Program-made: the position numbers and the translations under genes | Sequence record: OR896831.1 | Source of the DNA: Escherichia phage BubbaBully | Length of the DNA stretch: 51,209 bases | Direction: 5' to 3' (one strand) | Shown: piece after piece, positions 1-51,209 of the stretch | Position numbering within the stretch: position 1 is the first letter of the stretch | How the letters are laid out: each line of letters starts with the position of its first letter | Notes under the pieces: generated by a model | Databases searched by the model: none | The model's input: only the letters and a program-made list of their open reading frames with translations | What the model was told of the DNA's origin: nothing

Positions 1-1572
1 ATGCTGATATGGGAAGATTTAACAGTGGCGCAGAAACGCGCCATTAAGGAAATGAGTGAATACTCGTTTGAGAAAATGATTCGAATCTGGTTCCAGTTGC
101 TCCAGGGTCAGAAATTCCTGGGTAACTGGCATTTCAGCTATTTGTGCCACGAAGTAGAGAAAATCATTTCCGGCGAGTCGCAAAACGTGATCTTTAACAT
201 CACGCCAGGCTCAGGTAAAACCGAGGTATTCTCGATCCATATGTCGCCTTATGCGTCACTGAAAAGCAAGAAGGTGCGAAACCTTAACCTGTCGTTCTCT
301 GATGGCCTTGTCCAGCAGAACAGCAACCGAATCAAGGAAATCATAGGCTCTCCAGAGTGGCAGGAGCTATGGCCTGGCAAGCTGGCGAAAGCGAGCGCGA
401 AAGATCTGATTGTGCAGGACGGAAACGGAAAGGTTAAGTTGCAAGTCAACTCCCGATCCATCGGCGGCCAGGTAACGGGTTTGCGTGGCGGTTACATGGA
501 TGATGGATTTACCGGAATGTTGGTACTTGACGATCCAGATAAACCTGACGACATGTTCTCAAAGGTGCGGCGCGAAGCGATTCACAACCGCCTTAAAAAC
601 ACCGTTCGCTCTCGTCGAATGAAGGACACCACGCCTATTGTGATGGTTCAGCAGCGCCTACACGTCAACGATTCGACGTGGTTTATGACAAGCGGCGGTA
701 TGGGCGGAATCGAGTTTAAGGTTGTGAGTATTCCCGCGCTGGTTACGAAAGAGTATGGCGAGACTCTCCCTGATTGGTTAAAGCCAGAGTTTGAGCGTGA
801 TGTGCTGAATAGCGAACCAGTTTACATTGACGGCGTGGCGCACTATTCATTCTGGCCTGCAAAGGAGAGCGCAAAGGACTTGCTCGCGCTGCGAGAAGCG
901 GATCCGTATACTTTTGCGTCACAGTACCAGCAGCAGCCGATAGCGCTGGGTGGCAACGTATTCAAGGTGGATTGGTTCCAGTTTTATGGCGACGGCGAGA
1001 AATGCACGCTGCCGAAACCGGATCGCTTTGAATACACGTTTATCACTGGCGATACGGCACAGAAAGCCGGAGAGCTTAACGACTATTCTGTTTTCTGTTA
1101 TTGGGGCATGTTCAAGAATCGTGTTTACTTTATCGACGGCATCCGTGGGAAATGGGAGGCTCCAGATCTGGAAACGAATTTTAAGGCTTTCGTCAATCAA
1201 TGCTGGAAGCGTAACAAAGAGTGCGGTAGCTTGCGCCGGATCCACATAGAGGATAAAGCGAGCGGAACAGGTTTGATTCAGGGCGCAAAAAAGAGTTTGC
1301 CTATTGACATAAATCCCGTTCAGCGCAGCACTGACAAAGTTACTCGCGCAATGGACGCAGCGCCAGTAATGCGAGCCGGACGCGTTGCGCTGCCAGAGAG
1401 TCACCCGATGCTAAACGAGATCCTCTCAGAGGTAGCGGCTTTCACTTTCGACGACTCGCACCCGAACGACGATATCGTAGATAACATCGTTGATGCGGTT
1501 AACGTTGAAATGAACCTGGCAGACGATCCAGTAGCGCGAATGAAAAAGCTTGCTGGGCTACGGAAGAAATAG
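1..1572 (+). CDS. terL: terminase large subunit
   Basis: 523-aa ORF beginning at window position 1; Walker A-like PGSGKT near N-terminus; follows putative TerS if the window is circularised. Confidence 0.8.
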   Translation: MLIWEDLTVAQKRAIKEMSEYSFEKMIRIWFQLLQGQKFLGNWHFSYLCHEVEKIISGESQNVIFNITPGSGKTEVFSIHMSPYASLKSKKVRNLNLSFSDGLVQQNSNRIKEIIGSPEWQELWPGKLAKASAKDLIVQDGNGKVKLQVNSRSIGGQVTGLRGGYMDDGFTGMLVLDDPDKPDDMFSKVRREAIHNRLKNTVRSRRMKDTTPIVMVQQRLHVNDSTWFMTSGGMGGIEFKVVSIPALVTKEYGETLPDWLKPEFERDVLNSEPVYIDGVAHYSFWPAKESAKDLLALREADPYTFASQYQQQPIALGGNVFKVDWFQFYGDGEKCTLPKPDRFEYTFITGDTAQKAGELNDYSVFCYWGMFKNRVYFIDGIRGKWEAPDLETNFKAFVNQCWKRNKECGSLRRIHIEDKASGTGLIQGAKKSLPIDINPVQRSTDKVTRAMDAAPVMRAGRVALPESHPMLNEILSEVAAFTFDDSHPNDDIVDNIVDAVNVEMNLADDPVARMKKLAGLRKK

Positions 1573-1587
1573 CACGAATTGCTAAAA
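1569..1587 (+). promoter_or_regulatory. conserved 19-bp box (ATAGCACGAATTGCTAAAA), copy without the canonical -10 arrangement
   Basis: Exact box sequence; TAG stop of terL lies inside the box; followed by a terminator hairpin instead of the usual 22-bp spacer plus -10. Confidence 0.5.
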
Positions 1588-1601
1588 GCGTGTACAATAA
1601 A

Positions 1602-1625
1602 GGCTGGACTTTTCCAGCCTTTTTT
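1602..1625 (+). terminator. intrinsic terminator-like hairpin between terL and portal
   Basis: GGCTGGA-cttt-TCCAGCC stem followed by T6. Confidence 0.55.
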
Positions 1626-1643
1626 ATTATGGGAGATCAGATA

Positions 1644-2918
1644 ATGACCGAGAAAACAAAACTCGTTAAGGCTGACGGCTACAACGAGATCTTTAAGGGA
1701 GATCAGCGAGTGGAGACGCCGTTTTACATGCAGGGCGGCGTTGCAAAGCAGAGTCTTGCAACATTCTACGAGCGTGACGGCATGGCAAAGCGAATCATCG
1801 ACGTGATCCCGGAGGACATGGTTACGCCAGGTTTTAACGTTGATGGCGTGAAAGACGAGGCGGCATTCCGATCCCTTTGGGATGAAAAGAAGCTAAACGC
1901 TAAAATCATTGATGCTCTTTGCTGGTCGCGCCTGTTTGGAGGCTCAGCGATTGTTGCCGTTATCAACGATGGGCGCATGTTGAAATCACCAGCAAAAGAA
2001 GGAGCGCCGCTTGAGGATATTCGCGTTTATGACCGATTCCAGATCCGAGTTGAGAAGCGAGAAACCAACGCGCGAAGCGTGCGCTACGGCGAGCCTGTTT
2101 TGTACACCATTATGCCAGGCGGCGAGATTCCAGAGTATCAGGTGCATTACACGCGAATCTGCATTATCGACGGCGAGCGCTTGCCTAACGAGCAGCGCCG
2201 AAAAAATGATGGCTGGGGCGCGTCAATTCTCAACAAAAAGCTGATCGAGGCAATCCATGATTATAACTATTGCGAGGAGCTAGCAACTCAGCTTTTACGA
2301 CGCAAGCAGCAAGCAGTTTGGAAGGCAAAAGGACTTGCGGATTTGTGCGACGATGAAGAAGGTGTTTCCGCTGCGCGGCTGCGATTGGCTCAAGTTGACG
2401 ACGAAGGCGGCGTGGGTCGGGCAATTGGTATTGACGCAACGGACGAGGAATACGAGGTGCTTAACTCTGACATTTCAGGCGTTGACACATTCCTTGAGAA
2501 GAAAATGGATCGCATCGTTTCGCTTACTGGCATCCATGAAATCATCTTGAAGAACAAAAACACCGGAGGCGTTAGCGCAAGCCAAAACACGGCGCTTGAC
2601 ACTTATCACAAACTGATCGAGCGCAAGCGTAAAGAGGACTACAAGCCGATCCTGGAATTCCTCTTGCCATTCATGGTGGCAGAGCAGGAGTGGTCTATTT
2701 CGTTTGATCCGCTTTCGGTTCCGAGCGACAAAGACCAGGCTGAAATCTTGAATAAAAATATTGACTCGATCAGCAAGGCGATTGAAGGTCAGTTTATGGA
2801 TGTTGAGGAAGGACGCGACACATTGCGCTCTATCGCCCCGTCTCTTAAACTGAAAGACGGCAACAAAATCAAGCTACCGGAACCGGAGCAGGAGCCGGAG
2901 CCAGGAACGGAGGTTTAA
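1644..2918 (+). CDS. portal protein
   Basis: Large ORF directly after terL; start moved to ATG at 1644 (GGGAGA RBS) from alt-start track ORF 1590; position and size typical of portal. Confidence 0.65.
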   Translation: MTEKTKLVKADGYNEIFKGDQRVETPFYMQGGVAKQSLATFYERDGMAKRIIDVIPEDMVTPGFNVDGVKDEAAFRSLWDEKKLNAKIIDALCWSRLFGGSAIVAVINDGRMLKSPAKEGAPLEDIRVYDRFQIRVEKRETNARSVRYGEPVLYTIMPGGEIPEYQVHYTRICIIDGERLPNEQRRKNDGWGASILNKKLIEAIHDYNYCEELATQLLRRKQQAVWKAKGLADLCDDEEGVSAARLRLAQVDDEGGVGRAIGIDATDEEYEVLNSDISGVDTFLEKKMDRIVSLTGIHEIILKNKNTGGVSASQNTALDTYHKLIERKRKEDYKPILEFLLPFMVAEQEWSISFDPLSVPSDKDQAEILNKNIDSISKAIEGQFMDVEEGRDTLRSIAPSLKLKDGNKIKLPEPEQEPEPGTEV

Positions 2919-2921
2919 TCC

Positions 2922-3671
2922 ATGAAGGTAAAAGGAATCGTTAAGCAGTGGAGATTTCCAGAAGCCAGCGAGCGGCAATTAAGCCGCTCCATTAAAGAGG
3001 CTGTAAGGGATCTGGTTGTGTTTATGCGCAGCAAAACAAGGGCGATGAAGTTTGACGCTACAGATCAGGAGATAAGCAGCGCGGAGGACGAGATCAAAGA
3101 TTTCGCAAAAGAGCTTGCGCTCTCCCTGATTGGTCTACTTCCGGCGCTTGCGTCTGCCGTGTACAAGTTCAACTCCAAGCAGTGGGTAAACGTGGCGAAA
3201 TCAACAGGTGGCGCGAACAATCCTGTTATCATCCTGCTAATCGCAGTCGGAGCCAATCAGAGCGAGGAATGGTATCAAACGCTTTACGGCGAGTGGAGCA
3301 ACATGAGCGCGGCCTCGTTTGATAAGCTTTTCACTAACATAATTAACGATTGGTCTGCTAACATCAGGCAAGCAAATTTCACCGGAAAGAAAGCCGAGCA
3401 AGTGAACGAGATCGCGGAGCGTCGATTCGCTGTTTACTCTTCATGGGCTGGAAACCGCGCAACGGGAATCATTGGATCGTGGAATAGTCGCCTTATGCGC
3501 CAGAGGTTGCTAGATGCTGGGGTGAATTCTTATTATTGGCATGGTATGCTAGACGAGCGCGAGCGACTCAAACACTTACAATGGGAGGGAAAGGAGATCG
3601 GGATTGACGAGATTCACCCCTTCCCTGGCGAGGAGTACGGTTGCAGATGTTGGGCTATTCCAAAATGGTAG
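2922..3671 (+). CDS. head morphogenesis protein (Mu F / SPP1 gp7-like)
   Basis: 249-aa ORF immediately after portal; position and size as in Mu-F-like minor head proteins. Confidence 0.55.
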   Translation: MKVKGIVKQWRFPEASERQLSRSIKEAVRDLVVFMRSKTRAMKFDATDQEISSAEDEIKDFAKELALSLIGLLPALASAVYKFNSKQWVNVAKSTGGANNPVIILLIAVGANQSEEWYQTLYGEWSNMSAASFDKLFTNIINDWSANIRQANFTGKKAEQVNEIAERRFAVYSSWAGNRATGIIGSWNSRLMRQRLLDAGVNSYYWHGMLDERERLKHLQWEGKEIGIDEIHPFPGEEYGCRCWAIPKW

Positions 3672-3682
3672 AGGAGAATTGA

Positions 3683-4798
3683 ATGAAAAAGGTACAGCGT
3701 TTTGATAGCGTTCAGGTCAAAGCAAAGATTGACGAGCACGGTTTTCTTGTAGACCGTCCGATTGTTGCCCGTATCGGGTTGCAGGTTTACAAGACTCCGT
3801 TTGGAGAGCGTCGAGAGTTTCGCCCCGCCTCAGAGGTTTTCAAAGCTGACTCACTGGCTACGTTTTCCGGTAAGCCGATCACTATCGGTCATGTAACCGT
3901 TACGCCGGAGAATGCAAAAGAGGTTGTTGTAGGCGCGTGCGCTGGCGCTGGCGTGCCAAACGGGATCGGTGTTGAGGTTCCTTTGAGCATTTACGACAAG
4001 CGAGCCATTCAGAGCGCGAAATCAAAACAGACCGCCGAGTTGTCAGTTGGTTACACCTCAGTTGACATTGATAAGCCAGGCTGGGGTAATAATGGCACTG
4101 GAGAATACTTTTTCGATGAAGATATGCCGGAGGGCTGGAAAGCCGACTCGGATGATTGGGTGCGATTCGATGCGGTTCAAACGAATATCAGCGTGAATCA
4201 TATCGCGATGGTGTTCAAAGGTCGCGCTGGCATCGCAAAATTAAATCTTGATAGCGAGCAGGAATTCCCGTATCATGACGAGGAATTTTCAAACAAAGAG
4301 GATGAAGTTATGACCGTAAAAATCAAATTAGACGGCGCGGTAGAATTTGATGTGCCAAAAGAGGTAGCCGCTCACATCAACGCGATCACCGCAAAAGCAG
4401 ATGAAGCAAACGCAAAAGCTGACAGCCTGGAAGCAGAGCGTGATGCGCTGCAAGCTAAGGTAGACGGTATTCCGGCGCAAATCGAGGCGGCAGTAGCACA
4501 AGCCAAGGCCGACGCAGAAGCCCACGCGGAACTGGTTGCCGTAGCTGGTGAGGCTGGCGTTAAGTGCGACGGCTTGGACGCAAAAGCGATCAAAGTCGCC
4601 TACGTCAAAGAGGTTACTGGTGCTGATATCGCAGAGAAAACCGACGCTTACATTGACGCCGCGTTTGATCTGGCGAAAAACTCTGATAAAATGGCAGCAC
4701 AGCGCAAAGCGATTAAAGGCGATGCGGAAAAGAAAGAGAAGCAAGACGGCGAAGATAAACCGCTGAATCCTGCGTCTCGTTTGGCTAAAGTACAGTAA
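3683..4798 (+). CDS. putative capsid scaffolding / maturation protein
   Basis: 371-aa ORF between head morphogenesis and capsid genes; C-terminal Ala/Lys/Glu-rich predicted coiled coil. Confidence 0.4.
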   Translation: MKKVQRFDSVQVKAKIDEHGFLVDRPIVARIGLQVYKTPFGERREFRPASEVFKADSLATFSGKPITIGHVTVTPENAKEVVVGACAGAGVPNGIGVEVPLSIYDKRAIQSAKSKQTAELSVGYTSVDIDKPGWGNNGTGEYFFDEDMPEGWKADSDDWVRFDAVQTNISVNHIAMVFKGRAGIAKLNLDSEQEFPYHDEEFSNKEDEVMTVKIKLDGAVEFDVPKEVAAHINAITAKADEANAKADSLEAERDALQAKVDGIPAQIEAAVAQAKADAEAHAELVAVAGEAGVKCDGLDAKAIKVAYVKEVTGADIAEKTDAYIDAAFDLAKNSDKMAAQRKAIKGDAEKKEKQDGEDKPLNPASRLAKVQ

Positions 4799-4810
4799 GG
4801 AGAAATAAAC

Positions 4811-5290
4811 ATGGCAATTCCAGCAACTTATCAAGCTACAATGGCTCGCGCACTGCCTGGCCAGGTTTCCGACACCTCAGCATATAACATTGACGGCGCG
4901 TGTGTTCTCGACGGCAGCGCTAACGTCCTTGTGGGCGTTGCGGTTCAGAATGGTGGTGTTGATTCTATGGGTAACAAACTGATCAAGCCTATGGCTGTAA
5001 GCGGCAAAGCTTACGGCGTTGCAATCCGCTCCCACTTCCAGACCGAAGCGGCAGACGGGCGAATGGTTTACGTTCCAGGCGGCGGCATCAACGTAATGAA
5101 TGAGGGTCGCGTTTGGATGCTGGCGGTAGATGGTCAGACTCAGAAGCCTTATGGTACTGCGATCAAGATCGAAGATTCCACTGGCAAGGTGGACACCGAA
5201 TCTGGCACTGTAGAGCCTAACTGGATCGCTACTGGTGACTTCACAGAGTTCCAGGGTCTTAAGTTGATTGAGGTTCAGGTTAAGCAGTAA
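4811..5290 (+). CDS. head-associated protein, paralog A (decoration-like)
   Basis: 159 aa; shares GRVW...WxxTGD pattern with the next ORF; upstream of major capsid gene. Confidence 0.45.
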   Translation: MAIPATYQATMARALPGQVSDTSAYNIDGACVLDGSANVLVGVAVQNGGVDSMGNKLIKPMAVSGKAYGVAIRSHFQTEAADGRMVYVPGGGINVMNEGRVWMLAVDGQTQKPYGTAIKIEDSTGKVDTESGTVEPNWIATGDFTEFQGLKLIEVQVKQ

Positions 5291-5296
5291 TAAAAT

Positions 5297-5321
5297 GGCG
5301 CTCGGTTGAGCGCCTTTTTTT
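5297..5321 (+). terminator. intrinsic terminator-like hairpin
   Basis: GGCGCTC-ggtt-GAGCGCC followed by T7; between the two paralogous head genes. Confidence 0.55.
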
Positions 5322-5333
5322 ATGGAGGTAAGA

Positions 5334-5795
5334 ATGATTGACTACGGCGTTATATCTGGATGCGCTAATCCTGGCTTTCTCGTTGATTCAACAATCAGCA
5401 CGATAAACGGCGGTGGGGTTGTCGTTGGTGATCGAGTGTTTGCTGGGTTTGCAGTCTCAAACTACGGAATGATTGATCTGTATCAAACATACGGAGAGTT
5501 TGATCAGGCGAAGGGGGCTTGCGGTATAGTGATCGCAAGCTTGCACGGCTGCGCTGGCTATGGAATACCAGAGGGTGAAGAGGTTAGCGTTATAACCAAA
5601 GGCAGGGTTTGGGCTGTCATTTTACCGGATGAAGATAAGCCGAGAGAGGGGGATAGCGTTATGATTTCGGATGGCGGAATAATCACCTCGCTACCTGAGC
5701 GGTTGGCGCAGTCTCCAAGGGGCTGGGTTTTCACTGGAGACTACGAGAGATATTCACACGATTTATCACTTGCTGGGGTGTGGATTATCGGATAA
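5334..5795 (+). CDS. head-associated protein, paralog B
   Basis: Start at second ATG after GGAGGT RBS; paralogous to 4811-5290. Confidence 0.45.
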   Translation: MIDYGVISGCANPGFLVDSTISTINGGGVVVGDRVFAGFAVSNYGMIDLYQTYGEFDQAKGACGIVIASLHGCAGYGIPEGEEVSVITKGRVWAVILPDEDKPREGDSVMISDGGIITSLPERLAQSPRGWVFTGDYERYSHDLSLAGVWIIG

Positions 5796-5807
5796 CACAA
5801 AAATCTA

Positions 5808-5835
5808 TTGCACGTTTAACAAAAAGTGCTATCAT
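5808..5835 (+). promoter_or_regulatory. sigma70-like promoter for major capsid gene (TTGCAC-16-TGcTATCAT)
   Basis: -35 TTGCAC 5808-5813, 16-bp spacer, extended -10 TG-n-TATCAT 5827-5835; the reversed box lies within the spacer and -10. Confidence 0.45.
5815..5832 (-). promoter_or_regulatory. conserved box, reversed orientation, overlapping capsid promoter
   Basis: TTTAACAAAAAGTGCTAT is the reverse complement of the box; followed by 8-bp hairpin 5839-5859 and strong RBS. Confidence 0.5.
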
Positions 5836-5876
5836 TGAGGCTGTTAATCGCTAACAGCCTTTAAGGAGAAAGAAAC

Positions 5877-6839
5877 ATGACTAAAAAGTATGACGAATTT
5901 GACGCCAGCGTTGTAACCGCTCACCTGCAAATGCAGGGCGTTAAAAATGACGCTTCCGATATGGGTATCTGGACTGCGCAGGAGCTTCACAAGATCCGCT
6001 CCTCTGCATACGAAAAAGAATACCCTGTAGGCTCCGCGCTGCGAGTGTTCCCTGTCACCAACGAACTGAGCGACACTGACAAGACTTTCGAATACCAGAC
6101 TTTCGATAAAGTTGGCTACGCTAAAATCATCGCTGATTATACCGACGACCTGCCAACCGTTGACGCGCTGATGTCAACCGAGTTTGGTAAAGTGTTCCGC
6201 TTGGGTAACGCTTTCCTGATCTCCATTGACGAAATCAAAGCAGGTCAACGCACTGGTAAGAGCCTGAGCGCTCGCAAGGCAAACGCCGCGCAGAATGCTC
6301 ACGACCAGCTTGTAAACTTCCTGGTGTTCAAGGGTTCCAAGCCGCACAAAATTCTGAGCGTGTTTGAACACCCTAACCTGACCAAGATCGTAGCCGCTAA
6401 AAAATGGTACGACTCAAGCTCAAAAGCCAAAGAGCCAGAGCAAGCTTTCGACGATCTGACTGCGGCAATCGAAGCGCTGGAGACTCAGACCAACGGGCAG
6501 CACCGCGCTACCCACATTCTGATCCCGCCAAGCGTCCGTAAAGTTCTGATGGTTCGCATGGAAAATACCACTGAGAGCTACCTGGAATACTTCCAGAAGC
6601 AAAACGGCGGTATCACCATTGAAGCAATCGCAGAGCTTGAAGATATCGACGGTTCCGGCGGCAAGGGCGTACTGGTGTACGAAAAAGATCCAATGAATAT
6701 GTCCATTGAGATCCCCGAAGCATTCAATATGCTGCCAGCGCAGCCTAAAGACCTGCATTTCAAAGTGCCTTGCACCTCTAAATGCACTGGTCTGACAATC
6801 TATCGCCCATTAACTCTTGTGTTAATCACTGGCGTGTAA
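5877..6839 (+). CDS. major capsid protein
   Basis: 320 aa; own promoter, strong RBS AAGGAGAAAG, terminator downstream; position after scaffold and decoration genes. Confidence 0.65.
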   Translation: MTKKYDEFDASVVTAHLQMQGVKNDASDMGIWTAQELHKIRSSAYEKEYPVGSALRVFPVTNELSDTDKTFEYQTFDKVGYAKIIADYTDDLPTVDALMSTEFGKVFRLGNAFLISIDEIKAGQRTGKSLSARKANAAQNAHDQLVNFLVFKGSKPHKILSVFEHPNLTKIVAAKKWYDSSSKAKEPEQAFDDLTAAIEALETQTNGQHRATHILIPPSVRKVLMVRMENTTESYLEYFQKQNGGITIEAIAELEDIDGSGGKGVLVYEKDPMNMSIEIPEAFNMLPAQPKDLHFKVPCTSKCTGLTIYRPLTLVLITGV

Positions 6840-6845
6840 TATTAT

Positions 6846-6874
6846 GGGAGCCTCTTACGAGGTTCCCATTTTTT
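6846..6874 (+). terminator. intrinsic terminator after capsid gene
   Basis: GGGAGCCTC-ttac-GAGGTTCCC followed by T6. Confidence 0.6.
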
Positions 6875-6890
6875 GTTTAGGAGATAAACA

Positions 6891-7163
6891 ATGGCTAAAG
6901 AAAAAACTGTAACGCTGGTAAACTCTGGTGTTTGCTCAATCTTCATCAAAGGTGATCGCTATGTTCCAGGTGATGAAATTGAAGTTTTCGAGTCCGATCT
7001 GGAGACTTCCGGCATTGAAATGCTAATCGCTCGCGGCGACTTAAAAGTTAAGAACGACGACGAAAAAACCGAAGCTGTTAAAGCGCGTGTAAACAAGCGC
7101 AAGAAAGCAAGCCCTACCGAGGGCAAGACGAAAAATGAGCTTGAGGACGGCGGCGAATATTAA
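6891..7163 (+). CDS. hypothetical small structural-region protein
   Basis: 90 aa, strong RBS, flanked by terminator hairpins on both sides. Confidence 0.5.
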   Translation: MAKEKTVTLVNSGVCSIFIKGDRYVPGDEIEVFESDLETSGIEMLIARGDLKVKNDDEKTEAVKARVNKRKKASPTEGKTKNELEDGGEY

Positions 7164-7169
7164 TCATGA

Positions 7170-7195
7170 GGGAGCCTAGTGCTCCCTTTTCTTTT
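7170..7195 (+). terminator. intrinsic terminator-like hairpin
   Basis: GGGAGC-ctagt-GCTCCC followed by a T-rich run. Confidence 0.55.
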
Positions 7196-7206
7196 AGGAG
7201 GAAACC

Positions 7207-7605
7207 ATGAATCAAGAAGTGATAAATCAGATCGTAAAAATCGCACCTCCTTTTGCTGGTGTAGATCCGGCTCTTATTCAGGCATGGATTGAGCTAGCAG
7301 AGGAATTCGTTTGCAAGAAGCGATTCAAAGACTCATACACAAAAGCTGTAGCTCTCTATACATTGCACCTCATGACTCTCGACGGAGCGATGAAACAGGA
7401 AGGGGAGGCGGTAGAGTCATACTCCCAGCGCGTTGCATCATTCTCCCTGAGCGGTGAATTCTCGCAGACGTTTGACCGCGTTTCTTCCGATTCATCCGGC
7501 AAGGAAATCCGACAAACTCCGTGGGGTAAAATGTACGAGGCATTGAACCGCAAGCGCGGAGGAGGTTTTGGGCTTGTAACTGGATTGCGTCGGAGGACTT
7601 GCTAA
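7207..7605 (+). CDS. putative head-tail connector / adaptor protein
   Basis: 132 aa; position between capsid and tail genes; function assigned by synteny only. Confidence 0.4.
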
Positions 7606-7976
7606 TGAATTATGCTAACATTGCACGAATGGCTAAATCTGGCATTGCATTTTTTAGTGATCGCAATGGCGTGTTTAAGCTTATCACTAGCGGAGGTGGC
7701 GTTGAGATTGTCGGCGGCGTTGAGGTTGAAAAGCCGGAGCAGTCAACAACAATTAAGGGGCTTATCCGAGCGCCAAAGGTTCGAGAGGTTGACGGCGAAA
7801 CAATCCGCGTAACTGACAAGCTCGGAGTTTTTGACGCTGATGTTGAAATCATGAACGGAAACCATATCGATGTTGATGGTGAGCGCTACGTTGTTGTTGA
7901 GGCAAGACCAATCAGGCCAACAGGGATCACAGTTGCTTATCGTCCAATCCTGCGGAGGGTTGCTGTTCATGGCTAA
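7599..7976 (+). CDS. putative head closure protein
   Basis: 125 aa; overlapping start with upstream gene; synteny only. Confidence 0.35.
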
Positions 7977-8409
7977 CTACTCGATCCGAGAATTTCACGG
8001 CAATATTGACAAGTGGATAAACGCGGTTGAGAGCGGCCTTACTGATTGCATTGAGATTTTCGGCGGGAAAGTGCAGGAGGCACTCGTTAAAGGCTCGCCA
8101 GTTGATACGGGAAGATTCCGAGGAAACTGGCAAGTAACAGCAAACGAGCCTCCGCTTTACGCGCTGAACCAATACGACAAGGACGGCAGCAAAACAATCG
8201 CATACGGAGAGCGGGCAATTCGCGCTATAATGCGCGGCGGCGGCGCGGTTCGTGCTATCTACTTTTCAAACATGCTTATCTACGCCAACGCGCTAGAGTA
8301 CGGGCATTCAAAACAGGCTCCCGCTGGTGTTGTTGGCATCGTTGCAATTCGCTTACGCTCATTCATGGCGGAGGCTATTAGAGAGTCGAGGGCTAAAAAT
8401 GGATTATGA
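7969..8409 (+). CDS. putative neck / tail completion protein
   Basis: Start at ATG 7969 overlapping upstream stop (ATGGCTAA); synteny only. Confidence 0.4.
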   Translation: MANYSIREFHGNIDKWINAVESGLTDCIEIFGGKVQEALVKGSPVDTGRFRGNWQVTANEPPLYALNQYDKDGSKTIAYGERAIRAIMRGGGAVRAIYFSNMLIYANALEYGHSKQAPAGVVGIVAIRLRSFMAEAIRESRAKNGL

Positions 8410-8800
8410 TCTCATGCTGGCGGCACGCAAGGCATTCGCCGCTGAATACGAAAACAGATACGCAATCGCTTATGAAAACGTGGAGTTTACGCCTCCTGGT
8501 GATGGCTCTATGTGGTTGGCGTTCCATTATGTTGAGTCAGAACCGTTGAGGTTATCACTTGATCGCAAATGCGTTTCCTATATGGGGATGGTGCAAATCA
8601 ATGTCACGTTTGCGCCTGGAACCGGAACGGATAAGCCGCGCAAGCTGGCAAAAGAGATTGCTGATTTTTTCAAAGATGGTAAAATGCTGGACGTGGGCTA
8701 CATCTACGAGGGCGCTAGCGTCCGGTCAGTCCAGAAATCAGAAACGGGCTGGATTGTTCCGATCCGGTTTGTTGTAAGAGTTGACACAAAAGGAGAATAA
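8399..8800 (+). CDS. putative tail terminator protein
   Basis: Start at ATG 8399; synteny only. Confidence 0.4.
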   Translation: MDYDLMLAARKAFAAEYENRYAIAYENVEFTPPGDGSMWLAFHYVESEPLRLSLDRKCVSYMGMVQINVTFAPGTGTDKPRKLAKEIADFFKDGKMLDVGYIYEGASVRSVQKSETGWIVPIRFVVRVDTKGE

Positions 8801-8801
8801 A

Positions 8802-9461
8802 ATGCATCTTCCAAACGGTTCACAGATTTTTATCGAAGCCTCTCGCGGCACAGAGCTTTCAGCTAGCGCGATCACCAATGCAGAAAAACCAGTTTTCACA
8901 ATGAGCGACACTGACGATCTAGCAAAAGGTGATTACGTTATTGTAACGGAGTCCTCATGGGGTAAACTGCTAGATCGCGTCCTGCGGGTGAGCGAGGTTT
9001 CCAGCAACTCAAGCGCCACCCTTGAAGGTATCGACACCACCGACACTAACGTTTTCCCTAACGGCGCAACTGCAAAGATCGCAAAGATTAAAGCATGGTC
9101 TGAAATCCCTTGCGTTCAGGATCTTGCACAGGACGGCGGCGAGCAGCAATACTATACTTACCAGTGCCTGTCCGACGACCAGGAGCAGCAGCTACCTACC
9201 TACAAGAGCGCCGTTTCCCTGACGTACACCTTTGCGCACGAGTACGATAACGCAATCTATCCTCTGCTGCGTAAGGCAGATGAAAACGGTGAAGTCACCG
9301 CAATGCGCATGTACGTGCCGAAAGCGAAAGAAATGCGTTGCTGGGCTGGCGTGCTGTCATTCAACGAGATCCCGCAAACTGCGGTTAACGAAATGGAAAC
9401 CGTTTCCCTTTCTTGCTCGCTGAAAGGCCGCTACACATTCCTTCCTGCATCACAGGACTAA
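8802..9461 (+). CDS. major tail protein
   Basis: 219 aa after RBS AAAGGAGAA; directly upstream of the G/GT chaperone and tape measure genes; terminator follows. Confidence 0.6.
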   Translation: MHLPNGSQIFIEASRGTELSASAITNAEKPVFTMSDTDDLAKGDYVIVTESSWGKLLDRVLRVSEVSSNSSATLEGIDTTDTNVFPNGATAKIAKIKAWSEIPCVQDLAQDGGEQQYYTYQCLSDDQEQQLPTYKSAVSLTYTFAHEYDNAIYPLLRKADENGEVTAMRMYVPKAKEMRCWAGVLSFNEIPQTAVNEMETVSLSCSLKGRYTFLPASQD

Positions 9462-9467
9462 TCACAA

Positions 9468-9502
9468 GGGGCGTTGCGCCCCTTTTTTTATTCCTGTAAA
9501 AT
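9468..9502 (+). promoter_or_regulatory. terminator-promoter fusion unit (hairpin + T7 + TTGCGC-17-TAAAAT)
   Basis: GGGGCG-ttg-CGCCCC stem, T-run 9483-9489; -35 TTGCGC formed by loop and 3' arm (9474-9479), -10 TAAAAT 9497-9502. Confidence 0.5.
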
Positions 9503-9528
9503 CACTCTACCAAATTCAAACAATCCAC

Positions 9529-9547
9529 TTTTAACAAAAAGTGCTAT
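9529..9547 (-). promoter_or_regulatory. conserved box, reversed orientation, in tail-operon leader
   Basis: TTTTAACAAAAAGTGCTAT immediately upstream of the RBS of gene G. Confidence 0.5.
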
Positions 9548-9562
9548 TTAGGAGAAAGAGCA

Positions 9563-9880
9563 ATGGCAAAGATGAAACTTACGCTTGCACCACTTCCAGA
9601 CTTCAAACTTCCAGTATCTTTTGTTATGCCTAACGGCGACGAGGGTCAAATCACCTTCACCGTGCGCCACCTGAAAGCGAAAGAAGTTCAGGAGCTTTAC
9701 GAAAGCGAAAACATCGTCACCGATTCAGATTTCATCATGAAGCTTGCGACGGGCTGGAACCTTGAGGAAGAATTCAACGAGGAAAACGCAAAGACTCTTG
9801 TCGAGTTCTACCCAGGCGCTGCGCTTGCCCTGACTGGTGCATATCTTTCCGCGCTGGCTGGTCAACGAGTAAAAAACTAA
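9563..9880 (+). CDS. tail assembly chaperone (G-like)
   Basis: 105 aa between major tail and tape measure genes; ends at slippery heptamer. Confidence 0.7.
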   Translation: MAKMKLTLAPLPDFKLPVSFVMPNGDEGQITFTVRHLKAKEVQELYESENIVTDSDFIMKLATGWNLEEEFNEENAKTLVEFYPGAALALTGAYLSALAGQRVKN

Positions 9881-10194
9881 AACGCGCCGTCTACCTGTTT
9901 TATCAAAAGCCGCCTACTGATGCAGAATTAGAGGCGGTTGGCCTCACAAGGGCAGACTATGAAGGCGAGGAACCGCCAGAAGTTATATTTGATGAATCAA
10001 TGATGCAGTCATGGGATGTATTCTGCGCAATGCAGACTCAATGGCGATCTGCTGGTGGCGGCGCTTATGGCCTTGATTACAACGTCCTCCCGATGCTCTT
10101 TGAAATATACAAGATCACAGATCGGGAAATGGCATTGAATGACCTGCGGATCATGGAAAGTAAAGCGCTCGAAATGATGCACGCAGGAAAATAA
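9563..10194 (+). CDS. tail assembly chaperone G-T fusion (via -1 frameshift at 9871-9877)
   Basis: -1 frame after the heptamer translates without stops into track ORF 10000-10194; conserved G/GT arrangement upstream of tape measure. Confidence 0.65.
9871..9877 (+). other. -1 programmed ribosomal frameshift slippery heptamer A_AAA_AAC
   Basis: Heptamer in frame at last two sense codons of G; -1 frame stays open to 10194. Confidence 0.7.
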
Positions 10195-10196
10195 AC

Positions 10197-10221
10197 GAGC
10201 GCCTTTTGGCGCTCTTTTCTT
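10197..10221 (+). terminator. terminator-like hairpin before tape measure gene
   Basis: GAGCGCC-tttt-GGCGCTC followed by a T-rich run. Confidence 0.45.
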
Positions 10222-10237
10222 ATCTGGAGGTAACTTA

Positions 10238-12949
10238 ATGGCGGAACAATACGCGGGTTTAACGTTAGGCGTTGACGTTCAGCAGGTAAACAACGCAGTT
10301 AAATCACTGAGGGATTTTAAGACCGCTTCCGAGGGCGCGGCTGATGGTCTTGAGTCTTTCGTCAATGAGGAGCAGATTGCACGACAGAGAGCCAAAGATC
10401 TGGCCTCAGAGCTTGCGAAGCAGAGAAAGGAGTTTCAGAGCGTACAGGCGGCGATAGATCCGACTGCTGCAAAAATGGAGCGCTTAAAGGCTGCGGCGGC
10501 TGGCCTAGATAAGCTTTGGAAAAAAGGTATAGTTCCTGACGAAACATTTTTCCAACTCGGAGAAATGCTTGAGACTCAAGCGAATAAACTCGCAGCCAAC
10601 AGAAAAGCGTTAACGGCTGAGGGCAGGGCAGCAATCGAGGAGTCAAAGCAGAAAGCGAAAGCGGCGGCTGAGGCTCAGAAATTCATTGCGGCACTGGAGG
10701 CGCAAGCGGCTGCGGCGGGTAAAACTCAATCCGAACTGATGGAAATGAAAGCTGCGCAGCTTGGAGTTTCGGCACAGGCGGCTCCATTCATTGAGAGAAT
10801 GCGCCAGCAGGAGCAAGCAACGGAAAAGCTTGGGATCTCAATGGGTCAGTATCGGCAGGCTATGCGAATGCTTCCGGCTCAAATCACGGACGTTGCAACA
10901 TCACTAGCTAGCGGTATGCCGATCTGGTTGGTTGCAATACAGCAGGGCGGTCAGATTAAGGACTCTTTCGGCGGGATTATCCCAACGTTTAAGGCGCTTT
11001 TGAGCTTGATTAGCCCTCTGAAAGTTGGCTTTGGTGCGGTTGTCGGTGTGCTTGGTTACATGGCTTACAGCGCATATAGCGCACGAAAAGAACTGAAAGA
11101 GATCTCAAAAACCATTCAGGATGCGACGGGCTTCACTTCTGACTTCTCAAACAAGCTTGCTGTTTCGGTTCAGGAACTGGCTAGCGTTTCGGGCAAATCA
11201 TCCGAGGAGCTTGTTAAATCGTTCGCCACAACGAAGGACACAGCCGGATCACTGATCAAGAAGCTTGTTGATCTCGGAGTGTCATACTCTGATGCGGCAG
11301 ATATGGCTCGACAGTACCAGCGCGACGGCGATATCTCAAAGCTTAACGGAAAGATTGCTGAGCATATGCAGAAGGTTGCAGAGCTTGAAAAAACATGGTG
11401 GGATGTAGCAAAGGCTCGATTAAAAGCGATGGGTGGCGTGCTTACTGGCGATGTTGAGGGAACGGAATACGCCGGAAAGAAAGACACACGACGAAAGAGC
11501 AACCTGGAAAACGCGCTCGAAATCATGACCGAGTACGGCAAGAAGAACAAGGAGATCGCAGACCTAAACTCTAAAGCTTTGGCTGAGGCGACTGCTGAGA
11601 TTGAAAAGCAATATTTCAACACTAACAGGGTTGCAAACGCTCAACAAGAACTTAACCAACTGATTGCAAATCAGAAGAAGCTTGAAAAGTCGAATAACGA
11701 GGAGGCGAAGCAACAAGCCGCTTATCTTATCAAGGCGAAGAAACAGGAGATTGAAGATCTCAAAAAACTTGAGGAGAAGAAGGGCAAAACAACCTCAAAA
11801 GGCGGTGGCGGCGGTGGCGTAGTCGAACAGCTTGATAAAGAGCTTTACGTGCTGCAAGCGCAGTTAAAAACCCTGAAAGAACATCGCACCGTTAACGATG
11901 TTATCTCAAGCCAGCGCCGTTCTTTGTGGAGCATTGAGAAGCAAATCGAGATCCTGGAGGAAGCGCAAAGCAAGCGACAGCTAACGGCTGGAGAGAAAAA
12001 ACTTCTTGCCGAGCAAAAGAGAGCGATTGAGCTTGCGCGGCAAAAAGCGGAGATTGGCGATCAGATTGTTCTACAGGAGCGGAGCAACAAGCTTTACCAA
12101 AACTCCCTTGAGTTCATCCGAAACACTCAGTCCGAGATTGACATTCTCAACCTGAAACAGCAGGGAATGACAGATGATCAGATTCGCAGAGAGCAGGAGC
12201 TACAGAAAATCAAGAATGATTATCTTGCGAAGGGTGGAAGCGTTGACGATCAGGTTTATCAGGACATGATCAAGAAAAGGACGGAGTATTACCAGACGGA
12301 GGACGCGCTGAGGGATAACTGGCTGGCTGGTGCAAAAAATGCTTGGGCTGAGTATGCACGAGACGCAACGGACATGTACGGCAACGTGCAGGAGATTGCA
12401 AGTAGCGCCCTGAGTGGTTTAACTGATCAAATGACTGAATTCTTAACGACAGGAAAGGCAAACTTTGCAGACTTTGCAAACAGCATTCTCAAGATGATTG
12501 TCCAGATGATCAGTAAGATGGTTATCTTTAACGCGCTGTCTGGATTGACCGGAGGCTCAACGTGGACTATGGGATCTCTAATGAGCGGTTTCTCGTCTGG
12601 TGGGTACACTGGCGACGGCGGCAAATATGATCCGGCTGGCATCGTTCACAAGGGTGAATTTGTTTTCACCAAAGAGGCAACGCAACGAATCGGTGCGCGG
12701 AATCTTTACAGACTCATGCGTGGATATGCAAACGGCGGCAGTGTTGGCGGTTCGTCATACTCTCGCGGCGCGTCGGCTGGCGGTGTTGGATCTCAATTCA
12801 ATTTCGGTGATATCATGGTTGACGTGAACAACGGCAACGATCCAAAAGGGATGGAAACCGGAATCAAGATGATTTTCACAGAAATGATTCAGCGGTCTTG
12901 CTCGCAAGGAGGAGAGGTTTATAACTTTGTTAATAGTAAGAGGGGGTAA
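10238..12949 (+). CDS. tail tape measure protein
   Basis: 903 aa, long coiled-coil-rich protein with Gly run, between chaperone and minor tail genes. Confidence 0.85.
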   Translation: MAEQYAGLTLGVDVQQVNNAVKSLRDFKTASEGAADGLESFVNEEQIARQRAKDLASELAKQRKEFQSVQAAIDPTAAKMERLKAAAAGLDKLWKKGIVPDETFFQLGEMLETQANKLAANRKALTAEGRAAIEESKQKAKAAAEAQKFIAALEAQAAAAGKTQSELMEMKAAQLGVSAQAAPFIERMRQQEQATEKLGISMGQYRQAMRMLPAQITDVATSLASGMPIWLVAIQQGGQIKDSFGGIIPTFKALLSLISPLKVGFGAVVGVLGYMAYSAYSARKELKEISKTIQDATGFTSDFSNKLAVSVQELASVSGKSSEELVKSFATTKDTAGSLIKKLVDLGVSYSDAADMARQYQRDGDISKLNGKIAEHMQKVAELEKTWWDVAKARLKAMGGVLTGDVEGTEYAGKKDTRRKSNLENALEIMTEYGKKNKEIADLNSKALAEATAEIEKQYFNTNRVANAQQELNQLIANQKKLEKSNNEEAKQQAAYLIKAKKQEIEDLKKLEEKKGKTTSKGGGGGGVVEQLDKELYVLQAQLKTLKEHRTVNDVISSQRRSLWSIEKQIEILEEAQSKRQLTAGEKKLLAEQKRAIELARQKAEIGDQIVLQERSNKLYQNSLEFIRNTQSEIDILNLKQQGMTDDQIRREQELQKIKNDYLAKGGSVDDQVYQDMIKKRTEYYQTEDALRDNWLAGAKNAWAEYARDATDMYGNVQEIASSALSGLTDQMTEFLTTGKANFADFANSILKMIVQMISKMVIFNALSGLTGGSTWTMGSLMSGFSSGGYTGDGGKYDPAGIVHKGEFVFTKEATQRIGARNLYRLMRGYANGGSVGGSSYSRGASAGGVGSQFNFGDIMVDVNNGNDPKGMETGIKMIFTEMIQRSCSQGGEVYNFVNSKRG

Positions 12950-12951
12950 TA

Positions 12952-13305
12952 ATGGCGGCGCTTGATGAATTTACATGGTGTACGCAAATTCAGAGCAGCG
13001 GCGGCGCAATGACCACGACGAATAACGACAGGGAGGTTGTTTTCGGCAATGGTTACACGCAAGTTGCATCGTCTGGATTTAACACGGTACGGCGTGAGTT
13101 TTCCATTGCCTACGTTGGACTTGATTACAAAGACGTGCTCAAGTTCATGAACGATCACAGGCTAAAGCCGTTTTTGTGGATTACGCCGGACGGCTCGCCA
13201 GGGTTGTTTAGAGTGAAAAGCGGAAGCGTTGCAGCAACGCCGATTTCGCCAGCCGTTCAGGAAGTGAAAGCAACTTTCACGGAGCAGTTTACGAGCATGA
13301 AGTAA
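12952..13305 (+). CDS. minor tail protein (lambda M-like)
   Basis: 117 aa immediately after tape measure; lambda-like order M-L-K-I-J. Confidence 0.6.
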   Translation: MAALDEFTWCTQIQSSGGAMTTTNNDREVVFGNGYTQVASSGFNTVRREFSIAYVGLDYKDVLKFMNDHRLKPFLWITPDGSPGLFRVKSGSVAATPISPAVQEVKATFTEQFTSMK

Positions 13306-13308
13306 GAC

Positions 13309-13346
13309 AAGCCGCCTTTGCGCGGCTTTTTTATTGGTGCTATAAT
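13309..13346 (+). promoter_or_regulatory. terminator-promoter fusion unit (hairpin + T6 + TTGCGC-17-TATAAT)
   Basis: AAGCCGC/GCGGCTT stem; -35 TTGCGC 13318-13323 in loop and 3' arm; -10 TATAAT 13341-13346. Confidence 0.5.
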
Positions 13347-13373
13347 TCGCACACCAAAAGAGGAGAAATTCAA

Positions 13374-14129
13374 ATGGCTACAGACTTAAACAAAGACTTT
13401 GCCAACTGCTTACAAAGCCTTTACCCTGGAGAAATCATCACGCTTGTTGAGGTTGACGGCACAAAGTTTGGCGCTAACGTTTATCGGTTCCACGCTGAGA
13501 ATTTGCAGTACACAGCAGAGGAATTAATGATCGCGAGAGAAACCGGAGTGCTACCGCCAAAAGACATTGTTTTTCAGGGTGAGGTTTACGGTGCGCGGCC
13601 TTTCGGTATTAGCGGGATCAGTTTCACCAGTAACGGAAAGGCTGATAAGCCGCAATTAACGCTTTCGAATCTTGATAGCCAAGTTAGCGCAATGATTCGC
13701 GCCTACAACGGCATGATGCAAGCGAAGGTTACGATCTGGATTACGGCGGCTGACTTCCTGCAAGCAGACGGAAGCGTTGCAGATGGCGCTTACAGGAAAC
13801 TTGTTTATTACATTGAGCGCCCAAATTTTTGCAATCAATCTGTTGCACGATTCGATCTCACATCGCCTTATGATATGGATGGGATCATGATACCGCCACG
13901 CATTAGCCAAAGCGTTTGTTATTGGGCGCAACGCGGCTGGTACAGGAGCGGTAAGGGTTGCGGGTATAATGGCGCGGCTATGTTCGACAAAGACAATAAC
14001 CCCGTAACAGATCCGGCGCAGGACTATTGCGCAGGAACAGCAACAGCTTGCAAAATTCGTTTCGGGTTTGATCAGCCATTAGATTTTGGCGGTTGCGCCG
14101 TCGCTTCACTATTGAGGAAAAACCAATGA
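13374..14129 (+). CDS. minor tail protein (lambda L-like)
   Basis: 251 aa; synteny with lambda-like tail tip module. Confidence 0.65.
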   Translation: MATDLNKDFANCLQSLYPGEIITLVEVDGTKFGANVYRFHAENLQYTAEELMIARETGVLPPKDIVFQGEVYGARPFGISGISFTSNGKADKPQLTLSNLDSQVSAMIRAYNGMMQAKVTIWITAADFLQADGSVADGAYRKLVYYIERPNFCNQSVARFDLTSPYDMDGIMIPPRISQSVCYWAQRGWYRSGKGCGYNGAAMFDKDNNPVTDPAQDYCAGTATACKIRFGFDQPLDFGGCAVASLLRKNQ

Positions 14130-14851
14130 TTAACGCAAAAATCAAACTTGAAATCATGCAGCACGCGCAAGACGTTTACCCCAATGAATGTTGCGGGGTG
14201 GTAACGCAAAAAAGCAGAGTGCAAAAATATCATCGGATCGATAACGTTCACGCAGACCCTAAAAATCATTTCGAAATGGATGCGTCAGAATACGCACAGG
14301 CGCTTGATAGCGGCGAACTAATTGCGGTGGTGCATTCGCACACTGGCGACGGCGCAACAACGCTACCGAGCGCGCACGACACTTGTATGTGTGATGAAAT
14401 GGGCGTGACGTGGGTTATAGTTTCATTGCCAGAGGGTGACATGAGAATGATAGAGCCGGAATCAAGACCGCTGACTGGTCGACCTTGGGCTTTAGGCTCT
14501 TATGATTGCTGGGGGCTGGTGATGGCATGGCACAAAGAGCAGGGCGTGATCTTGAATGATTTCCGCAAGCCATATGAATGGTGGAAGCCGGAACATGGTG
14601 AAAACCTTTATCAAGATAATTACTTGAAAGAGGGATTCGAACCAACAGGACAACCGCCACAGCCTGGAGACATGATCATCATGCAATTGCAATCGCAGGT
14701 GTGGAATCACGCAGGGATTTACCTTGGGAGCAATCAGCTATTGCATCACGCTTACGGTAAGTTGTCCCGCGTTGATTTATATTCCGGCTGGTATCAAGAG
14801 CACACGAAAATGATTTGCAGACATAAGGATCTGATTTATGGAAACAGTTAA
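14126..14851 (+). CDS. tail assembly protein (lambda K-like; JAB/MPN + NlpC/P60)
   Basis: JAMM motif HSHTGDGATTLPSAHD and NlpC/P60-like Cys (DCWG); ATGA overlap with upstream gene. Confidence 0.8.
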   Translation: MINAKIKLEIMQHAQDVYPNECCGVVTQKSRVQKYHRIDNVHADPKNHFEMDASEYAQALDSGELIAVVHSHTGDGATTLPSAHDTCMCDEMGVTWVIVSLPEGDMRMIEPESRPLTGRPWALGSYDCWGLVMAWHKEQGVILNDFRKPYEWWKPEHGENLYQDNYLKEGFEPTGQPPQPGDMIIMQLQSQVWNHAGIYLGSNQLLHHAYGKLSRVDLYSGWYQEHTKMICRHKDLIYGNS

Positions 14852-15437
14852 AACAATCAAACTTTCCGGCTCCCTGGGGCGGCGCTTTGGTGTCTTTCAT
14901 CGTTTCGCCGTCGATAGCTTTCCAGAGGCAATTCGAGCGCTATCAAGCCAGGTTGAAGGATTCAAAGACTACATGCAAAGCGAAATCGGATCGCGCATGA
15001 AATACGCAATCTTTGTTGACGGCGTTAACGTTGGAGAGCATAACGATAAAGCATGGCAATGCAGCAAAGAGATCAGGATTTTGCCTATTCCAACAGGTTC
15101 AAAATCTGGCGGTTTGTTTCAGGTAGTTTTGGGCGCTGTTATTATGGCGACTGCGTTTTTCACTGGTGGTGCATCGCTGGCGGCTATGGGTGCGCTAGCA
15201 TCCTCCGCTTTCATGATGGGCGGCGCAATGGTGCTGGGTGGAGTAATGCAGATGATTTCACCGCAGCAAGGCGGCTCTATGATGGAAATGCAGAGCGCAG
15301 AAAACAAACCTTCTTATGCGTTCGGCGGAGCGGTAAACACAACGGCGGCTGGATATCCTATCCCGTTACCGTATGGAGAGAGAACCGTTGGCGGCGCTAT
15401 CTGGTCGGCAGGTAGTTACGCAGAGGACAAAGTTTAA
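14838..15437 (+). CDS. tail assembly protein (lambda I-like)
   Basis: 199 aa with hydrophobic Gly/Ala/Met-rich C-terminal region; synteny. Confidence 0.6.
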   Translation: METVKTIKLSGSLGRRFGVFHRFAVDSFPEAIRALSSQVEGFKDYMQSEIGSRMKYAIFVDGVNVGEHNDKAWQCSKEIRILPIPTGSKSGGLFQVVLGAVIMATAFFTGGASLAAMGALASSAFMMGGAMVLGGVMQMISPQQGGSMMEMQSAENKPSYAFGGAVNTTAAGYPIPLPYGERTVGGAIWSAGSYAEDKV

Positions 15438-15443
15438 AGCACA

Positions 15444-15479
15444 CCCCGCCTTGCGCGGGGTTTTTTGCGCCAGTATAAT
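15444..15479 (+). promoter_or_regulatory. terminator-promoter fusion unit (hairpin + T6 + TTGCGC-17-TATAAT)
   Basis: CCCCGC-cttgc-GCGGGG stem; -35 TTGCGC 15451-15456; -10 TATAAT 15474-15479. Confidence 0.5.
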
Positions 15480-15515
15480 GTGCAAACCGATAAACAGCAC
15501 AAAAGGTTAAAAGAT

Positions 15516-18500
15516 ATGGCTAAAAATGTGATAAGCGGCAGTAAAGGCGGTTCATCAAAACCGTATGTGCCAAAGGAAATGGAAGATAACCTGATTTCGA
15601 TAAACAAAATCAAGATCTTACTTGCTGTTTCCGATGGTGAGTGCGACGAAACGTTTTCATTACGTGACCTGTATCTTGATGACGTTCCGGTTATGAATGA
15701 CGATGGCACTTATAACTATAGCGGCGTTTCGGCTGAGTTCAGGCCAGGGACTCAAGATCAAGATTACATCCAGGGATTCACTGACACCTCAAGCGAAATA
15801 ACAGTGTCGCGAAATCTTGAAACAGACACGCCATATGTGATTGCAGTAACCAACAAAAACCTATCTGCGATCAGAATAAAAATTCTTATGCCTACTGGTG
15901 TAAAGCAAGAGGACAACGGCGATCTCGTTGGTGTAAGCGTAACATATGCCGTTGATATGGCTGTTGATGGCGGCTCATACAATGAGATTTTGAGCGACAC
16001 GATAAGCGGTAAAACTCGCAGCGGTTACGACAGAAGCCGCCGAATTGATTTACCAGCTTTTAACGAGCAAGTATTGTTGCGCGTTCGCCGTGTTACTCCT
16101 GATAGCACATCGGCAAAGGTTACGGATCTGATTAAGTTGCAGAGCTACGCGGAAGTTGTAGACGCTAAATTTCGTTATCCGCTGACAGGTCTTGTTTATG
16201 TGGAATTTGATTCCGAGTTATTCCCGAACCAGATCCCACGAATAGCGGTAAAAAAGAAATGGAAGATCATAAACGTTCCGAGTAATTACGATCCTGTTTT
16301 GCGTGAATACCACGGCGCGTGGGATGGAACCTGGAAAAAAGCATGGTCTAACAATCCGGCTTACATCTTACACGATTTGATAACCAATCAGCGATACGGA
16401 CTAGATCAACGTGAGTTGGGAATTCCACTTGATAAGTGGAGCATTTACGAGGCTGGGCAATATTGCGATCAGATGGTTCCAGATGGAAAAGGCGGAACAG
16501 AGCCGCGTTACCTTTGCGACGTTGTGATCCAAAGCCAGATTGAAGCATACCAGCTTGTAAGGGATATTTGTTCAATCTTCCGTGGAATGAGTTTCTGGAA
16601 CGGTGAGAGCCTTTCAATTGTCGTTGATAGGCCGCGCGAGCCGTCTTACATCTTCACAAATGATAACGTTGTTAATGGTGATTTTAGCTACACATTCGCC
16701 AGCGAAAAGAGCATGTATACACAATGCAATGTGACTTTCGACGACGAACAAAACATGTATCAACAGGACGTTGAAGGGGTTTTTGAAACGGAGGCGGCGT
16801 TACGGTTTGGCTACAATCCAACGAGCATTACAGCGATTGGATGCACACGACGCAGCGAAGCAAACCGCCGCGGGCGATGGGTTCTGAAAACCAACTTGCG
16901 CAGCACAACGGTAAACTTTGCAACAGGTCTTGAGGGCATGATCCCGTCAATCGGTGATGTGGTGGCGATTGCGGATAACTTCTGGAACAGCGCATTAACG
17001 CTCAACCTTTCGGGGCGCGTTATGGAGGTATCCGGTCTGCAAGTTTTCCTACCGTTTAAAGTAGATGCGCGGCCAGGCGATTTCATCATGGTAAATAAGC
17101 CAGATGGGAAGCCAGTAAAACGCACCATTGCCAACGTGAGCGCAGACGGAAAAACCATTGAGCTAAACATAGGTTTTGGCTTTGACGTTCAGCCCGATAC
17201 GGTGTTTGCGATTGACCGCACAGATATTGCATTGCAGCAATACGTTGTAACGACAATCACAAGAGGAGACAACGATGACGAGTTTACTTACTCAATCACC
17301 GCTGTTGAATACGATCCGAACAAATACGACGAGATTGATTACGGCGTTAACATCGACGACAGGCCAACAAGCATTGTGCAACCGGACGTAATGCAACCTC
17401 CAGAGAATGTTGCCGTTTCCTCTTACTCTCGCATTGTTCAGGGTGTTAGCGTTGAAACGATGGTTGTTAGCTGGGATAAAGTGCCTTACGCGAGCTTATA
17501 CGAGGTTCAATGGAGGAAAGACAACAGCAACTGGTTAAACGTCCCACAGACGGCAAACAAAGAGATTGAGGTGGAGGGGATTTACGCTGGAGTTTATTAC
17601 GTTCGCGTGCGATCCGTTTCTGCTTCCGGCTCTACGTCGCCCTGGTCTGGAATAGTTACCGCATCGCTGACGGGTAAAGTTGGCGAGCCTGGGAAGCCTA
17701 TAAACCTTACTGCATCAACAAATGAGGTTTTCGGAATCCGCGTTAAATGGGGAATGCCAGATGGAACCGGAGACACGGCCTATATTGAGTTGCATCAATC
17801 ACCAGATGGAACGGCTGAAAACTCAAGCCTTTTAACGCTTGTCCCATATCCGCAGTTTGAATACTGGCACAGCACGTTACCAGCGGGGAAAGTTGTGTGG
17901 TATCGCGTGCGAAGTGTTGACAGGATCGGCAACGTTTCCGGTTGGTCTGATTTTGTGCGCGGCATGGCTTCCGATGATGTGACAGATATCATTGGCGACA
18001 TTTTAGATGACATCTGGAATACGGAGGGCGGAAAGGAAATCAAGGAAAACGCCATTGACAGCGCAAACAAGATTAAGGATCAGGCACAAAGCATCATTCA
18101 AAACGCACTGGCGAATGATACGGACGTTAGGATCATGAGGAAGGAAAACGGAAAGCGCAAAGCCGAATTTAGGCAATCAATCCAATTGATCGCAGATGAA
18201 ACGGAGGCTCGCGTTACCGCAATGACGCAACTCAAGGCTGAATTTGACGAGGAGATCACTAGCGAAGTAACGAGACTTGATCAGGCAATTGCAACAGAAT
18301 CAGAAACGCGAGCAACAGCTATTGAGGAATTGAAATCACAGATTGGTGATGATATCCAGGGGCAGTTAACGCGAGTTGAGGAGGCGATTGCAAACGAAAC
18401 AGAGGCGCGTGTTTCTGCTGATACGGCATTAACAGCAAAGTTTGGCGATGTTGAATCAGCGCTGACTGAAAAACTTGATTCATGGGCTGGCGTTAATGGA

Positions 18501-18941
18501 GTTGGCGCACAGTACGCAATGAAATTGGGATTGACCTACAACGGGCAGAAGTACAGCGCCGGAATGGTCATGCAGTTATCAAACAGCCCTCAAGGGTTGA
18601 TTTCACAAATCCTGTTTGATGCCGGAAGATTTGCGATCATGACGAGTTCGACGGGCGGAACGTATACATTGCCTTTTGTGGTGGAGAATAACCAAGTTTT
18701 CATTAACAGCCTGTTAGTGAAAGACGGTTCAATCACAAACGCCATGATCGGTAACTTCATCCAATCAAACAACTACGTTTGGAACCAATCAGGATGGAGG
18801 CTGGATAAAAACGGAACGTTTGAAAACTATGGCTCTACTCCTGGCGAGGGCGCTATGAAAATGACAAACGAAACGATCAGCGTTAGGGATGCAAACGGCG
18901 TTTTGCGTGTTCAGATTGGACGTATTACAGGTTATTGGTAA
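15516..18941 (+). CDS. host specificity protein J (central tail fibre / tip)
   Basis: About 1140 aa; N-terminus (SKGGSSKPYVP...) resembles lambda J; last gene of tail tip module. Confidence 0.85.
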   Translation: MAKNVISGSKGGSSKPYVPKEMEDNLISINKIKILLAVSDGECDETFSLRDLYLDDVPVMNDDGTYNYSGVSAEFRPGTQDQDYIQGFTDTSSEITVSRNLETDTPYVIAVTNKNLSAIRIKILMPTGVKQEDNGDLVGVSVTYAVDMAVDGGSYNEILSDTISGKTRSGYDRSRRIDLPAFNEQVLLRVRRVTPDSTSAKVTDLIKLQSYAEVVDAKFRYPLTGLVYVEFDSELFPNQIPRIAVKKKWKIINVPSNYDPVLREYHGAWDGTWKKAWSNNPAYILHDLITNQRYGLDQRELGIPLDKWSIYEAGQYCDQMVPDGKGGTEPRYLCDVVIQSQIEAYQLVRDICSIFRGMSFWNGESLSIVVDRPREPSYIFTNDNVVNGDFSYTFASEKSMYTQCNVTFDDEQNMYQQDVEGVFETEAALRFGYNPTSITAIGCTRRSEANRRGRWVLKTNLRSTTVNFATGLEGMIPSIGDVVAIADNFWNSALTLNLSGRVMEVSGLQVFLPFKVDARPGDFIMVNKPDGKPVKRTIANVSADGKTIELNIGFGFDVQPDTVFAIDRTDIALQQYVVTTITRGDNDDEFTYSITAVEYDPNKYDEIDYGVNIDDRPTSIVQPDVMQPPENVAVSSYSRIVQGVSVETMVVSWDKVPYASLYEVQWRKDNSNWLNVPQTANKEIEVEGIYAGVYYVRVRSVSASGSTSPWSGIVTASLTGKVGEPGKPINLTASTNEVFGIRVKWGMPDGTGDTAYIELHQSPDGTAENSSLLTLVPYPQFEYWHSTLPAGKVVWYRVRSVDRIGNVSGWSDFVRGMASDDVTDIIGDILDDIWNTEGGKEIKENAIDSANKIKDQAQSIIQNALANDTDVRIMRKENGKRKAEFRQSIQLIADETEARVTAMTQLKAEFDEEITSEVTRLDQAIATESETRATAIEELKSQIGDDIQGQLTRVEEAIANETEARVSADTALTAKFGDVESALTEKLDSWAGVNGVGAQYAMKLGLTYNGQKYSAGMVMQLSNSPQGLISQILFDAGRFAIMTSSTGGTYTLPFVVENNQVFINSLLVKDGSITNAMIGNFIQSNNYVWNQSGWRLDKNGTFENYGSTPGEGAMKMTNETISVRDANGVLRVQIGRITGYW

Positions 18942-18947
18942 AAGCAA

Positions 18948-18973
18948 AGGGAGGCGCATTGCCTCCCTTTTTT
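18948..18973. terminator. bidirectional terminator hairpin at convergent junction
   Basis: AGGGAGGC/GCCTCCCT stem flanked by A-run and T-run. Confidence 0.6.
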
Positions 18974-18974
18974 A

Positions 18975-19631
18975 TTAGTCATATTTTGATGCGTCTATAG
19001 CAAGTATTGATGAAGAATAATAAACCCCAAGCGGCCCAGGCGTTTGAGCCACCTGCTTTGATATTGAGTAAATATTTGATCCAGATGCGCCGGATTGTGA
19101 TTCAAATATCATGTGACCTCCAAGTTGAGGGTTTGGAACGGAGTTTATTGCCGTTTGAAATGGCGTTACAGCGCATGTGTAACCCAAATGAACATCAAAT
19201 GTTATTCCGCTAACTGGTATTTGGTGAGCCTCTAAAGGCTTCATTTTTCCGTGGTATGTCATTTGACCAGCAGAATTATAAAAAGCTATTCCGTGACTCC
19301 CAGGACTTGTTACCATATCGCTAAAAGCGTAAACCCTAATCCATCCAGGGTTGTCCGTCCTATCAATTCTAAGTGCATGATAACCACCATTGTTTATTTG
19401 AGAAAATGCAGTGTATGCACGCGATCCCATTCTCACAAAGAAAAAGCATACCCGATCAAATGGTATTGATGTTTGATAAATGGAACCGTTATAAACACCC
19501 ATATCACCGCGATTAATTAAATTAACAGGCGTAAAATCAGGACTTAGCCAAATTGACCCATCCGGCTTTGTGATCTGCATTCCGTACATGTTACCCCCAA
19601 AACGTATATATATATCTTGACTCGCCAGCAT
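18975..19631 (-). CDS. hypothetical protein (possible C-terminal part of a receptor-binding protein)
   Basis: 218-aa ORF; its 5' end overlaps the upstream ORF in another frame at a (TA)5 tract. Confidence 0.45.
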   Translation of the reverse strand: MLASQDIYIRFGGNMYGMQITKPDGSIWLSPDFTPVNLINRGDMGVYNGSIYQTSIPFDRVCFFFVRMGSRAYTAFSQINNGGYHALRIDRTDNPGWIRVYAFSDMVTSPGSHGIAFYNSAGQMTYHGKMKPLEAHQIPVSGITFDVHLGYTCAVTPFQTAINSVPNPQLGGHMIFESQSGASGSNIYSISKQVAQTPGPLGVYYSSSILAIDASKYD

Positions 19632-19866
19632 TAAGACCAGACCACGAAACAGTATTCCCGCTAACGTTTATTGTTGGCGCTCCCCAATTAACGCCAGCCC
19701 ACGTCTGCGTTCCAATATATCCAGCCTTTAATGTCTTGCCTGGCGGCTGATTGTAATATGTCTTGCTTCCTGATGGTTGTGTGAATCTATCCAAGAAGAA
19801 TACAGGAGTTAATAAACCAGTAACATCCCTTCCTTGTTCGTCGTAAATTGCGTAACCGTATGCCAT
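19591..19866 (-). CDS. hypothetical protein (possible N-terminal part of the same protein)
   Basis: 91-aa ORF translationally coupled (TAATG) to the Cor-like gene; ends just after a (TA)5 tract. Confidence 0.45.
   Translation of the reverse strand: MAYGYAIYDEQGRDVTGLLTPVFFLDRFTQPSGSKTYYNQPPGKTLKAGYIGTQTWAGVNWGAPTINVSGNTVSWSGLNAGESRYIYTFWG
19605..19614. repeat. (TA)5 dinucleotide tract at the frame junction of the two ORFs
   Basis: TATATATATA lies in the 41-bp overlap of ORFs 19591-19866 and 18975-19631. Confidence 0.6.
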
Positions 19867-20132
19867 TATTTACACCTCACATCATAGAAATATTCTGATG
19901 GTTGCCACCTGTTAACAAAGCGAACGCTTTTATTATCAGCGCTCATGCGGTATTGCTTTTGACCGAATCGGTTTTCGCGAACGCCGCTAATATTTACTTC
20001 ATAAGCGCCAGCGACGACAAAGGTCTTTATGTCGTATTTCGCCGTGCATTCGACCTCTCTGAAATTTCCCGTCGCAGGTGCGCCGCAACTGCTCAGGAGT
20101 GCCGCGGCGATTAAAGCCGCAAATCTTTTCAT
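19866..20132 (-). CDS. cor: outer-membrane lipoprotein, Cor/Llp-like superinfection exclusion candidate
   Basis: 88 aa with lipoprotein signal and lipobox (LLSSC); first gene of the leftward unit next to receptor-binding-like ORFs. Confidence 0.55.
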   Translation of the reverse strand: MKRFAALIAAALLSSCGAPATGNFREVECTAKYDIKTFVVAGAYEVNISGVRENRFGQKQYRMSADNKSVRFVNRWQPSEYFYDVRCK

Positions 20133-20564
20133 AATTAATTCCTCGCTTCATTAGTGAGTAATAACAATACCATAAATGGAGATTATTTCACAACCAAAAT
20201 CATCTTTGTTCTTTTTGTTTCTCGTTGTTCACGACAGCACCCACCGTAGAATCGCGCAACGTTTTAGAACAGAAAAAACAAAATAAATCATCTATAATAT
20301 ATAATAAAATCAATAGTTTAGTTTATATGTATTTGTATATTGTTATTTATTGTTTCCACTGTTTCAGTGTTAATTGATGTATTGGCTTGCTTTCGTCTGG
20401 ATATCTCTATTAGCCATTTTATGTGTGTATTTGTACAAACCCCACCGCAAATCCGTGAACAATGAAACAGAAAATAACGACGTTTAAAATCATGCACTTA
20501 AGCGCTGATTTTGTTATCTAGGTGGAAAGATGCGTTTCGAGAACAGAAAAAACAATTGATGGTA

Positions 20565-20592
20565 TTGACTAAACGCCATAAATGGCTACAAT
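20565..20592 (+). promoter_or_regulatory. canonical sigma70-like promoter (TTGACT-16-TACAAT) for recombination operon
   Basis: Near-consensus hexamers preceded by an A-tract; about 30 nt upstream of the exonuclease RBS. Confidence 0.55.
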
Positions 20593-20622
20593 GCACGTAT
20601 ACCAACACACAGGAGTAAGAAA

Positions 20623-21681
20623 ATGAGTGAGTTTAAGGTTTTCACGAGCGCAGAAATGCCGAACAGTGTTTATCACGATCCGAATAGTTGGACTGCTGAG
20701 TACACAAGCGGATCGAATCTGGCTGAGGTTTTCCAATCCTCCCCTGCTTCCTGGAAATTCAAGGAGCGAGACGAAAACGCAAAGCCTCTTGTTTTCGGCA
20801 CGCAGTCGCACACTAATTTTGAGAGCAAGGCACTTTTTGAGGCGCAATATCGCAGAGCGCCAGCGCCGGAGGACTTCAAGGATCTGATTACCAGCCAAAC
20901 GGCTCTCGCTGCGAAATTGAAATCTTTCGGCCTGAAAGGTACAAGCGGGAAGCAATATCCAGAACTGATCAAGATGATGGTTGATTGCGGTGAAGATTTG
21001 CAGGTGCAATGGCTAATAGAAATGATCGCAGAGGCCGAAGCGCGTGCGTCTGGAGTCGAGCTTATCAACGCGAAAGATTACGATGCTTGCGTAGCGATGC
21101 GCCAGGTTCTTGAGTCGATACCAGAGCATAACGCGTGCATGAATAGCCCAACCGCTCAGAGAGAGCTTTCGATTTTCGGCGTTATCAATGGCGTTAAGGT
21201 TAAAGTACGACTTGATCACATTGACGAATGCGAGAATGTAGAGTTTACGCTTATTACTGGCTATGACGACAAAGGGCAGCCGATTTGTGAGGATGTTGTT
21301 TATCCTGATGCGATTGTTATCACGGACTACAAGACCACAATGAGCGCAAATCCTCTAGAATTTGAGCGCCTGGCCTTTAATCACGGCTACTATCTGAAAA
21401 TGTCATTGCAGCACGATCTATTCCGCAAGGCTTACCCTAACGAGAAGCGGCCTGTGGTTGTTAGACTGCTGGCTCAGGAGAAGAAAAAGCCTTACCTTCC
21501 GCTTGCGTACCGCATGAACAGCGAGCAACTCAAGATCGGGCGCATTCAGTACATGAGCGTGATCAATCAGTTTGCAATGTGCCAGGCGCATAACATCTGG
21601 CCTTCATACGCAAACGGAGCGCCGGAGGTTTCGCTTACTACTCCTGATTGGGTGCGCCGCCAATACAAAGAATTTCTGTAA
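20623..21681 (+). CDS. PD-(D/E)XK recombination exonuclease (RecE / lambda Exo-like)
   Basis: 352 aa; D...E.K-type motif (VITDYKTT); adjacent to annealing protein and SSB genes. Confidence 0.55.
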   Translation: MSEFKVFTSAEMPNSVYHDPNSWTAEYTSGSNLAEVFQSSPASWKFKERDENAKPLVFGTQSHTNFESKALFEAQYRRAPAPEDFKDLITSQTALAAKLKSFGLKGTSGKQYPELIKMMVDCGEDLQVQWLIEMIAEAEARASGVELINAKDYDACVAMRQVLESIPEHNACMNSPTAQRELSIFGVINGVKVKVRLDHIDECENVEFTLITGYDDKGQPICEDVVYPDAIVITDYKTTMSANPLEFERLAFNHGYYLKMSLQHDLFRKAYPNEKRPVVVRLLAQEKKKPYLPLAYRMNSEQLKIGRIQYMSVINQFAMCQAHNIWPSYANGAPEVSLTTPDWVRRQYKEFL

Positions 21682-21724
21682 ACAGCACAAATAGCTAAAC
21701 AAATGAAAATGGAGGTGTTATAAT
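21682..21724 (+). promoter_or_regulatory. degenerate box promoter with extended -10 inside a hairpin loop
   Basis: ACAGCACAAATAGCTAAAC matches the box at 15 of 19 positions; TGtTATAAT 21716-21724 lies in the loop of ATGGAGG/CCTCCAT (21709-21732). Confidence 0.45.
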
Positions 21725-21758
21725 GCCTCCATCAAGTAAACAAAGAGAGGGTTTTAAA

Positions 21759-22052
21759 ATGGATCGTATCACTAATGAAGAAATGATTAGCGCAGTCTGC
21801 GAAGCACATATGCGTATTTTTGTTCAGCGAATCACTTTCGCGATGAAGGATTTCGTTAAGCCGCTGAATCCGGCAGACGGAGAGGAAGAAATGAAATACA
21901 TCCGTGACGTTATGGAATCTGTTGATAACGTTGTAGCGACTGCGCTGATGGTCAAAGAGGATCCAGAAGCAATCAAGATGATGAAGGAATCCACCGATAA
22001 GCTGATCAATCAGCTTATCGAGATCCACAACGGCGGCGAAGTAAAACACTAA
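21759..22052 (+). CDS. hypothetical protein
   Basis: Start at ATG 21759 after GAGGG RBS; 97 aa. Confidence 0.5.
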   Translation: MDRITNEEMISAVCEAHMRIFVQRITFAMKDFVKPLNPADGEEEMKYIRDVMESVDNVVATALMVKEDPEAIKMMKESTDKLINQLIEIHNGGEVKH

Positions 22053-22091
22053 TCAATGACGGCGGCGAAAGCCGCCTTTAAGGAGAAAGTA

Positions 22092-22739
22092 ATGAAGTTG
22101 TCCGAAAAGTTCGACGAGATTTTGCCAGCGCTGCACAAAGCACGCAGCCAGTTTGTTAAGGTAAAGAAAGATCGCCAAAACACACACCTAAAAAACAAAT
22201 ACGCCACGCTTGACAGCGTTCTTGACGCAATCACGCCAGCATTGACTGAAAACAAATTGATGATCATGCAGGACGGCGAGCGCATCGAAAGCACAATGCG
22301 CGTTGAAACTACTGTGATCCACATTTCCGGTCAATGGGCTAAATTTTACTTTGATATACCAATCGTAAAAAACGATCCTCAAGGCGTTGGCTCCGCTTTC
22401 ACTTACGGGCGACGTTATGCGCTGGCGGCTGCTTTCGGATTAAGCCAGGCTGACGACGACGCGCAAATTGCCGTTAAGTCTGCGCAAGATTGGAAGCGCG
22501 ATCTGGATAAGTGCGAAAGTGTAGACGACCTGCAAAGCGTTCTGCGCGATGCGTGGAAGTCAAGCGACAAAGCAAATCAGGTTATCATTAAAGAGCACTA
22601 CGAGAAGCGCAAAGCTGAGATTGAGATCGGAAGCGCTCGCGGATTCAGCGCGGCGGCTCCAAAGCAAAACCTTGCCTCCAAGGTTGACGAGCCACAAAAG
22701 CAAGCTGTAGAATCACAGCCAATCACAAGTTTTGAATGA
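22092..22739 (+). CDS. single-strand annealing protein (Erf / Rad52-like)
   Basis: Start at ATG 22092 after AAGGAGAAAG RBS; sits between exonuclease and SSB; family call from recollection. Confidence 0.55.
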
Positions 22740-22781
22740 TAACGCGGGGCGCTAGCCGCCCCAATTTTACAGGAGAAAGCA

Positions 22782-23204
22782 ATGCACATTATTACCGGAG
22801 AAATTCGAAAAGAGCCGCGAATCAAGCAGACTCAAAACGGCACGCTTTACGTAGTTGAGTTGTCAGAGCGCTACAAAGACCGTGAAGGAAACGCTCAGTA
22901 CACAAATTACACGTTTTTCTTTAATGCTCGCGCCGGATCTGAGGGTATGAAAAACTGGTATGATGAGGCGTTCCAGGTCGGCAAGGTGATCTCTGTTTCT
23001 TGCGAAGTGCTAAAGGCAGAATTGCGAGAGTATGAGGGGAAGACGTATGTCACCATGCAAGCGGCAGACTTCCCGAAACTGCTGTTTAGCCAGCGCGGAA
23101 TCGCAGCGCCACAACAGCAAAGCCAACCACGGCAGCAAAGCCAAATCCAGCCACGGCAGAGCCAAGAGCCGCCAATCGACTTTGACGACGATATCCCATT
23201 CTAA
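22782..23204 (+). CDS. ssb: single-stranded DNA-binding protein
   Basis: 140 aa; Q/P-rich linker and acidic C-terminal tail DFDDDIPF typical of SSB. Confidence 0.75.
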   Translation: MHIITGEIRKEPRIKQTQNGTLYVVELSERYKDREGNAQYTNYTFFFNARAGSEGMKNWYDEAFQVGKVISVSCEVLKAELREYEGKTYVTMQAADFPKLLFSQRGIAAPQQQSQPRQQSQIQPRQSQEPPIDFDDDIPF

Positions 23205-23210
23205 AAATAA

Positions 23211-23233
23211 AGGAGCCTTTCGGCTCCTTTTTT
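23211..23233. terminator. bidirectional terminator hairpin
   Basis: AGGAGCC-tttc-GGCTCCT flanked by A-run and T-run at a convergent junction. Confidence 0.6.
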
Positions 23234-23483
23234 ATTTTGCTTGTTCTGTAATTCCGAGAAATGCGATCACCTTAACCGCAAGGCGCTCGGCTAGCTCTCG
23301 CTGCTTTGCGCTCAAGTCTCCAGTTGTCATTATTGACAGCATACCGCCAACACCGCCAAGAGCTTTAAGATCTGACATTGCTGACTTTAGAATGTCAGTT
23401 TTGCTATAGCCATCATCGGCAATCTTACGCGCTCGCGCTGATAGGTGATCCACAACGTTTGTTACTCCATCTGATCTTGTCAT
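23232..23483 (-). CDS. hypothetical protein
   Basis: 83-aa ORF, last gene of leftward unit. Confidence 0.45.
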   Translation of the reverse strand: MTRSDGVTNVVDHLSARARKIADDGYSKTDILKSAMSDLKALGGVGGMLSIMTTGDLSAKQRELAERLAVKVIAFLGITEQAK

Positions 23484-23993
23484 TTATTTTTCCTCTCTCT
23501 TTTCCTGTTTTGGTTCCGGCGATATTTCCGGCGTTTGGTTTTGAGTTGCCATATTAGGCCACGGGCTGATACTTTCCCTTTCAGTGACAGACCGCTCAGG
23601 CTCCAAGCCGAGGAATTTACCTACAAACTCGCTAACAAAATTCGATCCGTCGCTGACATAAACATGCATTCTGTCAAGGTCTGCGGCTGTAACTGCGTGC
23701 TGGGCGATCATAATTCTCTGCTGGTGGAATCCGATATACATCACATTTACAGGGCGCTCAAGCGTGCCAGGAGCCGGAGCAATAACACCCATAATCCAGC
23801 AGTAATGGATTTTCCCATCGCCTAGCGGCTCGCATCCGGCATTCAGCCAGCTAACCTTTTGATGTGGAAACATCATTGACGCATCGGTAGCATCACGGCG
23901 AAGACTCCATGTTACACCGCCGATGTTGATGCTGTTTTTCGGGCGCATACCGTTGAACTGAGTCACGCCAACGCCATTGCTAATGCTTTGCAT
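23484..23993 (-). CDS. hypothetical protein
   Basis: 169-aa ORF in leftward unit downstream of tail fibre gene. Confidence 0.5.
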   Translation of the reverse strand: MQSISNGVGVTQFNGMRPKNSINIGGVTWSLRRDATDASMMFPHQKVSWLNAGCEPLGDGKIHYCWIMGVIAPAPGTLERPVNVMYIGFHQQRIMIAQHAVTAADLDRMHVYVSDGSNFVSEFVGKFLGLEPERSVTERESISPWPNMATQNQTPEISPEPKQEKREEK

Positions 23994-24006
23994 ATCGGAT
24001 CACCTC

Positions 24007-24339
24007 TTACATTTCTTTCATCTTTTCAAGCGCAACGATACAAGCGGCGGCTAATTCCTCCATCTCTTTCCGTATGTCGGATTTTGAGCCGGAGGCTTTT
24101 TTCTCCATTAGCTCTTTGTACTCCATTTCAACAATTTGCATCATCCCATCTGGCTTACCCATATGAGCCGCCCAAGTTTGAGGCTTATTGTCGATTTTTT
24201 CCATTACATGAGCTATAGGAGAGTCGCCGTAATAACTATCGCGCTTGTGCTTCACACTTCTGCTTTCATCATCACCGCCAATGTGAATGCGCGGCAAATG
24301 AATCTTAGGCATGTGGTAGCCAGCAATTACAATTCTCAT
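24007..24339 (-). CDS. hypothetical protein
   Basis: 110-aa ORF with RBS AGAGGTG. Confidence 0.5.
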   Translation of the reverse strand: MRIVIAGYHMPKIHLPRIHIGGDDESRSVKHKRDSYYGDSPIAHVMEKIDNKPQTWAAHMGKPDGMMQIVEMEYKELMEKKASGSKSDIRKEMEELAAACIVALEKMKEM

Positions 24340-24380
24340 TTCGCACCTCTTGAGTTAGCGCCCCTTTCGGGGCGCTTTTG

Positions 24381-25082
24381 TTATGCAACCGGAGGAGTTG
24401 CAGGAGTTGGGAGCTTGAAGTTGACAAGCTGGTAGATCTGCCCGATCTGGTTGGTCAATGCGGCAGTCTGCGCAAGCTGGCTGTTTTCAAACTCTTTAGC
24501 GCGAAGCTGATCCTTCAGGTCGCAGATCAGAGTTGCCTGCTGCTGTGCGAACTGGTCGCGGATCAGAGCGCGGGTTGCTTCCGCTTCCGTAGCAATAGTG
24601 CGATTAGTCTCGCAGCAACAAGCCTGATCACGAAGTTGTGCCTCGTAAGCCAAGCGTTGAGCCTCGTAGGACTGCGCACATATCGCATTGCCGATGGTGT
24701 TAACGCCGGAGGTGATCGCGGTGTTCACACCAGCGAAGCCCTGGACGCTAGCCAGGAGGTTTTGCGTGTTCTGGCTTGTCAAGCCGTTGAAGGTTGACGC
24801 AGCAGAGCGCTCAATGGTCAGGTTAGTGCCGTTCTGCCCCTGAATGGTTTGCAATCCGATGTTGTTTACGCTGGTTTGCAGGTTATTGATCCCATCAAGT
24901 ACGGCGTTAGCACCGACTGCAACAGCCGCGCCGTCACCGTAGCCATAACCAGGGCCGAATCCACGACCGCCGAAGCCGTTACCGAACCATGAACCTAACA
25001 GGCCACCTACAGCACCGCCAAGACCAGCCGCGCCAGCCTCGCCGCCCATACCGCTAGTTGGTAATAGAGTCATATCAGACAT
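24381..25082 (-). CDS. glycine-rich hypothetical protein
   Basis: 233 aa; Gly-rich N-terminal third, Gln-rich C-terminal part; downstream of tail fibre gene. Confidence 0.5.
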   Translation of the reverse strand: MSDMTLLPTSGMGGEAGAAGLGGAVGGLLGSWFGNGFGGRGFGPGYGYGDGAAVAVGANAVLDGINNLQTSVNNIGLQTIQGQNGTNLTIERSAASTFNGLTSQNTQNLLASVQGFAGVNTAITSGVNTIGNAICAQSYEAQRLAYEAQLRDQACCCETNRTIATEAEATRALIRDQFAQQQATLICDLKDQLRAKEFENSQLAQTAALTNQIGQIYQLVNFKLPTPATPPVA

Positions 25083-25217
25083 TTTTGTTTCCTCTTTGTT
25101 GTTACGTAGCCCCTCGCTACAAACTCAATTCTACGCCGATAAAAACTATTGACAACGAAAGAAAGGTATGGTTACGCATTGCTTTGTACTGTCATGTGAA
25201 TATATGTAAGCGGCAAC

Positions 25218-25242
25218 AAAAAAGCGCAGCCGTAGCCGCGCT
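25218..25242 (-). terminator. terminator-like hairpin after tail fibre gene
   Basis: Imperfect GC-rich stem followed by a U-run on the - strand. Confidence 0.45.
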
Positions 25243-25253
25243 TTGTGGTTAGT

Positions 25254-27392
25254 TTACTGCAACGCTTTGATTAGCAATTTAAGATCTTCAATCTCTGCTT
25301 TCAGGTTGTCGATCTCCTCTTGTTGCTTGTTAACTATCTCCTTTTGCTCTTTGAATGCGTTAACCAAAAGTGCAACAACGCCGTTATAGTTAACACCTTT
25401 AATTGCCTCTCCTTTTGGATCTGGCTCTCCATCGTTATTCAAAGAATGAACCGCTTCCGGTAAAACTCTTTCAACATCTTGCGCTATCAGTCCAGCCTCA
25501 ATACTATAAACGCTGTTTTCATCTTCAATCAGATTGTTTCGTTTGTAGTAAGTGTAACCAGTTAGATAGTCAATTTTGTCGGATGCCGTTTCGATCTCTT
25601 TTAGATTTGCTTTCATCCTTATGTCAGATGTGCTAACCCATTGGTTACAAACTGCACCTCCAGCGTTATTGAAAATGAAGTCTGCACCCTTTACATAAAG
25701 GTGAGTTTCAGCGCCGCCAGCAGACCAGTTAACACAATCCAATCCGGTGATCCAATCGTGACCCCAATGAACAGCCTTAAAAATACTTATTGCAGCATCA
25801 TGTGACGGAATTTCGCACAAAACACCAGTCGCCCTATCACGCCAAGCTGAAAAACTACCAGCTTGCAACTTACCACCAATAAAAAATGAACCAGAACCAG
25901 TCCTAGTACCTTCAACATACGCAAAGCGAGTGTTTTCCGGCGCATATGATGTAATTGGCTTGTATGCCGCAAGTTGCTCTGGAGTCCACGCTATAATATT
26001 TTGACCGTCAGAAACAGCCTGGATAACTCCGTCACTACTCCACCTTAAACCGCTATCGCTATCGCCAATCGCAATCGCATTTGCACCAAGCACATGATCA
26101 GACATGCCTATAGCTAGAGATGAAAAGTTTGAAAGATATCCGCGCTCATCTATCTGCAAATAACTATTACCCCCTCCAGGCCTGAATGTATGAATTGTTG
26201 TTTTAGACAACCCACCTTTGATCTCGTTATAAATTCTAGAGTTTGAAACATCGTTTCCGTTTGCATGTCTATTTGTAAGGTAAATTAAACCAGAGTTAGC
26301 ACCATTCTTTTCAATAAGATGCACGCCCCTAAAAACAGGAATATCAGCCTCACCAATGCCAAAATTGTTTCTTGCTTGACTTATGTTTGTTGCACCAGTT
26401 CCGCCCTGTTGAACACCAAGAGGAATAAACTGTTGCGATGCGGTATTCCAGTAACCCCAACCATCGTTACCAACTGTAAGGTATTTGATCTTATCCGGCG
26501 AATGAATAAACGTTTCACCATCGCCCTGATTAAATCGGTCAACCTTCAACGCCTCCCTTGCAAGGTCTTTGTTTGCAAGATCATTAAGGTTTTGATCTTT
26601 ATGCAGAAGATTTTCAGGCTGTACCTGTTGCACCAATTGGCGAGCTTCATCACGCGCAGTTTCAGCACCAGACTTTGCGTTATTGGCATCAGCGGCATGA
26701 TTTCCAGCCGCATCACGCGCCAATTCAGCCTGATCGCGAGCGCCGAAAGCCTCTTGCTTAATGGCTTCCGTTTCGGTTACGGCTGAATCTTTAATCTGTT
26801 CTGTTTGCGCCTTTATTGCGTCAGTATCTGCCTTAATCTGGTTTGTTTCAGCGACAGCAGAATCCTTTATCTGTTCTGTTTGCGCCTTTATTGCGTCAGT
26901 ATCTGCCTTAATCTGGTTTGTTTCAGCGACAGCAGAATCCTTTATCTGTTGAGTGTCGTTTTTAAGTTGTTCAGTTGCAGCGAGATTGGCGGCTGTTTTT
27001 TCTGCATCACCTTTAACCTGGTTAACCAAATCCTGCAAAGCTTTCAGGTCAAAGTTTTTGAAAAATTCAATAGCTTCCTCGATCTGAGTCTCTTTGCTTT
27101 GATAGTAGCGCAGAGTTTCCGCAACATCTTGCGCGAGGCCATCAACCGTGATTGAGTCATGCAGCAAAATGATGTAATTGCTTCGCCCAATTTCAGCGCC
27201 GCCAGTTGTGATGGCGCGGATTTGTGTGTCACTGATAACTTCACTGATCACAGCCGCTTGAAAAGGAGCATCAATAAAAAAGATTGTTGCACCAGGGCGG
27301 ATTAGTGAAAGTTGCTCACGCCATTTTGTATCATATCCGGTGATGTATCCTTGAGCGTCCATAGACGCTTGACCCTTGCGGTAAATAGCCAT
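25254..27392 (-). CDS. tail fibre protein with C-terminal intramolecular chaperone (peptidase S74-like)
   Basis: 712 aa; C-terminal SDIRMK...YNGVVALLVNAFKEQ chaperone-type segment; internal 25-aa tandem repeats. Confidence 0.8.
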   Translation of the reverse strand: MAIYRKGQASMDAQGYITGYDTKWREQLSLIRPGATIFFIDAPFQAAVISEVISDTQIRAITTGGAEIGRSNYIILLHDSITVDGLAQDVAETLRYYQSKETQIEEAIEFFKNFDLKALQDLVNQVKGDAEKTAANLAATEQLKNDTQQIKDSAVAETNQIKADTDAIKAQTEQIKDSAVAETNQIKADTDAIKAQTEQIKDSAVTETEAIKQEAFGARDQAELARDAAGNHAADANNAKSGAETARDEARQLVQQVQPENLLHKDQNLNDLANKDLAREALKVDRFNQGDGETFIHSPDKIKYLTVGNDGWGYWNTASQQFIPLGVQQGGTGATNISQARNNFGIGEADIPVFRGVHLIEKNGANSGLIYLTNRHANGNDVSNSRIYNEIKGGLSKTTIHTFRPGGGNSYLQIDERGYLSNFSSLAIGMSDHVLGANAIAIGDSDSGLRWSSDGVIQAVSDGQNIIAWTPEQLAAYKPITSYAPENTRFAYVEGTRTGSGSFFIGGKLQAGSFSAWRDRATGVLCEIPSHDAAISIFKAVHWGHDWITGLDCVNWSAGGAETHLYVKGADFIFNNAGGAVCNQWVSTSDIRMKANLKEIETASDKIDYLTGYTYYKRNNLIEDENSVYSIEAGLIAQDVERVLPEAVHSLNNDGEPDPKGEAIKGVNYNGVVALLVNAFKEQKEIVNKQQEEIDNLKAEIEDLKLLIKALQ
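26782..26949. repeat. 75-bp tandem direct repeat (about 2.2 copies) inside tail fibre gene
   Basis: Near-identical 75-nt units in phase with the reading frame, encoding TEQIKDSAVAETNQIKADTDAIKAQ repeats. Confidence 0.8.
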
Positions 27393-27458
27393 ATTTAAAT
27401 TCTCCTAAATATCACGTTTTGTTAATGACAAGCTGGATTATAGCATTGCGCAAGGCAT

Positions 27459-27481
27459 AAAAAAACCCCGCCGTAGCGGGG
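27459..27481 (-). terminator. intrinsic terminator after primase gene
   Basis: CCCCGC-cgta-GCGGGG preceded on + strand by A7 (U-run on - strand). Confidence 0.6.
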
Positions 27482-27496
27482 CAAGAAAGCAATGGT

Positions 27497-28453
27497 TTAC
27501 CGTGTCGGGAGTAAAGTTTCCGGCTTGTAAAGCTTTCGCTCTATCCCTTGCCGGAAATTATCGTTAATGGGGAGCATCACGTCAAGCCCTCTCTCCTCAG
27601 CGGCGATTATTACATCCTGATCGGTTGACTTACACACCACGCGCATCTTGCGATCTCCTTTGTATCGGTGCGCAACAATCTCAACGTTATAACTTGAGAA
27701 GCAAGCCCACACCTCTTGGCCTGTAGACAGGTGTATGTGTTGAGCATCGACCCAATCAACGCACAGATAGATCGTGTTGTCAGTCTTACCAGTCACCGCA
27801 ACAGAGCCTCGCGTATAGTCCTTTGCATAAAAAATCTTCTCTCCTAACTCGTCAATCATGAGGATGTTACACATTTCATCATCAAGACCATCGTCATTCA
27901 CGAGGTAGCAAGGGATTGCGTGAATAAGCGACTCTCCGCCATTCTCCAGCGTTTTCACGCCTACAGAGTACATTTCATCATCTGGCGGCGCGATGCCCTC
28001 AAAAACGCTTAGGGGAGTTTTAGGCACGCCTTTCGTTCTTTCCATTACTGCAACACAGTTTTCATGCGGAGCCTGTGAACCGAAAGAGTAACCTGATGCG
28101 CGGGAGGCTCGCTTGTTTGCCTTGACTATATACTCCTGCGGAACCTTTCCGAGAAAGCGGCCTAAAATGTTGATACACTCGCTATAAGGCTCACCAGTTA
28201 GCTTCATTAACCAGCCAATGCCGCTATCATTTCCGCAACCGTTGCACACTGCGCCTCCGTCGCCGTCAGTGCTAAGTTTGTCAGTCCAACGGAATCGGTC
28301 TTTCCCTCCGCAATGAGGGCATGGCTGGTGTTTCTTGTTGAAAACGTCATTACTCAAACCGCAAATGCTTTGAAGCGCATCGCGCCACATTCCTTTCATG
28401 TACGGCAATACATCCTCTTTCTGAAACATCATGTTTGGGTGTACTTCTTGCAT
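27497..28453 (-). CDS. DNA primase (zinc-ribbon type)
   Basis: CPHCGGKDRFRW...CNGCG zinc-binding motif; start set at ATG 28453 with GGAGA RBS (track ORF uses TTG at 28465). Confidence 0.6.
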   Translation of the reverse strand: MQEVHPNMMFQKEDVLPYMKGMWRDALQSICGLSNDVFNKKHQPCPHCGGKDRFRWTDKLSTDGDGGAVCNGCGNDSGIGWLMKLTGEPYSECINILGRFLGKVPQEYIVKANKRASRASGYSFGSQAPHENCVAVMERTKGVPKTPLSVFEGIAPPDDEMYSVGVKTLENGGESLIHAIPCYLVNDDGLDDEMCNILMIDELGEKIFYAKDYTRGSVAVTGKTDNTIYLCVDWVDAQHIHLSTGQEVWACFSSYNVEIVAHRYKGDRKMRVVCKSTDQDVIIAAEERGLDVMLPINDNFRQGIERKLYKPETLLPTR

Positions 28454-28510
28454 GGCTTTCTCCAATAAAAAATCGCGTAGCCGGATGATACCAGATACGC
28501 GATCTTTGGT

Positions 28511-28951
28511 TTAGCTATTCGTGCTGTTTATGAAGTCCGACTCTTTCACGACGCGCAGCATTTCGTATCGGTCGCATTTCGTCGTTAGCGCTTTTCCGTT
28601 GGAGTCAAATCTCAGGTCAGGACGGCAGAATGAAGCTCGATATCCCTTGCAGCCGTTTCGCTTATAGTCGGCGTGAACCTTTTCGGCTCCAGAAACTGAA
28701 ATCATCCCGCGCTTGCGCCACTGCTGAATAACTTGGTGAGTAACCTTTAAACGCCTTGTCATTTCCGCCTGAGATCCGTAATATTCGCAAACGGCATCTA
28801 GACGAGCACGCAATCCGGCTTTGACTTCATCCTTTAGAACGTAGTAGCCTGTTTTGCGCTTGCGTTTTTTCTTGTCTTTACCGCGCTTTACCCCGTTGTT
28901 GCCATTGATTGTGCGCTTGTCAATTTCGCCAGTTGATGCAGCAATTTTCAT
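28511..28951 (-). CDS. putative HTH DNA-binding protein with basic N-terminus and Cys cluster
   Basis: Start at internal ATG 28951 (GGAGG RBS); track ORF N-terminus overlaps the box of the divergent promoter; HTH-like segment MTRRLKVTHQVIQQWRKRGMIS. Confidence 0.45.
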   Translation of the reverse strand: MKIAASTGEIDKRTINGNNGVKRGKDKKKRKRKTGYYVLKDEVKAGLRARLDAVCEYYGSQAEMTRRLKVTHQVIQQWRKRGMISVSGAEKVHADYKRNGCKGYRASFCRPDLRFDSNGKALTTKCDRYEMLRVVKESDFINSTNS

Positions 28952-28964
28952 ATTAAAACCTCCG

Positions 28965-29008
28965 ATAGCACTTTTTGCTAAAAACATTCAAAACGTAGGC
29001 GCTATTAT
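28965..29008 (+). promoter_or_regulatory. box promoter (box + 22-bp spacer + TATTAT) for helicase gene
   Basis: ATAGCACTTTTTGCTAAAA 28965-28983; -10 TATTAT 29003-29008; 32 nt upstream of the helicase start. Confidence 0.55.
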
Positions 29009-29040
29009 ACATTCAATCGGTTAACGAATAAAGGTTAAAA

Positions 29041-31041
29041 ATGGCAATTCCAAACATTGATAAACAGCTTTCCGCTTTGGGTGAGGCGGTTATTAAGGCG
29101 ATCCAGGATCGCTTCACGTTTGGCGAAATCACCCCATACCCTTACCAGTGCGTTGCATACACTGAGATCGCAAAGCGCATGAAGAACTATGAGCACCCTT
29201 TCTTTGTGAAAGCGTCCGTATCTGCTGGCAAAACAATGATTTTTGCAATGGTCGCGGCTCAGTGCCAGAGGATGGGGCTTAAAATGATGGTTCTTGCTCG
29301 CCAGGGTGAGATCGTGGATCAGGATTCAGAAGAGATCAGCAACTTCGGAGTGCCTAACTCCGTTTACTGCGCCGCTCTGAAACTCAAGGGCGTACACTTC
29401 CCCATCGTGGTTGGCTCTGAGGGAACCGTTTCAAACGGGCTGTTTAAGGCGCTGGGCGACTACGTGCCGCACGTTATCGGGATTGACGAATGCCACCAGG
29501 TAGATTGGGAGGATTTAGCCGAGGCTATCGAGAACGAGGAGCCTTGGGAGCAAATGACCACGAAAAAAGGCGAGATTGTCCTGAATGGTGACGGCTCCCG
29601 CGCTCTCAACAATGACGGTGAACCAATGGAGGGAACAGGTCGCACGCAATACACGCTTATCATTCGAGAAATGCAGCGCCGATGCAAAGAGACATACGGG
29701 CATGAGTTGCGCATTTTTGGAATGACCGGATCTGAGTTTCGCGGAGTTGTTCCAATCCTGGTAGAAGATAAGCGCCAGCGCGGTTTCTGGCGCGAGCAGG
29801 TAACGAACATTGATACCAACTACCTGATCAAGTTTGGCTCCGTTGTTCCGACAAACTTTGGCGGCGTAGATGGATTGGGTTATGACCTTTCAGAGTTCAC
29901 TGCATCCAGCGAGGACGGCGTAGCAGACTTTGACCAGAAAACTCTGCGCAAGATGGAGGAGAAGATACATAAAGATGCAACCATGACGCAAAAAATCATG
30001 GCACGCGTGCATGAGATCTGCAAAAACCGCAACGGCGTTCTGGTAACTTGCGCGGGTGAGCGTCACTGTAAAGAGGCCGCCGCCGCACTTCCGCCAGGCG
30101 CAACATACAGAATCATCACTGGCAAGACCGGAGAGAAACAGCGTAAGGAGTGGCTGAAAGAAGCATTCGAGGGAAAAGTAAAATACATTTTCCAGGTTCA
30201 GGCTTTGACCACTGGCGTAAACGTTCCTTATTGGGATACGTCCGTCATACTGCGCAAAATCGGCTCGCTTACACTGCTTATTCAGCTTTTGGGGCGCGGT
30301 ATGCGACTGTTAAAGAAATGGCACATTGAGCAAGGATTTAAGAAAGATGATCACCTTGTTCTCGACTTTGCCGGATGTATGGACGAATTAGGACAGCTTT
30401 ACTTTGATCCGATTCTGGAGCAAGCGCAGTATCAGCGCCGTGGCGACAACGGAAAAGATCCTAAATTCTGCCCTGACTGCGGCACGGAAAACTCATTCTA
30501 TGCACGCCGCTGTGTTAAAGTTGACGAGAGCGGCAACCGCTGCGAGTATTTTTGGAAGTATCGAGAGTGCGAGGATCAGGTAGACCCGCGCACGAAAAAG
30601 GTTATCGTAAAAGGCTGCGGAACCAAAAACGATATAGCCGCAAGGGTGTGCCGCTGCTGCGATGTTTCGCTCGTTGACCCTAACGAAAAGTTATCCGGCA
30701 AGCACTACACAAAAAACGATTGGTGCAATGTGAAATCGTTCCGTGTCGATATGACAAAAAACCAGCGCGGAATCGTGTTCTGTTATGAGCTTGAGGCGCA
30801 CGGGGAAACGTTCAAAGCTTATGAGCGATTCTTCCCTGAGTCTGACAATCAGATCTGTAAAACACTATGGAGGCAAACGGTTCTCAAGCACATTGCAGAT
30901 CGCAGGATTGCAGGTGTTACGGCGAGCTATCGCAACGCACGCAAGATTATGCAAAATGCGCATCACATTATGGCTCCGAAGCGCGTTACGCATCGCAAAA
31001 ACGCGAAAGGAGAGGACATTATTTATCATCGGGAGTTTTGA
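29041..31041 (+). CDS. ATP-dependent helicase (DEAD/DEAH-type) with C-terminal zinc ribbons
   Basis: 666 aa; Walker A SAGKT, DECH box, helicase C motifs, C-terminal CxxC pairs. Confidence 0.8.
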   Translation: MAIPNIDKQLSALGEAVIKAIQDRFTFGEITPYPYQCVAYTEIAKRMKNYEHPFFVKASVSAGKTMIFAMVAAQCQRMGLKMMVLARQGEIVDQDSEEISNFGVPNSVYCAALKLKGVHFPIVVGSEGTVSNGLFKALGDYVPHVIGIDECHQVDWEDLAEAIENEEPWEQMTTKKGEIVLNGDGSRALNNDGEPMEGTGRTQYTLIIREMQRRCKETYGHELRIFGMTGSEFRGVVPILVEDKRQRGFWREQVTNIDTNYLIKFGSVVPTNFGGVDGLGYDLSEFTASSEDGVADFDQKTLRKMEEKIHKDATMTQKIMARVHEICKNRNGVLVTCAGERHCKEAAAALPPGATYRIITGKTGEKQRKEWLKEAFEGKVKYIFQVQALTTGVNVPYWDTSVILRKIGSLTLLIQLLGRGMRLLKKWHIEQGFKKDDHLVLDFAGCMDELGQLYFDPILEQAQYQRRGDNGKDPKFCPDCGTENSFYARRCVKVDESGNRCEYFWKYRECEDQVDPRTKKVIVKGCGTKNDIAARVCRCCDVSLVDPNEKLSGKHYTKNDWCNVKSFRVDMTKNQRGIVFCYELEAHGETFKAYERFFPESDNQICKTLWRQTVLKHIADRRIAGVTASYRNARKIMQNAHHIMAPKRVTHRKNAKGEDIIYHREF

Positions 31042-31043
31042 TT

Positions 31044-31460
31044 ATGGTTACTGACAAAGGCGATTATCTGGAATACTACGAACGGGATCCGAGCGATACG
31101 CGCAAGGAGGATTCGCACCAGGTTGATTGTGTGGCGTGGTTGCGCCACCACTACCCGCACTTGCTTTTCTGGCACACTGTCAACGAGGGGAGCAAGACAA
31201 TAACCGCCGCTCTGCGTGACGAACAGGCCGGATTGCTCAAGGGTGTTTCCGATTTCGTTATCCTGATTGGTTCCGGTAAATATCCGTTTGCAGCCATAGA
31301 GCTAAAGCAAGCCAACAAATCAGGGAAGCGCAAAGCTTCACCAGTCAGCGATAACCAGAAAGCTTTCTTGAGCAAGGTTAGGGCGCTGGGTGGATTTGCC
31401 GCTGTGTGTTATGGCGTGAAGCAATTCAAACTTGCAATTGCAGATCTCTTGCAGGAATAG
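31044..31460 (+). CDS. VRR-NUC domain nuclease
   Basis: Start ATG 31044 just after helicase stop; D...ELK PD-(D/E)XK-type motif. Confidence 0.6.
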   Translation: MVTDKGDYLEYYERDPSDTRKEDSHQVDCVAWLRHHYPHLLFWHTVNEGSKTITAALRDEQAGLLKGVSDFVILIGSGKYPFAAIELKQANKSGKRKASPVSDNQKAFLSKVRALGGFAAVCYGVKQFKLAIADLLQE

Positions 31461-31500
31461 CACTTTTTGTTAAAACCCGCTTAGGCTGGTTTTGTATTAT
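31457..31500 (+). promoter_or_regulatory. box promoter (box + 22 bp + TATTAT)
   Basis: Box starts inside the TAG stop of upstream gene; -10 at 31495-31500; CA-rich leader to ATG 31530. Confidence 0.55.
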
Positions 31501-31529
31501 GCACACAACAAACAAACACGGAGAACGAA

Positions 31530-31979
31530 ATGAAAAAACAAATTGTAGGCGCTGCGATAATAATCGCATCTGTATTGGTGGCATGGAAAGCACCATCATT
31601 AATAGAGAGCATGGTTAAAGATCCGATTGACATTGATCTTAATCGAAAGGCTTGCATTATGGCATCAAAGAAATCAGTTAATGATTTCGTTATCACTAAC
31701 GAATATGAACTAAGCGATAAGGCAAGGCGAAAGGCTTATCTTGTTATTTCTCAGCAGTGTAAGCTTTCTGTTTATTCCGAGAACGGAGAGCACGCAAGAG
31801 AGCCTAAAACCTTAAAAACAGCAGGAAGTATGTTTATTGATGGACTTGATTATGAGGAATCATTGACGGTTCGATATGCCAAAAAGCGCTCAGACTTTAA
31901 CGGAAAAATTGTTGCAAAAATGGGAGTCAAGGAAGTCTCAAAGTGGATAGAAAACTTTGAGGACGCAAACAGAAAATAG
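31530..31979 (+). CDS. hypothetical exported protein (N-terminal signal peptide / anchor)
   Basis: 149 aa; hydrophobic N-terminal segment IVGAAIIIASVLVAW. Confidence 0.5.
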   Translation: MKKQIVGAAIIIASVLVAWKAPSLIESMVKDPIDIDLNRKACIMASKKSVNDFVITNEYELSDKARRKAYLVISQQCKLSVYSENGEHAREPKTLKTAGSMFIDGLDYEESLTVRYAKKRSDFNGKIVAKMGVKEVSKWIENFEDANRK

Positions 31980-32019
31980 CACGAATTGCTAAAACGCCGG
32001 ATGATGAATCCGGCATAAT
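31976..32019 (+). promoter_or_regulatory. box promoter (box + hairpin + CATAAT)
   Basis: Box overlaps TAG stop; 7-bp stem GCCGGAT/ATCCGGC 31996-32014; -10 at 32014-32019. Confidence 0.55.
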
Positions 32020-32050
32020 ACACCCAACGAAAACAAATGAGGATTTGAAA

Positions 32051-32305
32051 ATGTTAAAAGATATCTCTAAAGCGGTTTACTGGATTTTTGTTGTTCTTAT
32101 CGCTCTCTTTATTGTTTCGCTGATAATCTCTCTTGTTGCGTTTGGTGTTGATATAATCTTTGGTGTTGTTGGAATCTTCCTTGCTGTTATATTTGCCCCA
32201 ATGCTATTAACAAAGGCCGCCGCAAGTGATGCGGAAATCGAAGCGCCAAAGACTGAGGTCAAATCTGACACTAGCAACGCAGCTAAATTCTACATGATGA
32301 AATAA
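32051..32305 (+). CDS. hypothetical membrane protein
   Basis: Start ATG 32051; two predicted transmembrane segments. Confidence 0.5.
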   Translation: MLKDISKAVYWIFVVLIALFIVSLIISLVAFGVDIIFGVVGIFLAVIFAPMLLTKAAASDAEIEAPKTEVKSDTSNAAKFYMMK

Positions 32306-32315
32306 GGATCGAAAA

Positions 32316-33062
32316 ATGGCTAAAGACATTCTGGATAACTCAACAATCGACGGTATCGAGCAGGTTGATGAAATGGACTTTCACGAATTGCAGCACGGAA
32401 AATATTCAGATATAGCTCTGCGTTCGGGTGGTCATTACCAGGCCGTGAAGCCTTGCCAGTATTACAAGGTTACAGGCAACCGCTATGCTGGGAGCAAAAC
32501 TCCAGATGTTGTCCGTGACCTTTGGGCTACACCTCGCGATGTTGTTGCGTACATGGAGGAGCGCTACGGAAAATATGACCTTGACGCAGCAGCCAGCGAG
32601 GATAATAAGGTATGTGACAAATTCTACAGCAAGGAAACAAACTGCTTAAAGCGCTGGTGGGGAAGTAAAAAGCACGTATGGTTGAATCCTCCATACAGCA
32701 ATCCAGATCCGTTTGTGCTAAAGGCAATTGAGCAGATGGAGCACGATAATCAGATCGATATCTTGCTTGCAGCCGACAACTCAACAGCATGGTTTAGCGA
32801 CGCGCAGAAACACGCGGCGGAAATTATCTGGATCACTGGCGAAACCTGGAAAGATGAAGATGGGCGCGAGTATTCGCGAACCGGACGCCTAGCGTTTATT
32901 TCCGGTCTGACAGGTGAGCCAGTTAGCGGCAACAATAAAGGCAGCGTCATTTTCGTCATGCGCAAATTGAAAGAGGGCGAAACGCAACAAACTCACTACG
33001 TGAAAATCAGCGATATTTGCCCGTCAGTTAAAAACAAACGAGCCAAAGCAAGGAGCTTTTAA
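32316..33062 (+). CDS. dam: DNA N6-adenine methyltransferase (Dam-like)
   Basis: 248 aa with NPPY motif (WLNPPYS) characteristic of N6-adenine methyltransferases. Confidence 0.75.
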   Translation: MAKDILDNSTIDGIEQVDEMDFHELQHGKYSDIALRSGGHYQAVKPCQYYKVTGNRYAGSKTPDVVRDLWATPRDVVAYMEERYGKYDLDAAASEDNKVCDKFYSKETNCLKRWWGSKKHVWLNPPYSNPDPFVLKAIEQMEHDNQIDILLAADNSTAWFSDAQKHAAEIIWITGETWKDEDGREYSRTGRLAFISGLTGEPVSGNNKGSVIFVMRKLKEGETQQTHYVKISDICPSVKNKRAKARSF

Positions 33063-33172
33063 TGAAATATGATATTGCAGCACTTGGAATACTTTGTGCA
33101 TTCATGATCGTAGGTGGCTTTTGTTCTTATGCACTCCTGGCGTTAATCATCAAAATAGGGGAGTTGATCTAA
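33062..33172 (+). CDS. small hydrophobic protein (36 aa), not in ORF track
   Basis: ATG overlaps dam stop (TAATG) and its stop overlaps the next ATG (TAATG); one predicted TM helix. Confidence 0.35.
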   Translation: MKYDIAALGILCAFMIVGGFCSYALLALIIKIGELI

Positions 33173-33420
33173 TGAGTGAGAGAAATGTAGCACTAAACGA
33201 GGTTGGGTTATTCCTTCTGTATCGCGCTATGGTGTGCCAGGCTGTCGATCTAAACCCGCATATCAAGGATGCAATAGAGGTTGACCCGTGGGAGTTTTCC
33301 AGCGCCCTAGACATGAGCTTTGAGGAAACCGCAAAACTACCTCTTGAGAAGTGGCACATCAAGATTGCTGATGATCTCGATGAAATGTGGCAAGACCTTA
33401 AAAAGCGAACGGCTCACTAA
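33172..33420 (+). CDS. hypothetical protein
   Basis: Start at ATG 33172 (translational coupling); 82 aa. Confidence 0.5.
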   Translation: MSERNVALNEVGLFLLYRAMVCQAVDLNPHIKDAIEVDPWEFSSALDMSFEETAKLPLEKWHIKIADDLDEMWQDLKKRTAH

Positions 33421-33464
33421 ATAGCACTTTTTGTTAAAAATGCCCGGCGAAAGTCGGGCATAAT
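33421..33464 (+). promoter_or_regulatory. box promoter (box + hairpin + CATAAT)
   Basis: Box begins directly after TAA stop; stem GCCCGGC/GTCGGGC; -10 at 33459-33464. Confidence 0.55.
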
Positions 33465-33496
33465 CATTTCCAACGAAAACCACTGAGGAAAACGAA

Positions 33497-33706
33497 ATGA
33501 AAATCTACAGCAAAGCAGCTTTGGAAATCGCACAGCAAGCAGCACGCGAGGCGGTGGAGTTAGGGGTGAAAAACGGCGGTGATTTTGATTGGGGTATGGC
33601 TATGATCTGGCTGAAAATCGCAACCGGACACGCGCCAGTTTTCAAGTATGAGGAGCGCGGGATTCGCTCAATCGTAGCGGCTATGGAGGGCAAAGATGAA
33701 GGTTGA
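33497..33706 (+). CDS. hypothetical protein
   Basis: 69-aa ORF with CA-rich leader and GAGGA RBS. Confidence 0.5.
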   Translation: MKIYSKAALEIAQQAAREAVELGVKNGGDFDWGMAMIWLKIATGHAPVFKYEERGIRSIVAAMEGKDEG

Positions 33707-33944
33707 GCAAGGCCGCGAGGCCGTTTGGAATCACGCCAAAGAAACAGGAATGGCAGACGATATAGCACGAATTGCTAAAATATTTGATCTGGCTGATGTT
33801 AGTATTATCAGCAACGGGAAAATGACTTACTTACACGAGAGGCCGCGCAAAATGCACCGTGTGCCAGCAATCCCGACAAAAATCGACTTCAAAGAAGCAA
33901 TGGCAAAAATCAGAGAGCCGAAAAAGTATTACAAAGGAGAATAG
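33696..33944 (+). CDS. hypothetical protein (contains an in-frame copy of the box)
   Basis: 82-aa ORF; codons for IARIAK are the box sequence. Confidence 0.5.
   Translation: MKVEQGREAVWNHAKETGMADDIARIAKIFDLADVSIISNGKMTYLHERPRKMHRVPAIPTKIDFKEAMAKIREPKKYYKGE
33762..33805 (+). promoter_or_regulatory. intragenic box promoter (box + 22 bp + TG-n-TAGTAT)
   Basis: Exact box inside CDS 33696-33944 with extended -10 at 33797-33805. Confidence 0.45.
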
Positions 33945-33949
33945 TTATC

Positions 33950-34021
33950 ATGTGGCGCTTGCTTGTTCTTCCAATGCCCGTTATCATTGCCGCCGTTGTT
34001 ATGTACGCACTTGTTATGTAA
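33950..34021 (+). CDS. very small hydrophobic peptide (23 aa), not in ORF track
   Basis: ATG after AAAGGAGAA RBS; single hydrophobic stretch. Confidence 0.25.
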   Translation: MWRLLVLPMPVIIAAVVMYALVM

Positions 34022-34038
34022 TTTAAGAGGAAAAGTTA

Positions 34039-35157
34039 ATGATTCAGAAAATGACAGACCAGCAGTTTAAAGAAGCACGAGCAGAGGGCAAAACCTACAA
34101 GCAGATCGCGGAGGAGTTCGGCTTGAATGTTCGCACCGTTGAGCGCCGCGCGGCACGACTTGCCCGCCAAGGTGAAACTAACACGAAAGGCGCACCAGGT
34201 TTTGCGGTTGTTCGTGAGTCAGTCCTGACCCGCGCAAACGGCGAAGAAGTGATGCGCTGGACTATCACCAACAAAGATAAAGAGCAGTTGGAAGCGCTCA
34301 TGCAAGCCGCGATGGAGGCATTCGCTGAGGAAGTGCCACGCCTTGAGCCTCAGCCGGAAAGCCACAAAGACTACAGCGAAAGCCTTGCGCTATATCCGAT
34401 CTTTGATATGCACATTGGTGCAATGGCTCATAAGCACGAGTGCGGCGAGAATTGGGACACGGCAACCGCCGAGAAGGTCATGAATGACTTCTTTGATTAT
34501 GCTGTAGAGTGTGCGCCAAACAGCGAAAAGGCTGTGCTCCTGATTGGTGGCGATATGCTTCACAGTGACGGCCTTGAGGCTGTAACACCTGCTAGCGGTC
34601 ACGTTCTTGATCAGGATAGCCGCTATGCCAAACTGGTTTATGTCGCAATCCGAGCTACTCGTCGCGCTATCTCCTTGATGTTGACCAAACACAAAGAGAT
34701 TGAGGTTCAGGTTATCGAGGGCAATCATGACCAGTCAGGGATGATCTGGCTACGCGCAGCAATGGCGGCGGCATACGAGAACGAGCCACGCGTGACGGTT
34801 GATGTTTCTCCTCGCGTAGTGCATCACACGCAGTACGGAAAAACCTTCCTTGCTTATCACCACGGGCACACTGTGCGCAAGCCGGAGGCGTTGTTGATGA
34901 TGTGCGCGTCGGATTGGCGAGAGGACTTCGGGATCTCAAAATCAATGTATGCTCACGTTGGACATTGGCATCACCAGACCGTAACAGAAACCAGCCTGGG
35001 GATTGTTGAAGTTCACAGCACAATGGCGGCTAAAGATGCATATGCAGCTCGCGGAGGTTGGCGCTCTCGTCGTCGCGCGGCGGTTATCATCTACGACAAA
35101 GAGCACGGCGAGATCGGGCGCTTCATGTTCTACCCTGAAATGATGGAGTCAAAATAA
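34039..35157 (+). CDS. metallophosphoesterase (calcineurin-like) with N-terminal HTH-like region
   Basis: 372 aa; motifs DMH, GGDMLHSD, GNHD, HHGH; N-terminal KTYKQIAEEFGLNVRTVERR resembles an HTH. Confidence 0.65.
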   Translation: MIQKMTDQQFKEARAEGKTYKQIAEEFGLNVRTVERRAARLARQGETNTKGAPGFAVVRESVLTRANGEEVMRWTITNKDKEQLEALMQAAMEAFAEEVPRLEPQPESHKDYSESLALYPIFDMHIGAMAHKHECGENWDTATAEKVMNDFFDYAVECAPNSEKAVLLIGGDMLHSDGLEAVTPASGHVLDQDSRYAKLVYVAIRATRRAISLMLTKHKEIEVQVIEGNHDQSGMIWLRAAMAAAYENEPRVTVDVSPRVVHHTQYGKTFLAYHHGHTVRKPEALLMMCASDWREDFGISKSMYAHVGHWHHQTVTETSLGIVEVHSTMAAKDAYAARGGWRSRRRAAVIIYDKEHGEIGRFMFYPEMMESK

Positions 35158-35327
35158 TGAAAGTGAAATGCGTTGAGAATTCATCTAAAACACTGCCTTA
35201 CTACGAGGGCTTTGTGTACGAGGCTGAGCCATTGCCTGGCGGGATGTACAAGATTAAAGATGAATCAGGGCAGCATATCATTGCGCCGCTAAAAGGACAT
35301 TATCTGGAGTTTTTACAGATTGATTAA
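35157..35327 (+). CDS. small hypothetical protein (56 aa), not in ORF track
   Basis: ATG overlaps upstream stop (TAATG); open frame to TAA at 35325-35327; terminator follows. Confidence 0.4.
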   Translation: MKVKCVENSSKTLPYYEGFVYEAEPLPGGMYKIKDESGQHIIAPLKGHYLEFLQID

Positions 35328-35351
35328 CATTTAATTTCATAAGCTTACAAA

Positions 35352-35378
35352 GGGTTAGCATTTGCTAACCCTTTTTTT
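35352..35378 (+). terminator. intrinsic terminator upstream of lysis cassette
   Basis: GGGTTAGC/GCTAACCC stem followed by T7. Confidence 0.6.
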
Positions 35379-35454
35379 ATTGTTTTGTTTTTGCTCATTG
35401 ATGGTTAACATAAACTCGCTTAACTATTGACATTTGACACAAGGAGATCGGATT

Positions 35455-35670
35455 ATGAGAGAATTTTTAAACGCAGCAACTACAGGAACCGGAGGCGCAT
35501 CATTGACGGGAGCGGCGACGGGGCAAATGACAATCGCGGTTGCTGGTCTTATCCTAATGGCGGCTTTTGGTTTTTGGGGCGCTTATCTGCGCTGGAAGGA
35601 TAGCAAGGCGCTGCGAGAGGCTTTGGATCGTGAAGATATCAAAGAGGCAATTAGAATCAGGGGGAAATAA
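35455..35670 (+). CDS. holin (pinholin-like)
   Basis: 71 aa from ATG 35455 (AAGGAG RBS); two hydrophobic segments and charged C-terminus; immediately upstream of SAR endolysin. Confidence 0.6.
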
Positions 35671-35672
35671 TC

Positions 35673-36167
35673 ATGAGTTTACAGAGGAGCGCGGCATACG
35701 CTTTATTTGGCGCAGCGCTCTCGTTGACTCCTCCGCTCCTGGAGGAGATCGAGGGCATTCGCTACAAGCCATATAAAGATATCGCTGGAGTCTGGACGGT
35801 CTGCGCGGGTATTACCGGATCTGATGTTGTGCTGGGTAAGACGTACACGCAGAGAGAATGTGATGCACTTCTTGCCAAGCATATCGGGATTGCAAAGGCA
35901 GAAGTCGATAAGAGAGTGAAGGTTGAGATCCCGGACACAATGAGGGCGGCGATGTATAGCTTCACTTACAACGCTGGCACTGGAGCGTTTCGCAAGTCAA
36001 CCATGCTCAAGAAGATCAACAATGGTGATCTTTATGGAGCGTGCGACGAGCTTTGGAAATGGACGTATTATTACAATCCAAAAACGGGCAAGCGCGAGAA
36101 GTCCAAAGGACTAAAAAACCGTCGCGCGGTTGAGTACAAATATTGCACTAAGGATCTGAAAAAATGA
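35673..36167 (+). CDS. SAR endolysin (GH24 lysozyme)
   Basis: T4-lysozyme-like catalytic pattern EGxRxKxYxD...T; N-terminal weakly hydrophobic signal-anchor-release-like segment. Confidence 0.75.
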
Positions 36168-36559
36168 AACGATTAGCTTTGGCGGTACTGGTTGCCGCCT
36201 CTCTTTCTGGTTGTTCAGCGTCAAGCGCTCTGAGTGATCTTATCGGCAGCAAGCCGGAAATCACAGCACAGGCCGGATCCGAAAACGTAAAGCAGACAGT
36301 AGGCGTTACGGCTAAAAATGACGAGAGCAGCAAGCAGGAAAACACGATCAAGGATTCGCAGGTTGGAAAGGTTGACTCCTCCAACAAAAAGAAAGTGAGC
36401 ACATCAAGCATCCAGGCTGAGACAATCACAGCCGACAAGATCGAGATCAGAAACAGCGATAGTGATTTGTATGTGATGTTCTTTGCGCTGGCTTGCTTTT
36501 TTGTTGCTGGCTTTGCGGCTGGCGTTGTTTGGAATTGCAGAAAAAATAAAGGGGCATAA
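36164..36559 (+). CDS. unimolecular spanin
   Basis: 131 aa with N-terminal lipobox (LSGCS) and C-terminal transmembrane helix; last gene of lysis cassette. Confidence 0.65.
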
Positions 36560-36570
36560 TGCCCCTTTTT
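36551..36570. terminator. bidirectional terminator hairpin containing the spanin stop codon
   Basis: GGGGCA-taa-TGCCCC flanked by A-run and T-run. Confidence 0.6.
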
Positions 36571-36762
36571 CTATTCTAGGAGTCGGACGTTAATCAATAC
36601 TACGCCGTCCTCGTCGTGCAGATTGTGCTCCTTTGCTGGATTGGCTCTCATGTCGCTATACAGGATCAGGAGTAGCGCCGCAATCATTTCGTCATGCGAT
36701 ACCGAATTTACGGCGCAATGCTTCATAATCGCATCTATTAGATTTTGTGTTGAATAATTCAT
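36571..36762 (-). CDS. hypothetical protein (doubtful)
   Basis: 63-aa ORF overlapping the 3' end of the upstream ORF in another frame. Confidence 0.3.
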   Translation of the reverse strand: MNYSTQNLIDAIMKHCAVNSVSHDEMIAALLLILYSDMRANPAKEHNLHDEDGVVLINVRLLE

Positions 36763-37084
36763 CGTCGCTTAACTCGTCAAGATGAAACAGATCGTAAATG
36801 TATTTGTTGCTTTCACCTTCAAGGCTATACAACTCAAACCCAAACGGCCTCTTGCGCGAGCCTTTGCACGTCACCACGCCTTTATCTATCCCAAGATATC
36901 CCAATGTAGCCATTCGCGGTATAAACTCAAGAGAAACGCTTGAGGCGAATTTACGAGGCGTCATATTGGCGGCTCTCGCGAGCCGCTCACATTCTTTGTG
37001 CTTAAAAACAAATCTCGCTAAGTGCTGGCGATTAAACCAATCGTAACTTTCGCAAAACTTATACAGATCCAGCAGAAACATCAT
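36692..37084 (-). CDS. hypothetical protein
   Basis: 130-aa ORF immediately downstream of the P-loop NTPase gene. Confidence 0.45.
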   Translation of the reverse strand: MMFLLDLYKFCESYDWFNRQHLARFVFKHKECERLARAANMTPRKFASSVSLEFIPRMATLGYLGIDKGVVTCKGSRKRPFGFELYSLEGESNKYIYDLFHLDELSDDELFNTKSNRCDYEALRRKFGIA

Positions 37085-37087
37085 TTA

Positions 37088-38665
37088 TCACCCCATTAAA
37101 GCAGGATTCACAAATACGCGCCCATTTGTGAGGCATACGTAATTCAGATCTTCAAGGATTGGAAGCAAGTGCCCCTCAATTCGCTTCATTACGCCAGACT
37201 GACCCAAGAACGGACGAACCTTACGCACAGACTCATAAATAGCTCGCGCAGTGATAGCGCCTTTATTGGCCTTTCCGAGTCTGGTTATCGTGTCGATAAT
37301 CTTGATCAACTCTGCATCCTGACCAGCATGACCTGATGCGTTTGCCGCGCTAATGTAGGTCTTGCTCAACTCCTGGAACATCAAGAGAGCCTCCTGCATA
37401 GTCTCAACGTCAATCTCCCGTGACTTTGTGGCGGTTCCGTTAACGTCCTGCCAGTTTCGGATCGTGTGGATAACGGAGGCCAGGCGAATAACCTGCTTAT
37501 CCATTTTACCCAACGCACCACGTAGCATTGTGTGAGAATATTCTCCGCCGTCTGCTAGTTTTGGCTCCATTTCCTGACGAGCCATGTTTAGCACGCGCAT
37601 AGCGGAGCGGCTAACTTTCAATGAAACGGATTGCTCCATCATGATATTGTGGATCAGCTTGTAATAGTCTGCTTTAAGACCTGCATCAACTGGCGTATAA
37701 GTTGTGTCTCCGTTGTCGTCAACGAATTTACGGCGGCCTAAGAATGACTCCTCGCGAACCAGCAAGAAACGCTCCGAAACACCGATACCACGAGCGCCAG
37801 CCTCCATAATGCCGCTGATTGTCTCGTCCTGCGCAATCACAGCCATGCAACCAAGAGCCGTAAAGCTCATGTTGTTTTCTGCATTTGCACGGGAAATGGA
37901 AACGTGACCGCTATCCCAAGCCTTTAGCACCAATTCACTGTTAGTCTTTCGCTCGCTATTTGCGTAAGTCAGCCCGAGCAGTGAGTTTATACTGGTTGCC
38001 TCGTCCGAGATAACAGCAAAGTTACCCTGGCGGAAGTTGATTTTAGCCAAACCCTCTGGAGTTGTGTCTGAAACCGGAAACACAACGTCGCACAGCTTTG
38101 CGAGCTTTTCCTCGTACTCCTCTTTTTCCTCGTAAAGCGCAGCGTACTCAGTACCTGAGCGCTCTGATTTTAACTCCTTTGCAATGCCGTTGAGTTTTGA
38201 CTGAATCTTTTTGCGCTCTTTCTTGCGTTGCTCGTTGATGCGCTCAACCTCTGCAACAATCGGGGCAATCGCCATTGAGTTAATGGCTGATTTACCAGTT
38301 GAAGGAGGCTGGCTTGTCACAACGTACAGCGCCGTTGGCTGATCGGTTCCGTGGTATTCCACGGTAAATCGCCCGAGCATCGCGGCAGACACACAGCCTA
38401 CGAAATGCATGTAGGCAGATGAAACAGGGAATTGAACGGATTCCGCCAAGCTGCGAGACAGCTTTCCTACAACGTCGCAATCGTTGCCGAGGGAAATAAC
38501 AGGATACTTGTCATTTCCGCTGTTAATGTCTTTAACATCACCCCAAAAACCAGACGAGCGAGAGTAGCCGTTTGCCTGGATTGCAACCTTAACGGCGCTC
38601 AAGCCTTGAGCCTCAGCCGTTGAAATGATTTGTTGTGGTGTCAGCGTGGATTGTTCAAAAAACAT
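37088..38665 (-). CDS. P-loop NTPase of unknown function
   Basis: 525 aa; Walker A-like PPSTGKS and Walker B-like AVISDE; own box promoter. Confidence 0.6.
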   Translation of the reverse strand: MFFEQSTLTPQQIISTAEAQGLSAVKVAIQANGYSRSSGFWGDVKDINSGNDKYPVISLGNDCDVVGKLSRSLAESVQFPVSSAYMHFVGCVSAAMLGRFTVEYHGTDQPTALYVVTSQPPSTGKSAINSMAIAPIVAEVERINEQRKKERKKIQSKLNGIAKELKSERSGTEYAALYEEKEEYEEKLAKLCDVVFPVSDTTPEGLAKINFRQGNFAVISDEATSINSLLGLTYANSERKTNSELVLKAWDSGHVSISRANAENNMSFTALGCMAVIAQDETISGIMEAGARGIGVSERFLLVREESFLGRRKFVDDNGDTTYTPVDAGLKADYYKLIHNIMMEQSVSLKVSRSAMRVLNMARQEMEPKLADGGEYSHTMLRGALGKMDKQVIRLASVIHTIRNWQDVNGTATKSREIDVETMQEALLMFQELSKTYISAANASGHAGQDAELIKIIDTITRLGKANKGAITARAIYESVRKVRPFLGQSGVMKRIEGHLLPILEDLNYVCLTNGRVFVNPALMG

Positions 38666-38693
38666 CTTAAAGTCTCCTTGTTGGTTGACCCGT

Positions 38694-38737
38694 ATTATAG
38701 GTCAACCATCTTACAGCCTTTTAGCAATTCGTGCTAT
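38694..38737 (-). promoter_or_regulatory. box promoter (box + 22 bp + TATAAT in hairpin loop)
   Basis: Box 38719-38737 overlaps TAG stop of upstream gene; TATAAT 38694-38699 in loop of GGTTGACC/GGTCAACC. Confidence 0.55.
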
Positions 38738-38979
38738 TTTAAACGTTCAACTTTTGCAAGCAATCTTCCATCTACAATGCTATGGCACTCAAGAGTTTCT
38801 GGATCGAAGTCTAGCGATCGATGGAATGAGTGACCAATCAGCAGATATCCGCCGCGCTGCCTTACCTGATAAACCGTTTCTCCTACTGAGAAAAGCGATA
38901 TGTCGCTAAACGTCACACGGAATCGGTTTTGAGCCATGCTCTTTGGAATGTGTTTTGTGTACTCTACGCCTTGAATCAT
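38734..38979 (-). CDS. hypothetical protein
   Basis: 81-aa ORF, ATGA overlap with upstream gene. Confidence 0.5.
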   Translation of the reverse strand: MIQGVEYTKHIPKSMAQNRFRVTFSDISLFSVGETVYQVRQRGGYLLIGHSFHRSLDFDPETLECHSIVDGRLLAKVERLK

Positions 38980-39341
38980 GAGTATTTCGCCTCGAACAAG
39001 TAAGCCCCACCAGCAGAGAAACCAACCTCCTCGCGGTACAGAGTAAAGCGGTCTCCGTCCTCGTCAAACACATAACCTGCAACGCCACCCAGTACGCGCC
39101 CTTGCTCGATCTGGTAGCGCTTGCCAGCCTTAAACGTTTTCTTGTGCTTCATGCTATGGTCTACCCAAGTGCATTTAATTGTTTTGGTTTTGATTTCTCG
39201 GAAATCGTTAAAATTTGCGTGCTCCCACTTTGAGCCTTTGGTTAATTCCTTAACCTGGAAAGCTCCAGTTTCAAAGAATTGAATCTCGTCAACAATTCGA
39301 CCTTTCATTAGTTTATTGTCGGCGTTGCGGATAACTTTCAT
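38976..39341 (-). CDS. hypothetical protein
   Basis: 121-aa ORF. Confidence 0.5.
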   Translation of the reverse strand: MKVIRNADNKLMKGRIVDEIQFFETGAFQVKELTKGSKWEHANFNDFREIKTKTIKCTWVDHSMKHKKTFKAGKRYQIEQGRVLGGVAGYVFDEDGDRFTLYREEVGFSAGGAYLFEAKYS

Positions 39342-39523
39342 TATTTGCTCCTTATATTTGAATAAGCTTTCAAAGTGTCAATCAATTTATCTTTGCCGCG
39401 TGCTGAAACCCTAAAACCAGCATATTGTTCGAATCTTTGTTTTGCCTCCTTCACTGAAAGCCCTTTGTTTTCAAGGGCATATATTAAGCTGGTGCAAATC
39501 TTGTTTAAGCCTTTGACCTTCAT
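39341..39523 (-). CDS. hypothetical protein
   Basis: 60-aa basic ORF downstream of a box promoter. Confidence 0.45.
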   Translation of the reverse strand: MKVKGLNKICTSLIYALENKGLSVKEAKQRFEQYAGFRVSARGKDKLIDTLKAYSNIRSK

Positions 39524-39553
39524 TTATTATCCTCAATTCGTTTCGTTGAGATA

Positions 39554-39597
39554 ATAATAGCGGATCTTATCGACCCGCTTTTAACAAAAAGTGCTAT
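39554..39597 (-). promoter_or_regulatory. box promoter (box + hairpin + TATTAT)
   Basis: Box 39579-39597 (- strand), stem AGCGG/CCGCT, -10 at 39554-39559. Confidence 0.55.
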
Positions 39598-39681
39598 TTA
39601 CAGAAAGGGCATGAGCTTTTATCTCCACTCCCTCCGTGGTGAGGGCAGCAAATTTTTTCGATTGGTGTCATGTTGTTCTCC

Positions 39682-40395
39682 TTATTTTGAATTAGCCAGC
39701 CATACAGCAATCGCCAGGCCGCGTGGAGTTAGTGAGCGAATCAGTTTTGTTCTCTCTGATTTGCCGCCTAATTTCTTCCAGCCTGGATTGTCGTTTCCTA
39801 CTGGATCAACTGGTAGCGGTTCAGGCATTACAAATCCGTTTCCCGTCCAAAGACATGTATTCTTATTGTATGCGTCGCTCGCCGGAATAATGTCAGGGAA
39901 GGCTGGGTGCGCCTCGTCTTTCAAATGAATGTAGCCGCCATAGTCGCACGGATGGAATTTGTGATCCGGCTTGCGCCATAGCGTTGACAGCTTGCCTACA
40001 GGGTTTTCGATCATGTACGGAGCGCCAAAATGATCAGCAATCTCCGCCGCAATCTTGCAGGTAGCTGCCGCTTTAACCTGGAAATCTGGATCGATCTCAG
40101 CTTTGCGCTTCCAGTGGCGCGAGCCTGAGTTTGCCAGGTCTGTACATGGAGGAAACGCCATAACAAAATCAGGCTTACCCCAAAGCAGGTTACATGCGCT
40201 CACCTTGAAATCGTCGTCAATCCATGCGTTAACATAGCGAATGTTGGGATGCGTTACGCGCACTGATTGGTACGAGCCGTGATCACCTTCATCGGCATTG
40301 AAACAGATAACCTTGTAACCAGCTTTAGCCCACGGCAGCGCCGCGTAGCCGGAACCGTCGAACATTGAGAAAACAAGACCTTTGATGTTGTTCAT
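39682..40395 (-). CDS. compact C5-cytosine methyltransferase-like protein
   Basis: 237 aa; motif I-like FDGSGYAALPWAKAG, PC motif FPPCTDLANSG, ENV-like motif ENPVG; no obvious target-recognition domain. Confidence 0.5.
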   Translation of the reverse strand: MNNIKGLVFSMFDGSGYAALPWAKAGYKVICFNADEGDHGSYQSVRVTHPNIRYVNAWIDDDFKVSACNLLWGKPDFVMAFPPCTDLANSGSRHWKRKAEIDPDFQVKAAATCKIAAEIADHFGAPYMIENPVGKLSTLWRKPDHKFHPCDYGGYIHLKDEAHPAFPDIIPASDAYNKNTCLWTGNGFVMPEPLPVDPVGNDNPGWKKLGGKSERTKLIRSLTPRGLAIAVWLANSK

Positions 40396-40405
40396 TTCTT
40401 AATCC

Positions 40406-40630
40406 TCAGAATGGGAAGCAACGATTGCAAGCTGGATCAAATTCACAGCCGCAGTCATTCACAATCATTGTTGGATCAGCAAACGCCGCGCCGCTCTCCA
40501 TATCCATATCCATATCGCCAAGCGCCTCGTCAAGCGTGCGCAGTTTATAAGCAACCTCAAGCGCTGCCTCTTTGTTCAGTCCAGCAGCTTCCGCCTCTTG
40601 CAGACGGGCAAAGAAACCATCTTGTGACAC
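40406..40630 (-). CDS. small acidic protein with C-terminal Cys cluster
   Basis: 74 aa ending NDCGCEFDPACNRCFPF. Confidence 0.45.
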   Translation of the reverse strand: MSQDGFFARLQEAEAAGLNKEAALEVAYKLRTLDEALGDMDMDMESGAAFADPTMIVNDCGCEFDPACNRCFPF

Positions 40631-40684
40631 AATTCACTCCTTTAAAACTGGCGGCGCAATTGCCGCCTTTAAACCAATCAGGGG

Positions 40685-40915
40685 TTACCAAGCTTTCCAC
40701 GTTTCGATATACATCGAATTTTCATCCAGGAAATCGATCACATCCTGCTTGCTATACTGGCGCAGCGTGCAGCGCGGCGACGTTCCAACGGTATAGCAGC
40801 CTTTACCCTCGGTGATGGTCACTTGCTTGATTTTCTCACCTGGGATGTCGCACTTGATGATCACGCGGTGGTGGCTATCCAGGGTTTTCATGATGTTTTC
40901 GGTTTTGAGTTTCAT
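40685..40915 (-). CDS. hypothetical protein
   Basis: 76-aa ORF downstream of a box promoter. Confidence 0.5.
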   Translation of the reverse strand: MKLKTENIMKTLDSHHRVIIKCDIPGEKIKQVTITEGKGCYTVGTSPRCTLRQYSKQDVIDFLDENSMYIETWKAW

Positions 40916-40946
40916 ACGTTTGTCCTCGTTTGTTGTCGATGGCGCT

Positions 40947-40990
40947 ACTATACCAGGCCGCAGCGCCGGAGTTTTAACAAAAAGTGCTAT
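40947..40990 (-). promoter_or_regulatory. box promoter (box + 22 bp + TG-n-TATAGT in hairpin loop)
   Basis: Box 40972-40990; TATAGT at 40947-40952 within GGCGCT/AGCGCC hairpin. Confidence 0.55.
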
Positions 40991-41068
40991 CAGTTCCAGA
41001 ATGAGTGGCGGGGCGCACGTTTACCATCACCGCCGTAGTGGTCATTGGAAACAGCAATCATCCAGGCG

Positions 41069-41350
41069 TTAGCGAATATCAGCAGTCGCATAAATCACCC
41101 CTTTAATCTTCTTGATCTCGTCAACTAACTCTTGCTCGTTGTGAATCATGGCGGGTGAGCACTCCCAACAAGCTGATGGCAGTTTCTTGTTCTTGCCCTT
41201 AATCAGAAATCCGCCCATCAACTCCCAATTACAGATAAGGCGATCATCACGCACATCGTACAGGTTAAACAGATTGCGACGCTCGCCGCCAACGTAAATC
41301 TTCATTCCATTATTGCGGCAGAATCCGCGTAATTCTTTCGTAACTCGCAT
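41069..41350 (-). CDS. hypothetical Cys-containing protein
   Basis: 93-aa ORF with CxxC-like pairs. Confidence 0.5.
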   Translation of the reverse strand: MRVTKELRGFCRNNGMKIYVGGERRNLFNLYDVRDDRLICNWELMGGFLIKGKNKKLPSACWECSPAMIHNEQELVDEIKKIKGVIYATADIR

Positions 41351-41544
41351 TATTCACTCTCCAGTACAGTAACAGGATCCAGGCGCTCCAGCACAACTTT
41401 GAAGTCGGCAAAGAATGTCGGCCTACGTTCGGTTAACTCCGTATAGGTGTCAGTCGCCAGCGTTGCGCGATCACCTTCATAGCACACCACACGCTTTCCG
41501 TTCTCGCGGCTGATTGCCACCACGCGATATGTGTTTTTGGTCAT
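41350..41544 (-). CDS. hypothetical protein
   Basis: 64-aa ORF, TAATG coupling to the downstream gene. Confidence 0.45.
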   Translation of the reverse strand: MTKNTYRVVAISRENGKRVVCYEGDRATLATDTYTELTERRPTFFADFKVVLERLDPVTVLESE

Positions 41545-41562
41545 GCGTTACCTCCTGGTTGG

Positions 41563-41841
41563 TTAAAAGCATTGAGGGCAAGAGCTTGCGATAAACTTGA
41601 TCACATTGCGCAGTTGGCGCTCGTCAAAGATTGTCGCTGGCAATTCCTCTTTCACTTCCTGGCGCAGATAAACGTTGCCGTGCCATGTGAGCTTGTCGTG
41701 TTCAATGCGATAGCTGCACATCCATTCACAATCGTTGTCAGCCTCCCAAATGCAAAGAGCGGTGTAGTCGCCCAAGTCCTCAACGGTCAATTCAATGCCG
41801 CGTTTCTTTGCCATGTTGAAAGTGGTCTTGCTGATGTTCAT
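41563..41841 (-). CDS. hypothetical Cys-rich protein
   Basis: Start set at ATG 41841 (GAGGAA RBS); first gene of the leftward accessory block. Confidence 0.5.
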   Translation of the reverse strand: MNISKTTFNMAKKRGIELTVEDLGDYTALCIWEADNDCEWMCSYRIEHDKLTWHGNVYLRQEVKEELPATIFDERQLRNVIKFIASSCPQCF

Positions 41842-41872
41842 AGTAAATTCCTCAGTTCGTTTCGATGAATGC

Positions 41873-41916
41873 ATTATGCCGAAATCAGATCAGTCTGTTT
41901 TAGCAAAAAGTGCTAT
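41873..41916 (-). promoter_or_regulatory. box promoter (box + 22 bp + CATAAT) driving the leftward accessory block
   Basis: Box 41898-41916; -10 at 41873-41878; CA-rich leader. Confidence 0.55.
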
Positions 41917-41994
41917 TTAATCGGTAGTCAGTGATTTTGATGATTGCTTGACCAGTTTTGTAAGGTTGTTTTTGATGCCCGTCAACTTTTGTGT

Positions 41995-42035
41995 GATTGT
42001 GATGATTGTTGATTAGATTTGATTGGATTTGATTG
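41995..42035. repeat. iteron-like array of GATTG direct repeats
   Basis: GATTG at 41995, 42004, 42021, 42031 and GATTA at 42011, spaced 7-10 bp, in the AT-rich divergent region. Confidence 0.5.
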
Positions 42036-42503
42036 TGGGAATCAGCATGGCCTGACGATGCCGTTTTTGCGCTCTCTAAAACTCCACTCTGTTATCTTCT
42101 GTTTACAATCGTTTCCTCTTGTTACCAAAAGTACGGTGGCGTAGTTTGTTCGCGTTTTTCGCGTGGCAGAAACAAAAAAAAACTTTTAATCTCCCTATAA
42201 ACAACTAATAAAATCAATAGTTTATTTTATATATATTATATTTGTTTTCACTACGTTATACTTGTTCCATATGGTATAGGGTGGTTATGGGATTTTATTA
42301 TTGGTGGTATTGGTTAATTTATAGGCATGTTCCGCTCAGGATGTTTACGATTCATCATTTCGTTGTGGTTGCTTTGGGTGACATATACATATTCATTATG
42401 GCCTCCGAAAAAACTGTAACGGCTGTAACATGCAAAAAACAGAATTTATCATCATGTAAATCAACAACTTACGACAAATTTTGTTTTTCGGCTCAAAAAA
42501 AAC

Positions 42504-42532
42504 TTGTGGAAACCGATTGTAACATGCATAAT
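42504..42532 (+). promoter_or_regulatory. sigma70-like promoter (TTGTGG-17-CATAAT) for first rightward early genes
   Basis: Hexamers with 17-bp spacer and upstream A-tract; no box; CA-rich leader before ATG 42565. Confidence 0.45.
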
Positions 42533-42564
42533 GCACACCGAAATGAACAAACGGAGGTAAAACG

Positions 42565-42990
42565 ATGTCAGATCAATCATTTGGCGATCAATTGCGTGCA
42601 GCGGCACGAATGCTGGCGAGCGGCGAGCGTGACGAAATCATCATGACCGACTACCAGTTACAGCAAGCGTCGGGAAAGGAGAAAATCAACCCAAGCCATA
42701 TCCGTACAACTATGGCGCGAGAGGTTCGCACCTTGGGAGCTATCAGCGTGAAGCGAATCACGGATCCGGTTGGATACGTTTGCACGTTCAACCCTGACCC
42801 AAAGAAACGAGCGATTGCCAGCGACGAGCTACCAGCAATCAAGGCGCGTGCGGCAAACAAGGCTCTAAAATCAATCGCTGAGGTGATGCCGAGCCTAACA
42901 GACCTGCAAGGCGAGCAGCTACAGGGAGCAATGATTGCAATTCAGCGCTACCAGGATTTAATAAAGAAGCAAATCAACGAGGAGGTTTAA
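42565..42990 (+). CDS. hypothetical early protein
   Basis: 141-aa first ORF of rightward early block; weak HTH-like segment. Confidence 0.5.
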   Translation: MSDQSFGDQLRAAARMLASGERDEIIMTDYQLQQASGKEKINPSHIRTTMAREVRTLGAISVKRITDPVGYVCTFNPDPKKRAIASDELPAIKARAANKALKSIAEVMPSLTDLQGEQLQGAMIAIQRYQDLIKKQINEEV

Positions 42991-42992
42991 TT

Positions 42993-43253
42993 ATGTGCAA
43001 CGAGAAAATCGATCAGCTTGTGGACGAAATCATTGAGACGCACGACCGCGCCGGATTCAACTCTATCTTTATGGTGTGCCCTGACGCGTGCGGCGTGACA
43101 GAAATCGAGCTTAAAGAAGCGGTTGAGCAGGTGGAGTCCGTGCTTCGAACCGATAACCCTGGTGACGAAATCTTTGCGGCCTTGACCGCTTGTGATGGTG
43201 GCGGAGTGTTTGCCCTTTCGTTTGTTAACGCAAACACGATCCTGACCATCTGA
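42993..43253 (+). CDS. small acidic early protein
   Basis: 86 aa, rich in Asp/Glu; second gene after the canonical early promoter. Confidence 0.5.
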   Translation: MCNEKIDQLVDEIIETHDRAGFNSIFMVCPDACGVTEIELKEAVEQVESVLRTDNPGDEIFAALTACDGGGVFALSFVNANTILTI

Positions 43254-43260
43254 TCGGTAA

Positions 43261-43304
43261 ATAGCACTTTTTGTTAAAAACGCCCCGCGCGAGTGGGGCA
43301 TAAT
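43261..43304 (+). promoter_or_regulatory. box promoter (box + hairpin + CATAAT)
   Basis: Box 43261-43279; stem GCCCC/GGGGC; -10 at 43299-43304. Confidence 0.55.
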
Positions 43305-43334
43305 GCACCCAACGAAACAACACGGAGAAATGAA

Positions 43335-43529
43335 ATGGCTATCAGATTCAACGCTGACTACCCAGGCTTTAAATCTGGCAAGACCTATCAGGCAAAATAT
43401 GCAGCGCACCCATTCTACGGCTACCTTGCAATCAAGGTTGTAGACGATGACGGCGACACGCGATACCTGGCGCTTAATCTGCTTGAGGACGGCTCAATCG
43501 TGGAGGTTGATGAAGATGAAGATCACTAA
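43335..43529 (+). CDS. small acidic protein
   Basis: Start at ATG 43335 after GGAGA RBS; 64 aa ending VEVDEDEDH. Confidence 0.45.
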   Translation: MAIRFNADYPGFKSGKTYQAKYAAHPFYGYLAIKVVDDDGDTRYLALNLLEDGSIVEVDEDEDH

Positions 43530-43866
43530 TCAAGCGCGAAACTATGCATTGAAGCACGGAGTGCATGTCTACGGACTGACAAACGAGCAAAGCCGCGCCC
43601 TGGTTTTCTACGATATCGCCAGCGGCACAAAGCTATGCACTTACAAGAGCTACAGCGATGATAACCCATTGCAGAAGTCGCTCAACTACAAGATGAAGCC
43701 GGAAACCTGGCAAGCGATGCCGGATGATATCCGCACGGCTCAGGGTGTGCAGAAAGCAATTGAGGCGATGGTTGCAACTGGCACGGCTCGACTGCTGGAC
43801 GAGGACGAGCTAGCGGAAGCACGCAACAAGATCCTCAAGCGGTCAACGGGAGTTGAGATCCTATGA
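43516..43866 (+). CDS. hypothetical protein
   Basis: Start at ATG 43516, 8 nt after GGAGG; 116 aa. Confidence 0.5.
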   Translation: MKITNQARNYALKHGVHVYGLTNEQSRALVFYDIASGTKLCTYKSYSDDNPLQKSLNYKMKPETWQAMPDDIRTAQGVQKAIEAMVATGTARLLDEDELAEARNKILKRSTGVEIL

Positions 43867-43958
43867 GCAACTTCCACAACGAGCACGTCATGCAGTGGTG
43901 GCGGCATCGCGTAAAGAATTTCGAACTGTATCGCCACGAGTGGAAATTTAGCGAATAG
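43863..43958 (+). CDS. small basic protein (31 aa), not in ORF track
   Basis: ATGA overlap with upstream stop; TAG stop lies inside the next box. Confidence 0.3.
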   Translation: MSNFHNEHVMQWWRHRVKNFELYRHEWKFSE

Positions 43959-43998
43959 CACGAATTGCTAAAAACTTGATCGGGTGTGCTGGTATAGT
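43955..43998 (+). promoter_or_regulatory. box promoter (box + 22 bp + TG-n-TATAGT in hairpin loop)
   Basis: Box 43955-43973; TATAGT 43993-43998 inside GGGTGT/ACACCC hairpin. Confidence 0.55.
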
Positions 43999-44030
43999 AC
44001 ACCCATCAACAACGAACCAAGGACTTAACA

Positions 44031-44198
44031 ATGAAATCTCGTAAATATCGCAACATCTTCAACAACCTGGCCTACTGGCTGGAGGACGGAGCTGTAATGG
44101 TTAGCAACGGCGAGCAAACAAAGAAATCGCTGTTAAGCGCAGAGGAGTTTTTCATTGCGGTCGCTCGTGACATTCTGGTGCTGATCGAGGAGGAATAA
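44031..44198 (+). CDS. small acidic protein (55 aa), not in ORF track
   Basis: ATG after CA-rich leader and AAGGA RBS; ends 3 nt before next ATG. Confidence 0.4.
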   Translation: MKSRKYRNIFNNLAYWLEDGAVMVSNGEQTKKSLLSAEEFFIAVARDILVLIEEE

Positions 44199-44201
44199 TA
44201 C

Positions 44202-44444
44202 ATGCTTTCAATTCGCAACTGGTTTATGCGTTTCATCGGAAAAGAGGTTGAGGCTTTCGGGATCAACATTCCGGCAAACTTCAAGCGCGCTTGCCCTGGA
44301 AACGCGGCTGGTGTGTATTGGGAAATGCCGGACGGCACATACTGGTTCACAATTTGCTCAGGATACAAGATGGAAGTAAGCCAGCGAGACTATGAGCGCG
44401 GAACATTCTTTAAAGCAATGCAAGAAATCGGGGAGGAGTTTTGA
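44202..44444 (+). CDS. hypothetical protein
   Basis: 80-aa ORF. Confidence 0.5.
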   Translation: MLSIRNWFMRFIGKEVEAFGINIPANFKRACPGNAAGVYWEMPDGTYWFTICSGYKMEVSQRDYERGTFFKAMQEIGEEF

Positions 44445-44611
44445 AGTTCTATCGCAACCCAACGATTCACGGACTGATTTACTTTATCAAGGACGGTAAA
44501 GCTATGTACTTTCCTGCTGGTTCGCCTTGGACTGAGGCTGAGGAATCAGGGCTAACTGCTCAGCAACTGCAACTAGGAATTATCTCAGGCGTATTTGTGG
44601 AGGCTAACTAA
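44441..44611 (+). CDS. possible small protein (TTG start at 44441 or ATG at 44504), not in ORF track
   Basis: Open frame fills the 166-bp gap and ends in TAATG overlap with the next gene; start codon uncertain. Confidence 0.25.
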   Translation: MKFYRNPTIHGLIYFIKDGKAMYFPAGSPWTEAEESGLTAQQLQLGIISGVFVEAN

Positions 44612-45147
44612 TGATTAAATTTGAGCTTTGGGGTCACACATACCATCTGCGCGGCACTTATGGTGTCGCAATTGTAGACCTGGACGGCACACTATCGGAC
44701 GGCACGCATCGCTTGCACTTGCTGCCAACGAAAGACCTGCACCTAACTGAAAGCTGGAGCGAGTTTAACAGGGCGGCGCAGAATGACGCGCCAATCCAGG
44801 ATACGATTGATATCGTCAACGCACTTTGGAAGGCGGGAATGGGCGTGGTTATCCTGACTGGTCGCAGTGACGAGGTTGAAACAGACACTATCCTTTGGCT
44901 AGACCGCCACAAGGTGAAATATGACTGGCTTATCATGCGCCGCTCCGAGGATAACCGCAAGGACACAGTTATCAAAGAAGAGGTGTTGCGTGCAATCGGT
45001 CTGCAGTACATTACGTGCGCCTTTGATGATTCGCCAAACGTGATCAAGCATTTCCGCAGCCTGGGGGTTACGACCTATCAGGTAACGGAATACGACAAGC
45101 CGCACGCTAGTTTGCAGAGTCACGGCGTGGAGGAGTTGAGCAAATGA
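44611..45147 (+). CDS. HAD-superfamily phosphatase (polynucleotide-kinase-phosphatase-like)
   Basis: 178 aa with DxDGT motif (VDLDGTL) near N-terminus. Confidence 0.6.
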   Translation: MIKFELWGHTYHLRGTYGVAIVDLDGTLSDGTHRLHLLPTKDLHLTESWSEFNRAAQNDAPIQDTIDIVNALWKAGMGVVILTGRSDEVETDTILWLDRHKVKYDWLIMRRSEDNRKDTVIKEEVLRAIGLQYITCAFDDSPNVIKHFRSLGVTTYQVTEYDKPHASLQSHGVEELSK

Positions 45148-45359
45148 TTATCACGCACAACGTAGAGCCGAGCGCAAACACCGCACAGGATATGATTGCT
45201 GGAATGCCGCCAAAATCGCACAGAATGGTGCGTGTGTGGGGATTTCAGGGCAATGTAAGCCAAACGCTCAAGGAAATTTTAGCCCTGCCAGAAGTCGATG
45301 CAGCGCTTGTGGGGGTGCATACAAATGAATATGTTTCTTTCCACATCGTGACAAAATAG
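45144..45359 (+). CDS. hypothetical protein
   Basis: 71-aa ORF; TAG stop inside the next box. Confidence 0.45.
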   Translation: MIITHNVEPSANTAQDMIAGMPPKSHRMVRVWGFQGNVSQTLKEILALPEVDAALVGVHTNEYVSFHIVTK

Positions 45360-45399
45360 CACGAATTGCTAAAACGCGCTCCGAGAGGGGCGCTATAAT
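45356..45399 (+). promoter_or_regulatory. box promoter (box + hairpin + TATAAT)
   Basis: Box 45356-45374; imperfect stem GCGCTCC/GGGGCGC; TATAAT 45394-45399. Confidence 0.55.
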
Positions 45400-45430
45400 G
45401 CACCCATACCAACCAACGAGGGAAAACAAA

Positions 45431-45664
45431 ATGCGAGCAAAGATTAAAGCAACTGGCGGCTACACCGGAATGAAAAACGTCAAGCTTCCGCTGACACTAA
45501 AAGCGGTTTCCAGTGGTTATGGCACGGTCGATGTTAGCCTTGCCGAGTTGATTTATCACGGCTACGACTTTGCAGCAGGACAGGCAGACGAGATCCCGGA
45601 CTGCGAATTTAATTCTCAGACACTGACTTTCATTATTGGCGTAGAGGCGGAGATTGTAGAATGA
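45431..45664 (+). CDS. hypothetical protein
   Basis: Start at ATG 45431 after GAGGGAAAA RBS; 77 aa. Confidence 0.45.
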   Translation: MRAKIKATGGYTGMKNVKLPLTLKAVSSGYGTVDVSLAELIYHGYDFAAGQADEIPDCEFNSQTLTFIIGVEAEIVE

Positions 45665-45894
45665 AATATCAGATCTTTAAGGCAGTAGACAAAATCGACG
45701 GCGAGCTTTCACTTTTCCTCTTTGACGAGGAGAACGGCTACACAGTCATTGACTATTCACCGGAAATGATGGGGCGCTTGATTAGTGATATCAAGGCTGG
45801 CGGCAGTTGCCACTGGAGCGATAACGAAGGAGAAACTTCGCGCCGTGATGATATGCTTGATGCGGTCTTAATGTGTGAGTTCGAGGCTGAATAA
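45661..45894 (+). CDS. small acidic protein
   Basis: 77-aa ORF, ATGA overlap. Confidence 0.45.
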   Translation: MKYQIFKAVDKIDGELSLFLFDEENGYTVIDYSPEMMGRLISDIKAGGSCHWSDNEGETSRRDDMLDAVLMCEFEAE

Positions 45895-46085
45895 TGAAGT
45901 GCATCCGGTCAACATACGATCTATTCAAGGCGGGTGAAAGTTACCCGCTCATTGAGAAAGGCCAGGTCGGGCGGTTCACGGTATACGAATACACCGACGT
46001 GCAAGGTTGGGTTTATACTTTCGGACTCGACGAGAACGGAGAGAACGAAACAGACGGCAATTTCATGAAGTTTACAAAGGAGTAA
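45894..46085 (+). CDS. hypothetical protein
   Basis: 63-aa ORF, TAATG overlap. Confidence 0.45.
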   Translation: MKCIRSTYDLFKAGESYPLIEKGQVGRFTVYEYTDVQGWVYTFGLDENGENETDGNFMKFTKE

Positions 46086-46146
46086 CACAATGATTGAGAA
46101 CAAATTCAGCGGCAACAAAGACGACGCAGAGATCACAGAGTTCTAA

Positions 46147-46191
46147 ATAGCACTTTTTGCTAAAGACTTTCCGCAAGGCCATTGGTATAGT
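46147..46191 (+). promoter_or_regulatory. box promoter (box + 23 bp + TG-n-TATAGT in hairpin loop)
   Basis: Box ATAGCACTTTTTGCTAAAG 46147-46165; TATAGT 46186-46191 within AAGGCCA/TGGCCTT hairpin. Confidence 0.55.
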
Positions 46192-46229
46192 GGCCTTATT
46201 GAAAGCAACCACGCAAACAGGAGATAAAA

Positions 46230-46385
46230 ATGCGTAACTTTGAGAAAATCCGCACCAACAAAGACCGCCGCGCCGCTGGTGAGATTGTGGACTCACACCG
46301 TCGCCGCAAGAAAACTCAAAAACGCGGTAGTGCGGCAAAGCGCATGGATTGGGATCAACTTCAAACTAACTACAGGTCTAAATAA
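46230..46385 (+). CDS. small basic protein (51 aa), not in ORF track
   Basis: ATG after CAGGAGA RBS; Arg/Lys-rich; TAATG overlap with next gene. Confidence 0.4.
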   Translation: MRNFEKIRTNKDRRAAGEIVDSHRRRKKTQKRGSAAKRMDWDQLQTNYRSK

Positions 46386-46573
46386 TGTTTACACTACGTG
46401 ACCACAGCGAATTGCAGGGCAAAACGGCGGAGTACCTCCGCCAACTTGCAGACGACATAGAGAGCGGTAAAGTGTGCGTTGACCGCATGACCATCGAATC
46501 ATCAATCGAATGGTTCAAGATCGAGAAGCGCGAAATCATCATTAACACAATGGAGGCAACTGACAATGAGTAA
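46385..46573 (+). CDS. hypothetical protein
   Basis: 62-aa ORF. Confidence 0.45.
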   Translation: MFTLRDHSELQGKTAEYLRQLADDIESGKVCVDRMTIESSIEWFKIEKREIIINTMEATDNE

Positions 46574-47135
46574 AAAGGTTATTATTCTCAACGCTCCACC
46601 AGGTGCAGGTAAAGACACCATCGGAAATCTGATTTGCAAGCACGCGCCGCGATACGTTGTTAAGCGCTCATTCAAAGAGCCGATGTTTAAGATCGCTAAG
46701 GCAATGCTGGGCGATTATCGTTTCGGCCTGTTTATGCAAGCGTATGAAGACAGGGAGCAGAAAGAAAAAGCGCAACCTTTCCTGAATGGTAAATCACCTC
46801 GCCAGTTTATGATCTGGATTAGCGAGGATGTGATAAAACCTCAGTTTGGGGATCAGTATTTCGGCGTAGTCATGGCTGAGGCGGTGCGAGATAGTCAAGT
46901 TCCGGTTGTTATCACTGACGGCGGTTTTCCTGATGAAGTCAAGCCACTGGTCAGTGCAGGGATTCAGGTAAACATTTGCCGCCTACATCGAGACGGATAC
47001 ACGTTTGATGGTGATAGCCGGAATTACCTAAACCTTGAGGGCTACCATCACCGAATCGTGACGCGAGATTACATTCTTGTGCATGGCGATCCGATGCATA
47101 CCGTAGACCATATTTGTGAGGATGTTCTCAAATGA
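46566..47135 (+). CDS. dNMP-kinase-like P-loop kinase
   Basis: 189 aa; N-terminus KKVIILNAPPGAGKDT resembles the T4 gp1 deoxynucleotide monophosphate kinase P-loop (recollection). Confidence 0.55.
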   Translation: MSKKVIILNAPPGAGKDTIGNLICKHAPRYVVKRSFKEPMFKIAKAMLGDYRFGLFMQAYEDREQKEKAQPFLNGKSPRQFMIWISEDVIKPQFGDQYFGVVMAEAVRDSQVPVVITDGGFPDEVKPLVSAGIQVNICRLHRDGYTFDGDSRNYLNLEGYHHRIVTRDYILVHGDPMHTVDHICEDVLK

Positions 47136-47235
47136 TATCAACGCCGCAAGATCCGAAAGAGCCTTTCAACGCGCACAAGGCGCTAATGGTTCTACTGACC
47201 ATCATGATAATCGGTTACACTGTAAGGGGTATTTT

Positions 47236-47433
47236 ATGGCTGGTAACACACTGAAAACTATCGGCGCAGTCCTGTTAATCGTTGGCGGCTCACTGCTTAC
47301 TGAGCCAGGTTTCTTTAACTCAGTAGGCACATTTGCGGTGTTGTGTGGCGGTCTTATCGGCGGCTACATGGACGGCAGGAGAGCTGGGCGGCGCGAGGCT
47401 TTCGGCGGTGAAGATAAAAATCCGATAAAATAG
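47236..47433 (+). CDS. small membrane protein
   Basis: Start at ATG 47236 (AAGGGG RBS) within track ORF 47116-47433; two hydrophobic segments. Confidence 0.4.
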   Translation: MAGNTLKTIGAVLLIVGGSLLTEPGFFNSVGTFAVLCGGLIGGYMDGRRAGRREAFGGEDKNPIK

Positions 47434-47473
47434 CACGAATTGCTAAAACTTCCGCGAGGGCATTTGGTATAGT
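47430..47473 (+). promoter_or_regulatory. box promoter (box + 22 bp + TG-n-TATAGT in hairpin loop)
   Basis: Box 47430-47448 overlapping TAG stop; TATAGT 47468-47473 within GAGGGCA/TGCCCTC hairpin. Confidence 0.55.
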
Positions 47474-47515
47474 GCCCTCATTGAAGCAAAGCAACCAATC
47501 AAAGGAGATAACGAA

Positions 47516-47794
47516 ATGGCTACTATCCGCAAACACCTTGTAAACGCATTCGAAAACGTAGGCAAGGAGTATGGCTGGGATGATGGACTGAAAACACCGT
47601 ACACGGCACGCCGCCAGGGATTCAACTCTTTGAGAGAATGGGCGCGTTGCATGGCTGCAAACTACATGCCTGAAAATCATATTCTCATGCCGGATTCGCT
47701 GCTAGAAATGATCGAAGATGCACAGCGAGCAGGTATTCCACTGACTCAACATGATTTCGACGCATACGCAGAGGAGGAAGTAAACGCATGGTGA
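47516..47794 (+). CDS. hypothetical protein
   Basis: 92-aa ORF with AAAGGAGA RBS. Confidence 0.5.
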   Translation: MATIRKHLVNAFENVGKEYGWDDGLKTPYTARRQGFNSLREWARCMAANYMPENHILMPDSLLEMIEDAQRAGIPLTQHDFDAYAEEEVNAW

Positions 47795-48000
47795 GCGACA
47801 AGCCGGAATCGGTCAAAATCCGCACTGATTATGACGGCTCGCCGTGGATTAAGGCCGGAAAGGTTTACGACGCAACGCTTGAGAAATCGGGCAAGTTTGC
47901 AGGGTGTTACAAAGCTGGTGGGGAATTGGGTTCCCCATTTTACACAAGGCTGAAAAATTCAGTTCACTTAAACGGTAAAGATTGGGAGATTGTAGAATGA
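47788..48000 (+). CDS. hypothetical protein
   Basis: 70-aa ORF. Confidence 0.45.
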   Translation: MVSDKPESVKIRTDYDGSPWIKAGKVYDATLEKSGKFAGCYKAGGELGSPFYTRLKNSVHLNGKDWEIVE

Positions 48001-48611
48001 AATATGTAAAACCAACGACAAGCGGTTTCGGTTACACGGCTGGCAAACTATATCAGATCCTGTTGACCTATGAGGGCGGTCAATTTGTTGTTAAGAACGA
48101 CAAAGGGGTTAATCAGATTATTCGCGGCGACGGCAAGCCGTCATTACGGTTAGAGCGTGGCGGAAAGTTTGAGATTGTGGATATTCCAGAACCTGGCGAG
48201 GCTCAAGAGTACGCAGTTGAAACAGCAAAAAAGACAAGCGAGGCTCTACGCGAGCACGTCAAAGGGATTGTGAAAGATTCTATTGTTAGCGCGGCGTTGC
48301 CTGGTGGCGTGCTTCATAAGGCAGTAAGCGAAAGCGATCACTTGCGAGCAGTGCGCCAAATCGCAGCAAACGCAACAGAGCTTGCAAGCGAGATTGCATC
48401 AGGTCGATATGATGCAAGTCTCTATATGAGACTTGAAAAGGCAGAACGCGAGGCGGAGCAGCACAAAGCGGATTGCATCAAAGCGGAAGCAATTGTTGAT
48501 CAGCTTTATGACATATTCCCGCAGGTGCGCAATCCAGAGCAATTGATTGCAGCAGTTCGCAGTTCGAAAATCTTTGCTGATGCGTTTTTGGAACTGCAAA
48601 AGGTTAAATAG
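47997..48611 (+). CDS. hypothetical protein
   Basis: Start at ATG 47997 overlapping upstream stop; 204 aa. Confidence 0.5.
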   Translation: MKYVKPTTSGFGYTAGKLYQILLTYEGGQFVVKNDKGVNQIIRGDGKPSLRLERGGKFEIVDIPEPGEAQEYAVETAKKTSEALREHVKGIVKDSIVSAALPGGVLHKAVSESDHLRAVRQIAANATELASEIASGRYDASLYMRLEKAEREAEQHKADCIKAEAIVDQLYDIFPQVRNPEQLIAAVRSSKIFADAFLELQKVK

Positions 48612-48651
48612 CACTTTTTGTTAAAGCTTCCGCGAGGACATTTGTTAAAGT
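48608..48651 (+). promoter_or_regulatory. box promoter (box + 22 bp + TAAAGT in hairpin loop)
   Basis: Box 48608-48626 overlapping TAG stop; TAAAGT 48646-48651 within GAGGACA/TGTCCTC hairpin. Confidence 0.5.
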
Positions 48652-48685
48652 GTCCTCATTGAAGCGAAACACGGAGATTTAGGAA

Positions 48686-48895
48686 ATGGCTGTATACACT
48701 GGCAAGATGTTTGAAAGCGAAAACCCGATTTACGGCGGCACTTATGAGCTAATCATTGATGAAGATCGCGTAATTCTGGCTGATGACTATAACCAAGAAT
48801 ATTACGAAGTAGAAGCCGATAAATGGGATGACGACGTTATGTTTCTTGTTGATAATAGCCGCATCAAGTTTTATGCAGTGGAGGAAGAAGAATGA
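48686..48895 (+). CDS. small highly acidic protein
   Basis: 69 aa, Asp/Glu-rich, ends VEEEE. Confidence 0.5.
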   Translation: MAVYTGKMFESENPIYGGTYELIIDEDRVILADDYNQEYYEVEADKWDDDVMFLVDNSRIKFYAVEEEE

Positions 48896-49143
48896 TCACA
48901 ATTAACCTATCAGAAGAACAAGCGAAATCATTGTTGCGCGGCCTGGGCTGGCGAATGGGTAGCGGTAGCGAGGCGGTTGTAAACATCAAAGAGGAAGTAG
49001 CAAGAGAGCTTTTTGCACAGCTTGAGCATAAACTGATGCCAGCCTCAACAAGCGCGGCGGAGCTTGCTGTGTGGCGGCATGAAAACGGCCTTAATGAAAT
49101 GGATGTTGAGAAGTGGAAGCGTAAAAACGAGGTGATGAAATGA
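48892..49143 (+). CDS. hypothetical protein
   Basis: 83-aa ORF, ATGA overlap. Confidence 0.45.
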   Translation: MITINLSEEQAKSLLRGLGWRMGSGSEAVVNIKEEVARELFAQLEHKLMPASTSAAELAVWRHENGLNEMDVEKWKRKNEVMK

Positions 49144-49478
49144 TTTATATTCATAGCTACGGTGTCGGCAAGTTTGGCAACAAACAGATCCGAAATATTC
49201 ACGACACGCTCGATGAAGCAATGGCACAGCAACGCGTTTTAGGTGGAGTGGTTAAGGCGTTTGAGTCAGTGGAAAACTTAGAAAGCGAATGGATGGAGCG
49301 CGAGCACATAAAGGATTTGATTGTTGATGAGGTGTCATGCCTGATTGACGATCTCACAACTGACGCGCCAGGCTCGCCGCGAAACTATGAGCATGGTTCG
49401 TCTCAGTGGGATAGCTGGAAGGTTAAAACGCTTAACAACCTCCGCAATATCCTTGATGGAAAATTTAACGAAATTTAA
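49140..49478 (+). CDS. hypothetical protein
   Basis: 112-aa ORF, ATGA overlap. Confidence 0.5.
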   Translation: MIYIHSYGVGKFGNKQIRNIHDTLDEAMAQQRVLGGVVKAFESVENLESEWMEREHIKDLIVDEVSCLIDDLTTDAPGSPRNYEHGSSQWDSWKVKTLNNLRNILDGKFNEI

Positions 49479-49516
49479 TAGTGTTTAAAGCGCCTCAGAG
49501 CGATTATAGGAGGCGC
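49478..49516 (+). promoter_or_regulatory. degenerate (internally deleted) box with hairpin carrying a TATAG element
   Basis: ATAG-TGTTTAAAG resembles the box with about 7 nt missing; stem GCGCCTC/GAGGCGC 49490-49516 with TTATAG in loop. Confidence 0.3.
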
Positions 49517-49537
49517 AAAAATCGGAGGTGCGATTGC

Positions 49538-49666
49538 ATGGATAACTACGAAAAACCGTCTCAGTGGTGCGCACGTAAGCAGGAGGAGGCACTTGAGCGC
49601 GGCGACCAGAAAGCAGCTTTAAACTATTTCCAGATGTTCCAACTTTGGCAGAGCAGAGGGCTATAA
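49538..49666 (+). CDS. small hypothetical protein (42 aa)
   Basis: Start at ATG 49538 after GGAGG RBS, inside alt-start track ORF 49481-49666. Confidence 0.3.
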   Translation: MDNYEKPSQWCARKQEEALERGDQKAALNYFQMFQLWQSRGL

Positions 49667-49667
49667 A

Positions 49668-49898
49668 ATGTTCGGATTGAATGAGGCAGAATTCAACATT
49701 GTAAAACGTGCGACAAAAGACTGCGTAAACGAGATCGCTGATCGCATTGAGCAGAAGGACGAGAAATATGATCACATCGCGGCTGGCATTATCTGCAAAC
49801 ACTATCAGCCAGTTAGCACTCTATTAACAAAAACGCAATTTATTTGGCTTGCCGGATACCTGAGAGGGCGCTGGGGAAAGAATTTTGACAGAGAATGA
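49668..49898 (+). CDS. hypothetical protein
   Basis: 76-aa ORF. Confidence 0.45.
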   Translation: MFGLNEAEFNIVKRATKDCVNEIADRIEQKDEKYDHIAAGIICKHYQPVSTLLTKTQFIWLAGYLRGRWGKNFDRE

Positions 49899-50040
49899 TT
49901 GACGTCATGCGCCTGATTGGTTAACCTAAACCTCGTAAACATAAGAGGCTCATTCGAGCAACGCGCCAGGCGATACTGGCAACCACAGCGCCGCGCTGGT
50001 TGTTCAACCGTAAGACGCGGCGTTTTTACAGGAGAAAGCA

Positions 50041-50208
50041 ATGAAACGATATCCAGAAGAAACAGCCAAAGTGACTATCATCGTGGAACGAAACGGCGTA
50101 AAGACTCGCTACAAAAAACGATTCAAGAAAGGCGAGGCAATGCTAGGCCGAATCTCTGATTTCATGATCAAGATTCAAGAGGATAAGCCAGATGAAATGG
50201 AAGGTTAA
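50041..50208 (+). CDS. small basic protein (55 aa), not in ORF track
   Basis: ATG after strong RBS CAGGAGAAAGCA (same 20-nt context as the ssb start); overlaps the next ORF start. Confidence 0.4.
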   Translation: MKRYPEETAKVTIIVERNGVKTRYKKRFKKGEAMLGRISDFMIKIQEDKPDEMEG

Positions 50209-50377
50209 GCTGACTATCAGGCGCATGGGGCGACAATGCCGCTCATGCAAGCAAGTTTTCGAATGCGAGGTTTCAGCGTCAAACGAGGTAGAGGCGGCGC
50301 AGTTTGCAAAAGAGCTTTCTGGTGCAGATCCAGAAACCCACAAGTTTTCAATTGATTATTTAAGGAGTTTATCATGA
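50192..50377 (+). CDS. hypothetical protein
   Basis: 61-aa ORF with GAGGA RBS. Confidence 0.4.
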   Translation: MKWKVKLTIRRMGRQCRSCKQVFECEVSASNEVEAAQFAKELSGADPETHKFSIDYLRSLS

Positions 50378-50607
50378 TCTTAGGCTTTGTTATTGGTTTC
50401 ATTGCCGCTATCGCAATGGTTATGGTTGTTGGCGGTGCAGCGCAGAAATACGCAATCAAAAATGGCTGGTACGCCTCCGCGATCTGGATTGAGAAAGAGA
50501 AGTGTTGGAAAGTGCGCGGTCGATTCCTCAGTGTGGCATCAAGGATTCATGCTGGCATCCTTGAAGAATACCGCTCAGGACGGAAAACCGTCAAATACGT
50601 AGATTAA
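50374..50607 (+). CDS. small membrane protein
   Basis: 77 aa with N-terminal hydrophobic helix. Confidence 0.45.
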   Translation: MILGFVIGFIAAIAMVMVVGGAAQKYAIKNGWYASAIWIEKEKCWKVRGRFLSVASRIHAGILEEYRSGRKTVKYVD

Positions 50608-50613
50608 CAGAAG

Positions 50614-50650
50614 CCCCGCGTTTGCGGGGTTTTTTTGTGCCTGTTATAAT
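50614..50650 (+). promoter_or_regulatory. terminator-promoter fusion unit (hairpin + T7 + TTGCGG-17-TG-n-TATAAT)
   Basis: CCCCGC-gttt-GCGGGG stem; -35 TTGCGG 50622-50627; extended -10 50642-50650; upstream of putative TerS. Confidence 0.5.
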
Positions 50651-50676
50651 TGGCCTCCAACAAGAGGAGGTTAACC

Positions 50677-51207
50677 ATGAGCAGAGAAGAAAAGCAAAAG
50701 CCATTCACGGCTTACAACTTTAAGAAACTATATAACAAGCAGTATGGCGATATCGCCACGCTAGGAAAGCAACACCGATACACGCCGGAGCAGGTTTTTA
50801 ACCTTGCCGTCAAATACTTTGAGTGGGCGGAGTCCAACGCACTAAAGGCGGCTGAATCTTCATCGTTCCAGGGGCGCACGTACCAGGACGAGGTAAACAA
50901 GCCGCGCGTTTTCACTTTCAACGGTCTGCGCCTGTTTTGCGGCTGGTCGCGATGCGCGATGGAGAAATGGAAGAAAGAGCCAGGTTTCTCCGAGGTTATG
51001 GAGTTTATCGAGTCTGTGATCTATGAGCAGAAATTCCAGCTTGCGGCTAACGGCGTGATTAACGCTGCATTCATCGCCAAAGATTTAGGAGTTGACCAGC
51101 CGACGCAAATCAACGTTAGCGCAAACTCCGAGTCAAGCGCTGCAATCGCAGAGGTTGGAGCCGACGAGGTGCGCGAGGCGGTTCGTGATATTCTTGCGGA
51201 GATCTGA
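50677..51207 (+). CDS. putative terminase small subunit
   Basis: 176 aa from ATG 50677 (GAGGAGG RBS); ends 2 nt before window end and, circularised, sits directly upstream of terL; call by position only. Confidence 0.5.
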   Translation: MSREEKQKPFTAYNFKKLYNKQYGDIATLGKQHRYTPEQVFNLAVKYFEWAESNALKAAESSSFQGRTYQDEVNKPRVFTFNGLRLFCGWSRCAMEKWKKEPGFSEVMEFIESVIYEQKFQLAANGVINAAFIAKDLGVDQPTQINVSANSESSAAIAEVGADEVREAVRDILAEI

Positions 51208-51209
51208 TT

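What the first reader, a model, noticed from the sequence alone, without database searches (positions are those of the whole stretch)
18975..19866. Receptor-binding-like gene next to cor is split at a (TA)5 tract
Downstream of the Cor-like lipoprotein gene and coupled to it by TAATG, two ORFs (19591-19866 and 18975-19631) overlap by 41 bp in different frames around TATATATATA (19605-19614). Adding one TA unit would fuse them into a single protein of about 300 aa. The downstream ORF has no convincing RBS. This could be a homopolymer-type sequencing or assembly error, a slippage-prone contingency locus giving phase-variable host range, or a true two-gene arrangement.
Basis: seen in the sequence. 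Interest (0 to 1): 0.6.

Follow-up and report, generated by a model that had tools for sequence, protein, structure and literature searches.

The report
Two-gene BtuB receptor-binding module, not split
The two overlapping reading frames are not a gene broken at a TA repeat but a conserved pair of adjacent genes (a 91-aa adaptor-like protein and a 204-aa receptor-binding protein) that T1-like phages carry behind their tail-tip gene to recognise the E. coli outer-membrane protein BtuB, so the finding is ordinary.

Summary
The sequence facts are right. (TA)5 lies at 19605-19614. Mechanical ORFs 19591-19866 and 18975-19631 overlap by 41 nt, and adding one TA would fuse them into 297 aa. The interpretation as a split gene is not supported.

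- **True start of the downstream gene.** It is ATG 19589. This sits one base after the TAA stop of the upstream gene and just behind a GGGGG Shine-Dalgarno-like run.
- **Conserved pair.** The same pair (about 91 aa ending ...YIYT[F/Y]WG*, then about 204 aa starting MYGM) is annotated as two genes in Drexlerviridae, Dhillonvirus, Nonagvirus and Stx phages. It also appears in 42 IMG/VR loci.
- **Frame offset.** The offset between the two genes varies (0, 1 or 2), so TA slippage is not a general route to a fused product.
- **The TA tract.** It is simply the codons Tyr-Ile-Tyr. It has the same length in every relative that has it.
- **Closest relative.** The proteins are 100% and 99% identical to those of phage KarlJaspers (Bas06), an independently sequenced, BtuB-dependent phage.

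One twist: distant relatives (36 IMG/VR loci, Pantoea phage Vid5) encode both parts as a single protein of about 320 aa behind gpJ. The pair is therefore an old, stable split of a one-chain protein family.

The parts
19866..20132 (-). 88-aa lipoprotein gene; candidate superinfection-exclusion protein and first gene of the operon
   Evidence: It has a signal peptide with the lipobox LLSS|C. It gives a weak partial match to the PHROG Cor family (E 6e-5). It is 48% and 57% identical to the equivalent lipoproteins of the BtuB-dependent phages KarlJaspers and FritzSarasin. It sits in the same position as Rtp45 and bas18_0026 in the LptD-type locus.
19591..19866 (-). ORF-A, 91 aa: small accessory or adaptor-like subunit, equivalent to the N-terminal domain of the one-chain relatives
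   Evidence: It matches phrog_557 over its full length (E 5e-22). All 12 database homologues are 91-93 aa. It is 100% identical to bas06_0025. Its C-terminus ...YIYT[FY]WG followed by a stop is conserved across families. It is collinear with residues of about 1-95 of the 315-323 aa fused relatives, sharing the VSGNTVSW motif.
19605..19614 (.). (TA)5 tract; these are codons Tyr-Ile-Tyr (TAT ATA TAT) within the conserved C-terminal motif of ORF-A
   Evidence: It is identical in KarlJaspers, phiE31-2, haarsle and FritzSarasin. It is interrupted in Zar3M, VT2-Sakai and JenP1 with the amino-acid motif kept. No length variants were found.
19587..19598 (-). Coupling junction: GGGGG (19598-19594), TAA stop of ORF-A (19593-19591), one base, then ATG of ORF-B (19589-19587)
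   Evidence: Read directly from the sequence. The same layout, with a gap of 0-5 nt, is present in all split relatives.
18975..19589 (-). ORF-B, 204 aa: receptor-binding subunit of the BtuB type
18946..18970 (.). G+C-rich hairpin between the convergent J and ORF-B genes; likely a bidirectional terminator
   Evidence: One search finds an 11-pair stem followed by a T run on the + strand. On the minus strand the same stem is followed by GCTTTT.
18382..18941 (+). [quoted passage not shown]
   Evidence: The window matches KarlJaspers at 90% identity over 18382-19982, against about 71-72% in the flanks. The rest of the genome is closest to N5822 and W011D. A preprint reports that the GpJ tip co-varies with RBP type.

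Best explanation
The region is the receptor-specificity cassette of a T1-like (Drexlerviridae, Tempevirinae) siphophage. It is a three-gene operon on the minus strand, convergent with the gpJ tail-tip gene. The genes are a lipoprotein, ORF-A (91 aa) and ORF-B (204 aa, true start ATG 19589).

**Shown**
- A and B are two separate, translationally coupled genes (TAA-C-ATG behind a GGGGG run).
- The arrangement is conserved across several phage families.
- The (TA)5 run is the coding sequence for a conserved Tyr-Ile-Tyr and does not vary in length.
- The B model has the fold of an experimentally proven small-siphophage receptor-binding protein.
- A and B correspond to the N- and C-terminal parts of single-chain relatives encoded directly behind gpJ.

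**Inferred**
- B binds the outer-membrane vitamin B12 transporter BtuB. This rests on 99% identity to the protein of BtuB-dependent KarlJaspers, and on published locus-receptor correlations.
- A is the tail-proximal adaptor that, together with the conserved but unstructured N-terminus of B, docks the complex onto the matching C-terminal tip of gpJ.
- The lipoprotein blocks BtuB from the periplasmic side to exclude superinfection, as Llp does for FhuA and Rtp45 does for LptD.
For: **Two genes, not one**
- The PHROG profiles are separate, and the B match begins at Met15 of the mechanical ORF.
- Annotated two-gene pairs exist in KarlJaspers, phiE31-2, Zar3M, haarsle, FritzSarasin, JenP1, VT2-Sakai and Yersinia P400.
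- Homologue lengths are 91-93 aa for A and 204-232 aa for B.
- The junction table shows a conserved A C-terminus plus stop, a conserved B N-terminus MYG, a gap of 0-5 nt, and a frame offset of 0, 1 or 2.
- The upstream ATG 19631 is ACG in Zar3M.

**Not an error and not variable**
- The junction is identical in independent isolates.
- Every genuinely homologous junction matched by the scan (seven sequences: four of the relatives above, an IMG/VR copy of haarsle, and two further contigs) carries the same 9-nt TA stretch.

**Receptor-binding role**
- KarlJaspers and FritzSarasin, both BtuB-dependent, carry this locus. FhuA-dependent JakobBernoulli carries a different one.
- A preprint assigns the Bas06 family to BtuB, with accessory proteins alongside.
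- The operon layout (lipoprotein, then RBP, antisense to J) matches that of Oekolampad.
- One-chain relatives lie directly after gpJ.
- The gpJ tip is co-inherited with the cassette.
Against: - No experiment on this phage exists. BtuB binding is inferred from identity and correlation.
- In the Stx2 podophage Sp5, the homologues (ORF68 and ORF69, 43-45% identical) are not essential. Deleting ORF69 even raised plaque and lysogen counts (PMC5155283).
- In the 108-kb phage Cyrano the pair lies among non-structural genes.
- PHROGs files the families under 'moron/membrane protein'.
- Sequence profiles do not link B to the Oekolampad RBP (hhalign probability 1%). That link rests on predicted structure only.
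- No promoter-like site was found upstream of the lipoprotein gene on the minus strand.
- The adaptor role of A is purely inferential.
Confidence: 0.82

Rival explanations
1. A and B are not the receptor-binding device. They are accessory or 'moron' membrane-associated proteins carried next to tail genes, for example modulators of adsorption or exclusion. On this reading receptor specificity lies in the gpJ tip.
For: The Sp5 homologues ORF68 and ORF69 are dispensable, and deleting ORF69 increases plaques and lysogens. The pair sits away from tail genes in phage Cyrano. PHROG labels them 'outer membrane protein' and 'membrane associated protein'. They are co-transcribed with a lipoprotein on the strand opposite the tail genes. 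The gpJ tip co-varies with the locus.
Confidence: 0.1
2. Separate A and B are the main products, but a minor fused A-B protein is also made by ribosomal frameshifting or stop-codon read-through at the junction.
For: The B frame is open for 26 codons upstream of its ATG in the window. In some relatives the genes are in frame and separated only by a stop codon (Yersinia P400, L151). Natural one-chain versions show that a fusion can fold.
Against: No slippery heptamer is visible at the junction. The frame offset differs among relatives (0, 1 or 2), and the open upstream stretch varies from 0 to 26 codons, so no single recoding mechanism could be conserved. A fusion would destroy the conserved ...YIYTFWG end of A.
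Confidence: 0.04
3. The (TA)5 tract is a slippage-prone contingency locus. It would switch between split and fused forms and so vary host range.
For: Adding one TA or deleting two does fuse the ORFs. The tract is unique in the window and absent from 100 shuffles. It is conserved at nucleotide level in two sub-lineages, and it has arisen again in a third (L173-175, L187).
Against: No tract-length variant appears among relatives, although their flanks differ by substitutions. In lineages with frame offset 2, adding TA would not fuse the genes, yet they carry the same tract. Relatives with an interrupted tract keep both genes. From general knowledge, five dinucleotide units is short compared with known bacterial contingency repeats. 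No close relative has the fused state.
Confidence: 0.03
4. The split is a sequencing or assembly error, or a recent inactivating frameshift in a gene of about 300 aa.
For: This rests only on the arithmetic of the frames and on the existence of relatives of about 320 aa.
Against: KarlJaspers (128x coverage), phiE31-2 and five further records have the same sequence. A is 100% and B 99% identical to the KarlJaspers proteins. The one-chain relatives are at most 34% identical and have a linker of about 20 residues where the pair has its stop and start.
Confidence: 0.01

Closest known systems
BtuB-type receptor-specificity locus of T1-like phages, e.g. Escherichia phage KarlJaspers (Bas06) bas06_0024 to 0026 and FritzSarasin (Bas04) (Maffei et al. 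2021, PMC8594841; preprint 10.64898/2026.04.02.716166)
   Same: Same position behind gpJ, same three genes in the same order and orientation, and same junction including (TA)5. A is 100% and B 99% identical to the Bas06 proteins.
   Different: The genome backbone differs: it is closest to N5822 and W011D at about 86-87%. The 5' two-thirds of the lipoprotein gene is diverged, at 48% amino-acid identity.
RBP of phage Oekolampad (bas18_0025; PDB 9rpt chain C) and Rtp44, with the exclusion lipoprotein Rtp45 (Dunbar et al., 10.1101/2025.07.07.663478)
   Different: It is a single polypeptide and it binds LptDE rather than BtuB. There is no significant sequence-profile similarity.
One-chain relatives of 315-329 aa behind gpJ, e.g. 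Pantoea phage Vid5 gp23, P0061, P0080, P0094
   Same: They are collinear with A followed by B and share motifs (SGNTVSW, PDF[TV]P.NL, CLPL/KPL). They occupy the same locus directly after gpJ.
   Different: They are one gene on the same strand as gpJ, with a low-confidence linker of about 20 residues where the pair is split. Identity to ORF-B is only 22-34%.
FhuA-type locus of T1-like phages, e.g. JakobBernoulli (Bas07) bas07_0024 and 0025 plus an antisense cor-like gene
   Same: It is also a small protein (101 aa) followed by a larger one (223 aa). The large subunits are homologous (hhalign probability 98%, E 1e-13). The small ones are probably homologous (probability 73%, E 3e-5).
   Different: The pair lies on the same strand as gpJ, and only the lipoprotein gene is antisense. 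The receptor is different. Pairwise BLAST finds no significant similarity.
Stx2 phage Sp5/VT2-Sakai ORF68 and ORF69 (Mondal et al. 2016, PMC5155283)
   Same: It is a homologous coupled pair, 45% and 43% identical, ending ...YIYTFWG* and starting MYG. It lies downstream of a tail-fibre gene.
   Different: It is in a podovirus and is followed by lom. It was shown experimentally to be non-essential on K-12.

Membership tests
BtuB-type receptor-specificity locus of Drexlerviridae and related small siphophages | [quoted passage not shown] | tested here: met
   J occupies 15465-18941 on the + strand. ORF-B ends at 18975 on the minus strand, separated from J only by a terminator hairpin.
BtuB-type receptor-specificity locus of Drexlerviridae and related small siphophages | RBP is more than 30% identical, over essentially full length, to the family exemplified by Bas06 (the criterion used in the preprint) | tested here: met
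   It is 99% identical over 204 of 204 residues to bas06_0024, and 66% identical to the Bas04 protein.
BtuB-type receptor-specificity locus of Drexlerviridae and related small siphophages | Accessory genes (small protein and lipoprotein) are co-located | tested here: met
   The gene order lipoprotein, A, B is the same as in Bas04 and Bas06.
BtuB-type receptor-specificity locus of Drexlerviridae and related small siphophages | Infection depends on BtuB | not testable with these tools
   This is known only for the relatives Bas04 and Bas06 (S5 Table of PMC8594841).
Simple-sequence-repeat contingency (phase-variable) locus | A change in repeat number switches the reading frame between a complete and a truncated product | tested here: inconclusive
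   Arithmetically, adding one TA fuses A and B. But the unfused state is itself two complete, conserved genes.
Simple-sequence-repeat contingency (phase-variable) locus | Repeat length is polymorphic among close relatives | tested here: not met
   All genuinely homologous junctions found in phage, IMG/VR and metagenome data have the same 9-nt TA stretch.
Simple-sequence-repeat contingency (phase-variable) locus | The repeat is retained beyond what coding requires | tested here: not met
   The tract equals codons Tyr-Ile-Tyr of a conserved motif. Synonymous or conservative changes break it in Zar3M, VT2-Sakai, JenP1 and most IMG/VR loci.
Oekolampad/Rtp44-type small-siphophage RBP (LptD-binding) | Shares the three-dimensional fold of the solved RBP | tested here: met
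Oekolampad/Rtp44-type small-siphophage RBP (LptD-binding) | Detectable sequence homology | tested here: not met
   hhalign of the B family against 59 Oekolampad-family sequences gives probability 1.2%, E 0.042. phmmer against the PDB gave no hit.
Oekolampad/Rtp44-type small-siphophage RBP (LptD-binding) | Single polypeptide of about 310-320 aa | tested here: not met
   Here there are two polypeptides of 91 and 204 aa.
Cor/Llp/Rtp45-type superinfection-exclusion lipoprotein | Small secreted lipoprotein (signal peptide plus lipobox cysteine) encoded beside the RBP gene | tested here: met
   The sequence begins MKRFAALIAAALLSS|CG and is 88 aa long. The gene abuts ORF-A.
Cor/Llp/Rtp45-type superinfection-exclusion lipoprotein | Sequence membership of the Cor family | tested here: inconclusive
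   There is only a partial PHROG match (phrog_1119, E 6e-5, residues 1-64, which includes the signal peptide). Pfam, NCBIfam and the PDB gave no hit.
Cor/Llp/Rtp45-type superinfection-exclusion lipoprotein | Blocks the cognate receptor | not testable with these tools
   This needs expression of the gene in E. coli followed by phage challenge.
Programmed ribosomal frameshift or read-through site | Conserved slippery sequence and conserved frame relationship | tested here: not met
   The frame offset is 0, 1 or 2 in different relatives, and the open stretch upstream of B ranges from 0 to 26 codons.

The most novel reading that the evidence does not exclude
The A and B pair is a stable natural fission of an ancestral one-chain receptor-binding protein. 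On this reading, the BtuB-, FhuA- and LptD-type RBPs of T1-like phages, recently described as unrelated families, share one two-domain architecture: an N-terminal tail-docking part and a C-terminal receptor-binding part. In the split versions the small subunit would be a separable adaptor, which could ease modular exchange of receptor specificity.
Probability: 0.5. Interest if true: 0.4.

Novelty: already known. Interest (0 to 1): 0.17.

Why it matters
The main value is in preventing a mis-annotation. These are two real genes and should not be merged, flagged as a pseudogene, or reported as a phase-variable host-range switch. The downstream gene should start at 19589, not 19631.

The cassette also predicts that this phage uses BtuB as its terminal receptor, which is useful for host-range prediction.

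There is a modest side result. The BtuB-type pair is collinear with one-chain relatives. It is a remote homologue of the FhuA-type pair, and it shares a fold with the solved LptD-binding RBP. This hints at a common origin for receptor-binding modules that recent work treats as unrelated.

Tried and rejected
- **Family and sequence searches.** Pfam and NCBIfam scans of all three proteins gave nothing. A sequence search of the PDB gave nothing meaningful.
- **Search with the hypothetical fusion.** Querying the word-indexed protein database with the 297-aa fusion returned only 204-210 aa proteins and no fused form.
- **Variable-gap DNA scans.** The scans of IMG/VR and of metagenomes returned mostly chance matches.
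- **Technical failures.** The search for related loci with the diverse alignment A2 failed for lack of a conserved stretch. MAFFT misplaced the last 10 residues of A and the first 11 of B in alignment A3, which was nevertheless used for the fused-relative model.
- **Weak or negative comparisons.** BLASTP of A and B against the FhuA-type pair was not significant, and only profile-profile comparison showed the relation. hhalign of B against the Oekolampad family was not significant. hhalign of A against B suggested a shared N-terminal motif (probability 39%), but I do not rely on it.
- **Promoter scan.** It found no sigma-70-like site on the minus strand upstream of the lipoprotein gene.
- **Internal promoter idea.** I considered the TA tract as a -10 element of an internal promoter and dropped it for lack of a -35 match.
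- **T1 tail-tip paper.** The T1 tail-tip cryo-EM paper did not resolve the distal tip, so it did not help.

Full report
**1. Observation**

On the minus strand the region reads as follows.
- A lipoprotein gene runs 20132..19866 (88 aa).
- It shares the A of TAATG with the next ORF, 19866..19591 (ORF-A, 91 aa, ending ...GESRYIYTFWG*).
- A mechanically listed ORF runs 19631..18975 (218 aa), in a frame offset by one base, so the two overlap by 41 nt.
- TATATATATA is at 19605-19614.

A script confirmed that inserting one TA gives a single 297-aa ORF. Deleting two units gives 295 aa. The tract is the only (TA)5 in the window and was reached in 0 of 100 dinucleotide-preserving shuffles.

**2. Where the downstream gene starts**

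The 218-aa ORF is only the longest possible reading. Fourteen codons further in lies ATG 19589. It is preceded by GGGGG (19598-19594) and by the TAA stop of ORF-A (19593-19591) plus one base.
- The PHROG family phrog_425 (profile length 224) matches from residue 15 of the 218-aa reading, which is exactly this methionine.
- ORF-A matches a separate family, phrog_557, over its full length (1-91 to 1-92 of 100, E 5e-22).
- tblastn of the 204-aa version found 278 phage records, 275 of them covering at least 80% of the query. All but two of the 60 listed (a record-edge fragment and the distant Yersinia match) align from residue 1.

With this start there is no overlap. The 'missing RBS' is explained by classic stop-start coupling.

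**3. Relatives encode two genes**

The same pair is annotated as two CDS in several phage groups:
- KarlJaspers, phiE31-2 and haarsle (Hanrivervirus)
- FritzSarasin (Warwickvirus)
- Zar3M (Dhillonvirus)
- JenP1 (Nonagvirus)
- VT2-Sakai (a Stx2 podovirus)
- Yersinia phage P400

The junction table shows three things.
- ORF-A homologues end ...YIYT[F/Y]WG followed directly by a stop (P400: ...TIYVWAG).
- ORF-B homologues start MYG[M/L] (P400: MAYTM).
- The gap is 0-5 nt.

The frame offset from A to B is 1 in the window, KarlJaspers, phiE31-2 and Zar3M. It is 2 in haarsle, FritzSarasin, JenP1 and VT2-Sakai, and 0 in P400. Adding a TA would therefore fuse the genes only in the window's own sub-lineage.

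Database searches found only 91-93 aa homologues of A. Among close relatives of B they found only 204-210 aa proteins, even when I queried with the hypothetical 297-aa fusion.

A census of 79 IMG/VR loci gave 42 split pairs. All of them have a conserved A terminus, a gap of 2-5 nt and an offset of 2 or 0.

**4. The TA tract**

In ORF-A's frame the tract is AGA TAT ATA TAT ACG, encoding Arg-Tyr-Ile-Tyr-Thr. This is part of the conserved C-terminal motif.
- It is identical in KarlJaspers, phiE31-2, haarsle and FritzSarasin.
- In Zar3M it is AGATTTATATATAC (Tyr to Phe).
- In VT2-Sakai and JenP1 it is TATATTTATAC, where a synonymous Ile codon breaks the run.
- A separate IMG/VR lineage (L173-175, L187) has (TA)5 with frame offset 2.

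Between the window and Zar3M, the four substitutions in the 41-nt 'overlap' are two synonymous and two conservative changes in ORF-A's frame. In the extended ORF-B frame all four are amino-acid changes, and one of them destroys ATG 19631 (ACG).

A variable-gap pattern (TCAAGA, 5-17 nt, ACKTTTTGGGGGT) was run on IMG/VR and on metagenome contigs. Every genuinely homologous junction it recovered had the same 9-nt TA stretch, with no length variants.

KarlJaspers (128x coverage, Basel) and phiE31-2 (China) are independent isolates with the identical junction. ORF-A is 100% and ORF-B 99% identical to the KarlJaspers proteins. Sequencing error and phase variation are therefore both very unlikely.

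**5. What the genes are**

*Receptor association.* KarlJaspers (Bas06) and FritzSarasin (Bas04) are the two BtuB-dependent Drexlerviridae of the BASEL collection (S5 Table of PMC8594841). Both carry this three-gene locus. FhuA-dependent JakobBernoulli, of the same genus as KarlJaspers, carries a different locus.

*Published background.* Maffei et al. proposed that the locus behind gpJ encodes the receptor-binding protein together with a superinfection-exclusion protein. A 2026 preprint (10.64898/2026.04.02.716166) confirms the locus-receptor correlation across 64 T1-like phages. It names a BtuB family exemplified by Bas06, accompanied by 'one or two accessory proteins'.

*Operon layout.* Oekolampad has the same layout: a lipoprotein gene, then the RBP gene, convergent with gpJ. 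Its neighbour's homologue Rtp45 is an experimentally shown exclusion lipoprotein.

*The window's lipoprotein.* It has a lipobox (LLSS|C) and is 48-57% identical to those of Bas06 and Bas04. Its match to the Cor PHROG is weak and partial.

**6. The twist: one-chain relatives**

An exhaustive HMMER search with ORF-B found, besides many proteins of 202-234 aa that align from residue 1, several of 315-323 aa. In these the match starts near residue 100.
- Their N-terminal parts are A-like, with the motif SGNTVSW and a hydrophobic strand before the junction.
- tblastn with one of them (P0061) hits Pantoea phage Vid5 gp23 as one piece. In the E. coli phages it hits as two collinear pieces spanning the A and B genes.
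- These one-chain genes overlap the gpJ stop codon on the same strand.
- Of the 79 IMG/VR loci, 36 are fused, at 316-329 aa.

Profile-profile comparison also links the FhuA-type pair of JakobBernoulli to A and B. The large subunits give probability 98% (E 1e-13). The small subunits give probability 73% (E 3e-5). The sequence link to the Oekolampad family is not significant.

I infer that A corresponds to the tail-proximal domain and B to the receptor-binding domain of a common two-domain design, and that the split is old and stable. The first 20 residues of B are strongly conserved but modelled with low confidence. This is compatible with a docking segment, but it is inference only.

**7. Caveats**

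- In the Stx2 phage Sp5 the homologues ORF68 and ORF69 are non-essential, and deleting ORF69 increased plaques and lysogens (PMC5155283).
- In phage Cyrano the pair lies among non-structural genes.
- An accessory, non-RBP role therefore cannot be excluded for all members. For the T1-like cassette the evidence favours an RBP.
- No experiment exists for this particular phage.

**8. Mosaicism**

The backbone of the window is closest to Enterobacter phage N5822 and Escherichia phage W011D, at about 86-87%. The stretch 18382-19982 is 90% identical to KarlJaspers, with flanks at about 71%. That stretch covers the gpJ C-terminal tip, B, A and the 3' third of the lipoprotein gene. This fits the reported horizontal exchange of these cassettes together with a matching gpJ tip.

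**9. Verdict**

The feature is a known BtuB-type receptor-specificity cassette, nearly identical to that of a published phage. Interest is low. The residual point of interest is the relation between split and fused forms, and the fold-level link between RBP families that are described as unrelated.

Noticed in passing
window 18382-19982, against flanks 17553-18316 and 20283-20996: There is a recombination mosaic. The gpJ C-terminal tip, ORF-B, ORF-A and the 3' third of the lipoprotein gene are about 90% identical to KarlJaspers, while the flanks are about 71%. The genome backbone is closest to N5822 and W011D. One breakpoint lies inside the lipoprotein gene near 19980, so that protein is only 48% identical to the Bas06 one although A and B are 99-100% identical.
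   Followed up: partly
GenBank MG065643, MG065649, MG065657, MG065680, MG065681 (hits H3-H7): Five unannotated 49,946-bp records are named 'Campylobacter phage' with host C. jejuni. They match this E. coli T1-like cassette at 94-98% identity. The organism or host label looks doubtful, and they may be T1-like contaminants.
   Followed up: no
window 19866..19828 (ORF-A N-terminus) and 19589..19551 (ORF-B N-terminus): Both proteins begin with a similar motif: MAYGYAIYDEQGRDV and MYGMQITKPDGSIW. The one-chain relatives carry it twice, at the N-terminus and after the linker, and the Oekolampad RBP starts in a similar way. hhalign of A against B gave only probability 39%. It may be a repeated docking strand.
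   Followed up: partly
L012 (Escherichia phage Cyrano, OV696614) 3965-4863: In this 108-kb phage the A and B pair sits among P1 Tci-like and Ea22/Ead-like genes rather than next to a tail-tip gene. T5-sized phages (PhiR41_1, DU_PP_V) also carry the pair. Its role there is unclear.
   Followed up: no
window 20133-20622: A 490-nt AT-rich intergenic region lies between the divergent lipoprotein operon and the exonuclease VIII-like gene (20623-21681). A sigma-70-like site on the + strand (20565-20592, TTGACT-16-TACAAT) faces the exonuclease gene. No comparable site was found for the minus-strand operon.
   Followed up: partly
L015 5958-6182 (minus strand) and L011 (Vid5) 5480-5698: The one-chain RBP-like genes are followed by a small gene of 72-74 aa: antisense in L015, on the same strand in Vid5. 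These may be the counterparts of the exclusion lipoprotein. I did not examine them.
   Followed up: no

What the first reader, a model, noticed from the sequence alone, without database searches (positions are those of the whole stretch)
19866..20132. Cor-like lipoprotein encoded as first gene of the leftward unit
An 88-aa lipoprotein (lipobox LLSSC) lies at the head of the short leftward unit, next to the putative receptor-binding ORFs. This matches the known pairing of a receptor-blocking lipoprotein (Cor, Llp) with receptor-binding genes in FhuA-type phages. It predicts superinfection exclusion by receptor inactivation and hints at an outer-membrane transporter as receptor.
Basis: partly seen in the sequence, partly recalled or inferred. 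Interest (0 to 1): 0.4.

Follow-up and report, generated by a model that had tools for sequence, protein, structure and literature searches.

The report
Receptor-blocking lipoprotein aimed at BtuB
This T1-like coliphage encodes a small outer-membrane lipoprotein, distantly related to the Cor and Llp exclusion proteins, next to its receptor-binding genes; it most likely shuts off the phage's receptor, and that receptor is the vitamin B12 transporter BtuB, not FhuA: an ordinary, already recognised kind of module.

Summary
An 88-codon ORF at 19866-20132 (-) encodes a lipoprotein (lipobox L-S-S-C). It heads a three-gene leftward unit that converges on the gpJ tail-tip gene.

The protein is a divergent member of the Cor/Llp superfamily:
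- PHROG 1119 matches at E=6e-5.
- A profile-profile match of the mature domain to Cor scores 25.6, against a maximum of 18.5 in 200 shuffles.
- The match to the BtuB-blocking Llp of BF23-type phages scores 22.1, against a shuffle maximum of 15.3.
- The three cysteines are conserved.
- All three cassette genes fall in the same PHROGs as T1 gp32, gp31 and Cor.

It fails the curated Cor model (NCBIfam NF047972), has no Pfam hit and lacks Cor's RAGYPF motif.

The receptor inference is wrong in detail. The window is phage BubbaBully (CPL00172), whose published genome-wide screens give btuB as the top hit. Its two neighbouring genes are 100% and 99% identical to those of BtuB-dependent Bas06.

The likely function is superinfection exclusion by binding BtuB from the periplasm. 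This is inferred, not tested.

One further point: a recombination breakpoint separates the lipoprotein gene (48% identical to Bas06's) from the receptor-binding genes.

Verdict: new member of a known kind, low-to-moderate interest.

The parts
19866..20132 (-). Gene for an 88-aa prolipoprotein, the putative BtuB-directed superinfection-exclusion (receptor-blocking) protein. The mature form has 73 aa starting at lipidated Cys16. Cys29 and Cys87 are predicted to form a disulfide.
   Evidence: ORF listing and sequence. 36 homologues with invariant C16, C29 and C87. PHROG 1119 at E=6e-5. Profile-profile matches to Cor and to BF23-type Llp. AF2 model with mean pLDDT 79, five beta strands.
20085..20132 (-). 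Signal peptide (aa 1-15) and lipobox L13-S14-S15-C16 (nt 20085-20096). The residue after the Cys is Gly, not Asp, so outer-membrane sorting by Lol is expected.
   Evidence: Read directly from the sequence. No family member has Asp at +2. The sorting rule is established E. coli knowledge.
20140..20144 (-). Shine-Dalgarno sequence GAGGA, 7 nt before the ATG.
   Evidence: Sequence.
20164..20171 (-). Candidate extended -10 element: TG at 20171-20172, one base (G), then hexamer TATTGT at 20164-20169. It lies 32-37 nt upstream of the ATG. A poor -35 (TTGTGA) sits 18 nt further upstream.
   Evidence: My own scan. A -10-like hexamer lies at the same offset upstream of the Bas06, Bas04 and haarsle lipoprotein genes and of T1 cor, although the sequences are otherwise unalignable. 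It falls below the threshold of the consensus scan. Inferred only.
19591..19866 (-). Second gene of the unit: a 91-aa protein (PHROG 557, the family of T1 gp32 / N15 gp22). It is a receptor-binding accessory protein or part of the receptor-binding complex. Its start overlaps the lipoprotein stop (TAATG).
   Evidence: 100% amino-acid identity to Bas06 QXV82278.
18975..19589 (-). Third gene: a 204-aa protein (PHROG 425, the family of T1 gp31 / N15 gp23), a bona fide receptor-binding protein candidate of the BtuB-type locus. The ORF could start 14 codons earlier, at 19631; the start used here matches the homologues.
   Evidence: 99% amino-acid identity to Bas06 QXV82277. Bas06 and this phage depend on btuB.
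18946..18970 (.). Stem-loop (11 pairs, 6 G-C) with an A run on one side and a T run on the other. It is a likely bidirectional terminator shared by the gpJ unit and the leftward unit.
   Evidence: This is a consensus match, not proof of function.
19870..19900 (.). Recombination breakpoint inside the cassette, at the 3' end of the lipoprotein gene. To its right-hand side on the minus strand (18900-19885) the DNA is 93-100% identical to Bas06. The lipoprotein gene and its upstream region are about 40-55% identical to Bas06 but 75-100% identical to metagenomic phages L006 and L007.
   Evidence: Sliding-window identity. Protein identities: lipoprotein 48%, 91-aa 100%, 204-aa 99%.
15516..18941 (+). 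gpJ-like tail-tip gene on which the cassette converges. It gives the context for the receptor-binding locus.
   Evidence: 69% identity to T1 gp33 over 1174 aa.

Best explanation
The gene encodes a small outer-membrane lipoprotein of the Cor/Llp superfamily that serves as this phage's receptor-blocking (superinfection-exclusion) factor. Its predicted target is BtuB, the TonB-dependent vitamin B12 transporter that this phage uses as terminal receptor.

Proposed course of events:
1. The prolipoprotein is exported. It is lipidated at Cys16, its 15-residue signal peptide is removed, and Lol sorts it to the inner leaflet of the outer membrane (Gly at +2).
2. Its roughly 70-residue beta domain, stapled by a Cys29-Cys87 disulfide, binds the periplasmic face or plug of BtuB.
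3. As shown for T5 Llp on FhuA, this locks the transporter in a state whose extracellular loops no longer accept the phage's receptor-binding protein.
4. Infected cells and their debris then stop adsorbing this phage and other BtuB-dependent phages, and probably BtuB-dependent colicins and B12 uptake.

Shown here: the ORF and its lipobox, family conservation, remote homology to Cor and to BtuB-blocking Llp, the cassette context, and BtuB dependence of this very phage (from the literature).

Inferred: lipidation and sorting, the disulfide, binding to BtuB, the periplasmic site and allosteric mechanism, and the exclusion phenotype.
For: - Lipoprotein features and position.
- It is one of only two lipobox ORFs in the window; the other is the spanin.
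- The same three-gene cassette is conserved in relatives.
- C16, C29 and C87 are invariant in 37 sequences.
- Homology to Cor: PHROG 1119 at E=6e-5, with 35 of 37 members hitting it, best 7.5e-12. hhalign over the full length gives 98.2% probability. For the mature domain only, the score is 25.6 (E=6e-5), against a column-shuffle mean of 9.6, sd 2.1 and maximum 18.5.
- Homology to BF23/DT57C-type Llp, which experimentally blocks BtuB phages (PMC4728585). The mature-only score is 22.1, against a shuffle maximum of 15.3. The aligned segments carry shared C-T-x-x-K-(T/S)-F and VR..RF motifs. That Llp is itself in PHROG 1119.
- The whole cassette falls in PHROGs 557, 425 and 1119, like T1 gp32, gp31 and Cor.
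- Receptor: the window is BubbaBully CPL00172, and btuB is the top RB-TnSeq hit in both replicates. The RBP genes are 99-100% identical to BtuB-dependent Bas06.
- Mechanistic precedent: the FhuA-Llp crystal structure and the suggestion that the mechanism extends to other TonB-dependent transporters (PMC9586334); Rtp45 on LptD.
- The KanT1 paper already reports Cor-like hits in BtuB-using Tempevirinae (PMC13164509).
- The closest backbone relative, N5822, carries an unrelated small ORF with a lipobox-like FSSC motif in the same slot. This fits a pattern of one putative blocker per receptor cassette.
Against: - No experiment exists for this subfamily. Exclusion and BtuB binding are inferred.
- Much of the sequence signal comes from the signal peptide. 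hhalign probability falls from 98% to 65% (Cor) and 30% (BF23 Llp) once it is removed.
- The protein has no Pfam hit.
- It does not hit the curated NCBIfam Cor model. The Bas06 allele reaches 19.5 bits against a cut-off of 31.
- Cor's invariant AGYPF motif is absent.
- The gene is co-oriented and translationally coupled with the receptor-binding genes. This differs from T1 and T5, where the blocker is a separate unit, and leaves its expression timing open.
Confidence: 0.7

Rival explanations
1. One reading: a Cor-type lipoprotein that inactivates FhuA, in a phage that uses FhuA.
For: Remote homology to Cor. The neighbouring genes are in the same PHROGs as the FhuA-cassette genes of T1, N15 and HK022.
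Against: - btuB, not fhuA, is the top RB-TnSeq hit for this phage.
- The RBP genes are 99-100% identical to BtuB-dependent Bas06.
- FhuA-using Drexlerviridae such as Bas05 carry a T1-type Cor (56% identical to T1 Cor).
- The window has no tblastn match to T1 Cor, gp31 or gp32.
Confidence: 0.03
2. An exclusion lipoprotein that acts at a later step than receptor binding. For example, it could block DNA transit through the periplasm or inner membrane, or target a co-factor such as DcrB or SdaC, rather than BtuB itself.
For: - The lipoprotein allele recombines independently of the RBP alleles, so it need not be matched to them.
- Bas06-type phages need sdaC and dcrB as well as btuB.
- Cor's own mechanism has no solved structure, and Cor was reported to need other outer-membrane proteins (reference cited).
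Against: - The closest experimentally characterised relatives (Cor, BF23-type Llp, T5 Llp) all act on the outer-membrane receptor.
- Gly at +2 predicts outer-membrane sorting.
- This phage's own screen shows no sdaC or dcrB dependence.
- Independent recombination is equally expected if both partners bind opposite faces of the same receptor, as argued for DT57C.
Confidence: 0.1
3. An accessory factor for host recognition (assembly, folding or specificity of the receptor-binding complex) rather than an exclusion protein.
For: It is co-transcribed and translationally coupled with the two receptor-binding-locus genes. [quoted passage not shown]
Against: - A lipidated, exported protein is separated from cytoplasmic virion assembly.
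- The allele differs by 52% from Bas06's, while the RBP proteins are identical. This argues against a tight physical partnership.
- It is homologous to blockers, not to chaperones.
Confidence: 0.05
4. A lysis-related lipoprotein (an o-spanin-like component).
For: A few family members give weak PHROG hits to Rz-like spanins (E about 0.005-0.007). These are probably due to the lipoprotein signal.
Against: The window has a complete T1-like lysis cassette with its own spanin lipoprotein at 36164..36559. The gene lies in the receptor-binding locus, 16 kb away. It has no proline-rich or coiled-coil features.
Confidence: 0.02

Closest known systems
Cor of phage T1 / phi80 / N15 / HK022 (phage exclusion lipoprotein Cor; PHROG 1119; NCBIfam NF047972)
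   Same: - Both are small (73-80 aa versus 88 aa) lipoproteins with lipobox-Cys and two further conserved Cys, one about 9-13 residues after the lipid Cys in a C-T-A-x-Y context and one 2-3 residues from the C-terminus.
- Both are encoded beside the genes downstream of gpJ.
- The neighbouring genes are homologous (PHROGs 557 and 425).
- The profile-profile match covers the whole mature domain.
   Different: - It is below the curated NCBIfam cut-off.
- It lacks the invariant AGYPF motif and has about 10 extra residues there.
- The receptor of the carrying phage is BtuB, not FhuA.
- The gene is first in one operon with the RBP genes on the strand opposite gpJ. In T1 the RBP genes follow gpJ and cor stands alone on the opposite strand.
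Llp (receptor-blocking protein) of BF23 / DT57C-type T5-like phages, which blocks BtuB
   Same: - Same length (88 aa), a lipoprotein, also in PHROG 1119.
- The carrying phages use BtuB.
- Shared motifs in the first half of the mature protein (C-T-x-x-K-T/S-F, Y-x-V/L-x-I, VR..RF) and a C-terminal ...F....C-K.
- A recombination breakpoint between the blocker and RBP genes is also documented there.
   Different: - There is no BLAST-level similarity.
- The significant profile alignment covers only about 32 columns.
- The partner RBP (Hrs/pb5-like, about 590 aa) is unrelated to the 91-aa and 204-aa proteins here.
- The llp and RBP genes are divergent there, not co-oriented.
Llp of phage T5 (PDB 8A60, FhuA-Llp complex)
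   Different: - The target is FhuA.
- The structural match is weak and not specific: rank 52 among SH3/Tudor-like barrels.
- Foldseek does not find it.
Rtp45 / Bas18_0026 superinfection-exclusion lipoproteins of LptD-targeting small siphoviruses
   Same: They occupy the same genomic slot (the RBP locus downstream of gpJ in Drexlerviridae and Dhillonvirus). They follow the same logic: a small periplasmic lipoprotein alters the extracellular loops of the receptor.
   Different: They have a different receptor (LptD, not a TonB-dependent transporter), and act by steric displacement rather than allostery. Sequence relatedness was not tested here.

Membership tests
Cor (phage exclusion lipoprotein Cor) | Type II signal peptide with lipobox; small size (about 70-90 aa) | tested here: met
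   MKRFAALIAAALLSSC, 88 aa.
Cor (phage exclusion lipoprotein Cor) | Score above the curated family threshold (NCBIfam NF047972, cut-off 31 bits) | tested here: not met
   No hit for the window protein at E<=10. The Bas06 allele scores 19.5 bits and T1 Cor 55.8 bits. There is no Pfam family either.
Cor (phage exclusion lipoprotein Cor) | Detectable homology of the mature domain (not only the signal peptide) | tested here: met
   Mature-only hhalign of A5 against the Cor alignment: score 25.6, E=6e-5, 54 columns end to end. 200 column shuffles gave mean 9.6, sd 2.1, maximum 18.5. PHROG 1119 at E=6e-5, with 35 of 37 family members matching.
Cor (phage exclusion lipoprotein Cor) | Invariant (R)AGYPF motif of Cor proteins | tested here: not met
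   A54, G55, Y56, P57 and F58 are invariant in 11 Cor sequences. The aligned region of the window family reads R-x-S/A-x-x-x-K-x-V-x-F, with an insertion.
Cor (phage exclusion lipoprotein Cor) | Two conserved Cys besides the lipid Cys (intramolecular disulfide) | tested here: met
   C29 and C87 are invariant in 37 sequences and align with Cor C25 and C73. The disulfide itself is inferred; it is reported for Llp/Cor in PMC9586334.
Cor (phage exclusion lipoprotein Cor) | Encoded next to homologues of N15 gp22/gp23 (T1 gp32/gp31), downstream of gpJ | tested here: met
   The 91-aa protein hits PHROG 557 at E=5e-22 and the 204-aa protein hits PHROG 425 at E=1.7e-44. T1 gp32 and gp31 hit the same PHROGs. 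The order and orientation differ.
Cor (phage exclusion lipoprotein Cor) | Excludes FhuA-dependent phages; the carrier phage uses FhuA | tested here: not met
   The carrier phage depends on btuB. The exclusion phenotype cannot be tested with these tools.
BF23-type Llp (BtuB-blocking lipoprotein of T5-like phages) | Sequence homology to BF23/DT57C Llp | tested here: inconclusive
   Full-length hhalign gives 95.6% probability. Mature-only hhalign scores 22.1, E=5e-4, over 32 columns, against a shuffle maximum of 15.3. There is no tblastn match.
BF23-type Llp (BtuB-blocking lipoprotein of T5-like phages) | Carrier phage uses BtuB; the gene is adjacent to the RBP gene | tested here: met
BF23-type Llp (BtuB-blocking lipoprotein of T5-like phages) | Expression lowers plating of BtuB-dependent phages | not testable with these tools
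   Shown for DT57C Llp (PMC4728585). No data exist for this protein.
T5 Llp fold (PDB 8A60 chain B) | Structural similarity of the mature domain | tested here: inconclusive
Rtp45-type LptD-directed exclusion lipoproteins | Sequence or structural relatedness | not tested
   Only the analogous genomic position and logic are noted.

The most novel reading that the evidence does not exclude
The Drexlerviridae BtuB-cassette lipoproteins form a bridging subfamily. They tie T1-type Cor (FhuA) and BF23-type Llp (BtuB) into one ancient family of lipoproteins that jam TonB-dependent transporters. T1 Cor and BF23 Llp show no mature-domain similarity to each other (score 8.2), yet both match this family.

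The motifs shared only with BF23-type Llp (K-T/S-F ... VR..RF) would then mark the BtuB-plug-binding surface. The very divergent lipoprotein alleles (48% identity) riding on identical receptor-binding genes would reflect selection on the blocker itself, independent of the phage's own adsorption. Such selection could favour a different exclusion spectrum against rival BtuB phages or colicins, or adaptation to BtuB or TonB variants of Enterobacter/Klebsiella-like hosts of the backbone lineage.
Probability: 0.25. Interest if true: 0.45.

Novelty: new member of a known kind. Interest (0 to 1): 0.25.

Why it matters
The gene gives a concrete candidate for the BtuB-directed exclusion factor of T1-like phages. 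No member of this subfamily has been tested or solved.

It corrects a receptor prediction. Cassette homology to T1's cor locus does not imply FhuA. The allele of the receptor-binding genes decides the receptor, and here both genetics and sequence identity say BtuB.

The breakpoint between the blocker and the receptor-binding genes shows that the two halves of the module can be exchanged as long as both address the same receptor. This is useful for engineering receptor-swapped phages and for receptor-prediction models. The published model made no call for this phage.

Practically, such a lipoprotein could protect production strains from BtuB-dependent phages. It could also serve as a probe of BtuB plug dynamics.

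Tried and rejected
- Pfam scan of the three cassette proteins: nothing.
- NCBIfam scan: no Cor hit for the window protein.
- Pairwise BLASTP to T1 Cor: only the signal peptide and the C-T-A-x-Y motif align.
- Pairwise BLASTP of the neighbours to T1 gp31 and gp32: not significant. The relationship shows only at profile level.
- Word-indexed protein search: 4 hits with the single sequence, 25 with an alignment, none from the Cor family.
- Exhaustive HMMER search of 1.84 billion representatives: only 20 hits at E<=0.001, so the family is small. The long proteins among them match only short stretches and were ignored.
- Foldseek against the PDB: no significant hit.
- Consensus promoter scan: no minus-strand promoter above threshold upstream of the gene, and counts do not exceed shuffles.
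- Spanin role: rejected, because the lysis cassette with its own spanin lies elsewhere.
- FhuA as target: rejected on genetic data for this phage.
- T1 Cor against BF23 Llp, mature domains only: no signal (score 8.2). The full-length hhalign probabilities are therefore inflated by signal peptides and were not taken at face value.

Full report
**1. What is in the sequence**

The product begins MKRFAALIAAALLSSCGAP. This is a textbook type II signal peptide with lipobox L-S-S-C, and a GAGGA ribosome-binding site lies 7 nt before the ATG.

The residue after the lipid cysteine is Gly. By the established E. coli +2 rule this predicts sorting to the outer membrane, and no homologue has Asp there.

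The gene is the first of three co-oriented genes:
- the lipoprotein gene;
- a 91-aa gene at 19591..19866, whose ATG overlaps the lipoprotein stop as TAATG;
- a 204-aa gene at 18975..19589.

Upstream there are 490 bp of non-coding DNA and then a divergent exonuclease VIII gene. Downstream the unit runs head-on into the gpJ-like tail-tip gene (15516..18941). In between lies a stem-loop at 18946..18970, flanked by an A run and a T run, that could terminate both units.

A pattern search for signal peptide plus lipobox over all six frames finds only two such ORFs in the 51 kb. The other is the spanin of a complete T1-like lysis cassette at 36164..36559.

**2. Which phage, and which receptor**

The window is a T1-like siphovirus (Drexlerviridae, Tempevirinae). 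Its left half is most similar to Enterobacter phage N5822 (88% identity over 92% of the query), Klebsiella phage Samwise and Bas10/Bas11. These are genus Henuseptimavirus in the records and table read (N5822; Bas10/Bas11); the Samwise record was not read.

An exact look-up of the lipoprotein finds it as WWD12610.1 of Escherichia phage BubbaBully (CPL00172), on a contig of 51,209 nt, which is the length of the window. That phage is part of a published set of genome-wide screens (bioRxiv 10.64898/2026.04.02.716166):
- Its table lists the receptor as BtuB.
- The RB-TnSeq hit list shows btuB as the hit in both replicates (fitness 6.2 and 14.3). LPS-heptose genes and yrfF appear only in replicate 1, and fhuA is not among the listed hits.

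Sequence comparison says the same independently. The 91-aa and 204-aa proteins are 100% and 99% identical to those of Bas06 (KarlJaspers). Bas06 is BtuB-dependent in the BASEL table and in RB-TnSeq. Bas04, which carries a more distant allele of the same cassette, is also BtuB-dependent.

FhuA-dependent relatives such as Bas05 carry a T1-type Cor instead. The window has no tblastn match to T1 Cor, gp31 or gp32.

**3. Is the lipoprotein Cor-like?**

At the level of curated families it is not:
- It has no Pfam hit.
- It has no hit to NCBIfam NF047972, 'phage exclusion lipoprotein Cor'. That model scores T1 Cor at 55.8 bits and the Bas06 allele at 19.5 bits, against a cut-off of 31.
- Pairwise BLASTP to T1 Cor aligns little more than the signal peptide.

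At the level of remote homology it is:
- PHROG 1119 (Cor) matches at E=6e-5, and 35 of 37 family members match it, the best at 7.5e-12.
- A 25-sequence family alignment against an 11-sequence Cor alignment (T1, N15, HK75, mEp390, ES18 and others) gives hhalign probability 98.2% over the full length.

Signal peptides inflate such scores, so I removed them. The mature-domain comparison still aligns end to end over 54 columns, with both cysteines in register. The score is 25.6 (E=6e-5), while 200 column shuffles of the Cor alignment gave mean 9.6, sd 2.1 and maximum 18.5. The homology is therefore real but distant. Cor's invariant AGYPF motif is replaced by a longer, different segment.

Context adds support. 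The two neighbouring proteins fall in PHROGs 557 and 425, the same families as T1 gp32 and gp31, which sit between gpJ and cor. The whole three-gene cassette is thus a diverged, rearranged counterpart of the T1/N15/HK022 cor cassette.

**4. Relation to the BtuB blocker of T5-like phages**

BF23/DT57C-type Llp is an 88-aa lipoprotein. When expressed, it lowers plating of BtuB-dependent phages but not of T5 (PMC4728585). It also belongs to PHROG 1119.
- Against the window family it gives hhalign probability 95.6% over the full length.
- Mature-only, using a four-sequence Llp alignment, it scores 22.1 (E=5e-4) over 32 columns, against a shuffle maximum of 15.3.
- The aligned segment carries C-T-x-x-K-(T/S)-F, Y-x-V/L-x-I and VR..RF. 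By eye, both proteins also end in F....C-K.

T1 Cor and BF23 Llp show no mature-domain signal with each other (score 8.2). The window family therefore sits between them.

**5. Structure**

AF2 with the 25-sequence alignment gives mean pLDDT 79 (above 83 beyond residue 20) and five beta strands.
- Foldseek finds nothing significant in the PDB.
- In BFVD the three significant matches are lipoproteins of Providencia and Proteus phages (E=8e-6 to 1e-4, TM 0.59-0.68). I take these from memory, not from a check here, to be T5-like. Fourth is the 'receptor-blocking protein' of Yersinia phage phiR2-01 (E=0.037). That protein is itself a BF23-type Llp homologue in a Demerecviridae phage.

This is consistent with an Llp-like small barrel but not diagnostic. 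The authors of the FhuA-Llp structure noted that AF2 models of free Llp are inaccurate.

**6. Most likely mechanism**

By analogy with solved and tested relatives, the protein is exported, lipidated at Cys16 and sent to the inner leaflet of the outer membrane. Its disulfide-stapled domain binds the periplasmic face of BtuB, so that the extracellular side no longer accepts the receptor-binding protein.

The precedents are Llp on FhuA, which acts by 'reverse allostery' (a mechanism the authors proposed to be general for TonB-dependent transporters), and Rtp45 on LptD. Infected cells and debris would stop adsorbing this and other BtuB phages.

Every step after 'it is a lipoprotein of this family in a BtuB phage' is inference. 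I put the overall explanation at about 0.7.

The idea is already in the literature. The BASEL papers describe exclusion factors in these loci. The KanT1 paper reports Cor-like HMM hits in BtuB-using Tempevirinae and concludes that the Cor/Llp mechanism extends to other receptors.

**7. A detail worth recording**

The cassette is a mosaic. From 18900 to about 19885 the DNA is 93-100% identical to Bas06. From about 19900 onward, covering the lipoprotein gene and its upstream region, identity to Bas06 falls to about 40-55%. There the best matches are metagenomic phages L006 and L007 (75-100%), whose own receptor-binding genes are only 62-75% identical at protein level.

So the lipoprotein (48% identical to Bas06's, at most 60% to anything in the phage genome collection, 94% to a metagenome sequence) and the receptor-binding genes have different histories. 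The breakpoint lies at the gene boundary.

The same was described for hrs and llp in DT57C. The explanation there was that any blocker and any binder of the same receptor remain compatible. This fits a blocker that touches the receptor, not the RBP.

**8. Differences from the textbook arrangement**

In T1 the two RBP-locus genes follow gpJ on the same strand, and cor stands alone on the opposite strand. Here all three genes are on the opposite strand, with the lipoprotein first and translationally coupled.

In phage SaltyDalty the same cassette follows the tail gene on the same strand. The cassette therefore moves as a unit.

Expression timing is open. A -10-like hexamer sits 32-37 nt upstream of the ATG here (TGgTATTGT), at the same offset in Bas06, Bas04 and haarsle, and upstream of T1 cor. 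It is below the threshold of the consensus scan.

**9. Verdict**

It is a new, quite divergent member of a known kind of system. It is of modest interest, mainly as an untested BtuB-directed blocker and as an example of recombination within the module.

Noticed in passing
window 19870-19900: There is a recombination breakpoint inside the receptor cassette. The RBP genes are 93-100% identical in DNA to Bas06. The lipoprotein gene and its upstream region are only about 40-55% identical to Bas06, but 75-100% identical to metagenomic phages L006 and L007. This mirrors the hrs/llp breakpoint reported for DT57C.
   Followed up: yes
whole window; window 18975-19866: The published receptor-prediction study lists this phage (CPL00172) with receptor BtuB but RBP 'Unknown', and its model made no prediction. 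Yet the two RBP-locus proteins are 99-100% identical to those of Bas06, a training phage. The study's k-mer features may sit in parts that differ here, such as the lipoprotein or the gpJ C-terminus.
   Followed up: partly
whole window (host factors): Bas06 screens pick up sdaC and dcrB besides btuB. The listed hits for this phage include btuB (plus LPS-heptose genes and yrfF in one replicate) but not sdaC or dcrB. The RBP-locus proteins are nearly identical, so the SdaC/DcrB requirement may be encoded elsewhere, for example in the tape measure or gpJ.
   Followed up: no
L023 2129-2380 (Enterobacter phage N5822), equivalent to window ~19866-20132: The closest whole-genome relative has a completely different gene set between gpJ and exonuclease VIII. 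It includes an unrelated 83-aa ORF starting MKIKLLAIAMIMFSSC, which has a lipobox-like FSSC motif (PHROG 2243), in the same slot and orientation. This fits one putative small lipoprotein per receptor cassette.
   Followed up: partly
window 1-25000 versus 18900-19885: The backbone is Henuseptimavirus-like (N5822 88%, Bas10/Bas11 about 85-89%; Bas10 and Bas11 use YncD). The RBP genes match a Hanrivervirus (Bas06). This is a clear case of horizontal exchange of the receptor module between genera.
   Followed up: partly
window 20164-20172 and equivalents in L001, L003, L004, L005: A -10-like hexamer lies at a fixed distance (32-37 nt) upstream of the lipoprotein start codon in otherwise unalignable upstream regions, including T1 cor. 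It may be a dedicated promoter for the blocker.
   Followed up: partly
window 35455-36559: A T1-like lysis cassette (holin, endolysin, spanin) is present. The spanin at 36164..36559 is the only other lipobox ORF in the window.
   Followed up: partly
GenBank records MG065643, MG065649, MG065657, MG065680, MG065681: Records labelled 'Campylobacter phage' (host C. jejuni) carry this coliphage-type BtuB cassette at 94-98% nucleotide identity. The host labels look doubtful.
   Followed up: no
L012 2426-3578 (Escherichia phage SaltyDalty, 36.9 kb): The same lipoprotein / 91-aa / 205-aa cassette follows the tail-tip gene on the same strand in a different, smaller phage that carries a UmuD-like gene nearby. 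The cassette therefore travels beyond Drexlerviridae and can be inverted relative to gpJ.
   Followed up: no

Follow-up and report, generated by a model that had tools for sequence, protein, structure and literature searches.

Introduction

SPP1, a virulent pac-type siphophage, has two distant origins, oriL and oriR, in which repeat boxes and an AT-rich segment are bound by G38P. To our knowledge, IHF is not involved at oriL or oriR. The ori and crr elements of P4 both carry TGTTCACC iterons. In the pac site of P1, TGATCA/G hexamers flank the cut region, and an IHF site lies between the hexamer sets.

For T1-like phages, no origin is known (PMC11447400, PMC7718038). The TLS paper reports no origin-like repeats anywhere in the TLS genome (PMC11447400). 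Its authors predict only three intergenic sigma70-like promoters, including P51 (recE) and P01 (left-end early genes). For P01 and P51, only the promoter hexamers are given, and the module upstream of them, which is the subject here, is not described (PMC11447400, Table S1).

The window, which is the whole stretch of 51,209 nucleotides analysed (Escherichia phage BubbaBully, OR896831.1), is a T1-like phage (Drexlerviridae, Henuseptimavirus). In the T1-like phages examined, a non-coding module of ~400 bp is present as two paralogous, co-oriented copies. So far, these copies are the strongest candidates for replication origins in the T1-like family.

Two AT-Rich Regions Sharing a 19-mer

The module copies lie in two intergenic regions, both annotated as non-coding in relatives.

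20133-20622: IG1, between ORFs 19866-20132 (minus) and 20623-21681 (plus)
41875-42564: IG2, between ORFs 41563-41874 (minus) and 42565-42990 (plus)

The ORF strands in the window agree with an earlier, sequence-only reading, in which both regions separate oppositely transcribed blocks. In TLS, IG1 is not divergent; the upstream gene there is the plus-strand tail gene J. The same reading reported an identical 19-mer in AT-rich context in both regions. The 19-mer, TAATAAAATCAATAGTTTA, is indeed found at 20302-20320 and 42206-42224, on the plus strand both times. Even with up to three mismatches allowed, no further match exists in the 51,209 bases; the chance expectation from shuffles is 0.02, and two matches were reached in none of 100 shuffles. 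The shared stretch is longer than the 19-mer, with 30 of 32 nt identical. IG1 and IG2 contain the two most AT-rich windows of the genome at 40, 60, and 100 nt, with GC of 0.07-0.19 versus ~0.48 for the whole sequence.

Loss of the 19-mer in related genomes had been named in that reading as a finding that would refute it. The 19-mer is kept at both loci in Henu7, IsaakIselin, JohannLBurckhardt, and AS5 (with a single substitution in AS5, at an N position of the IHF core), and it is also present at the IG1 position in other genera.

A Duplicated Module of ~400 bp

The similarity of the two regions, overlooked in the sequence-only reading beyond the 19 nt, covers ~400 bp at the profile level. An nhmmer profile built from 27 diverse IG1 (recE-upstream) regions matched IG2 over ~400 bp in the window (E = 1.5e-16) and TLS (E = 3.5e-30), and also matched IG2 of Henu7, IsaakIselin, and AS5. 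With this profile, a second copy was found in every Tempevirinae genome tested, and there are exactly two full-module copies per genome on the forward strand. A profile of T1's own recovers the second copy of T1, giving the same pair. The IG1 copy was matched on the minus strand too (E about 1e-5 to 1e-7), indicating that the module has dyad symmetry. The IG1 copy precedes the recE-erf-ssb recombination operon; the IG2 copy precedes the left-end early genes, inside the pac end.

From left to right, the module has a TGTT cluster and an AACA cluster, followed by the AT core, at whose centre the 19-mer with IHF site 1 lies. Beyond the core come another TGTT cluster and the G+T-rich spacer, next an AACA cluster and IHF-like site 2, and finally a TGTT/AACA dyad and a sigma70 promoter facing away from the core. 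In IG1, the parts are as follows.

20205-20233, plus: left half-site cluster of TGTT type, TTTGTTCTTTTTGTTTCTCGTTGTTCACG; TGTT peak at -370 to -350 in 45 loci
20266-20281, plus: AACA-type A-tract AGAACAGAAAAAACAA, left flank of the AT core
20276-20375: AT-rich core, candidate unwinding element; lowest-GC 100-nt window of the genome (0.17)
20302-20320, plus: 19-mer copy 1; IHF core AATCAATAGTTTA at 20308-20320, A/T tract TAATAAA before the core
20339-20365, plus: TGTT-type cluster ATTGTTATTTATTGTTTCCACTGTTTC, right flank of the AT core
20366-20440, plus: G+T-rich spacer (G+T 0.65-0.75)
20454-20478, plus: right AACA-type cluster CGTGAACAATGAAACAGAAAATAAC
20488-20500, plus: IHF-like site 2, AATCATGCACTTA, which differs from the core at one position; ~105 bp upstream of the inferred start
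20509-20555, plus: promoter-proximal dyad TTTTGTTATC ... AGAACAGAAAAAACAA, with AGAACAGAAAAAACAA in the UP-element position
20565-20592, plus: recE promoter TTGACT-16-TACAAT, homolog of TLS P51; the RBS AGGAG follows at 20611-20615

In IG2, the profile match places the module at 42089-42534.

41872-41916, minus: leftward box promoter, box ATAGCACTTTTTGCTAAA at 41916-41899, -10 element CATAAT
41932-42036, plus: seven TGATT[G/A/T] hexamers in a pac-like cluster, with two to the left of about 41975-41990 and five to the right
42090-42126, plus: left half-site cluster TGTTATC..TGTTTACA..TGTTACC
42166-42183, plus: AACA-type A-tract GCAGAAACAAAAAAAAAC
42167-42266: AT-rich core, second lowest-GC 100-nt window (0.19)
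42206-42224, plus: 19-mer copy 2; IHF core at 42212-42224
42241-42268, plus: TGTT-type cluster, right flank of the AT core
42269-42375, plus: G+T-rich spacer (G+T up to 0.82)
42414-42442, plus: right half-site cluster CTGTAACGGCTGTAACATGCAAAAAACAG; TGTAACA again at 42518
42459-42471, plus: second IHF site AATCAACAACTTA, exact core
42479-42503, plus: promoter-proximal TTTTGTTTTTCGG and UP-like A-tract CAAAAAAAAC
42504-42532, plus: left-end early promoter TTGTGG-17-CATAAT, homolog of TLS P01, with a weak -35

The leftward box promoter and the pac-like hexamer cluster are features of IG2 that the sequence-only reading does not mention.

A 60-nt window with GC of 0.17 or less is at the same place in all 46 recE-upstream regions, and the recE promoter is kept in 45 of the 46 across the family. 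The lowest-GC 40-nt window of the genome (0.07) is inside the AT core of IG2. Clusters of TGTT and of AACA follow one another in alternation, with fixed positions and an enrichment of 8 times background or more for each (45 loci). The G+T content of the spacer has a median of 0.70 over 46 loci; the bias is clear in most of them, weaker in the T1 group (0.58-0.61), and absent in one locus (0.49); in the IG1 spacer, strand composition is conserved but sequence is poorly so. The IG1 core is flanked by an inverted repeat of 21 nt (81% complementary, arms 220 nt apart), in which TTGTTCACG at the end of the left cluster pairs with CGTGAACAA at 20454. The 16-mer A-tract AGAACAGAAAAAACAA is repeated identically at 20540-20555. 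Half-site motifs are short and few, with GTGAACA found 1-2 times per module, and they are unlike between the copies of the window: GTGAACA in IG1 and TGTAACA in IG2. Each copy is always joined to its promoter at a fixed spacing.

It is very improbable that small peptides or a non-coding RNA are encoded in the regions. Such products could be suggested by the gaps of 490 and 690 bp, which are large for a tightly packed genome, by TATAAT-like hexamers at the left edge of the cores, and by small ORFs annotated there in AS5. The ORFs are short, of low complexity, and start with TTG or GTG. Of 12 representative sequences, only about 7 keep the TATAAT. Neither an Rfam match nor a tRNA was found in the regions. 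The consensus fold has -1.5 kcal/mol with trivial TGTTT/AAACA pairs only, and the z-scores for folding are -0.06 and -0.67. Spacer length is variable, and the gaps appear not to be codon-sized.

Probable IHF Sites and the 19-mer in Other Genomes

Both copies of the 19-mer contain a perfect WATCAANNNNTTR IHF core (consensus as cited in PMC9452768). Among six genomes, 11 of 32 core matches fall in these regions, which are 2.4% of the DNA (21-fold enrichment). The exact core at site 1 is absent in TLS (one mismatch) and in T1. An exact core occupies the position of IG1 site 2 in several genera; in the T1 group, one is found on the opposite strand, within a few bases. At IG2 site 2, it is mostly the free N positions that vary in relatives; one contig alters the A of the ATCAA element. 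The 19-mer is likely to be a high-affinity site for IHF, which is a DNA-bending protein of the host.

The exact 19-mer was found in 56 stretches in IMG/VR, versus 3, 1, and 0 for composition-matched controls. It appears verbatim in unrelated phages and bacteria, and 18 of 20 unrelated contexts are intergenic. It is found there near terminase genes, small or large, near iteron-rich gaps, and near integrases with tRNA ends. Four bacteria have it 11-16 nt upstream of a sigma54 -24/-12 element. A variant changed at the N positions, which still fits the IHF consensus, is at control level (3 versus 56). Thus, the simple IHF consensus fails to explain the verbatim recurrence.

This recurrence, far above controls, also bears on whether the regions are AT-rich spacer DNA of no specific function, homogenised by gene conversion between similar regions. 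In favour of this, the block of identity (19-32 nt) stands out much more sharply than its flanks, and the copies of TLS and T1 resemble each other less at the 19-mer point. Position and architecture are, however, conserved in 46 of 46 loci and in two subfamilies, and five genomes, those of the window and of four relatives, keep the 19-mer in each copy. Gene conversion is very improbable, the least likely of the explanations weighed here.

Among the roles suggested earlier for the 19-mer, that of an UP element does not hold, as it lies ~290 bp (IG1) and ~325 bp (IG2) upstream of the inferred starts. UP-like A-tracts distinct from it are at 20540-20555 and 42494-42503. The suggestion of a regulator site or origin component was right in kind, and is refined here to an IHF-type site in a duplicated module.

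Replication Genes

The phage encodes the following candidate partners of the modules.

27497-28987, minus: operon of HTH protein and primase, candidate trans-acting partners
28511-28987, minus: 158-aa HTH protein, conserved
27497-28465, minus: P4-alpha-like TOPRIM primase
37088-38665, minus: 525-aa DUF3987 helicase with MCM-like fold and C-terminal winged helix, candidate origin-loading helicase

The primase is homologous to residues 20-263 of P4 alpha (E = 9e-11). No homolog of the origin-binding domain of P4 alpha was found. The structure model of the DUF3987 protein has a pLDDT of 88, and its best 50 PDB matches are all MCM subunits. Viral relatives of this protein are often primase fusions. 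Neither DnaA boxes nor GATC clusters are present.

Probable Early Promoters

The two rightward promoters correspond in position and sequence to P51 and P01 of TLS. The sequence-only reading called both canonical. Both are at the places it reported, and the recE promoter matches 10 of 12 positions; its family form is TTGAC[T/A]-N16-TAnnnT, T1 included. For the IG2 promoter, the word was an overstatement, as only 8 of 12 positions match and it fails a simple promoter scan. The IG2 promoter block is near-invariant in 8 of 8 Henuseptimavirus sequences, with one base different in one contig. The recE promoter is very likely to be active, and the IG2 promoter is fairly likely to be. In box promoters, the box is 22 nt from the -10 element, and thus these are not canonical sigma70 promoters. 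The TTGAC-type promoters fit as entry points for host RNA polymerase alone, and their conservation supports the earlier proposal of early promoters. That they are the only box-less ones is incorrect. In TLS, a third one, P57, precedes the regulator-primase operon (PMC11447400), and the window has a perfect TATAAT at the equivalent place (29001-29006, minus strand). Overall, the earlier interpretation is partly supported.

The conserved promoter that ends both copies at fixed spacing is an argument for a purely transcriptional function. The modules would then be large IHF-folded operators or enhancers for two immediate-early promoters, with no replication role; lambda OL/OR and the Mu early operator, which includes an IHF site, would be comparable. 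A phage regulator, such as the 158-aa HTH protein, would bind the AACA/TGTT half-sites and switch both promoters together, and the AT-rich DNA would be curved or would activate from upstream. In favour of this, the UP-element zone contains the last dyad and A-tract, and the third box-less promoter drives the conserved HTH protein. The centre of IHF-like site 2 is ~105 bp upstream of the inferred start, and IHF stimulates sigma70 promoters from such a position at lambda pL, ilvPG, and Mu Pe. The AT core and site 1 are, however, 250-330 bp upstream, well past usual activation distances. A tract of 60-100 bp at ~10% GC is not needed for promoter control, nor is a spacer with conserved strand bias and unconserved sequence called for, and the third box-less promoter is without such a module. 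This main rival is possible, but we consider it rather unlikely.

The pac End

In alignments with the window, position 1 of both the T1 and the TLS record falls at about 41975-41990, and the mapped pac ends of these phages match the left part of IG2. Relative to the IG2 module, the records start ~100-230 bp to the left, among TGATTG repeats aligning to 41975-42036. The modules might be IHF-bent terminase accessory sites at pac, as in lambda cosB I1 and P1 pac, or else hot spots, rich in G and T, at which RecE/Erf would drive the formation of the concatemers required by T1. In unrelated contigs, the 19-mer is 116 bp upstream of a small-terminase gene (L182), ~440 bp past the 3' end of another (L181), and ~540 bp upstream of a large-terminase gene (L227). 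The position of IG1 beside the recombination operon and the G+T-rich spacer would suit the recombination form. Against packaging, IG1 has 1 hexamer versus 7 in IG2, no genome end is known at IG1, the module starts only past the pac repeats, and the small terminase gene is ~8.6 kb off. Packaging or recombination is quite an unlikely function.

A Possible Origin-Type Module

The best reading, which is tentative, is that the modules are IHF-folded origin-type modules coupled to early promoters. IHF would bend DNA at both sites, folding the inverted half-site clusters together. A phage protein, either the MCM-like DUF3987 helicase with its winged helix or the HTH protein encoded beside the primase, could then build a compact, dyad-symmetric nucleoprotein complex on the folded module. 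This complex would mark the AT core as the replication start. Negative supercoiling left by the outward early promoter may aid melting of the core, which the P4-alpha-like primase would prime. The promoter-proximal dyad and A-tract would serve the two early promoters, which need host RNA polymerase only. The two copies might be two origins, as oriL/oriR of SPP1, or an origin and helper pair, as ori/crr of P4. The duplication, the architecture, the IHF consensus, the replication genes, and the known origins of similar build speak for this reading. Speaking against it are the short and few half-site motifs and their difference between the copies of one genome, the missing homolog of the alpha origin-binding domain, the lack of DnaA boxes and GATC clusters, the inexact site 1 in TLS and T1, and the control-level frequency of the N-position variant. 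Origin function may be suggested with reserve; a promoter-control region would explain the fixed promoter linkage equally well.

Comparison with Known Systems

The SPP1 origins resemble the modules of the window in being two distant regions of one build, with repeats and an AT-rich segment; their initiator is of another family, and oriL is inside a gene. PICI/SaPI origins (pri-rep-ori) are similar in that the replicon encodes its own primase and helicase. Here, the origin candidates are present in two copies, fused to promoters, with IHF sites, and far from the primase and helicase genes.

As in P4 ori/crr, there are two separated cis elements per genome, in which short repeats of either orientation surround AT-rich DNA. 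The P4 type-1 iteron TGTTCACC and the half-site TGTTCAC(G) agree at 7 of 8 bases, and the primase of the phage shows homology to the primase domain of alpha. There are differences. P4 has 6-10 iterons, versus 1-2 such repeats per module here, and IG2 of the window has TGTAACA in place of the TGTTCAC-type repeat. Primase and helicase are separate proteins here, and the helicase is DUF3987/MCM-like. The ori and crr of P4 are unlike each other, whereas the two modules are alike.

As in P1 pac, hexamers, here TGATTG, flank the putative cut region, and an IHF site is near. This IHF site is ~170-230 bp away and does not lie between the hexamer sets, and GATC sites are few in the window copy.

Lambda attP H', lambda cosB I1, the oriC IBS, and IHF sites of sigma54 promoters also have the WATCAANNNNTTR core and a 5' A/T tract. 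In lambda H', the A/T tract is ~8 bp from the core, whereas it abuts the core here. Unlike what the consensus leads one to expect of known IHF sites, the 19-mer recurs verbatim, including the free N positions. Like known IHF sites, the 19-mer is itself seen in att, cos, and sigma54 contexts. The modules share the R3-I1-R2 logic of lambda cosB, with an IHF site between inverted protein-binding half-sites.

Duplicated Non-Coding Module of About 400 bp

The 19-mer shared by two intergenic regions of the window is the tip of a duplicated module of about 400 bp. As a unit, this module is not described in the literature searched, and each of its ingredients is of a known kind. The regions and the 19-mer copies are as follows.

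20133-20622: IG1, intergenic region before recE
20302-20320: 19-mer, copy in IG1
41875-42564: IG2, intergenic region before the left-end early genes
42206-42224: 19-mer, copy in IG2

The sequence-only reading had reported the identical 19-mer inside similar AT-rich context. Both copies were confirmed, no other match with up to three mismatches is present in the window (chance expectation 0.02), and the similarity around the 19-mer extends to 30/32 identity.

Megablast placed the window in the genus Henuseptimavirus (Drexlerviridae, subfamily Tempevirinae), with ~91-92% identity to phages Henu7, IsaakIselin, and JohannLBurckhardt; Enterobacter phages AS5 and N5822 are also close. T1 belongs to the classical set of seven T phages, and its family, Drexlerviridae, ranks with the most common coliphages and laboratory contaminants. 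Among the phage records MW032452.1 and MG065669.1/MG065675.1, two oddities were noted. The N5822 sequence is 78 kb long and matched the query at two places; its assembly may be concatenated. Depending on the query, 13 to 18 records labeled "Campylobacter phage", an unexpected host, were found to be T1-like, with 74% identity to the recE region of the window.

Genes are arranged as in T1 and TLS. First come the terminase and structural genes and tail gene J, then a short block read leftward, and next recE-erf-ssb. These are followed by leftward genes for tail fiber, primase, and regulator, and then by helicase, dam, and lysis genes. The last part consists of a leftward block, in which a second helicase and dcm are found, and a long rightward series of small early genes with terS at its end. 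GC skew tracks the direction of transcription, nothing more. Three tandem 75-bp repeats at 26752-26976 (80% and 61% identity to the first) lie inside a 712-aa minus-strand ORF, which is the lateral tail fiber gene by position.

IG1 and IG2 are non-coding in annotated relatives, and the ORFs in both are short and of low complexity. Conserved non-coding DNA equivalent to IG1 precedes recE in 223 phage records, with 66-70% identity across ~400 bp in other genera. The center of IG2, used as a query, matched what corresponds to IG1 in other genera. With the gene that follows IG2, only close relatives were retrieved, and the IG2 copies in other genera were therefore found by a DNA profile, which was built from 27 diverse IG1 regions and run on five Tempevirinae genomes. 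The profile detected IG2 across ~400 bp in all five: at 42111-42513 in the window (E = 1.5e-16), at 121-519 in TLS (E = 3.5e-30), and in Henu7, AS5, and IsaakIselin (E of 1e-18 to 1e-21). It gave exactly two full-module copies on the forward strand per genome. The IG1 copy was also matched on the opposite strand (E of about 1e-5 to 1e-7), indicating that the module has internal dyad symmetry. The same pair is present in T1, which belongs to another subfamily; the AT core TATAATATAyATATAGATA is common to both T1 copies.

Anatomy of the Module

At window sizes of 40, 60, and 100 nt, nowhere in the whole sequence is GC lower than in the two AT cores that surround the 19-mer copies (GC 0.07-0.19, against about 0.48 for the window). 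Each of the 46 recE-upstream regions has a 60-nt stretch whose GC does not exceed 0.17, ~320-380 bp before the gene with one locus excepted, and a G+T-rich stretch (median 0.70) follows the AT core in most of these regions. Neither visual inspection nor promoter scans gave a convincing sigma70 promoter within the AT cores on either strand. With a relaxed Fis pattern, every genome had a single site, located in IG2 or IG1.

Half-sites, which are motifs of the TGTT/AACA type, were mapped in 45 regions anchored on the -35 hexamer. Their clusters strictly alternate, and each is at least 8 times background. Because of this alternation, both IHF-type sites, the one in the 19-mer (site 1) and a second one nearer the promoter, lie between AACA on their left side and TGTT on their right. 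AACA and TGTT are inverted half-sites, and a sharp bend would put them side by side.

Table. Layout of the module in 45 regions; positions are relative to the -35 hexamer.
-370 to -350: TGTT cluster
-310 to -290: AACA cluster
between AACA (-310 to -290) and TGTT (-230 to -190): AT core
-230 to -190: TGTT cluster
between TGTT (-230 to -190) and AACA (-110 to -90): G+T-rich spacer
-110 to -90: AACA cluster
between AACA (-110 to -90) and TGTT (-60): second IHF-like site
-60: TGTT
-30 to -20: AACA

The clearest half-site pair of the window is TTGTTCACG (20225-20233) and CGTGAACAA (20454-20462) in IG1. In IG2, the left side has TGTTTACA/TGTTACC, and the right side has TGTAACG/TGTAACA. The half-site of T1 is GTGTAACAG, found three times.

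The 19-mer as an IHF-Type Site

The 13-bp core consensus of IHF is WATCAANNNNTTR, as cited in PMC9452768. The sequence AATCAATAGTTTA, at 20308-20320 and 42212-42224, matches it perfectly, and the A/T tract TAATAAA lies directly 5' of the core in both 19-mer copies. A further exact core is found at 42459-42471. There are seven core matches in the window, three of them in IG1 and IG2, and in six genomes 11 of 32 matches fall within the 2.4% of the DNA that corresponds to these regions.

The only change in the 19-mer among relatives is A to G in AS5, at an N position, and alignments of both sites vary mainly at N positions. The second site is kept family-wide as AATCA[A/T]nnnCTTA. In the T1 group, the opposite strand carries an exact IHF core no more than a few bases from this position, an arrangement that fits a bending protein better than a promoter or RNA. 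It is likely that the 19-mer is bound by IHF. The 19-mer had also been proposed as an UP element, and its position contradicts this: it sits ~290 bp (IG1) and ~325 bp (IG2) upstream of the inferred starts, not at -40 to -60. Separate A-tracts at 20540-20555 and 42494-42503 fill the UP position.

The 19-mer in Unrelated Genomes

The exact 19-mer was found in 56 IMG/VR stretches, only about 8 of which are Drexlerviridae, against 3 for the reversed 19-mer and 1 and 0 for two dinucleotide-preserving shuffles. There are ~30 unrelated viral contexts (loci L180-L235) and at least 120 bacterial stretches, including high-GC Proteobacteria (loci L240-L359); the controls refer to the viral collection only. 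The 19-mer is intergenic in 18 of 20 unrelated contexts. Its neighbors include small and large terminase genes and integrases beside tRNA 3' ends, and another setting is a 1.2-kb iteron-rich gap. In four bacteria (L314, L325, L254, and L335), the 19-mer is followed on the same strand, after 11-16 nt, by a sigma54 -24/-12 element with the sequence TGGCAC-N5-TTGCT or one close to it; one of these elements is upstream of a dctA-type symporter gene. Such neighborhoods are classical IHF contexts (att, cos, origins, and sigma54 promoters).

One Pseudomonadales genome contains at least 15 copies of a ~100-bp repeat (aaggaacctctgattaatcc ... gctctatcgacttgttcagacctt) with the 19-mer in the middle. This repeat resembles REP/BIME-type elements carrying an IHF site. 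The loci listed here belong to MAG OZ220484.1, and the remaining copies have the same flanks.

Pseudomonadales repeat loci: L240, L257, L270, L281, L284, L307, L311, L315, L322, L328, L334, L337, L345, L351

A variant of the 19-mer in which two "free" positions are swapped, and which still meets the consensus, was found in 3 IMG/VR stretches against 56 for the exact sequence. This is the level of the controls. Thus, a simple consensus predicts less verbatim recurrence of this IHF-type 19-mer in very distant genomes than was observed. A degenerate scan of IMG/VR with TAATAAAATCAANNNNTTTA returned unrelated AT-rich contigs, none with TAGT among the matches listed.

Promoters and the Box

A canonical sigma70-like promoter facing right had been proposed for each region. 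The recE promoter in IG1 is a 10/12 match with a -35/-10 spacing within 16-18 bp, and TTGAC[T/A]-N16-TAnnnT is present, at a constant distance from recE, in 45 of the 46 recE-upstream regions; it is predicted to be active with high confidence. The IG2 promoter is present but less than canonical, matching at only 8/12 positions and absent from the promoter scan list. Its block is almost invariant in eight Henuseptimavirus sequences (one base differs in one contig), and moderate confidence is given to its predicted activity. A literature search found no transcription start-site maps for Drexlerviridae.

The two promoters correspond to P51 and P01 of TLS, the latter being TTGACG-17-GATAAT (PMC11447400). 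The TLS authors predict only three intergenic sigma70-like promoters, P01, P51, and P57, and P57 drives the regulator-primase operon (PMC11447400). At the P57 position, the window has a perfect TATAAT and a weak -35 element. The claim that IG1 and IG2 carry the only box-independent promoters is thus nearly right, with this third candidate to be added. Host polymerase unaided would be able to use the TTGAC-type promoters, a view that the analysis supports; TLS has three of them (P01, P51, and P57), and the window has two clear ones and a weaker third candidate.

The box (aaATAGCACnnnTTGnTAAAA), the motif of the box promoters, is separated by 22 nt from the -10 hexamer wherever the case is clear. 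At this distance, its TTGnTA cannot be a -35 element, which supports the earlier premise that box promoters need something extra. There are ~18 box promoter sites (e.g., 31976-32024, 43261-43309, 45356-45404, and 47430-47478), usually with a GC-rich hairpin, such as GCCCCGCGCGAGTGGGGC, between the box and the -10 hexamer. According to the TLS paper, boxes follow the direction of transcription, and their function is among the open questions (PMC11447400). Two leftward copies, 5815-5832 and 9530-9547 (minus strand), are antisense to rightward structural genes and have no obvious -10 hexamer behind them. A divergent gap of only 53 bp, 28988-29040, between the genes for the HTH regulator and the RadD-like helicase, holds a plus-strand box and a minus-strand TATAAT; in the leader of a transcript from the latter, the box would be present as its reverse complement.

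It is somewhat unlikely that the modules are purely transcriptional control regions. Such a function accounts for their tight coupling to promoters and for the promoter-proximal dyad, but it leaves the distant AT core and the strand-biased spacer unexplained.

The Probable pac Region

The T1 record begins with the terminal repeat (1-2800), and the TLS record begins at the pac position assigned in its paper (PMC11447400). In both, the start lies among clustered TGATTG repeats of the IG2 equivalent, and position 1 of these records aligns to ~41975-41990 in the window. Seven TGATT[G/A/T] hexamers are present at 41932-42036, two on the left of this point (41932 and 41941) and five on the right (41994-42030), a layout like that of P1 pac. 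The segment 41932-42036, placed by homology, is probably the pac site of this phage. No such hexamer cluster was found in IG1. It is quite improbable that the modules serve packaging or recombination: packaging accounts for the neighborhood of IG2 but not for IG1.

GATC occurs 303 times in the 51 kb (about 200 expected from length alone). In TLS and T1, a cluster of GATC sites is located immediately to the left of the pac end.

Replication Genes and Function of the Modules

The 322-aa protein, a TOPRIM primase with a zinc ribbon, shows homology to residues 20-263 of P4 alpha. Being RadD-like, the 666-aa helicase is probably a repair enzyme and not the replicative helicase. The 525-aa DUF3987 protein (37088-38665, minus strand) was modeled with a pLDDT of 88 from a 35-sequence alignment. 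An MCM-like AAA+ fold is predicted with high confidence, and all top 50 PDB matches of the model are MCM2-7 or archaeal MCM subunits. The predicted helix-helix-helix-hairpin at its C-terminus looks like a winged helix. Viral relatives of this protein are often primase fusions. PDB sequence searches returned nothing for the DUF3987 and HTH proteins, and the single-sequence model of the helicase C-terminus (pLDDT 53) was too poor for structure search.

It is quite possible, although we hold it tentatively, that the modules are origin-plus-promoter units. This reading is based on the conserved extreme AT core, the dyad symmetry, the IHF sites, and the outward promoter. It is also based on the half-site clusters, which differ from genus to genus within a constant layout, and on the presence of replication genes in a family without any known origin. 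A DnaA-dependent origin of the oriC type was rejected. The modules of six genomes contain no DnaA box (TTWTNCACA) and no GATC clusters, and GATC is depleted in IG1 and IG2 (20133-20622 and 41875-42564; 1 against 7 expected).

The RNA and peptide readings failed every test run. There was no Rfam match at the gathering threshold and no tRNA (ARAGORN), RNAalifold consensus and single-strand folds of both strands gave no structure signal, and ORFs of 20 aa or more in IG1 and IG2 are junk-like. These and the other remaining readings are each highly improbable.

A broader proposal, in which the modules are T1-like replication origins and the 19-mer is a near-universal "optimal" IHF site, is rather unlikely to hold in both parts. 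Under this proposal, IHF would fold the inverted half-sites around the AT core, and the MCM-like DUF3987 helicase would be loaded head-to-head. The P4-alpha-like primase would prime, outward early transcription would assist melting, and one module copy would lie inside the terminal redundancy beside pac. Selection would have kept the 19-mer verbatim, even at its "free" positions, in unrelated phages and bacteria, within their att, cos, origin, and sigma54 regions.

A module of ~400 bp, found twice per genome and conserved across subfamilies, provides specific, testable features for T1-like phages. It bears on where T1 replication starts and how early transcription is set up. The literature searched contained nothing on T1 dna-gene requirements or on T1 with ihfA.

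Comparison with Known Origins

The authors of recent genome papers were unable to locate a replication origin (PMC11447400, PMC7718038), and the re-annotation of TLS reports origin-like repeats as absent anywhere in its genome (PMC11447400). A candidate AT-rich unwinding region, flanked by two sets of short repeats, is present in the modules.

Helicases of the same kind as the DUF3987 protein are loaded as head-to-head rings on dyad-symmetric origins, as is established for MCM, SV40 large T antigen, and papillomavirus E1. In the annotated P4 record, ori and crr carry TGTTCACC iterons. P4 has many copies (6-10), whereas each module of the window has one or two half-site copies; TGTTCAC is found once per side in IG1, and IG2 has TGTAACA instead. 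No homolog of the origin-binding domain of P4 alpha was detected beyond a Walker A motif (tblastn; hhalign against the helicase and HTH alignments). With so few half-site copies and no homolog of this domain, the likeness to P4 is a lead rather than membership. The window half-site TGTTCACG has 7 of 8 bases in common with the P4 iteron, and the phage encodes its own primase and an initiator-type helicase, as do P4/PICI-type replicons.

Follow-up and report, generated by a model that had tools for sequence, protein, structure and literature searches.

The Ltf/Stf fibres of Tempevirinae (W011D, PaulSarasin = Bas09, atuna and pSf-1, and the Tlsvirus phages Tls and LL5) are encoded at the same gene position, beside the primase, as the lateral tail fibre of Escherichia phage BubbaBully. 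Like the latter, they have an N-terminal anchor, a QIK-type shaft built of the same hendecad and heptad motifs, and the junction PENLLHKDQNL. Tlsvirus fibres contain one or two extra tandem 11-residue units (up to three in a row) of the same repeat family. A difference lies in a 25-residue block of the shaft, which occurs once in the Tempevirinae relatives, their extra units being diverged, while BubbaBully has it twice in identical copies. The receptor-binding parts of these fibres are unlike that of BubbaBully because the gene is mosaic.

Homology to the first 181 residues of the BubbaBully fibre is also found in the Klebsiella depolymerases DpK2 (RAD2, PDB 7LZJ) and 7VYV/7VZ3. DpK2 is a trimer, the N-terminal part of which was described from low-resolution cryo-EM as an 'extended triple helical bundle' (PMC8552709); its N-terminal 190 residues have no atomic model, and the bundle can be compared at low resolution only. 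In these depolymerases the helical part consists of Ser/Ala-rich heptads without QIK repeats, a beta-helix with capsule depolymerase function forms the distal part, and no S74 match was seen in the depolymerase chains, unlike in the BubbaBully fibre.

A head-to-tail in-frame duplication with variable copy number has been described in a tail fibre of the Enterococcus myovirus EfV12-phi1, although there the unit is 1.8 kb rather than 75 bp, appeared in laboratory culture when resistant hosts exerted selection, was checked by PCR and long reads, and lies in a region without an assigned fold (PMC6365445).

The distal subunit of the long tail fibre of Salmonella phage S16 (PDB 6F45), like the BubbaBully protein, carries a C-terminal PF13884 domain with a Ser-x4-Lys start. 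The S74 intramolecular-chaperone domain is also present in phage T5 pb1 and in the K1F endosialidase. The shafts of these S74 fibres and spikes (S16, T5 pb1, K1F) are different from and non-homologous to the N-terminal helical stalk of BubbaBully, in which the duplication lies. Segmented trimeric coiled coils mixing heptads and hendecads are known from T4 fibritin and the stalks of trimeric autotransporter adhesins, which become longer or shorter in evolution as units that preserve the register are added or lost. No sequence homology between them and the BubbaBully shaft was detected, making them analogues and not relatives. Stutters in coiled coils are accommodated as hendecads, and both heptad and hendecad periodicities are tolerated (PMC4786415).

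The fibre gene and its tandem repeat

The window analysed is the whole 51,209-nt stretch of BubbaBully DNA (OR896831.1). The minus-strand ORF at 25254–27392 encodes a protein of 712 aa (plus stop codon) that matches PHROG tail-fibre families with E-values down to 8e-205 and is identical to NCBI record WWD12622.1, labelled as a tail fiber protein of Escherichia phage BubbaBully; the homologous gene of relatives is annotated as tail fibre or lateral tail fibre. The tail fibre gene assigned to this ORF in a preliminary description is thus correct. BubbaBully is a T1-like Henuseptimavirus phage of the Drexlerviridae, and the gene product is its lateral tail fibre. A primase gene (Zn_Ribbon_Prim, phrog_510; 27497–28465) is located immediately upstream, and relatives keep the same gene order, the recombination/ssb side of the fibre gene being seen in them.

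The conserved N-terminal virion-attachment region (27093–27392, minus strand, aa 1–100) comprises a beta domain at aa 1–76, with strands spanning aa 4–76 in the AlphaFold2 model, followed by the anchor motif ETLRYYQ. Columns of an alignment of 39 homologues are nearly invariant at aa 4–101, the N-terminal matches of PHROG tail-fibre families cover this region, and aa 1–181 resemble the N-termini of the Klebsiella siphophage depolymerases 7vyv, 7vz3 and 7lzj (E about 1e-51). In Drexlerviridae lateral tail fibres, conservation is limited to the far N-terminus (BASEL paper, PMC8594841). The shaft ends at the conserved junction PENLLHKDQNL (26586–26618, minus strand, aa 259–269), downstream of which the receptor-binding part varies between relatives. 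The mosaic structure is seen in nucleotide identity: over positions 26539–27392 the identity to W011D is 93%, and PGN590 and JakobBernoulli reach about 87% in parts of the remainder. In the monomer AlphaFold2 model, aa 347–587 of the receptor-binding part have pLDDT below 50. On the virion, the fibres would form trimers that bind surface glycans, a role regarded as no more than likely in the literature.

Of the 21 arrays that Tandem Repeats Finder revealed in the window, a period-75 array at 26785–26950 with 2.2 copies, 97% matches and no indels stands far above the others (score 318, with 55 for the runner-up). The coordinates given previously, 26782–26949, agree to within 3 nt. Self-comparison at an offset of 75 showed 82 identical bases without a break (26794–26875 versus 26869–26950). 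The two 75-nt units, 26876–26950 and 26801–26875, are 100% identical (0 differences), with 7 more identical bases beyond them, so that the earlier wording 'near-identical' described a real repeat too weakly. The units stand head-to-tail without a spacer, their start-to-start spacing being equal to the unit length of 75, and meet at GCGCAAACAG followed by AACAGATAAAGGATTCTGC (as one string, GCGCAAACAGAACAGATAAAGGATTCTGC). The exact array of two units plus 7 nt thus occupies 157 nt (26794–26950); a partial copy that is older and diverged comes after it. An exact repeat of 82 nt in 51 kb cannot have arisen by chance, and the 75-nt tandem repeat is confirmed as real.

Since 75 nt correspond to 25 codons, the repeat is in frame within the fibre ORF. 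In codon phase, copy 1 (26880–26954, minus strand; exact DNA unit 26876–26950) encodes TQQIKDSAVAETNQIKADTDAIKAQ (aa 147–171), composed of the hendecad TQQIKDSAVAE and the two heptads TNQIKAD and TDAIKAQ, and copy 2 (26805–26879, minus strand; exact DNA unit 26801–26875) encodes TEQIKDSAVAETNQIKADTDAIKAQ (aa 172–196), the peptide quoted in the preliminary description. Next comes TEQIKDSAVTE (aa 197–207, codons 26772–26804), the product of the older, diverged hendecad sub-repeat at 26768–26800 (minus strand), which matches the start of the 75-nt unit at 24 of 33 positions. The first 7 nt of this sub-repeat (26794–26800, AACAGAT on the gene strand) constitute an exact microhomology at the duplication junction. 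Two plus-strand ORFs over the repeat (26761–26952, 63 aa; 26805–27155, 116 aa) were dismissed as repetitive antisense read-throughs in a well-supported gene.

BubbaBully (CPL00172) is listed in the Citizen Phage Library, for which 2x150-nt Illumina reads, Tadpole error correction and Shovill assembly were used (PMC10893117). Because the exact array of 157 nt is longer than any single 150-nt read, the earlier caveat about assembly collapse is fair; with at least three copies (at least 232 nt) the assembly graph would contain a loop, from which an assembler might output just two, and in the opposite case a single true copy would have been spuriously expanded. Nevertheless, the unit-to-unit junction requires reads containing it, which makes one copy very unlikely. 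Reads of 150 nt span the identical stretch of just 82 nt together with unique flanks; reasoning from the sequence, any k-mer above 82 nt would be unique in a two-copy array. Three copies are normally resolved by read pairs. An artefact or miscount of either kind is therefore highly improbable, and the residual risk of assembly error would lean towards under-counting rather than towards an invented duplication, i.e., the copy number is probably two or more.

Predicted helical shaft and its length across the family

The repeat lies in the middle of a predicted continuous alpha-helix (26625–27047, minus strand, aa 116–256), taken here as a trimeric coiled-coil shaft. In the AlphaFold2 model, its 141 residues are uninterrupted, with pLDDT mostly 80–95 at aa 121–250; the model is that of a monomer, and the packing into a coiled-coil trimer is presumed. 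Fourier analysis of aa 100–262 gave the best hydrophobic periodicity at 3.55 residues, a modest signal, the power of which was equalled by 14 of 500 shuffles; for the repeat alone (aa 146–205), harmonics of the repeat prevail in the spectrum, which tells nothing further. Isoleucines in the shaft are spaced by 11, 7 and 7 residues, and heptad 'd' positions are mostly polar or small.

A coiled-coil shaft had been proposed in the preliminary description. The predicted helix, its 3.55-residue period, the 7- and 11-residue length steps described below and the bundle of DpK2, which has the same N-terminus, are all consistent with it, and the trimeric coiled coil can be considered supported but not proven.

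Among related phages, the length of the shaft between conserved anchors ranges from 89 to 229 residues. In 48 related shafts, all changes in length are made up of 7- and 11-residue units. Shafts made of heptads alone have lengths congruent to 5 modulo 7 in 21 of 22 cases, and, with the hendecad pattern defined post hoc, after the sequences had been seen, 45 of the 48 distinct shafts have lengths congruent to 5 + 4 x (number of hendecads) modulo 7, two of the three exceptions being misses of the pattern. The stalk of T1-like lateral fibres between the two anchors would then consist of heptads and countable hendecads only, a rule that could guide the choice of register-preserving lengths when such fibres are engineered or swapped.

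The number of 11-residue sub-repeats, as counted in phage records, IMG/VR and metagenome loci, varies from 0 to 4 among relatives, and 33-nt unit gains occur in the shafts of Tlsvirus relatives. Another indel at short repeats of the shaft is a deletion in phage pSf-1, which lacks three heptads (21 aa, 63 nt) flanked by direct repeats equivalent to a 24-nt pair in the BubbaBully shaft (26643–26666 and 26706–26729, together 26643–26729 on the minus strand; 63 nt apart, 79% identical, with the exact 10-nt core CATCACGCGC). The expectation that changes in copy number alter fibre length is reasonable in view of this variation of the 11-residue unit, but the 25-residue block is doubled in none of the 47 other shafts.

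The length of the duplicated block, 11 + 7 + 7 = 25 residues, corresponds to seven helical turns at 3.57 residues per turn; therefore, the hydrophobic seam should stay in register. Since shafts of the family differ in length by units of 7 and 11, the duplication is likewise expected to preserve the coiled-coil register. The helix would have grown from about 116 to 141 residues, and we estimate that the fibre gained roughly 3.7 nm.

Single-copy relatives and origin of the duplication

MAFFT alignment with four close relatives, W011D, PaulSarasin, atuna and pSf-1, showed a clean gap of exactly these 75 nt in all of them, in line with the recent duplication proposed previously. Consistently, a 501-nt query (window 26600–27100) gave matches of 424–426 nt, some 75 nt short of the query, in W011D, PaulSarasin, atuna, G29-2, slyngel and others. 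The 75 nt without a counterpart in relatives are one or the other of the two identical units. Among 48 distinct shafts, a 14-residue element of the block is doubled only in the window. A degenerate pattern of two ETNQIKxDTDAIK motifs 75 nt apart, which has one match in the window itself, was absent from IMG/VR, JGI metagenomes and GTDB genomes, although an old diverged duplication could escape a pattern this strict at the amino-acid level. Likewise, the doubled peptide was not found in 50,697 phage records, where the best tblastn match was 83% identical. The fibre protein of BubbaBully is alone in its 90%-identity cluster, which thus provides no near-identical single-copy allele for dating the event, and a homologue search with aa 1–290 returned only proteins of up to 507 aa, full-length relatives being absent from its results.

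The nearest relatives differ by about 7–10% in the repeat-bearing part of the gene, versus 0 of 75 nt between the two copies (0.93^75 = about 0.004). Upkeep by gene conversion could be an alternative to youth as the source of this identity. The doubled unit is absent from relatives and the collections searched, and on these sequence comparisons the duplication is confirmed as recent and lineage-specific.

Altogether, the repeat is very probably a recent in-frame 75-bp tandem duplication within a helical, presumably trimeric coiled-coil stalk, generated by slippage or unequal recombination. The ancestral allele, which persists in the relatives examined, would have contained one 25-residue block followed by the second, diverged hendecad. 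The two 33-nt sub-repeats coding for the hendecads lie at a distance of 75 nt, match at 24 of 33 positions and have the exact 7-nt AACAGAT in common. Slipped-strand mispairing or unequal recombination between them would have doubled the intervening 75 nt, and we infer one of these as the most likely mechanism. None of this would have altered the attachment domain, the receptor-binding part or the S74 chaperone. Since the isolate forms plaques, the altered fibre gene at least does no harm; the two-copy variant is presumably functional, and a neutral or small effect on fitness is likeliest.

One could hypothesise instead that a longer stalk was selected for, so that the tip reaches its glycan receptor on the isolation host, for instance through a thicker O-antigen or capsule, with the sub-repeats acting as a built-in hotspot for fast changes of length. 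Shaft length does vary widely in the family, and in repeat units; in-frame tandem duplications arose repeatedly in the tail fibre of EfV12-phi1 under host resistance (PMC6365445), and O-antigen is the presumed target of Drexlerviridae lateral fibres, although rough laboratory strains are infected without a need for these fibres (PMC8594841). Moreover, the duplication was found in one genome only, without recurrence in the collections searched, and a change of 3.7 nm is small against a helix of about 21 nm. Adaptive tuning of length is thus unlikely. A further form of it, with the hendecad and heptad sub-repeats as a recombination hotspot serving as a 'length dial' for tip reach through O-antigen or capsule and the BubbaBully allele as a freshly selected setting, is likewise improbable; if true, phage populations would contain an appreciable share of stalk-length variants produced by the hotspot. 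No sign of a diversity-generating or phase-variation system was noticed in the course of these analyses.

Duplication of the kind favoured here, by slippage or unequal recombination, is an ordinary mode of phage fibre evolution, and nothing in it challenges current understanding. The one-copy and two-copy alleles form a natural pair for asking whether stalk length alters adsorption. Of small practical value is that such a copy-number spot is worth checking in the genome of a phage considered as a therapeutic candidate.

C-terminal chaperone domain

An intramolecular chaperone/auto-processing domain is encoded at 25257–25628 (minus strand, aa 589–712). Pfam Peptidase_S74 (PF13884) matched aa 589–649 over the full profile (1–58) with 44.8 bits against a cut-off of 22, and the fibre protein matched PDB 6f45 with E = 2.9e-20. 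The Pfam match begins with the motif S589-D-I-R-M-K594. A Ser...Lys catalytic pair with a five-residue spacing is characteristic of the start of S74 domains such as those of endosialidase and T5 pb1.

Most of aa 589–712 is modelled with confidence, the pLDDT means for 10-residue blocks being 68–93, and the top Foldseek matches, the only significant ones, were to the ICA domain of MyRF (7dc3, E = 5e-5, TM to target 0.60). Other Foldseek matches (ATP synthase and Uba1 beta-barrels) had E-values above 0.02 and were ignored. The presence of an S74 chaperone domain at the C-terminus, recognised previously as a chaperone-type segment, is thus confirmed by profile, motif and fold, and the mature fibre is predicted to comprise aa 1–588.

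The 75-nt repeat in the lateral tail fibre gene

Tandem Repeats Finder detected 21 arrays in the window, the strongest of which (26785–26950, period 75, 2.2 copies, 97% matches, no indels) scored 318 versus 55 for the runner-up. A base-by-base self-comparison at an offset of 75 revealed one unbroken run of 82 identities (26794–26875 versus 26869–26950), so the two 75-nt units, 26876–26950 and 26801–26875, are 100% identical and followed by 7 nt of further identity. Past the identical units lies a diverged partial copy, which agrees with the first part of the unit in 24 of 33 positions. An exact repeat of 82 nt in 51 kb cannot be a product of chance. The array is in frame within the minus-strand ORF 25254–27392 (712 aa) and is translated, in order, as TQQIKDSAVAETNQIKADTDAIKAQ (aa 147–171), TEQIKDSAVAETNQIKADTDAIKAQ (aa 172–196), and TEQIKDSAVTE (aa 197–207). 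The preliminary description had reported an in-frame 75-bp repeat recently duplicated in the fibre shaft; the observation is real, with coordinates and peptide right to within 3 nt, and its interpretation is essentially correct. Two minor, low-scoring arrays are located at 23118–23174 (period 21, 2.6 copies, 75% matches) and 32141–32178 (period 18, 2.1 copies, 85% matches).

The ORF matches tail-fibre families of PHROG (best E = 8e-205), and its exact product has the accession WWD12622.1 (Escherichia phage BubbaBully, tail fiber protein). A Pfam Peptidase_S74 domain was found at aa 589–649 (44.8 bits, cut-off 22), and the upstream neighbour is the primase gene, an arrangement shared with annotated T1-like phages.

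The methods published for the Citizen Phage Library comprise Illumina 2x150 reads and Shovill assembly (PMC10893117). Spurious expansion during assembly is very unlikely, since the junction between units has to be present in the reads, and the identical stretch, being only 82 nt, is spanned by 150-nt reads. The opposite error, an under-counting of three or more true copies, is possible, because the whole exact array of 157 nt is longer than one read.

Distribution, age, and origin of the duplication

With the region 26600–27100 (501 nt) as the query, W011D, G29-2, PaulSarasin, slyngel, and others matched over exactly 426 nt, 75 fewer than the query, and atuna over 424 nt. In a MAFFT alignment of gene-strand sequences, W011D, PaulSarasin, atuna, and Shigella phage pSf-1 each had a single clean gap of 75 nt. 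Tlsvirus relatives matched over 492 nt (426 + 66), the surplus 66 nt corresponding to an 11-residue unit, TQQIKDxAVxE, that is present in two extra, diverged copies. Among 48 distinct shaft sequences gathered from phage records, IMG/VR, metagenomes, and a protein collection, this 11-residue element occurs in 0–4 copies per shaft, and the 14-residue element TNQIKxDTxAIK is present twice in the window and once in each other QIK-type shaft. When the doubled element was searched for as a degenerate DNA pattern, the window had one match and IMG/VR, JGI metagenomes, and GTDB genomes had none; a tblastn search of the doubled peptide against 50,697 phage records yielded a best match only 83% identical, of the Tlsvirus-type arrangement. 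Since the doubled element is unmatched in the other shafts and in all these collections, the duplication is, as far as the sequences compared indicate, specific to the BubbaBully lineage.

The two copies have no differences at 75 positions, while the nearest relatives differ by about 7–10% in the same part of the gene (0.93^75 ≈ 0.004); on this ground the duplication postdates the divergence from every sequenced relative, provided that the identity of the copies is not maintained by gene conversion. The ancestral order was probably hendecad A1, two heptads, and hendecad A2. The sequences coding for A1 and A2 are offset by 75 nt, agree at 24 of 33 positions, and have the first 7 nt, AACAGAT, in common. 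Misalignment of A2 on A1 in replication or recombination would have duplicated the intervening 75 nt exactly, therefore leaving an 82-nt identity (75 + 7), as seen. The sequence ACAGAACAG (Thr-Glu-Gln) is found at both junctions, internal and distal, and the relatives have Thr-Gln-Gln, so that, most simply, the Gln-to-Glu change would have come before the duplication.

The same stalk also carries 24-nt direct repeats 63 nt apart (26643–26666 and 26706–26729), and between their equivalents in pSf-1 exactly 63 nt, coding for three heptads (21 aa), are missing; this is a second repeat-mediated, register-preserving indel. Adaptive lengthening of the stalk is possible, tandem duplications in tail fibres having been selected in phage EfV12-phi1 (PMC6365445), but the duplication described here is a single occurrence, which leaves this explanation without positive support.

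Stalk register and predicted structure

An AlphaFold2 model of the fibre monomer, built with a 39-sequence alignment, comprises a beta domain (aa 1–76), one continuous helix (aa 116–256, pLDDT mostly 80–95 over aa 121–250) with the repeat (aa 147–207) at its centre, an unmodelled middle part (aa 347–587), and a confident C-terminal domain, which in structure most closely resembles the MyRF intramolecular chaperone domain. The S74 match opens with S589-x4-K594, from which a mature fibre of aa 1–588 is predicted. Residues 1–181 are homologous to depolymerases from Klebsiella siphophages, trimers of solved structure (E ~1e-51); cryo-EM of one of them, DpK2, showed an extended triple-helical bundle in the N-terminal part, which was left unmodelled there (PMC8552709). 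Hydrophobic periodicity over aa 100–262 peaks at 3.55 residues, with equal power in 14 of 500 shuffles, and the Ile spacings inside the unit are 11, 7, and 7.

Stalk length was measured between two conserved motifs, ETLRYYQ and LLxKxxNL, in the window and in the collected relative loci (L001–L047) and proteins (P0001–P0060). Hendecad-free shafts measure 89, 110, 117, 124, 138, 215, or 229 residues, all 5 modulo 7, with 108 as the sole exception. More generally, 45 of the 48 distinct shafts have lengths equal, modulo 7, to 5 + 4 x (number of hendecads), and two of the three misses are due to hendecads unrecognised by the search pattern; since this pattern was drawn up after the data had been seen, shafts made of heptads alone provide the cleaner test. 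Stalk length evidently changes only by heptads and hendecads, judging from these shafts, and both periodicities are tolerated by coiled coils (PMC4786415). The insertion in the window, one hendecad plus two heptads, amounts to 25 residues in seven turns (3.57 residues per turn); it keeps the register and would add ~3.7 nm to a ~21-nm helix at ~0.148 nm per residue. The 75-nt duplication is a fresh allele rather than a new kind of feature: the protein family is known, and the mechanism is a common one. Its interest is local and practical: the copy number is worth checking, and the natural length variant could be used in experiments.

Mosaicism of the fibre locus and related records

BubbaBully (CPL00172) is listed as Drexlerviridae, Henuseptimavirus (PMC10893117), in agreement with the ~85–90% identity of the rest of the genome to Henu7, IsaakIselin, JohannLBurckhardt, N5822, and AS5. 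For most Henuseptimavirus backbones, the primase-side homology ends at ~27321, about 70 nt into the fibre gene. By nucleotide similarity, the body of this gene (~25254–27321) is a mosaic: the 5' ~850 nt of the gene (attachment region and stalk, aa 1–285) are 93% identical to Changchunvirus W011D, and the distal part shares ~87% identity with Hanrivervirus PGN590 and JakobBernoulli, the two being separated by the conserved PENLLHKDQNL motif. This fits the published picture of T1-like lateral fibres, in which conservation is confined to the far N-terminus (PMC8594841).

Directly downstream of the fibre gene, a 233-aa minus-strand ORF (24381–25082) encodes a protein that is rich in glycine at its N-terminus and contains a Cys-Cys-Cys motif. 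It had no match in Pfam and falls in phrog_9288, a family of unknown function. The gene at the matching place in PaulSarasin is annotated as a 'putative sugar-binding protein', and some relatives, e.g., W011D, have no counterpart. This ORF may be a second component of the fibre locus.

In the 5' part of the fibre gene of an IMG/VR locus (IMGVR_UViG_2974632794_000001, 1588–3511), direct repeats that are perfect over at least 300 nt, with spacings of 318 and 600 nt, place the N-terminal region twice in one reading frame, which looks like a misassembly or rearrangement. The MG0656xx 'Campylobacter' records (phages A1xx, E6, and C4) are ~88–89% identical to the fibre gene, like other T1-like coliphages, and the classification of Streptococcus phage MBBL140 (OR786094.1) is Drexlerviridae (Tlsvirus); none of their host labels seems plausible, pointing to contaminated or mislabelled records. 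Across the first 25 kb, the nearest relative of the backbone is Enterobacter phage N5822 (MW032452.1), whose 'circular' record is 78 kb long and has many core genes (terminase, tape measure, J protein, and helicase) in fragments. This suggests that the assembly contains frameshift errors and is concatenated in part. The fibre stalk of N5822 is of an unrelated Ser/Ala-rich heptad type.
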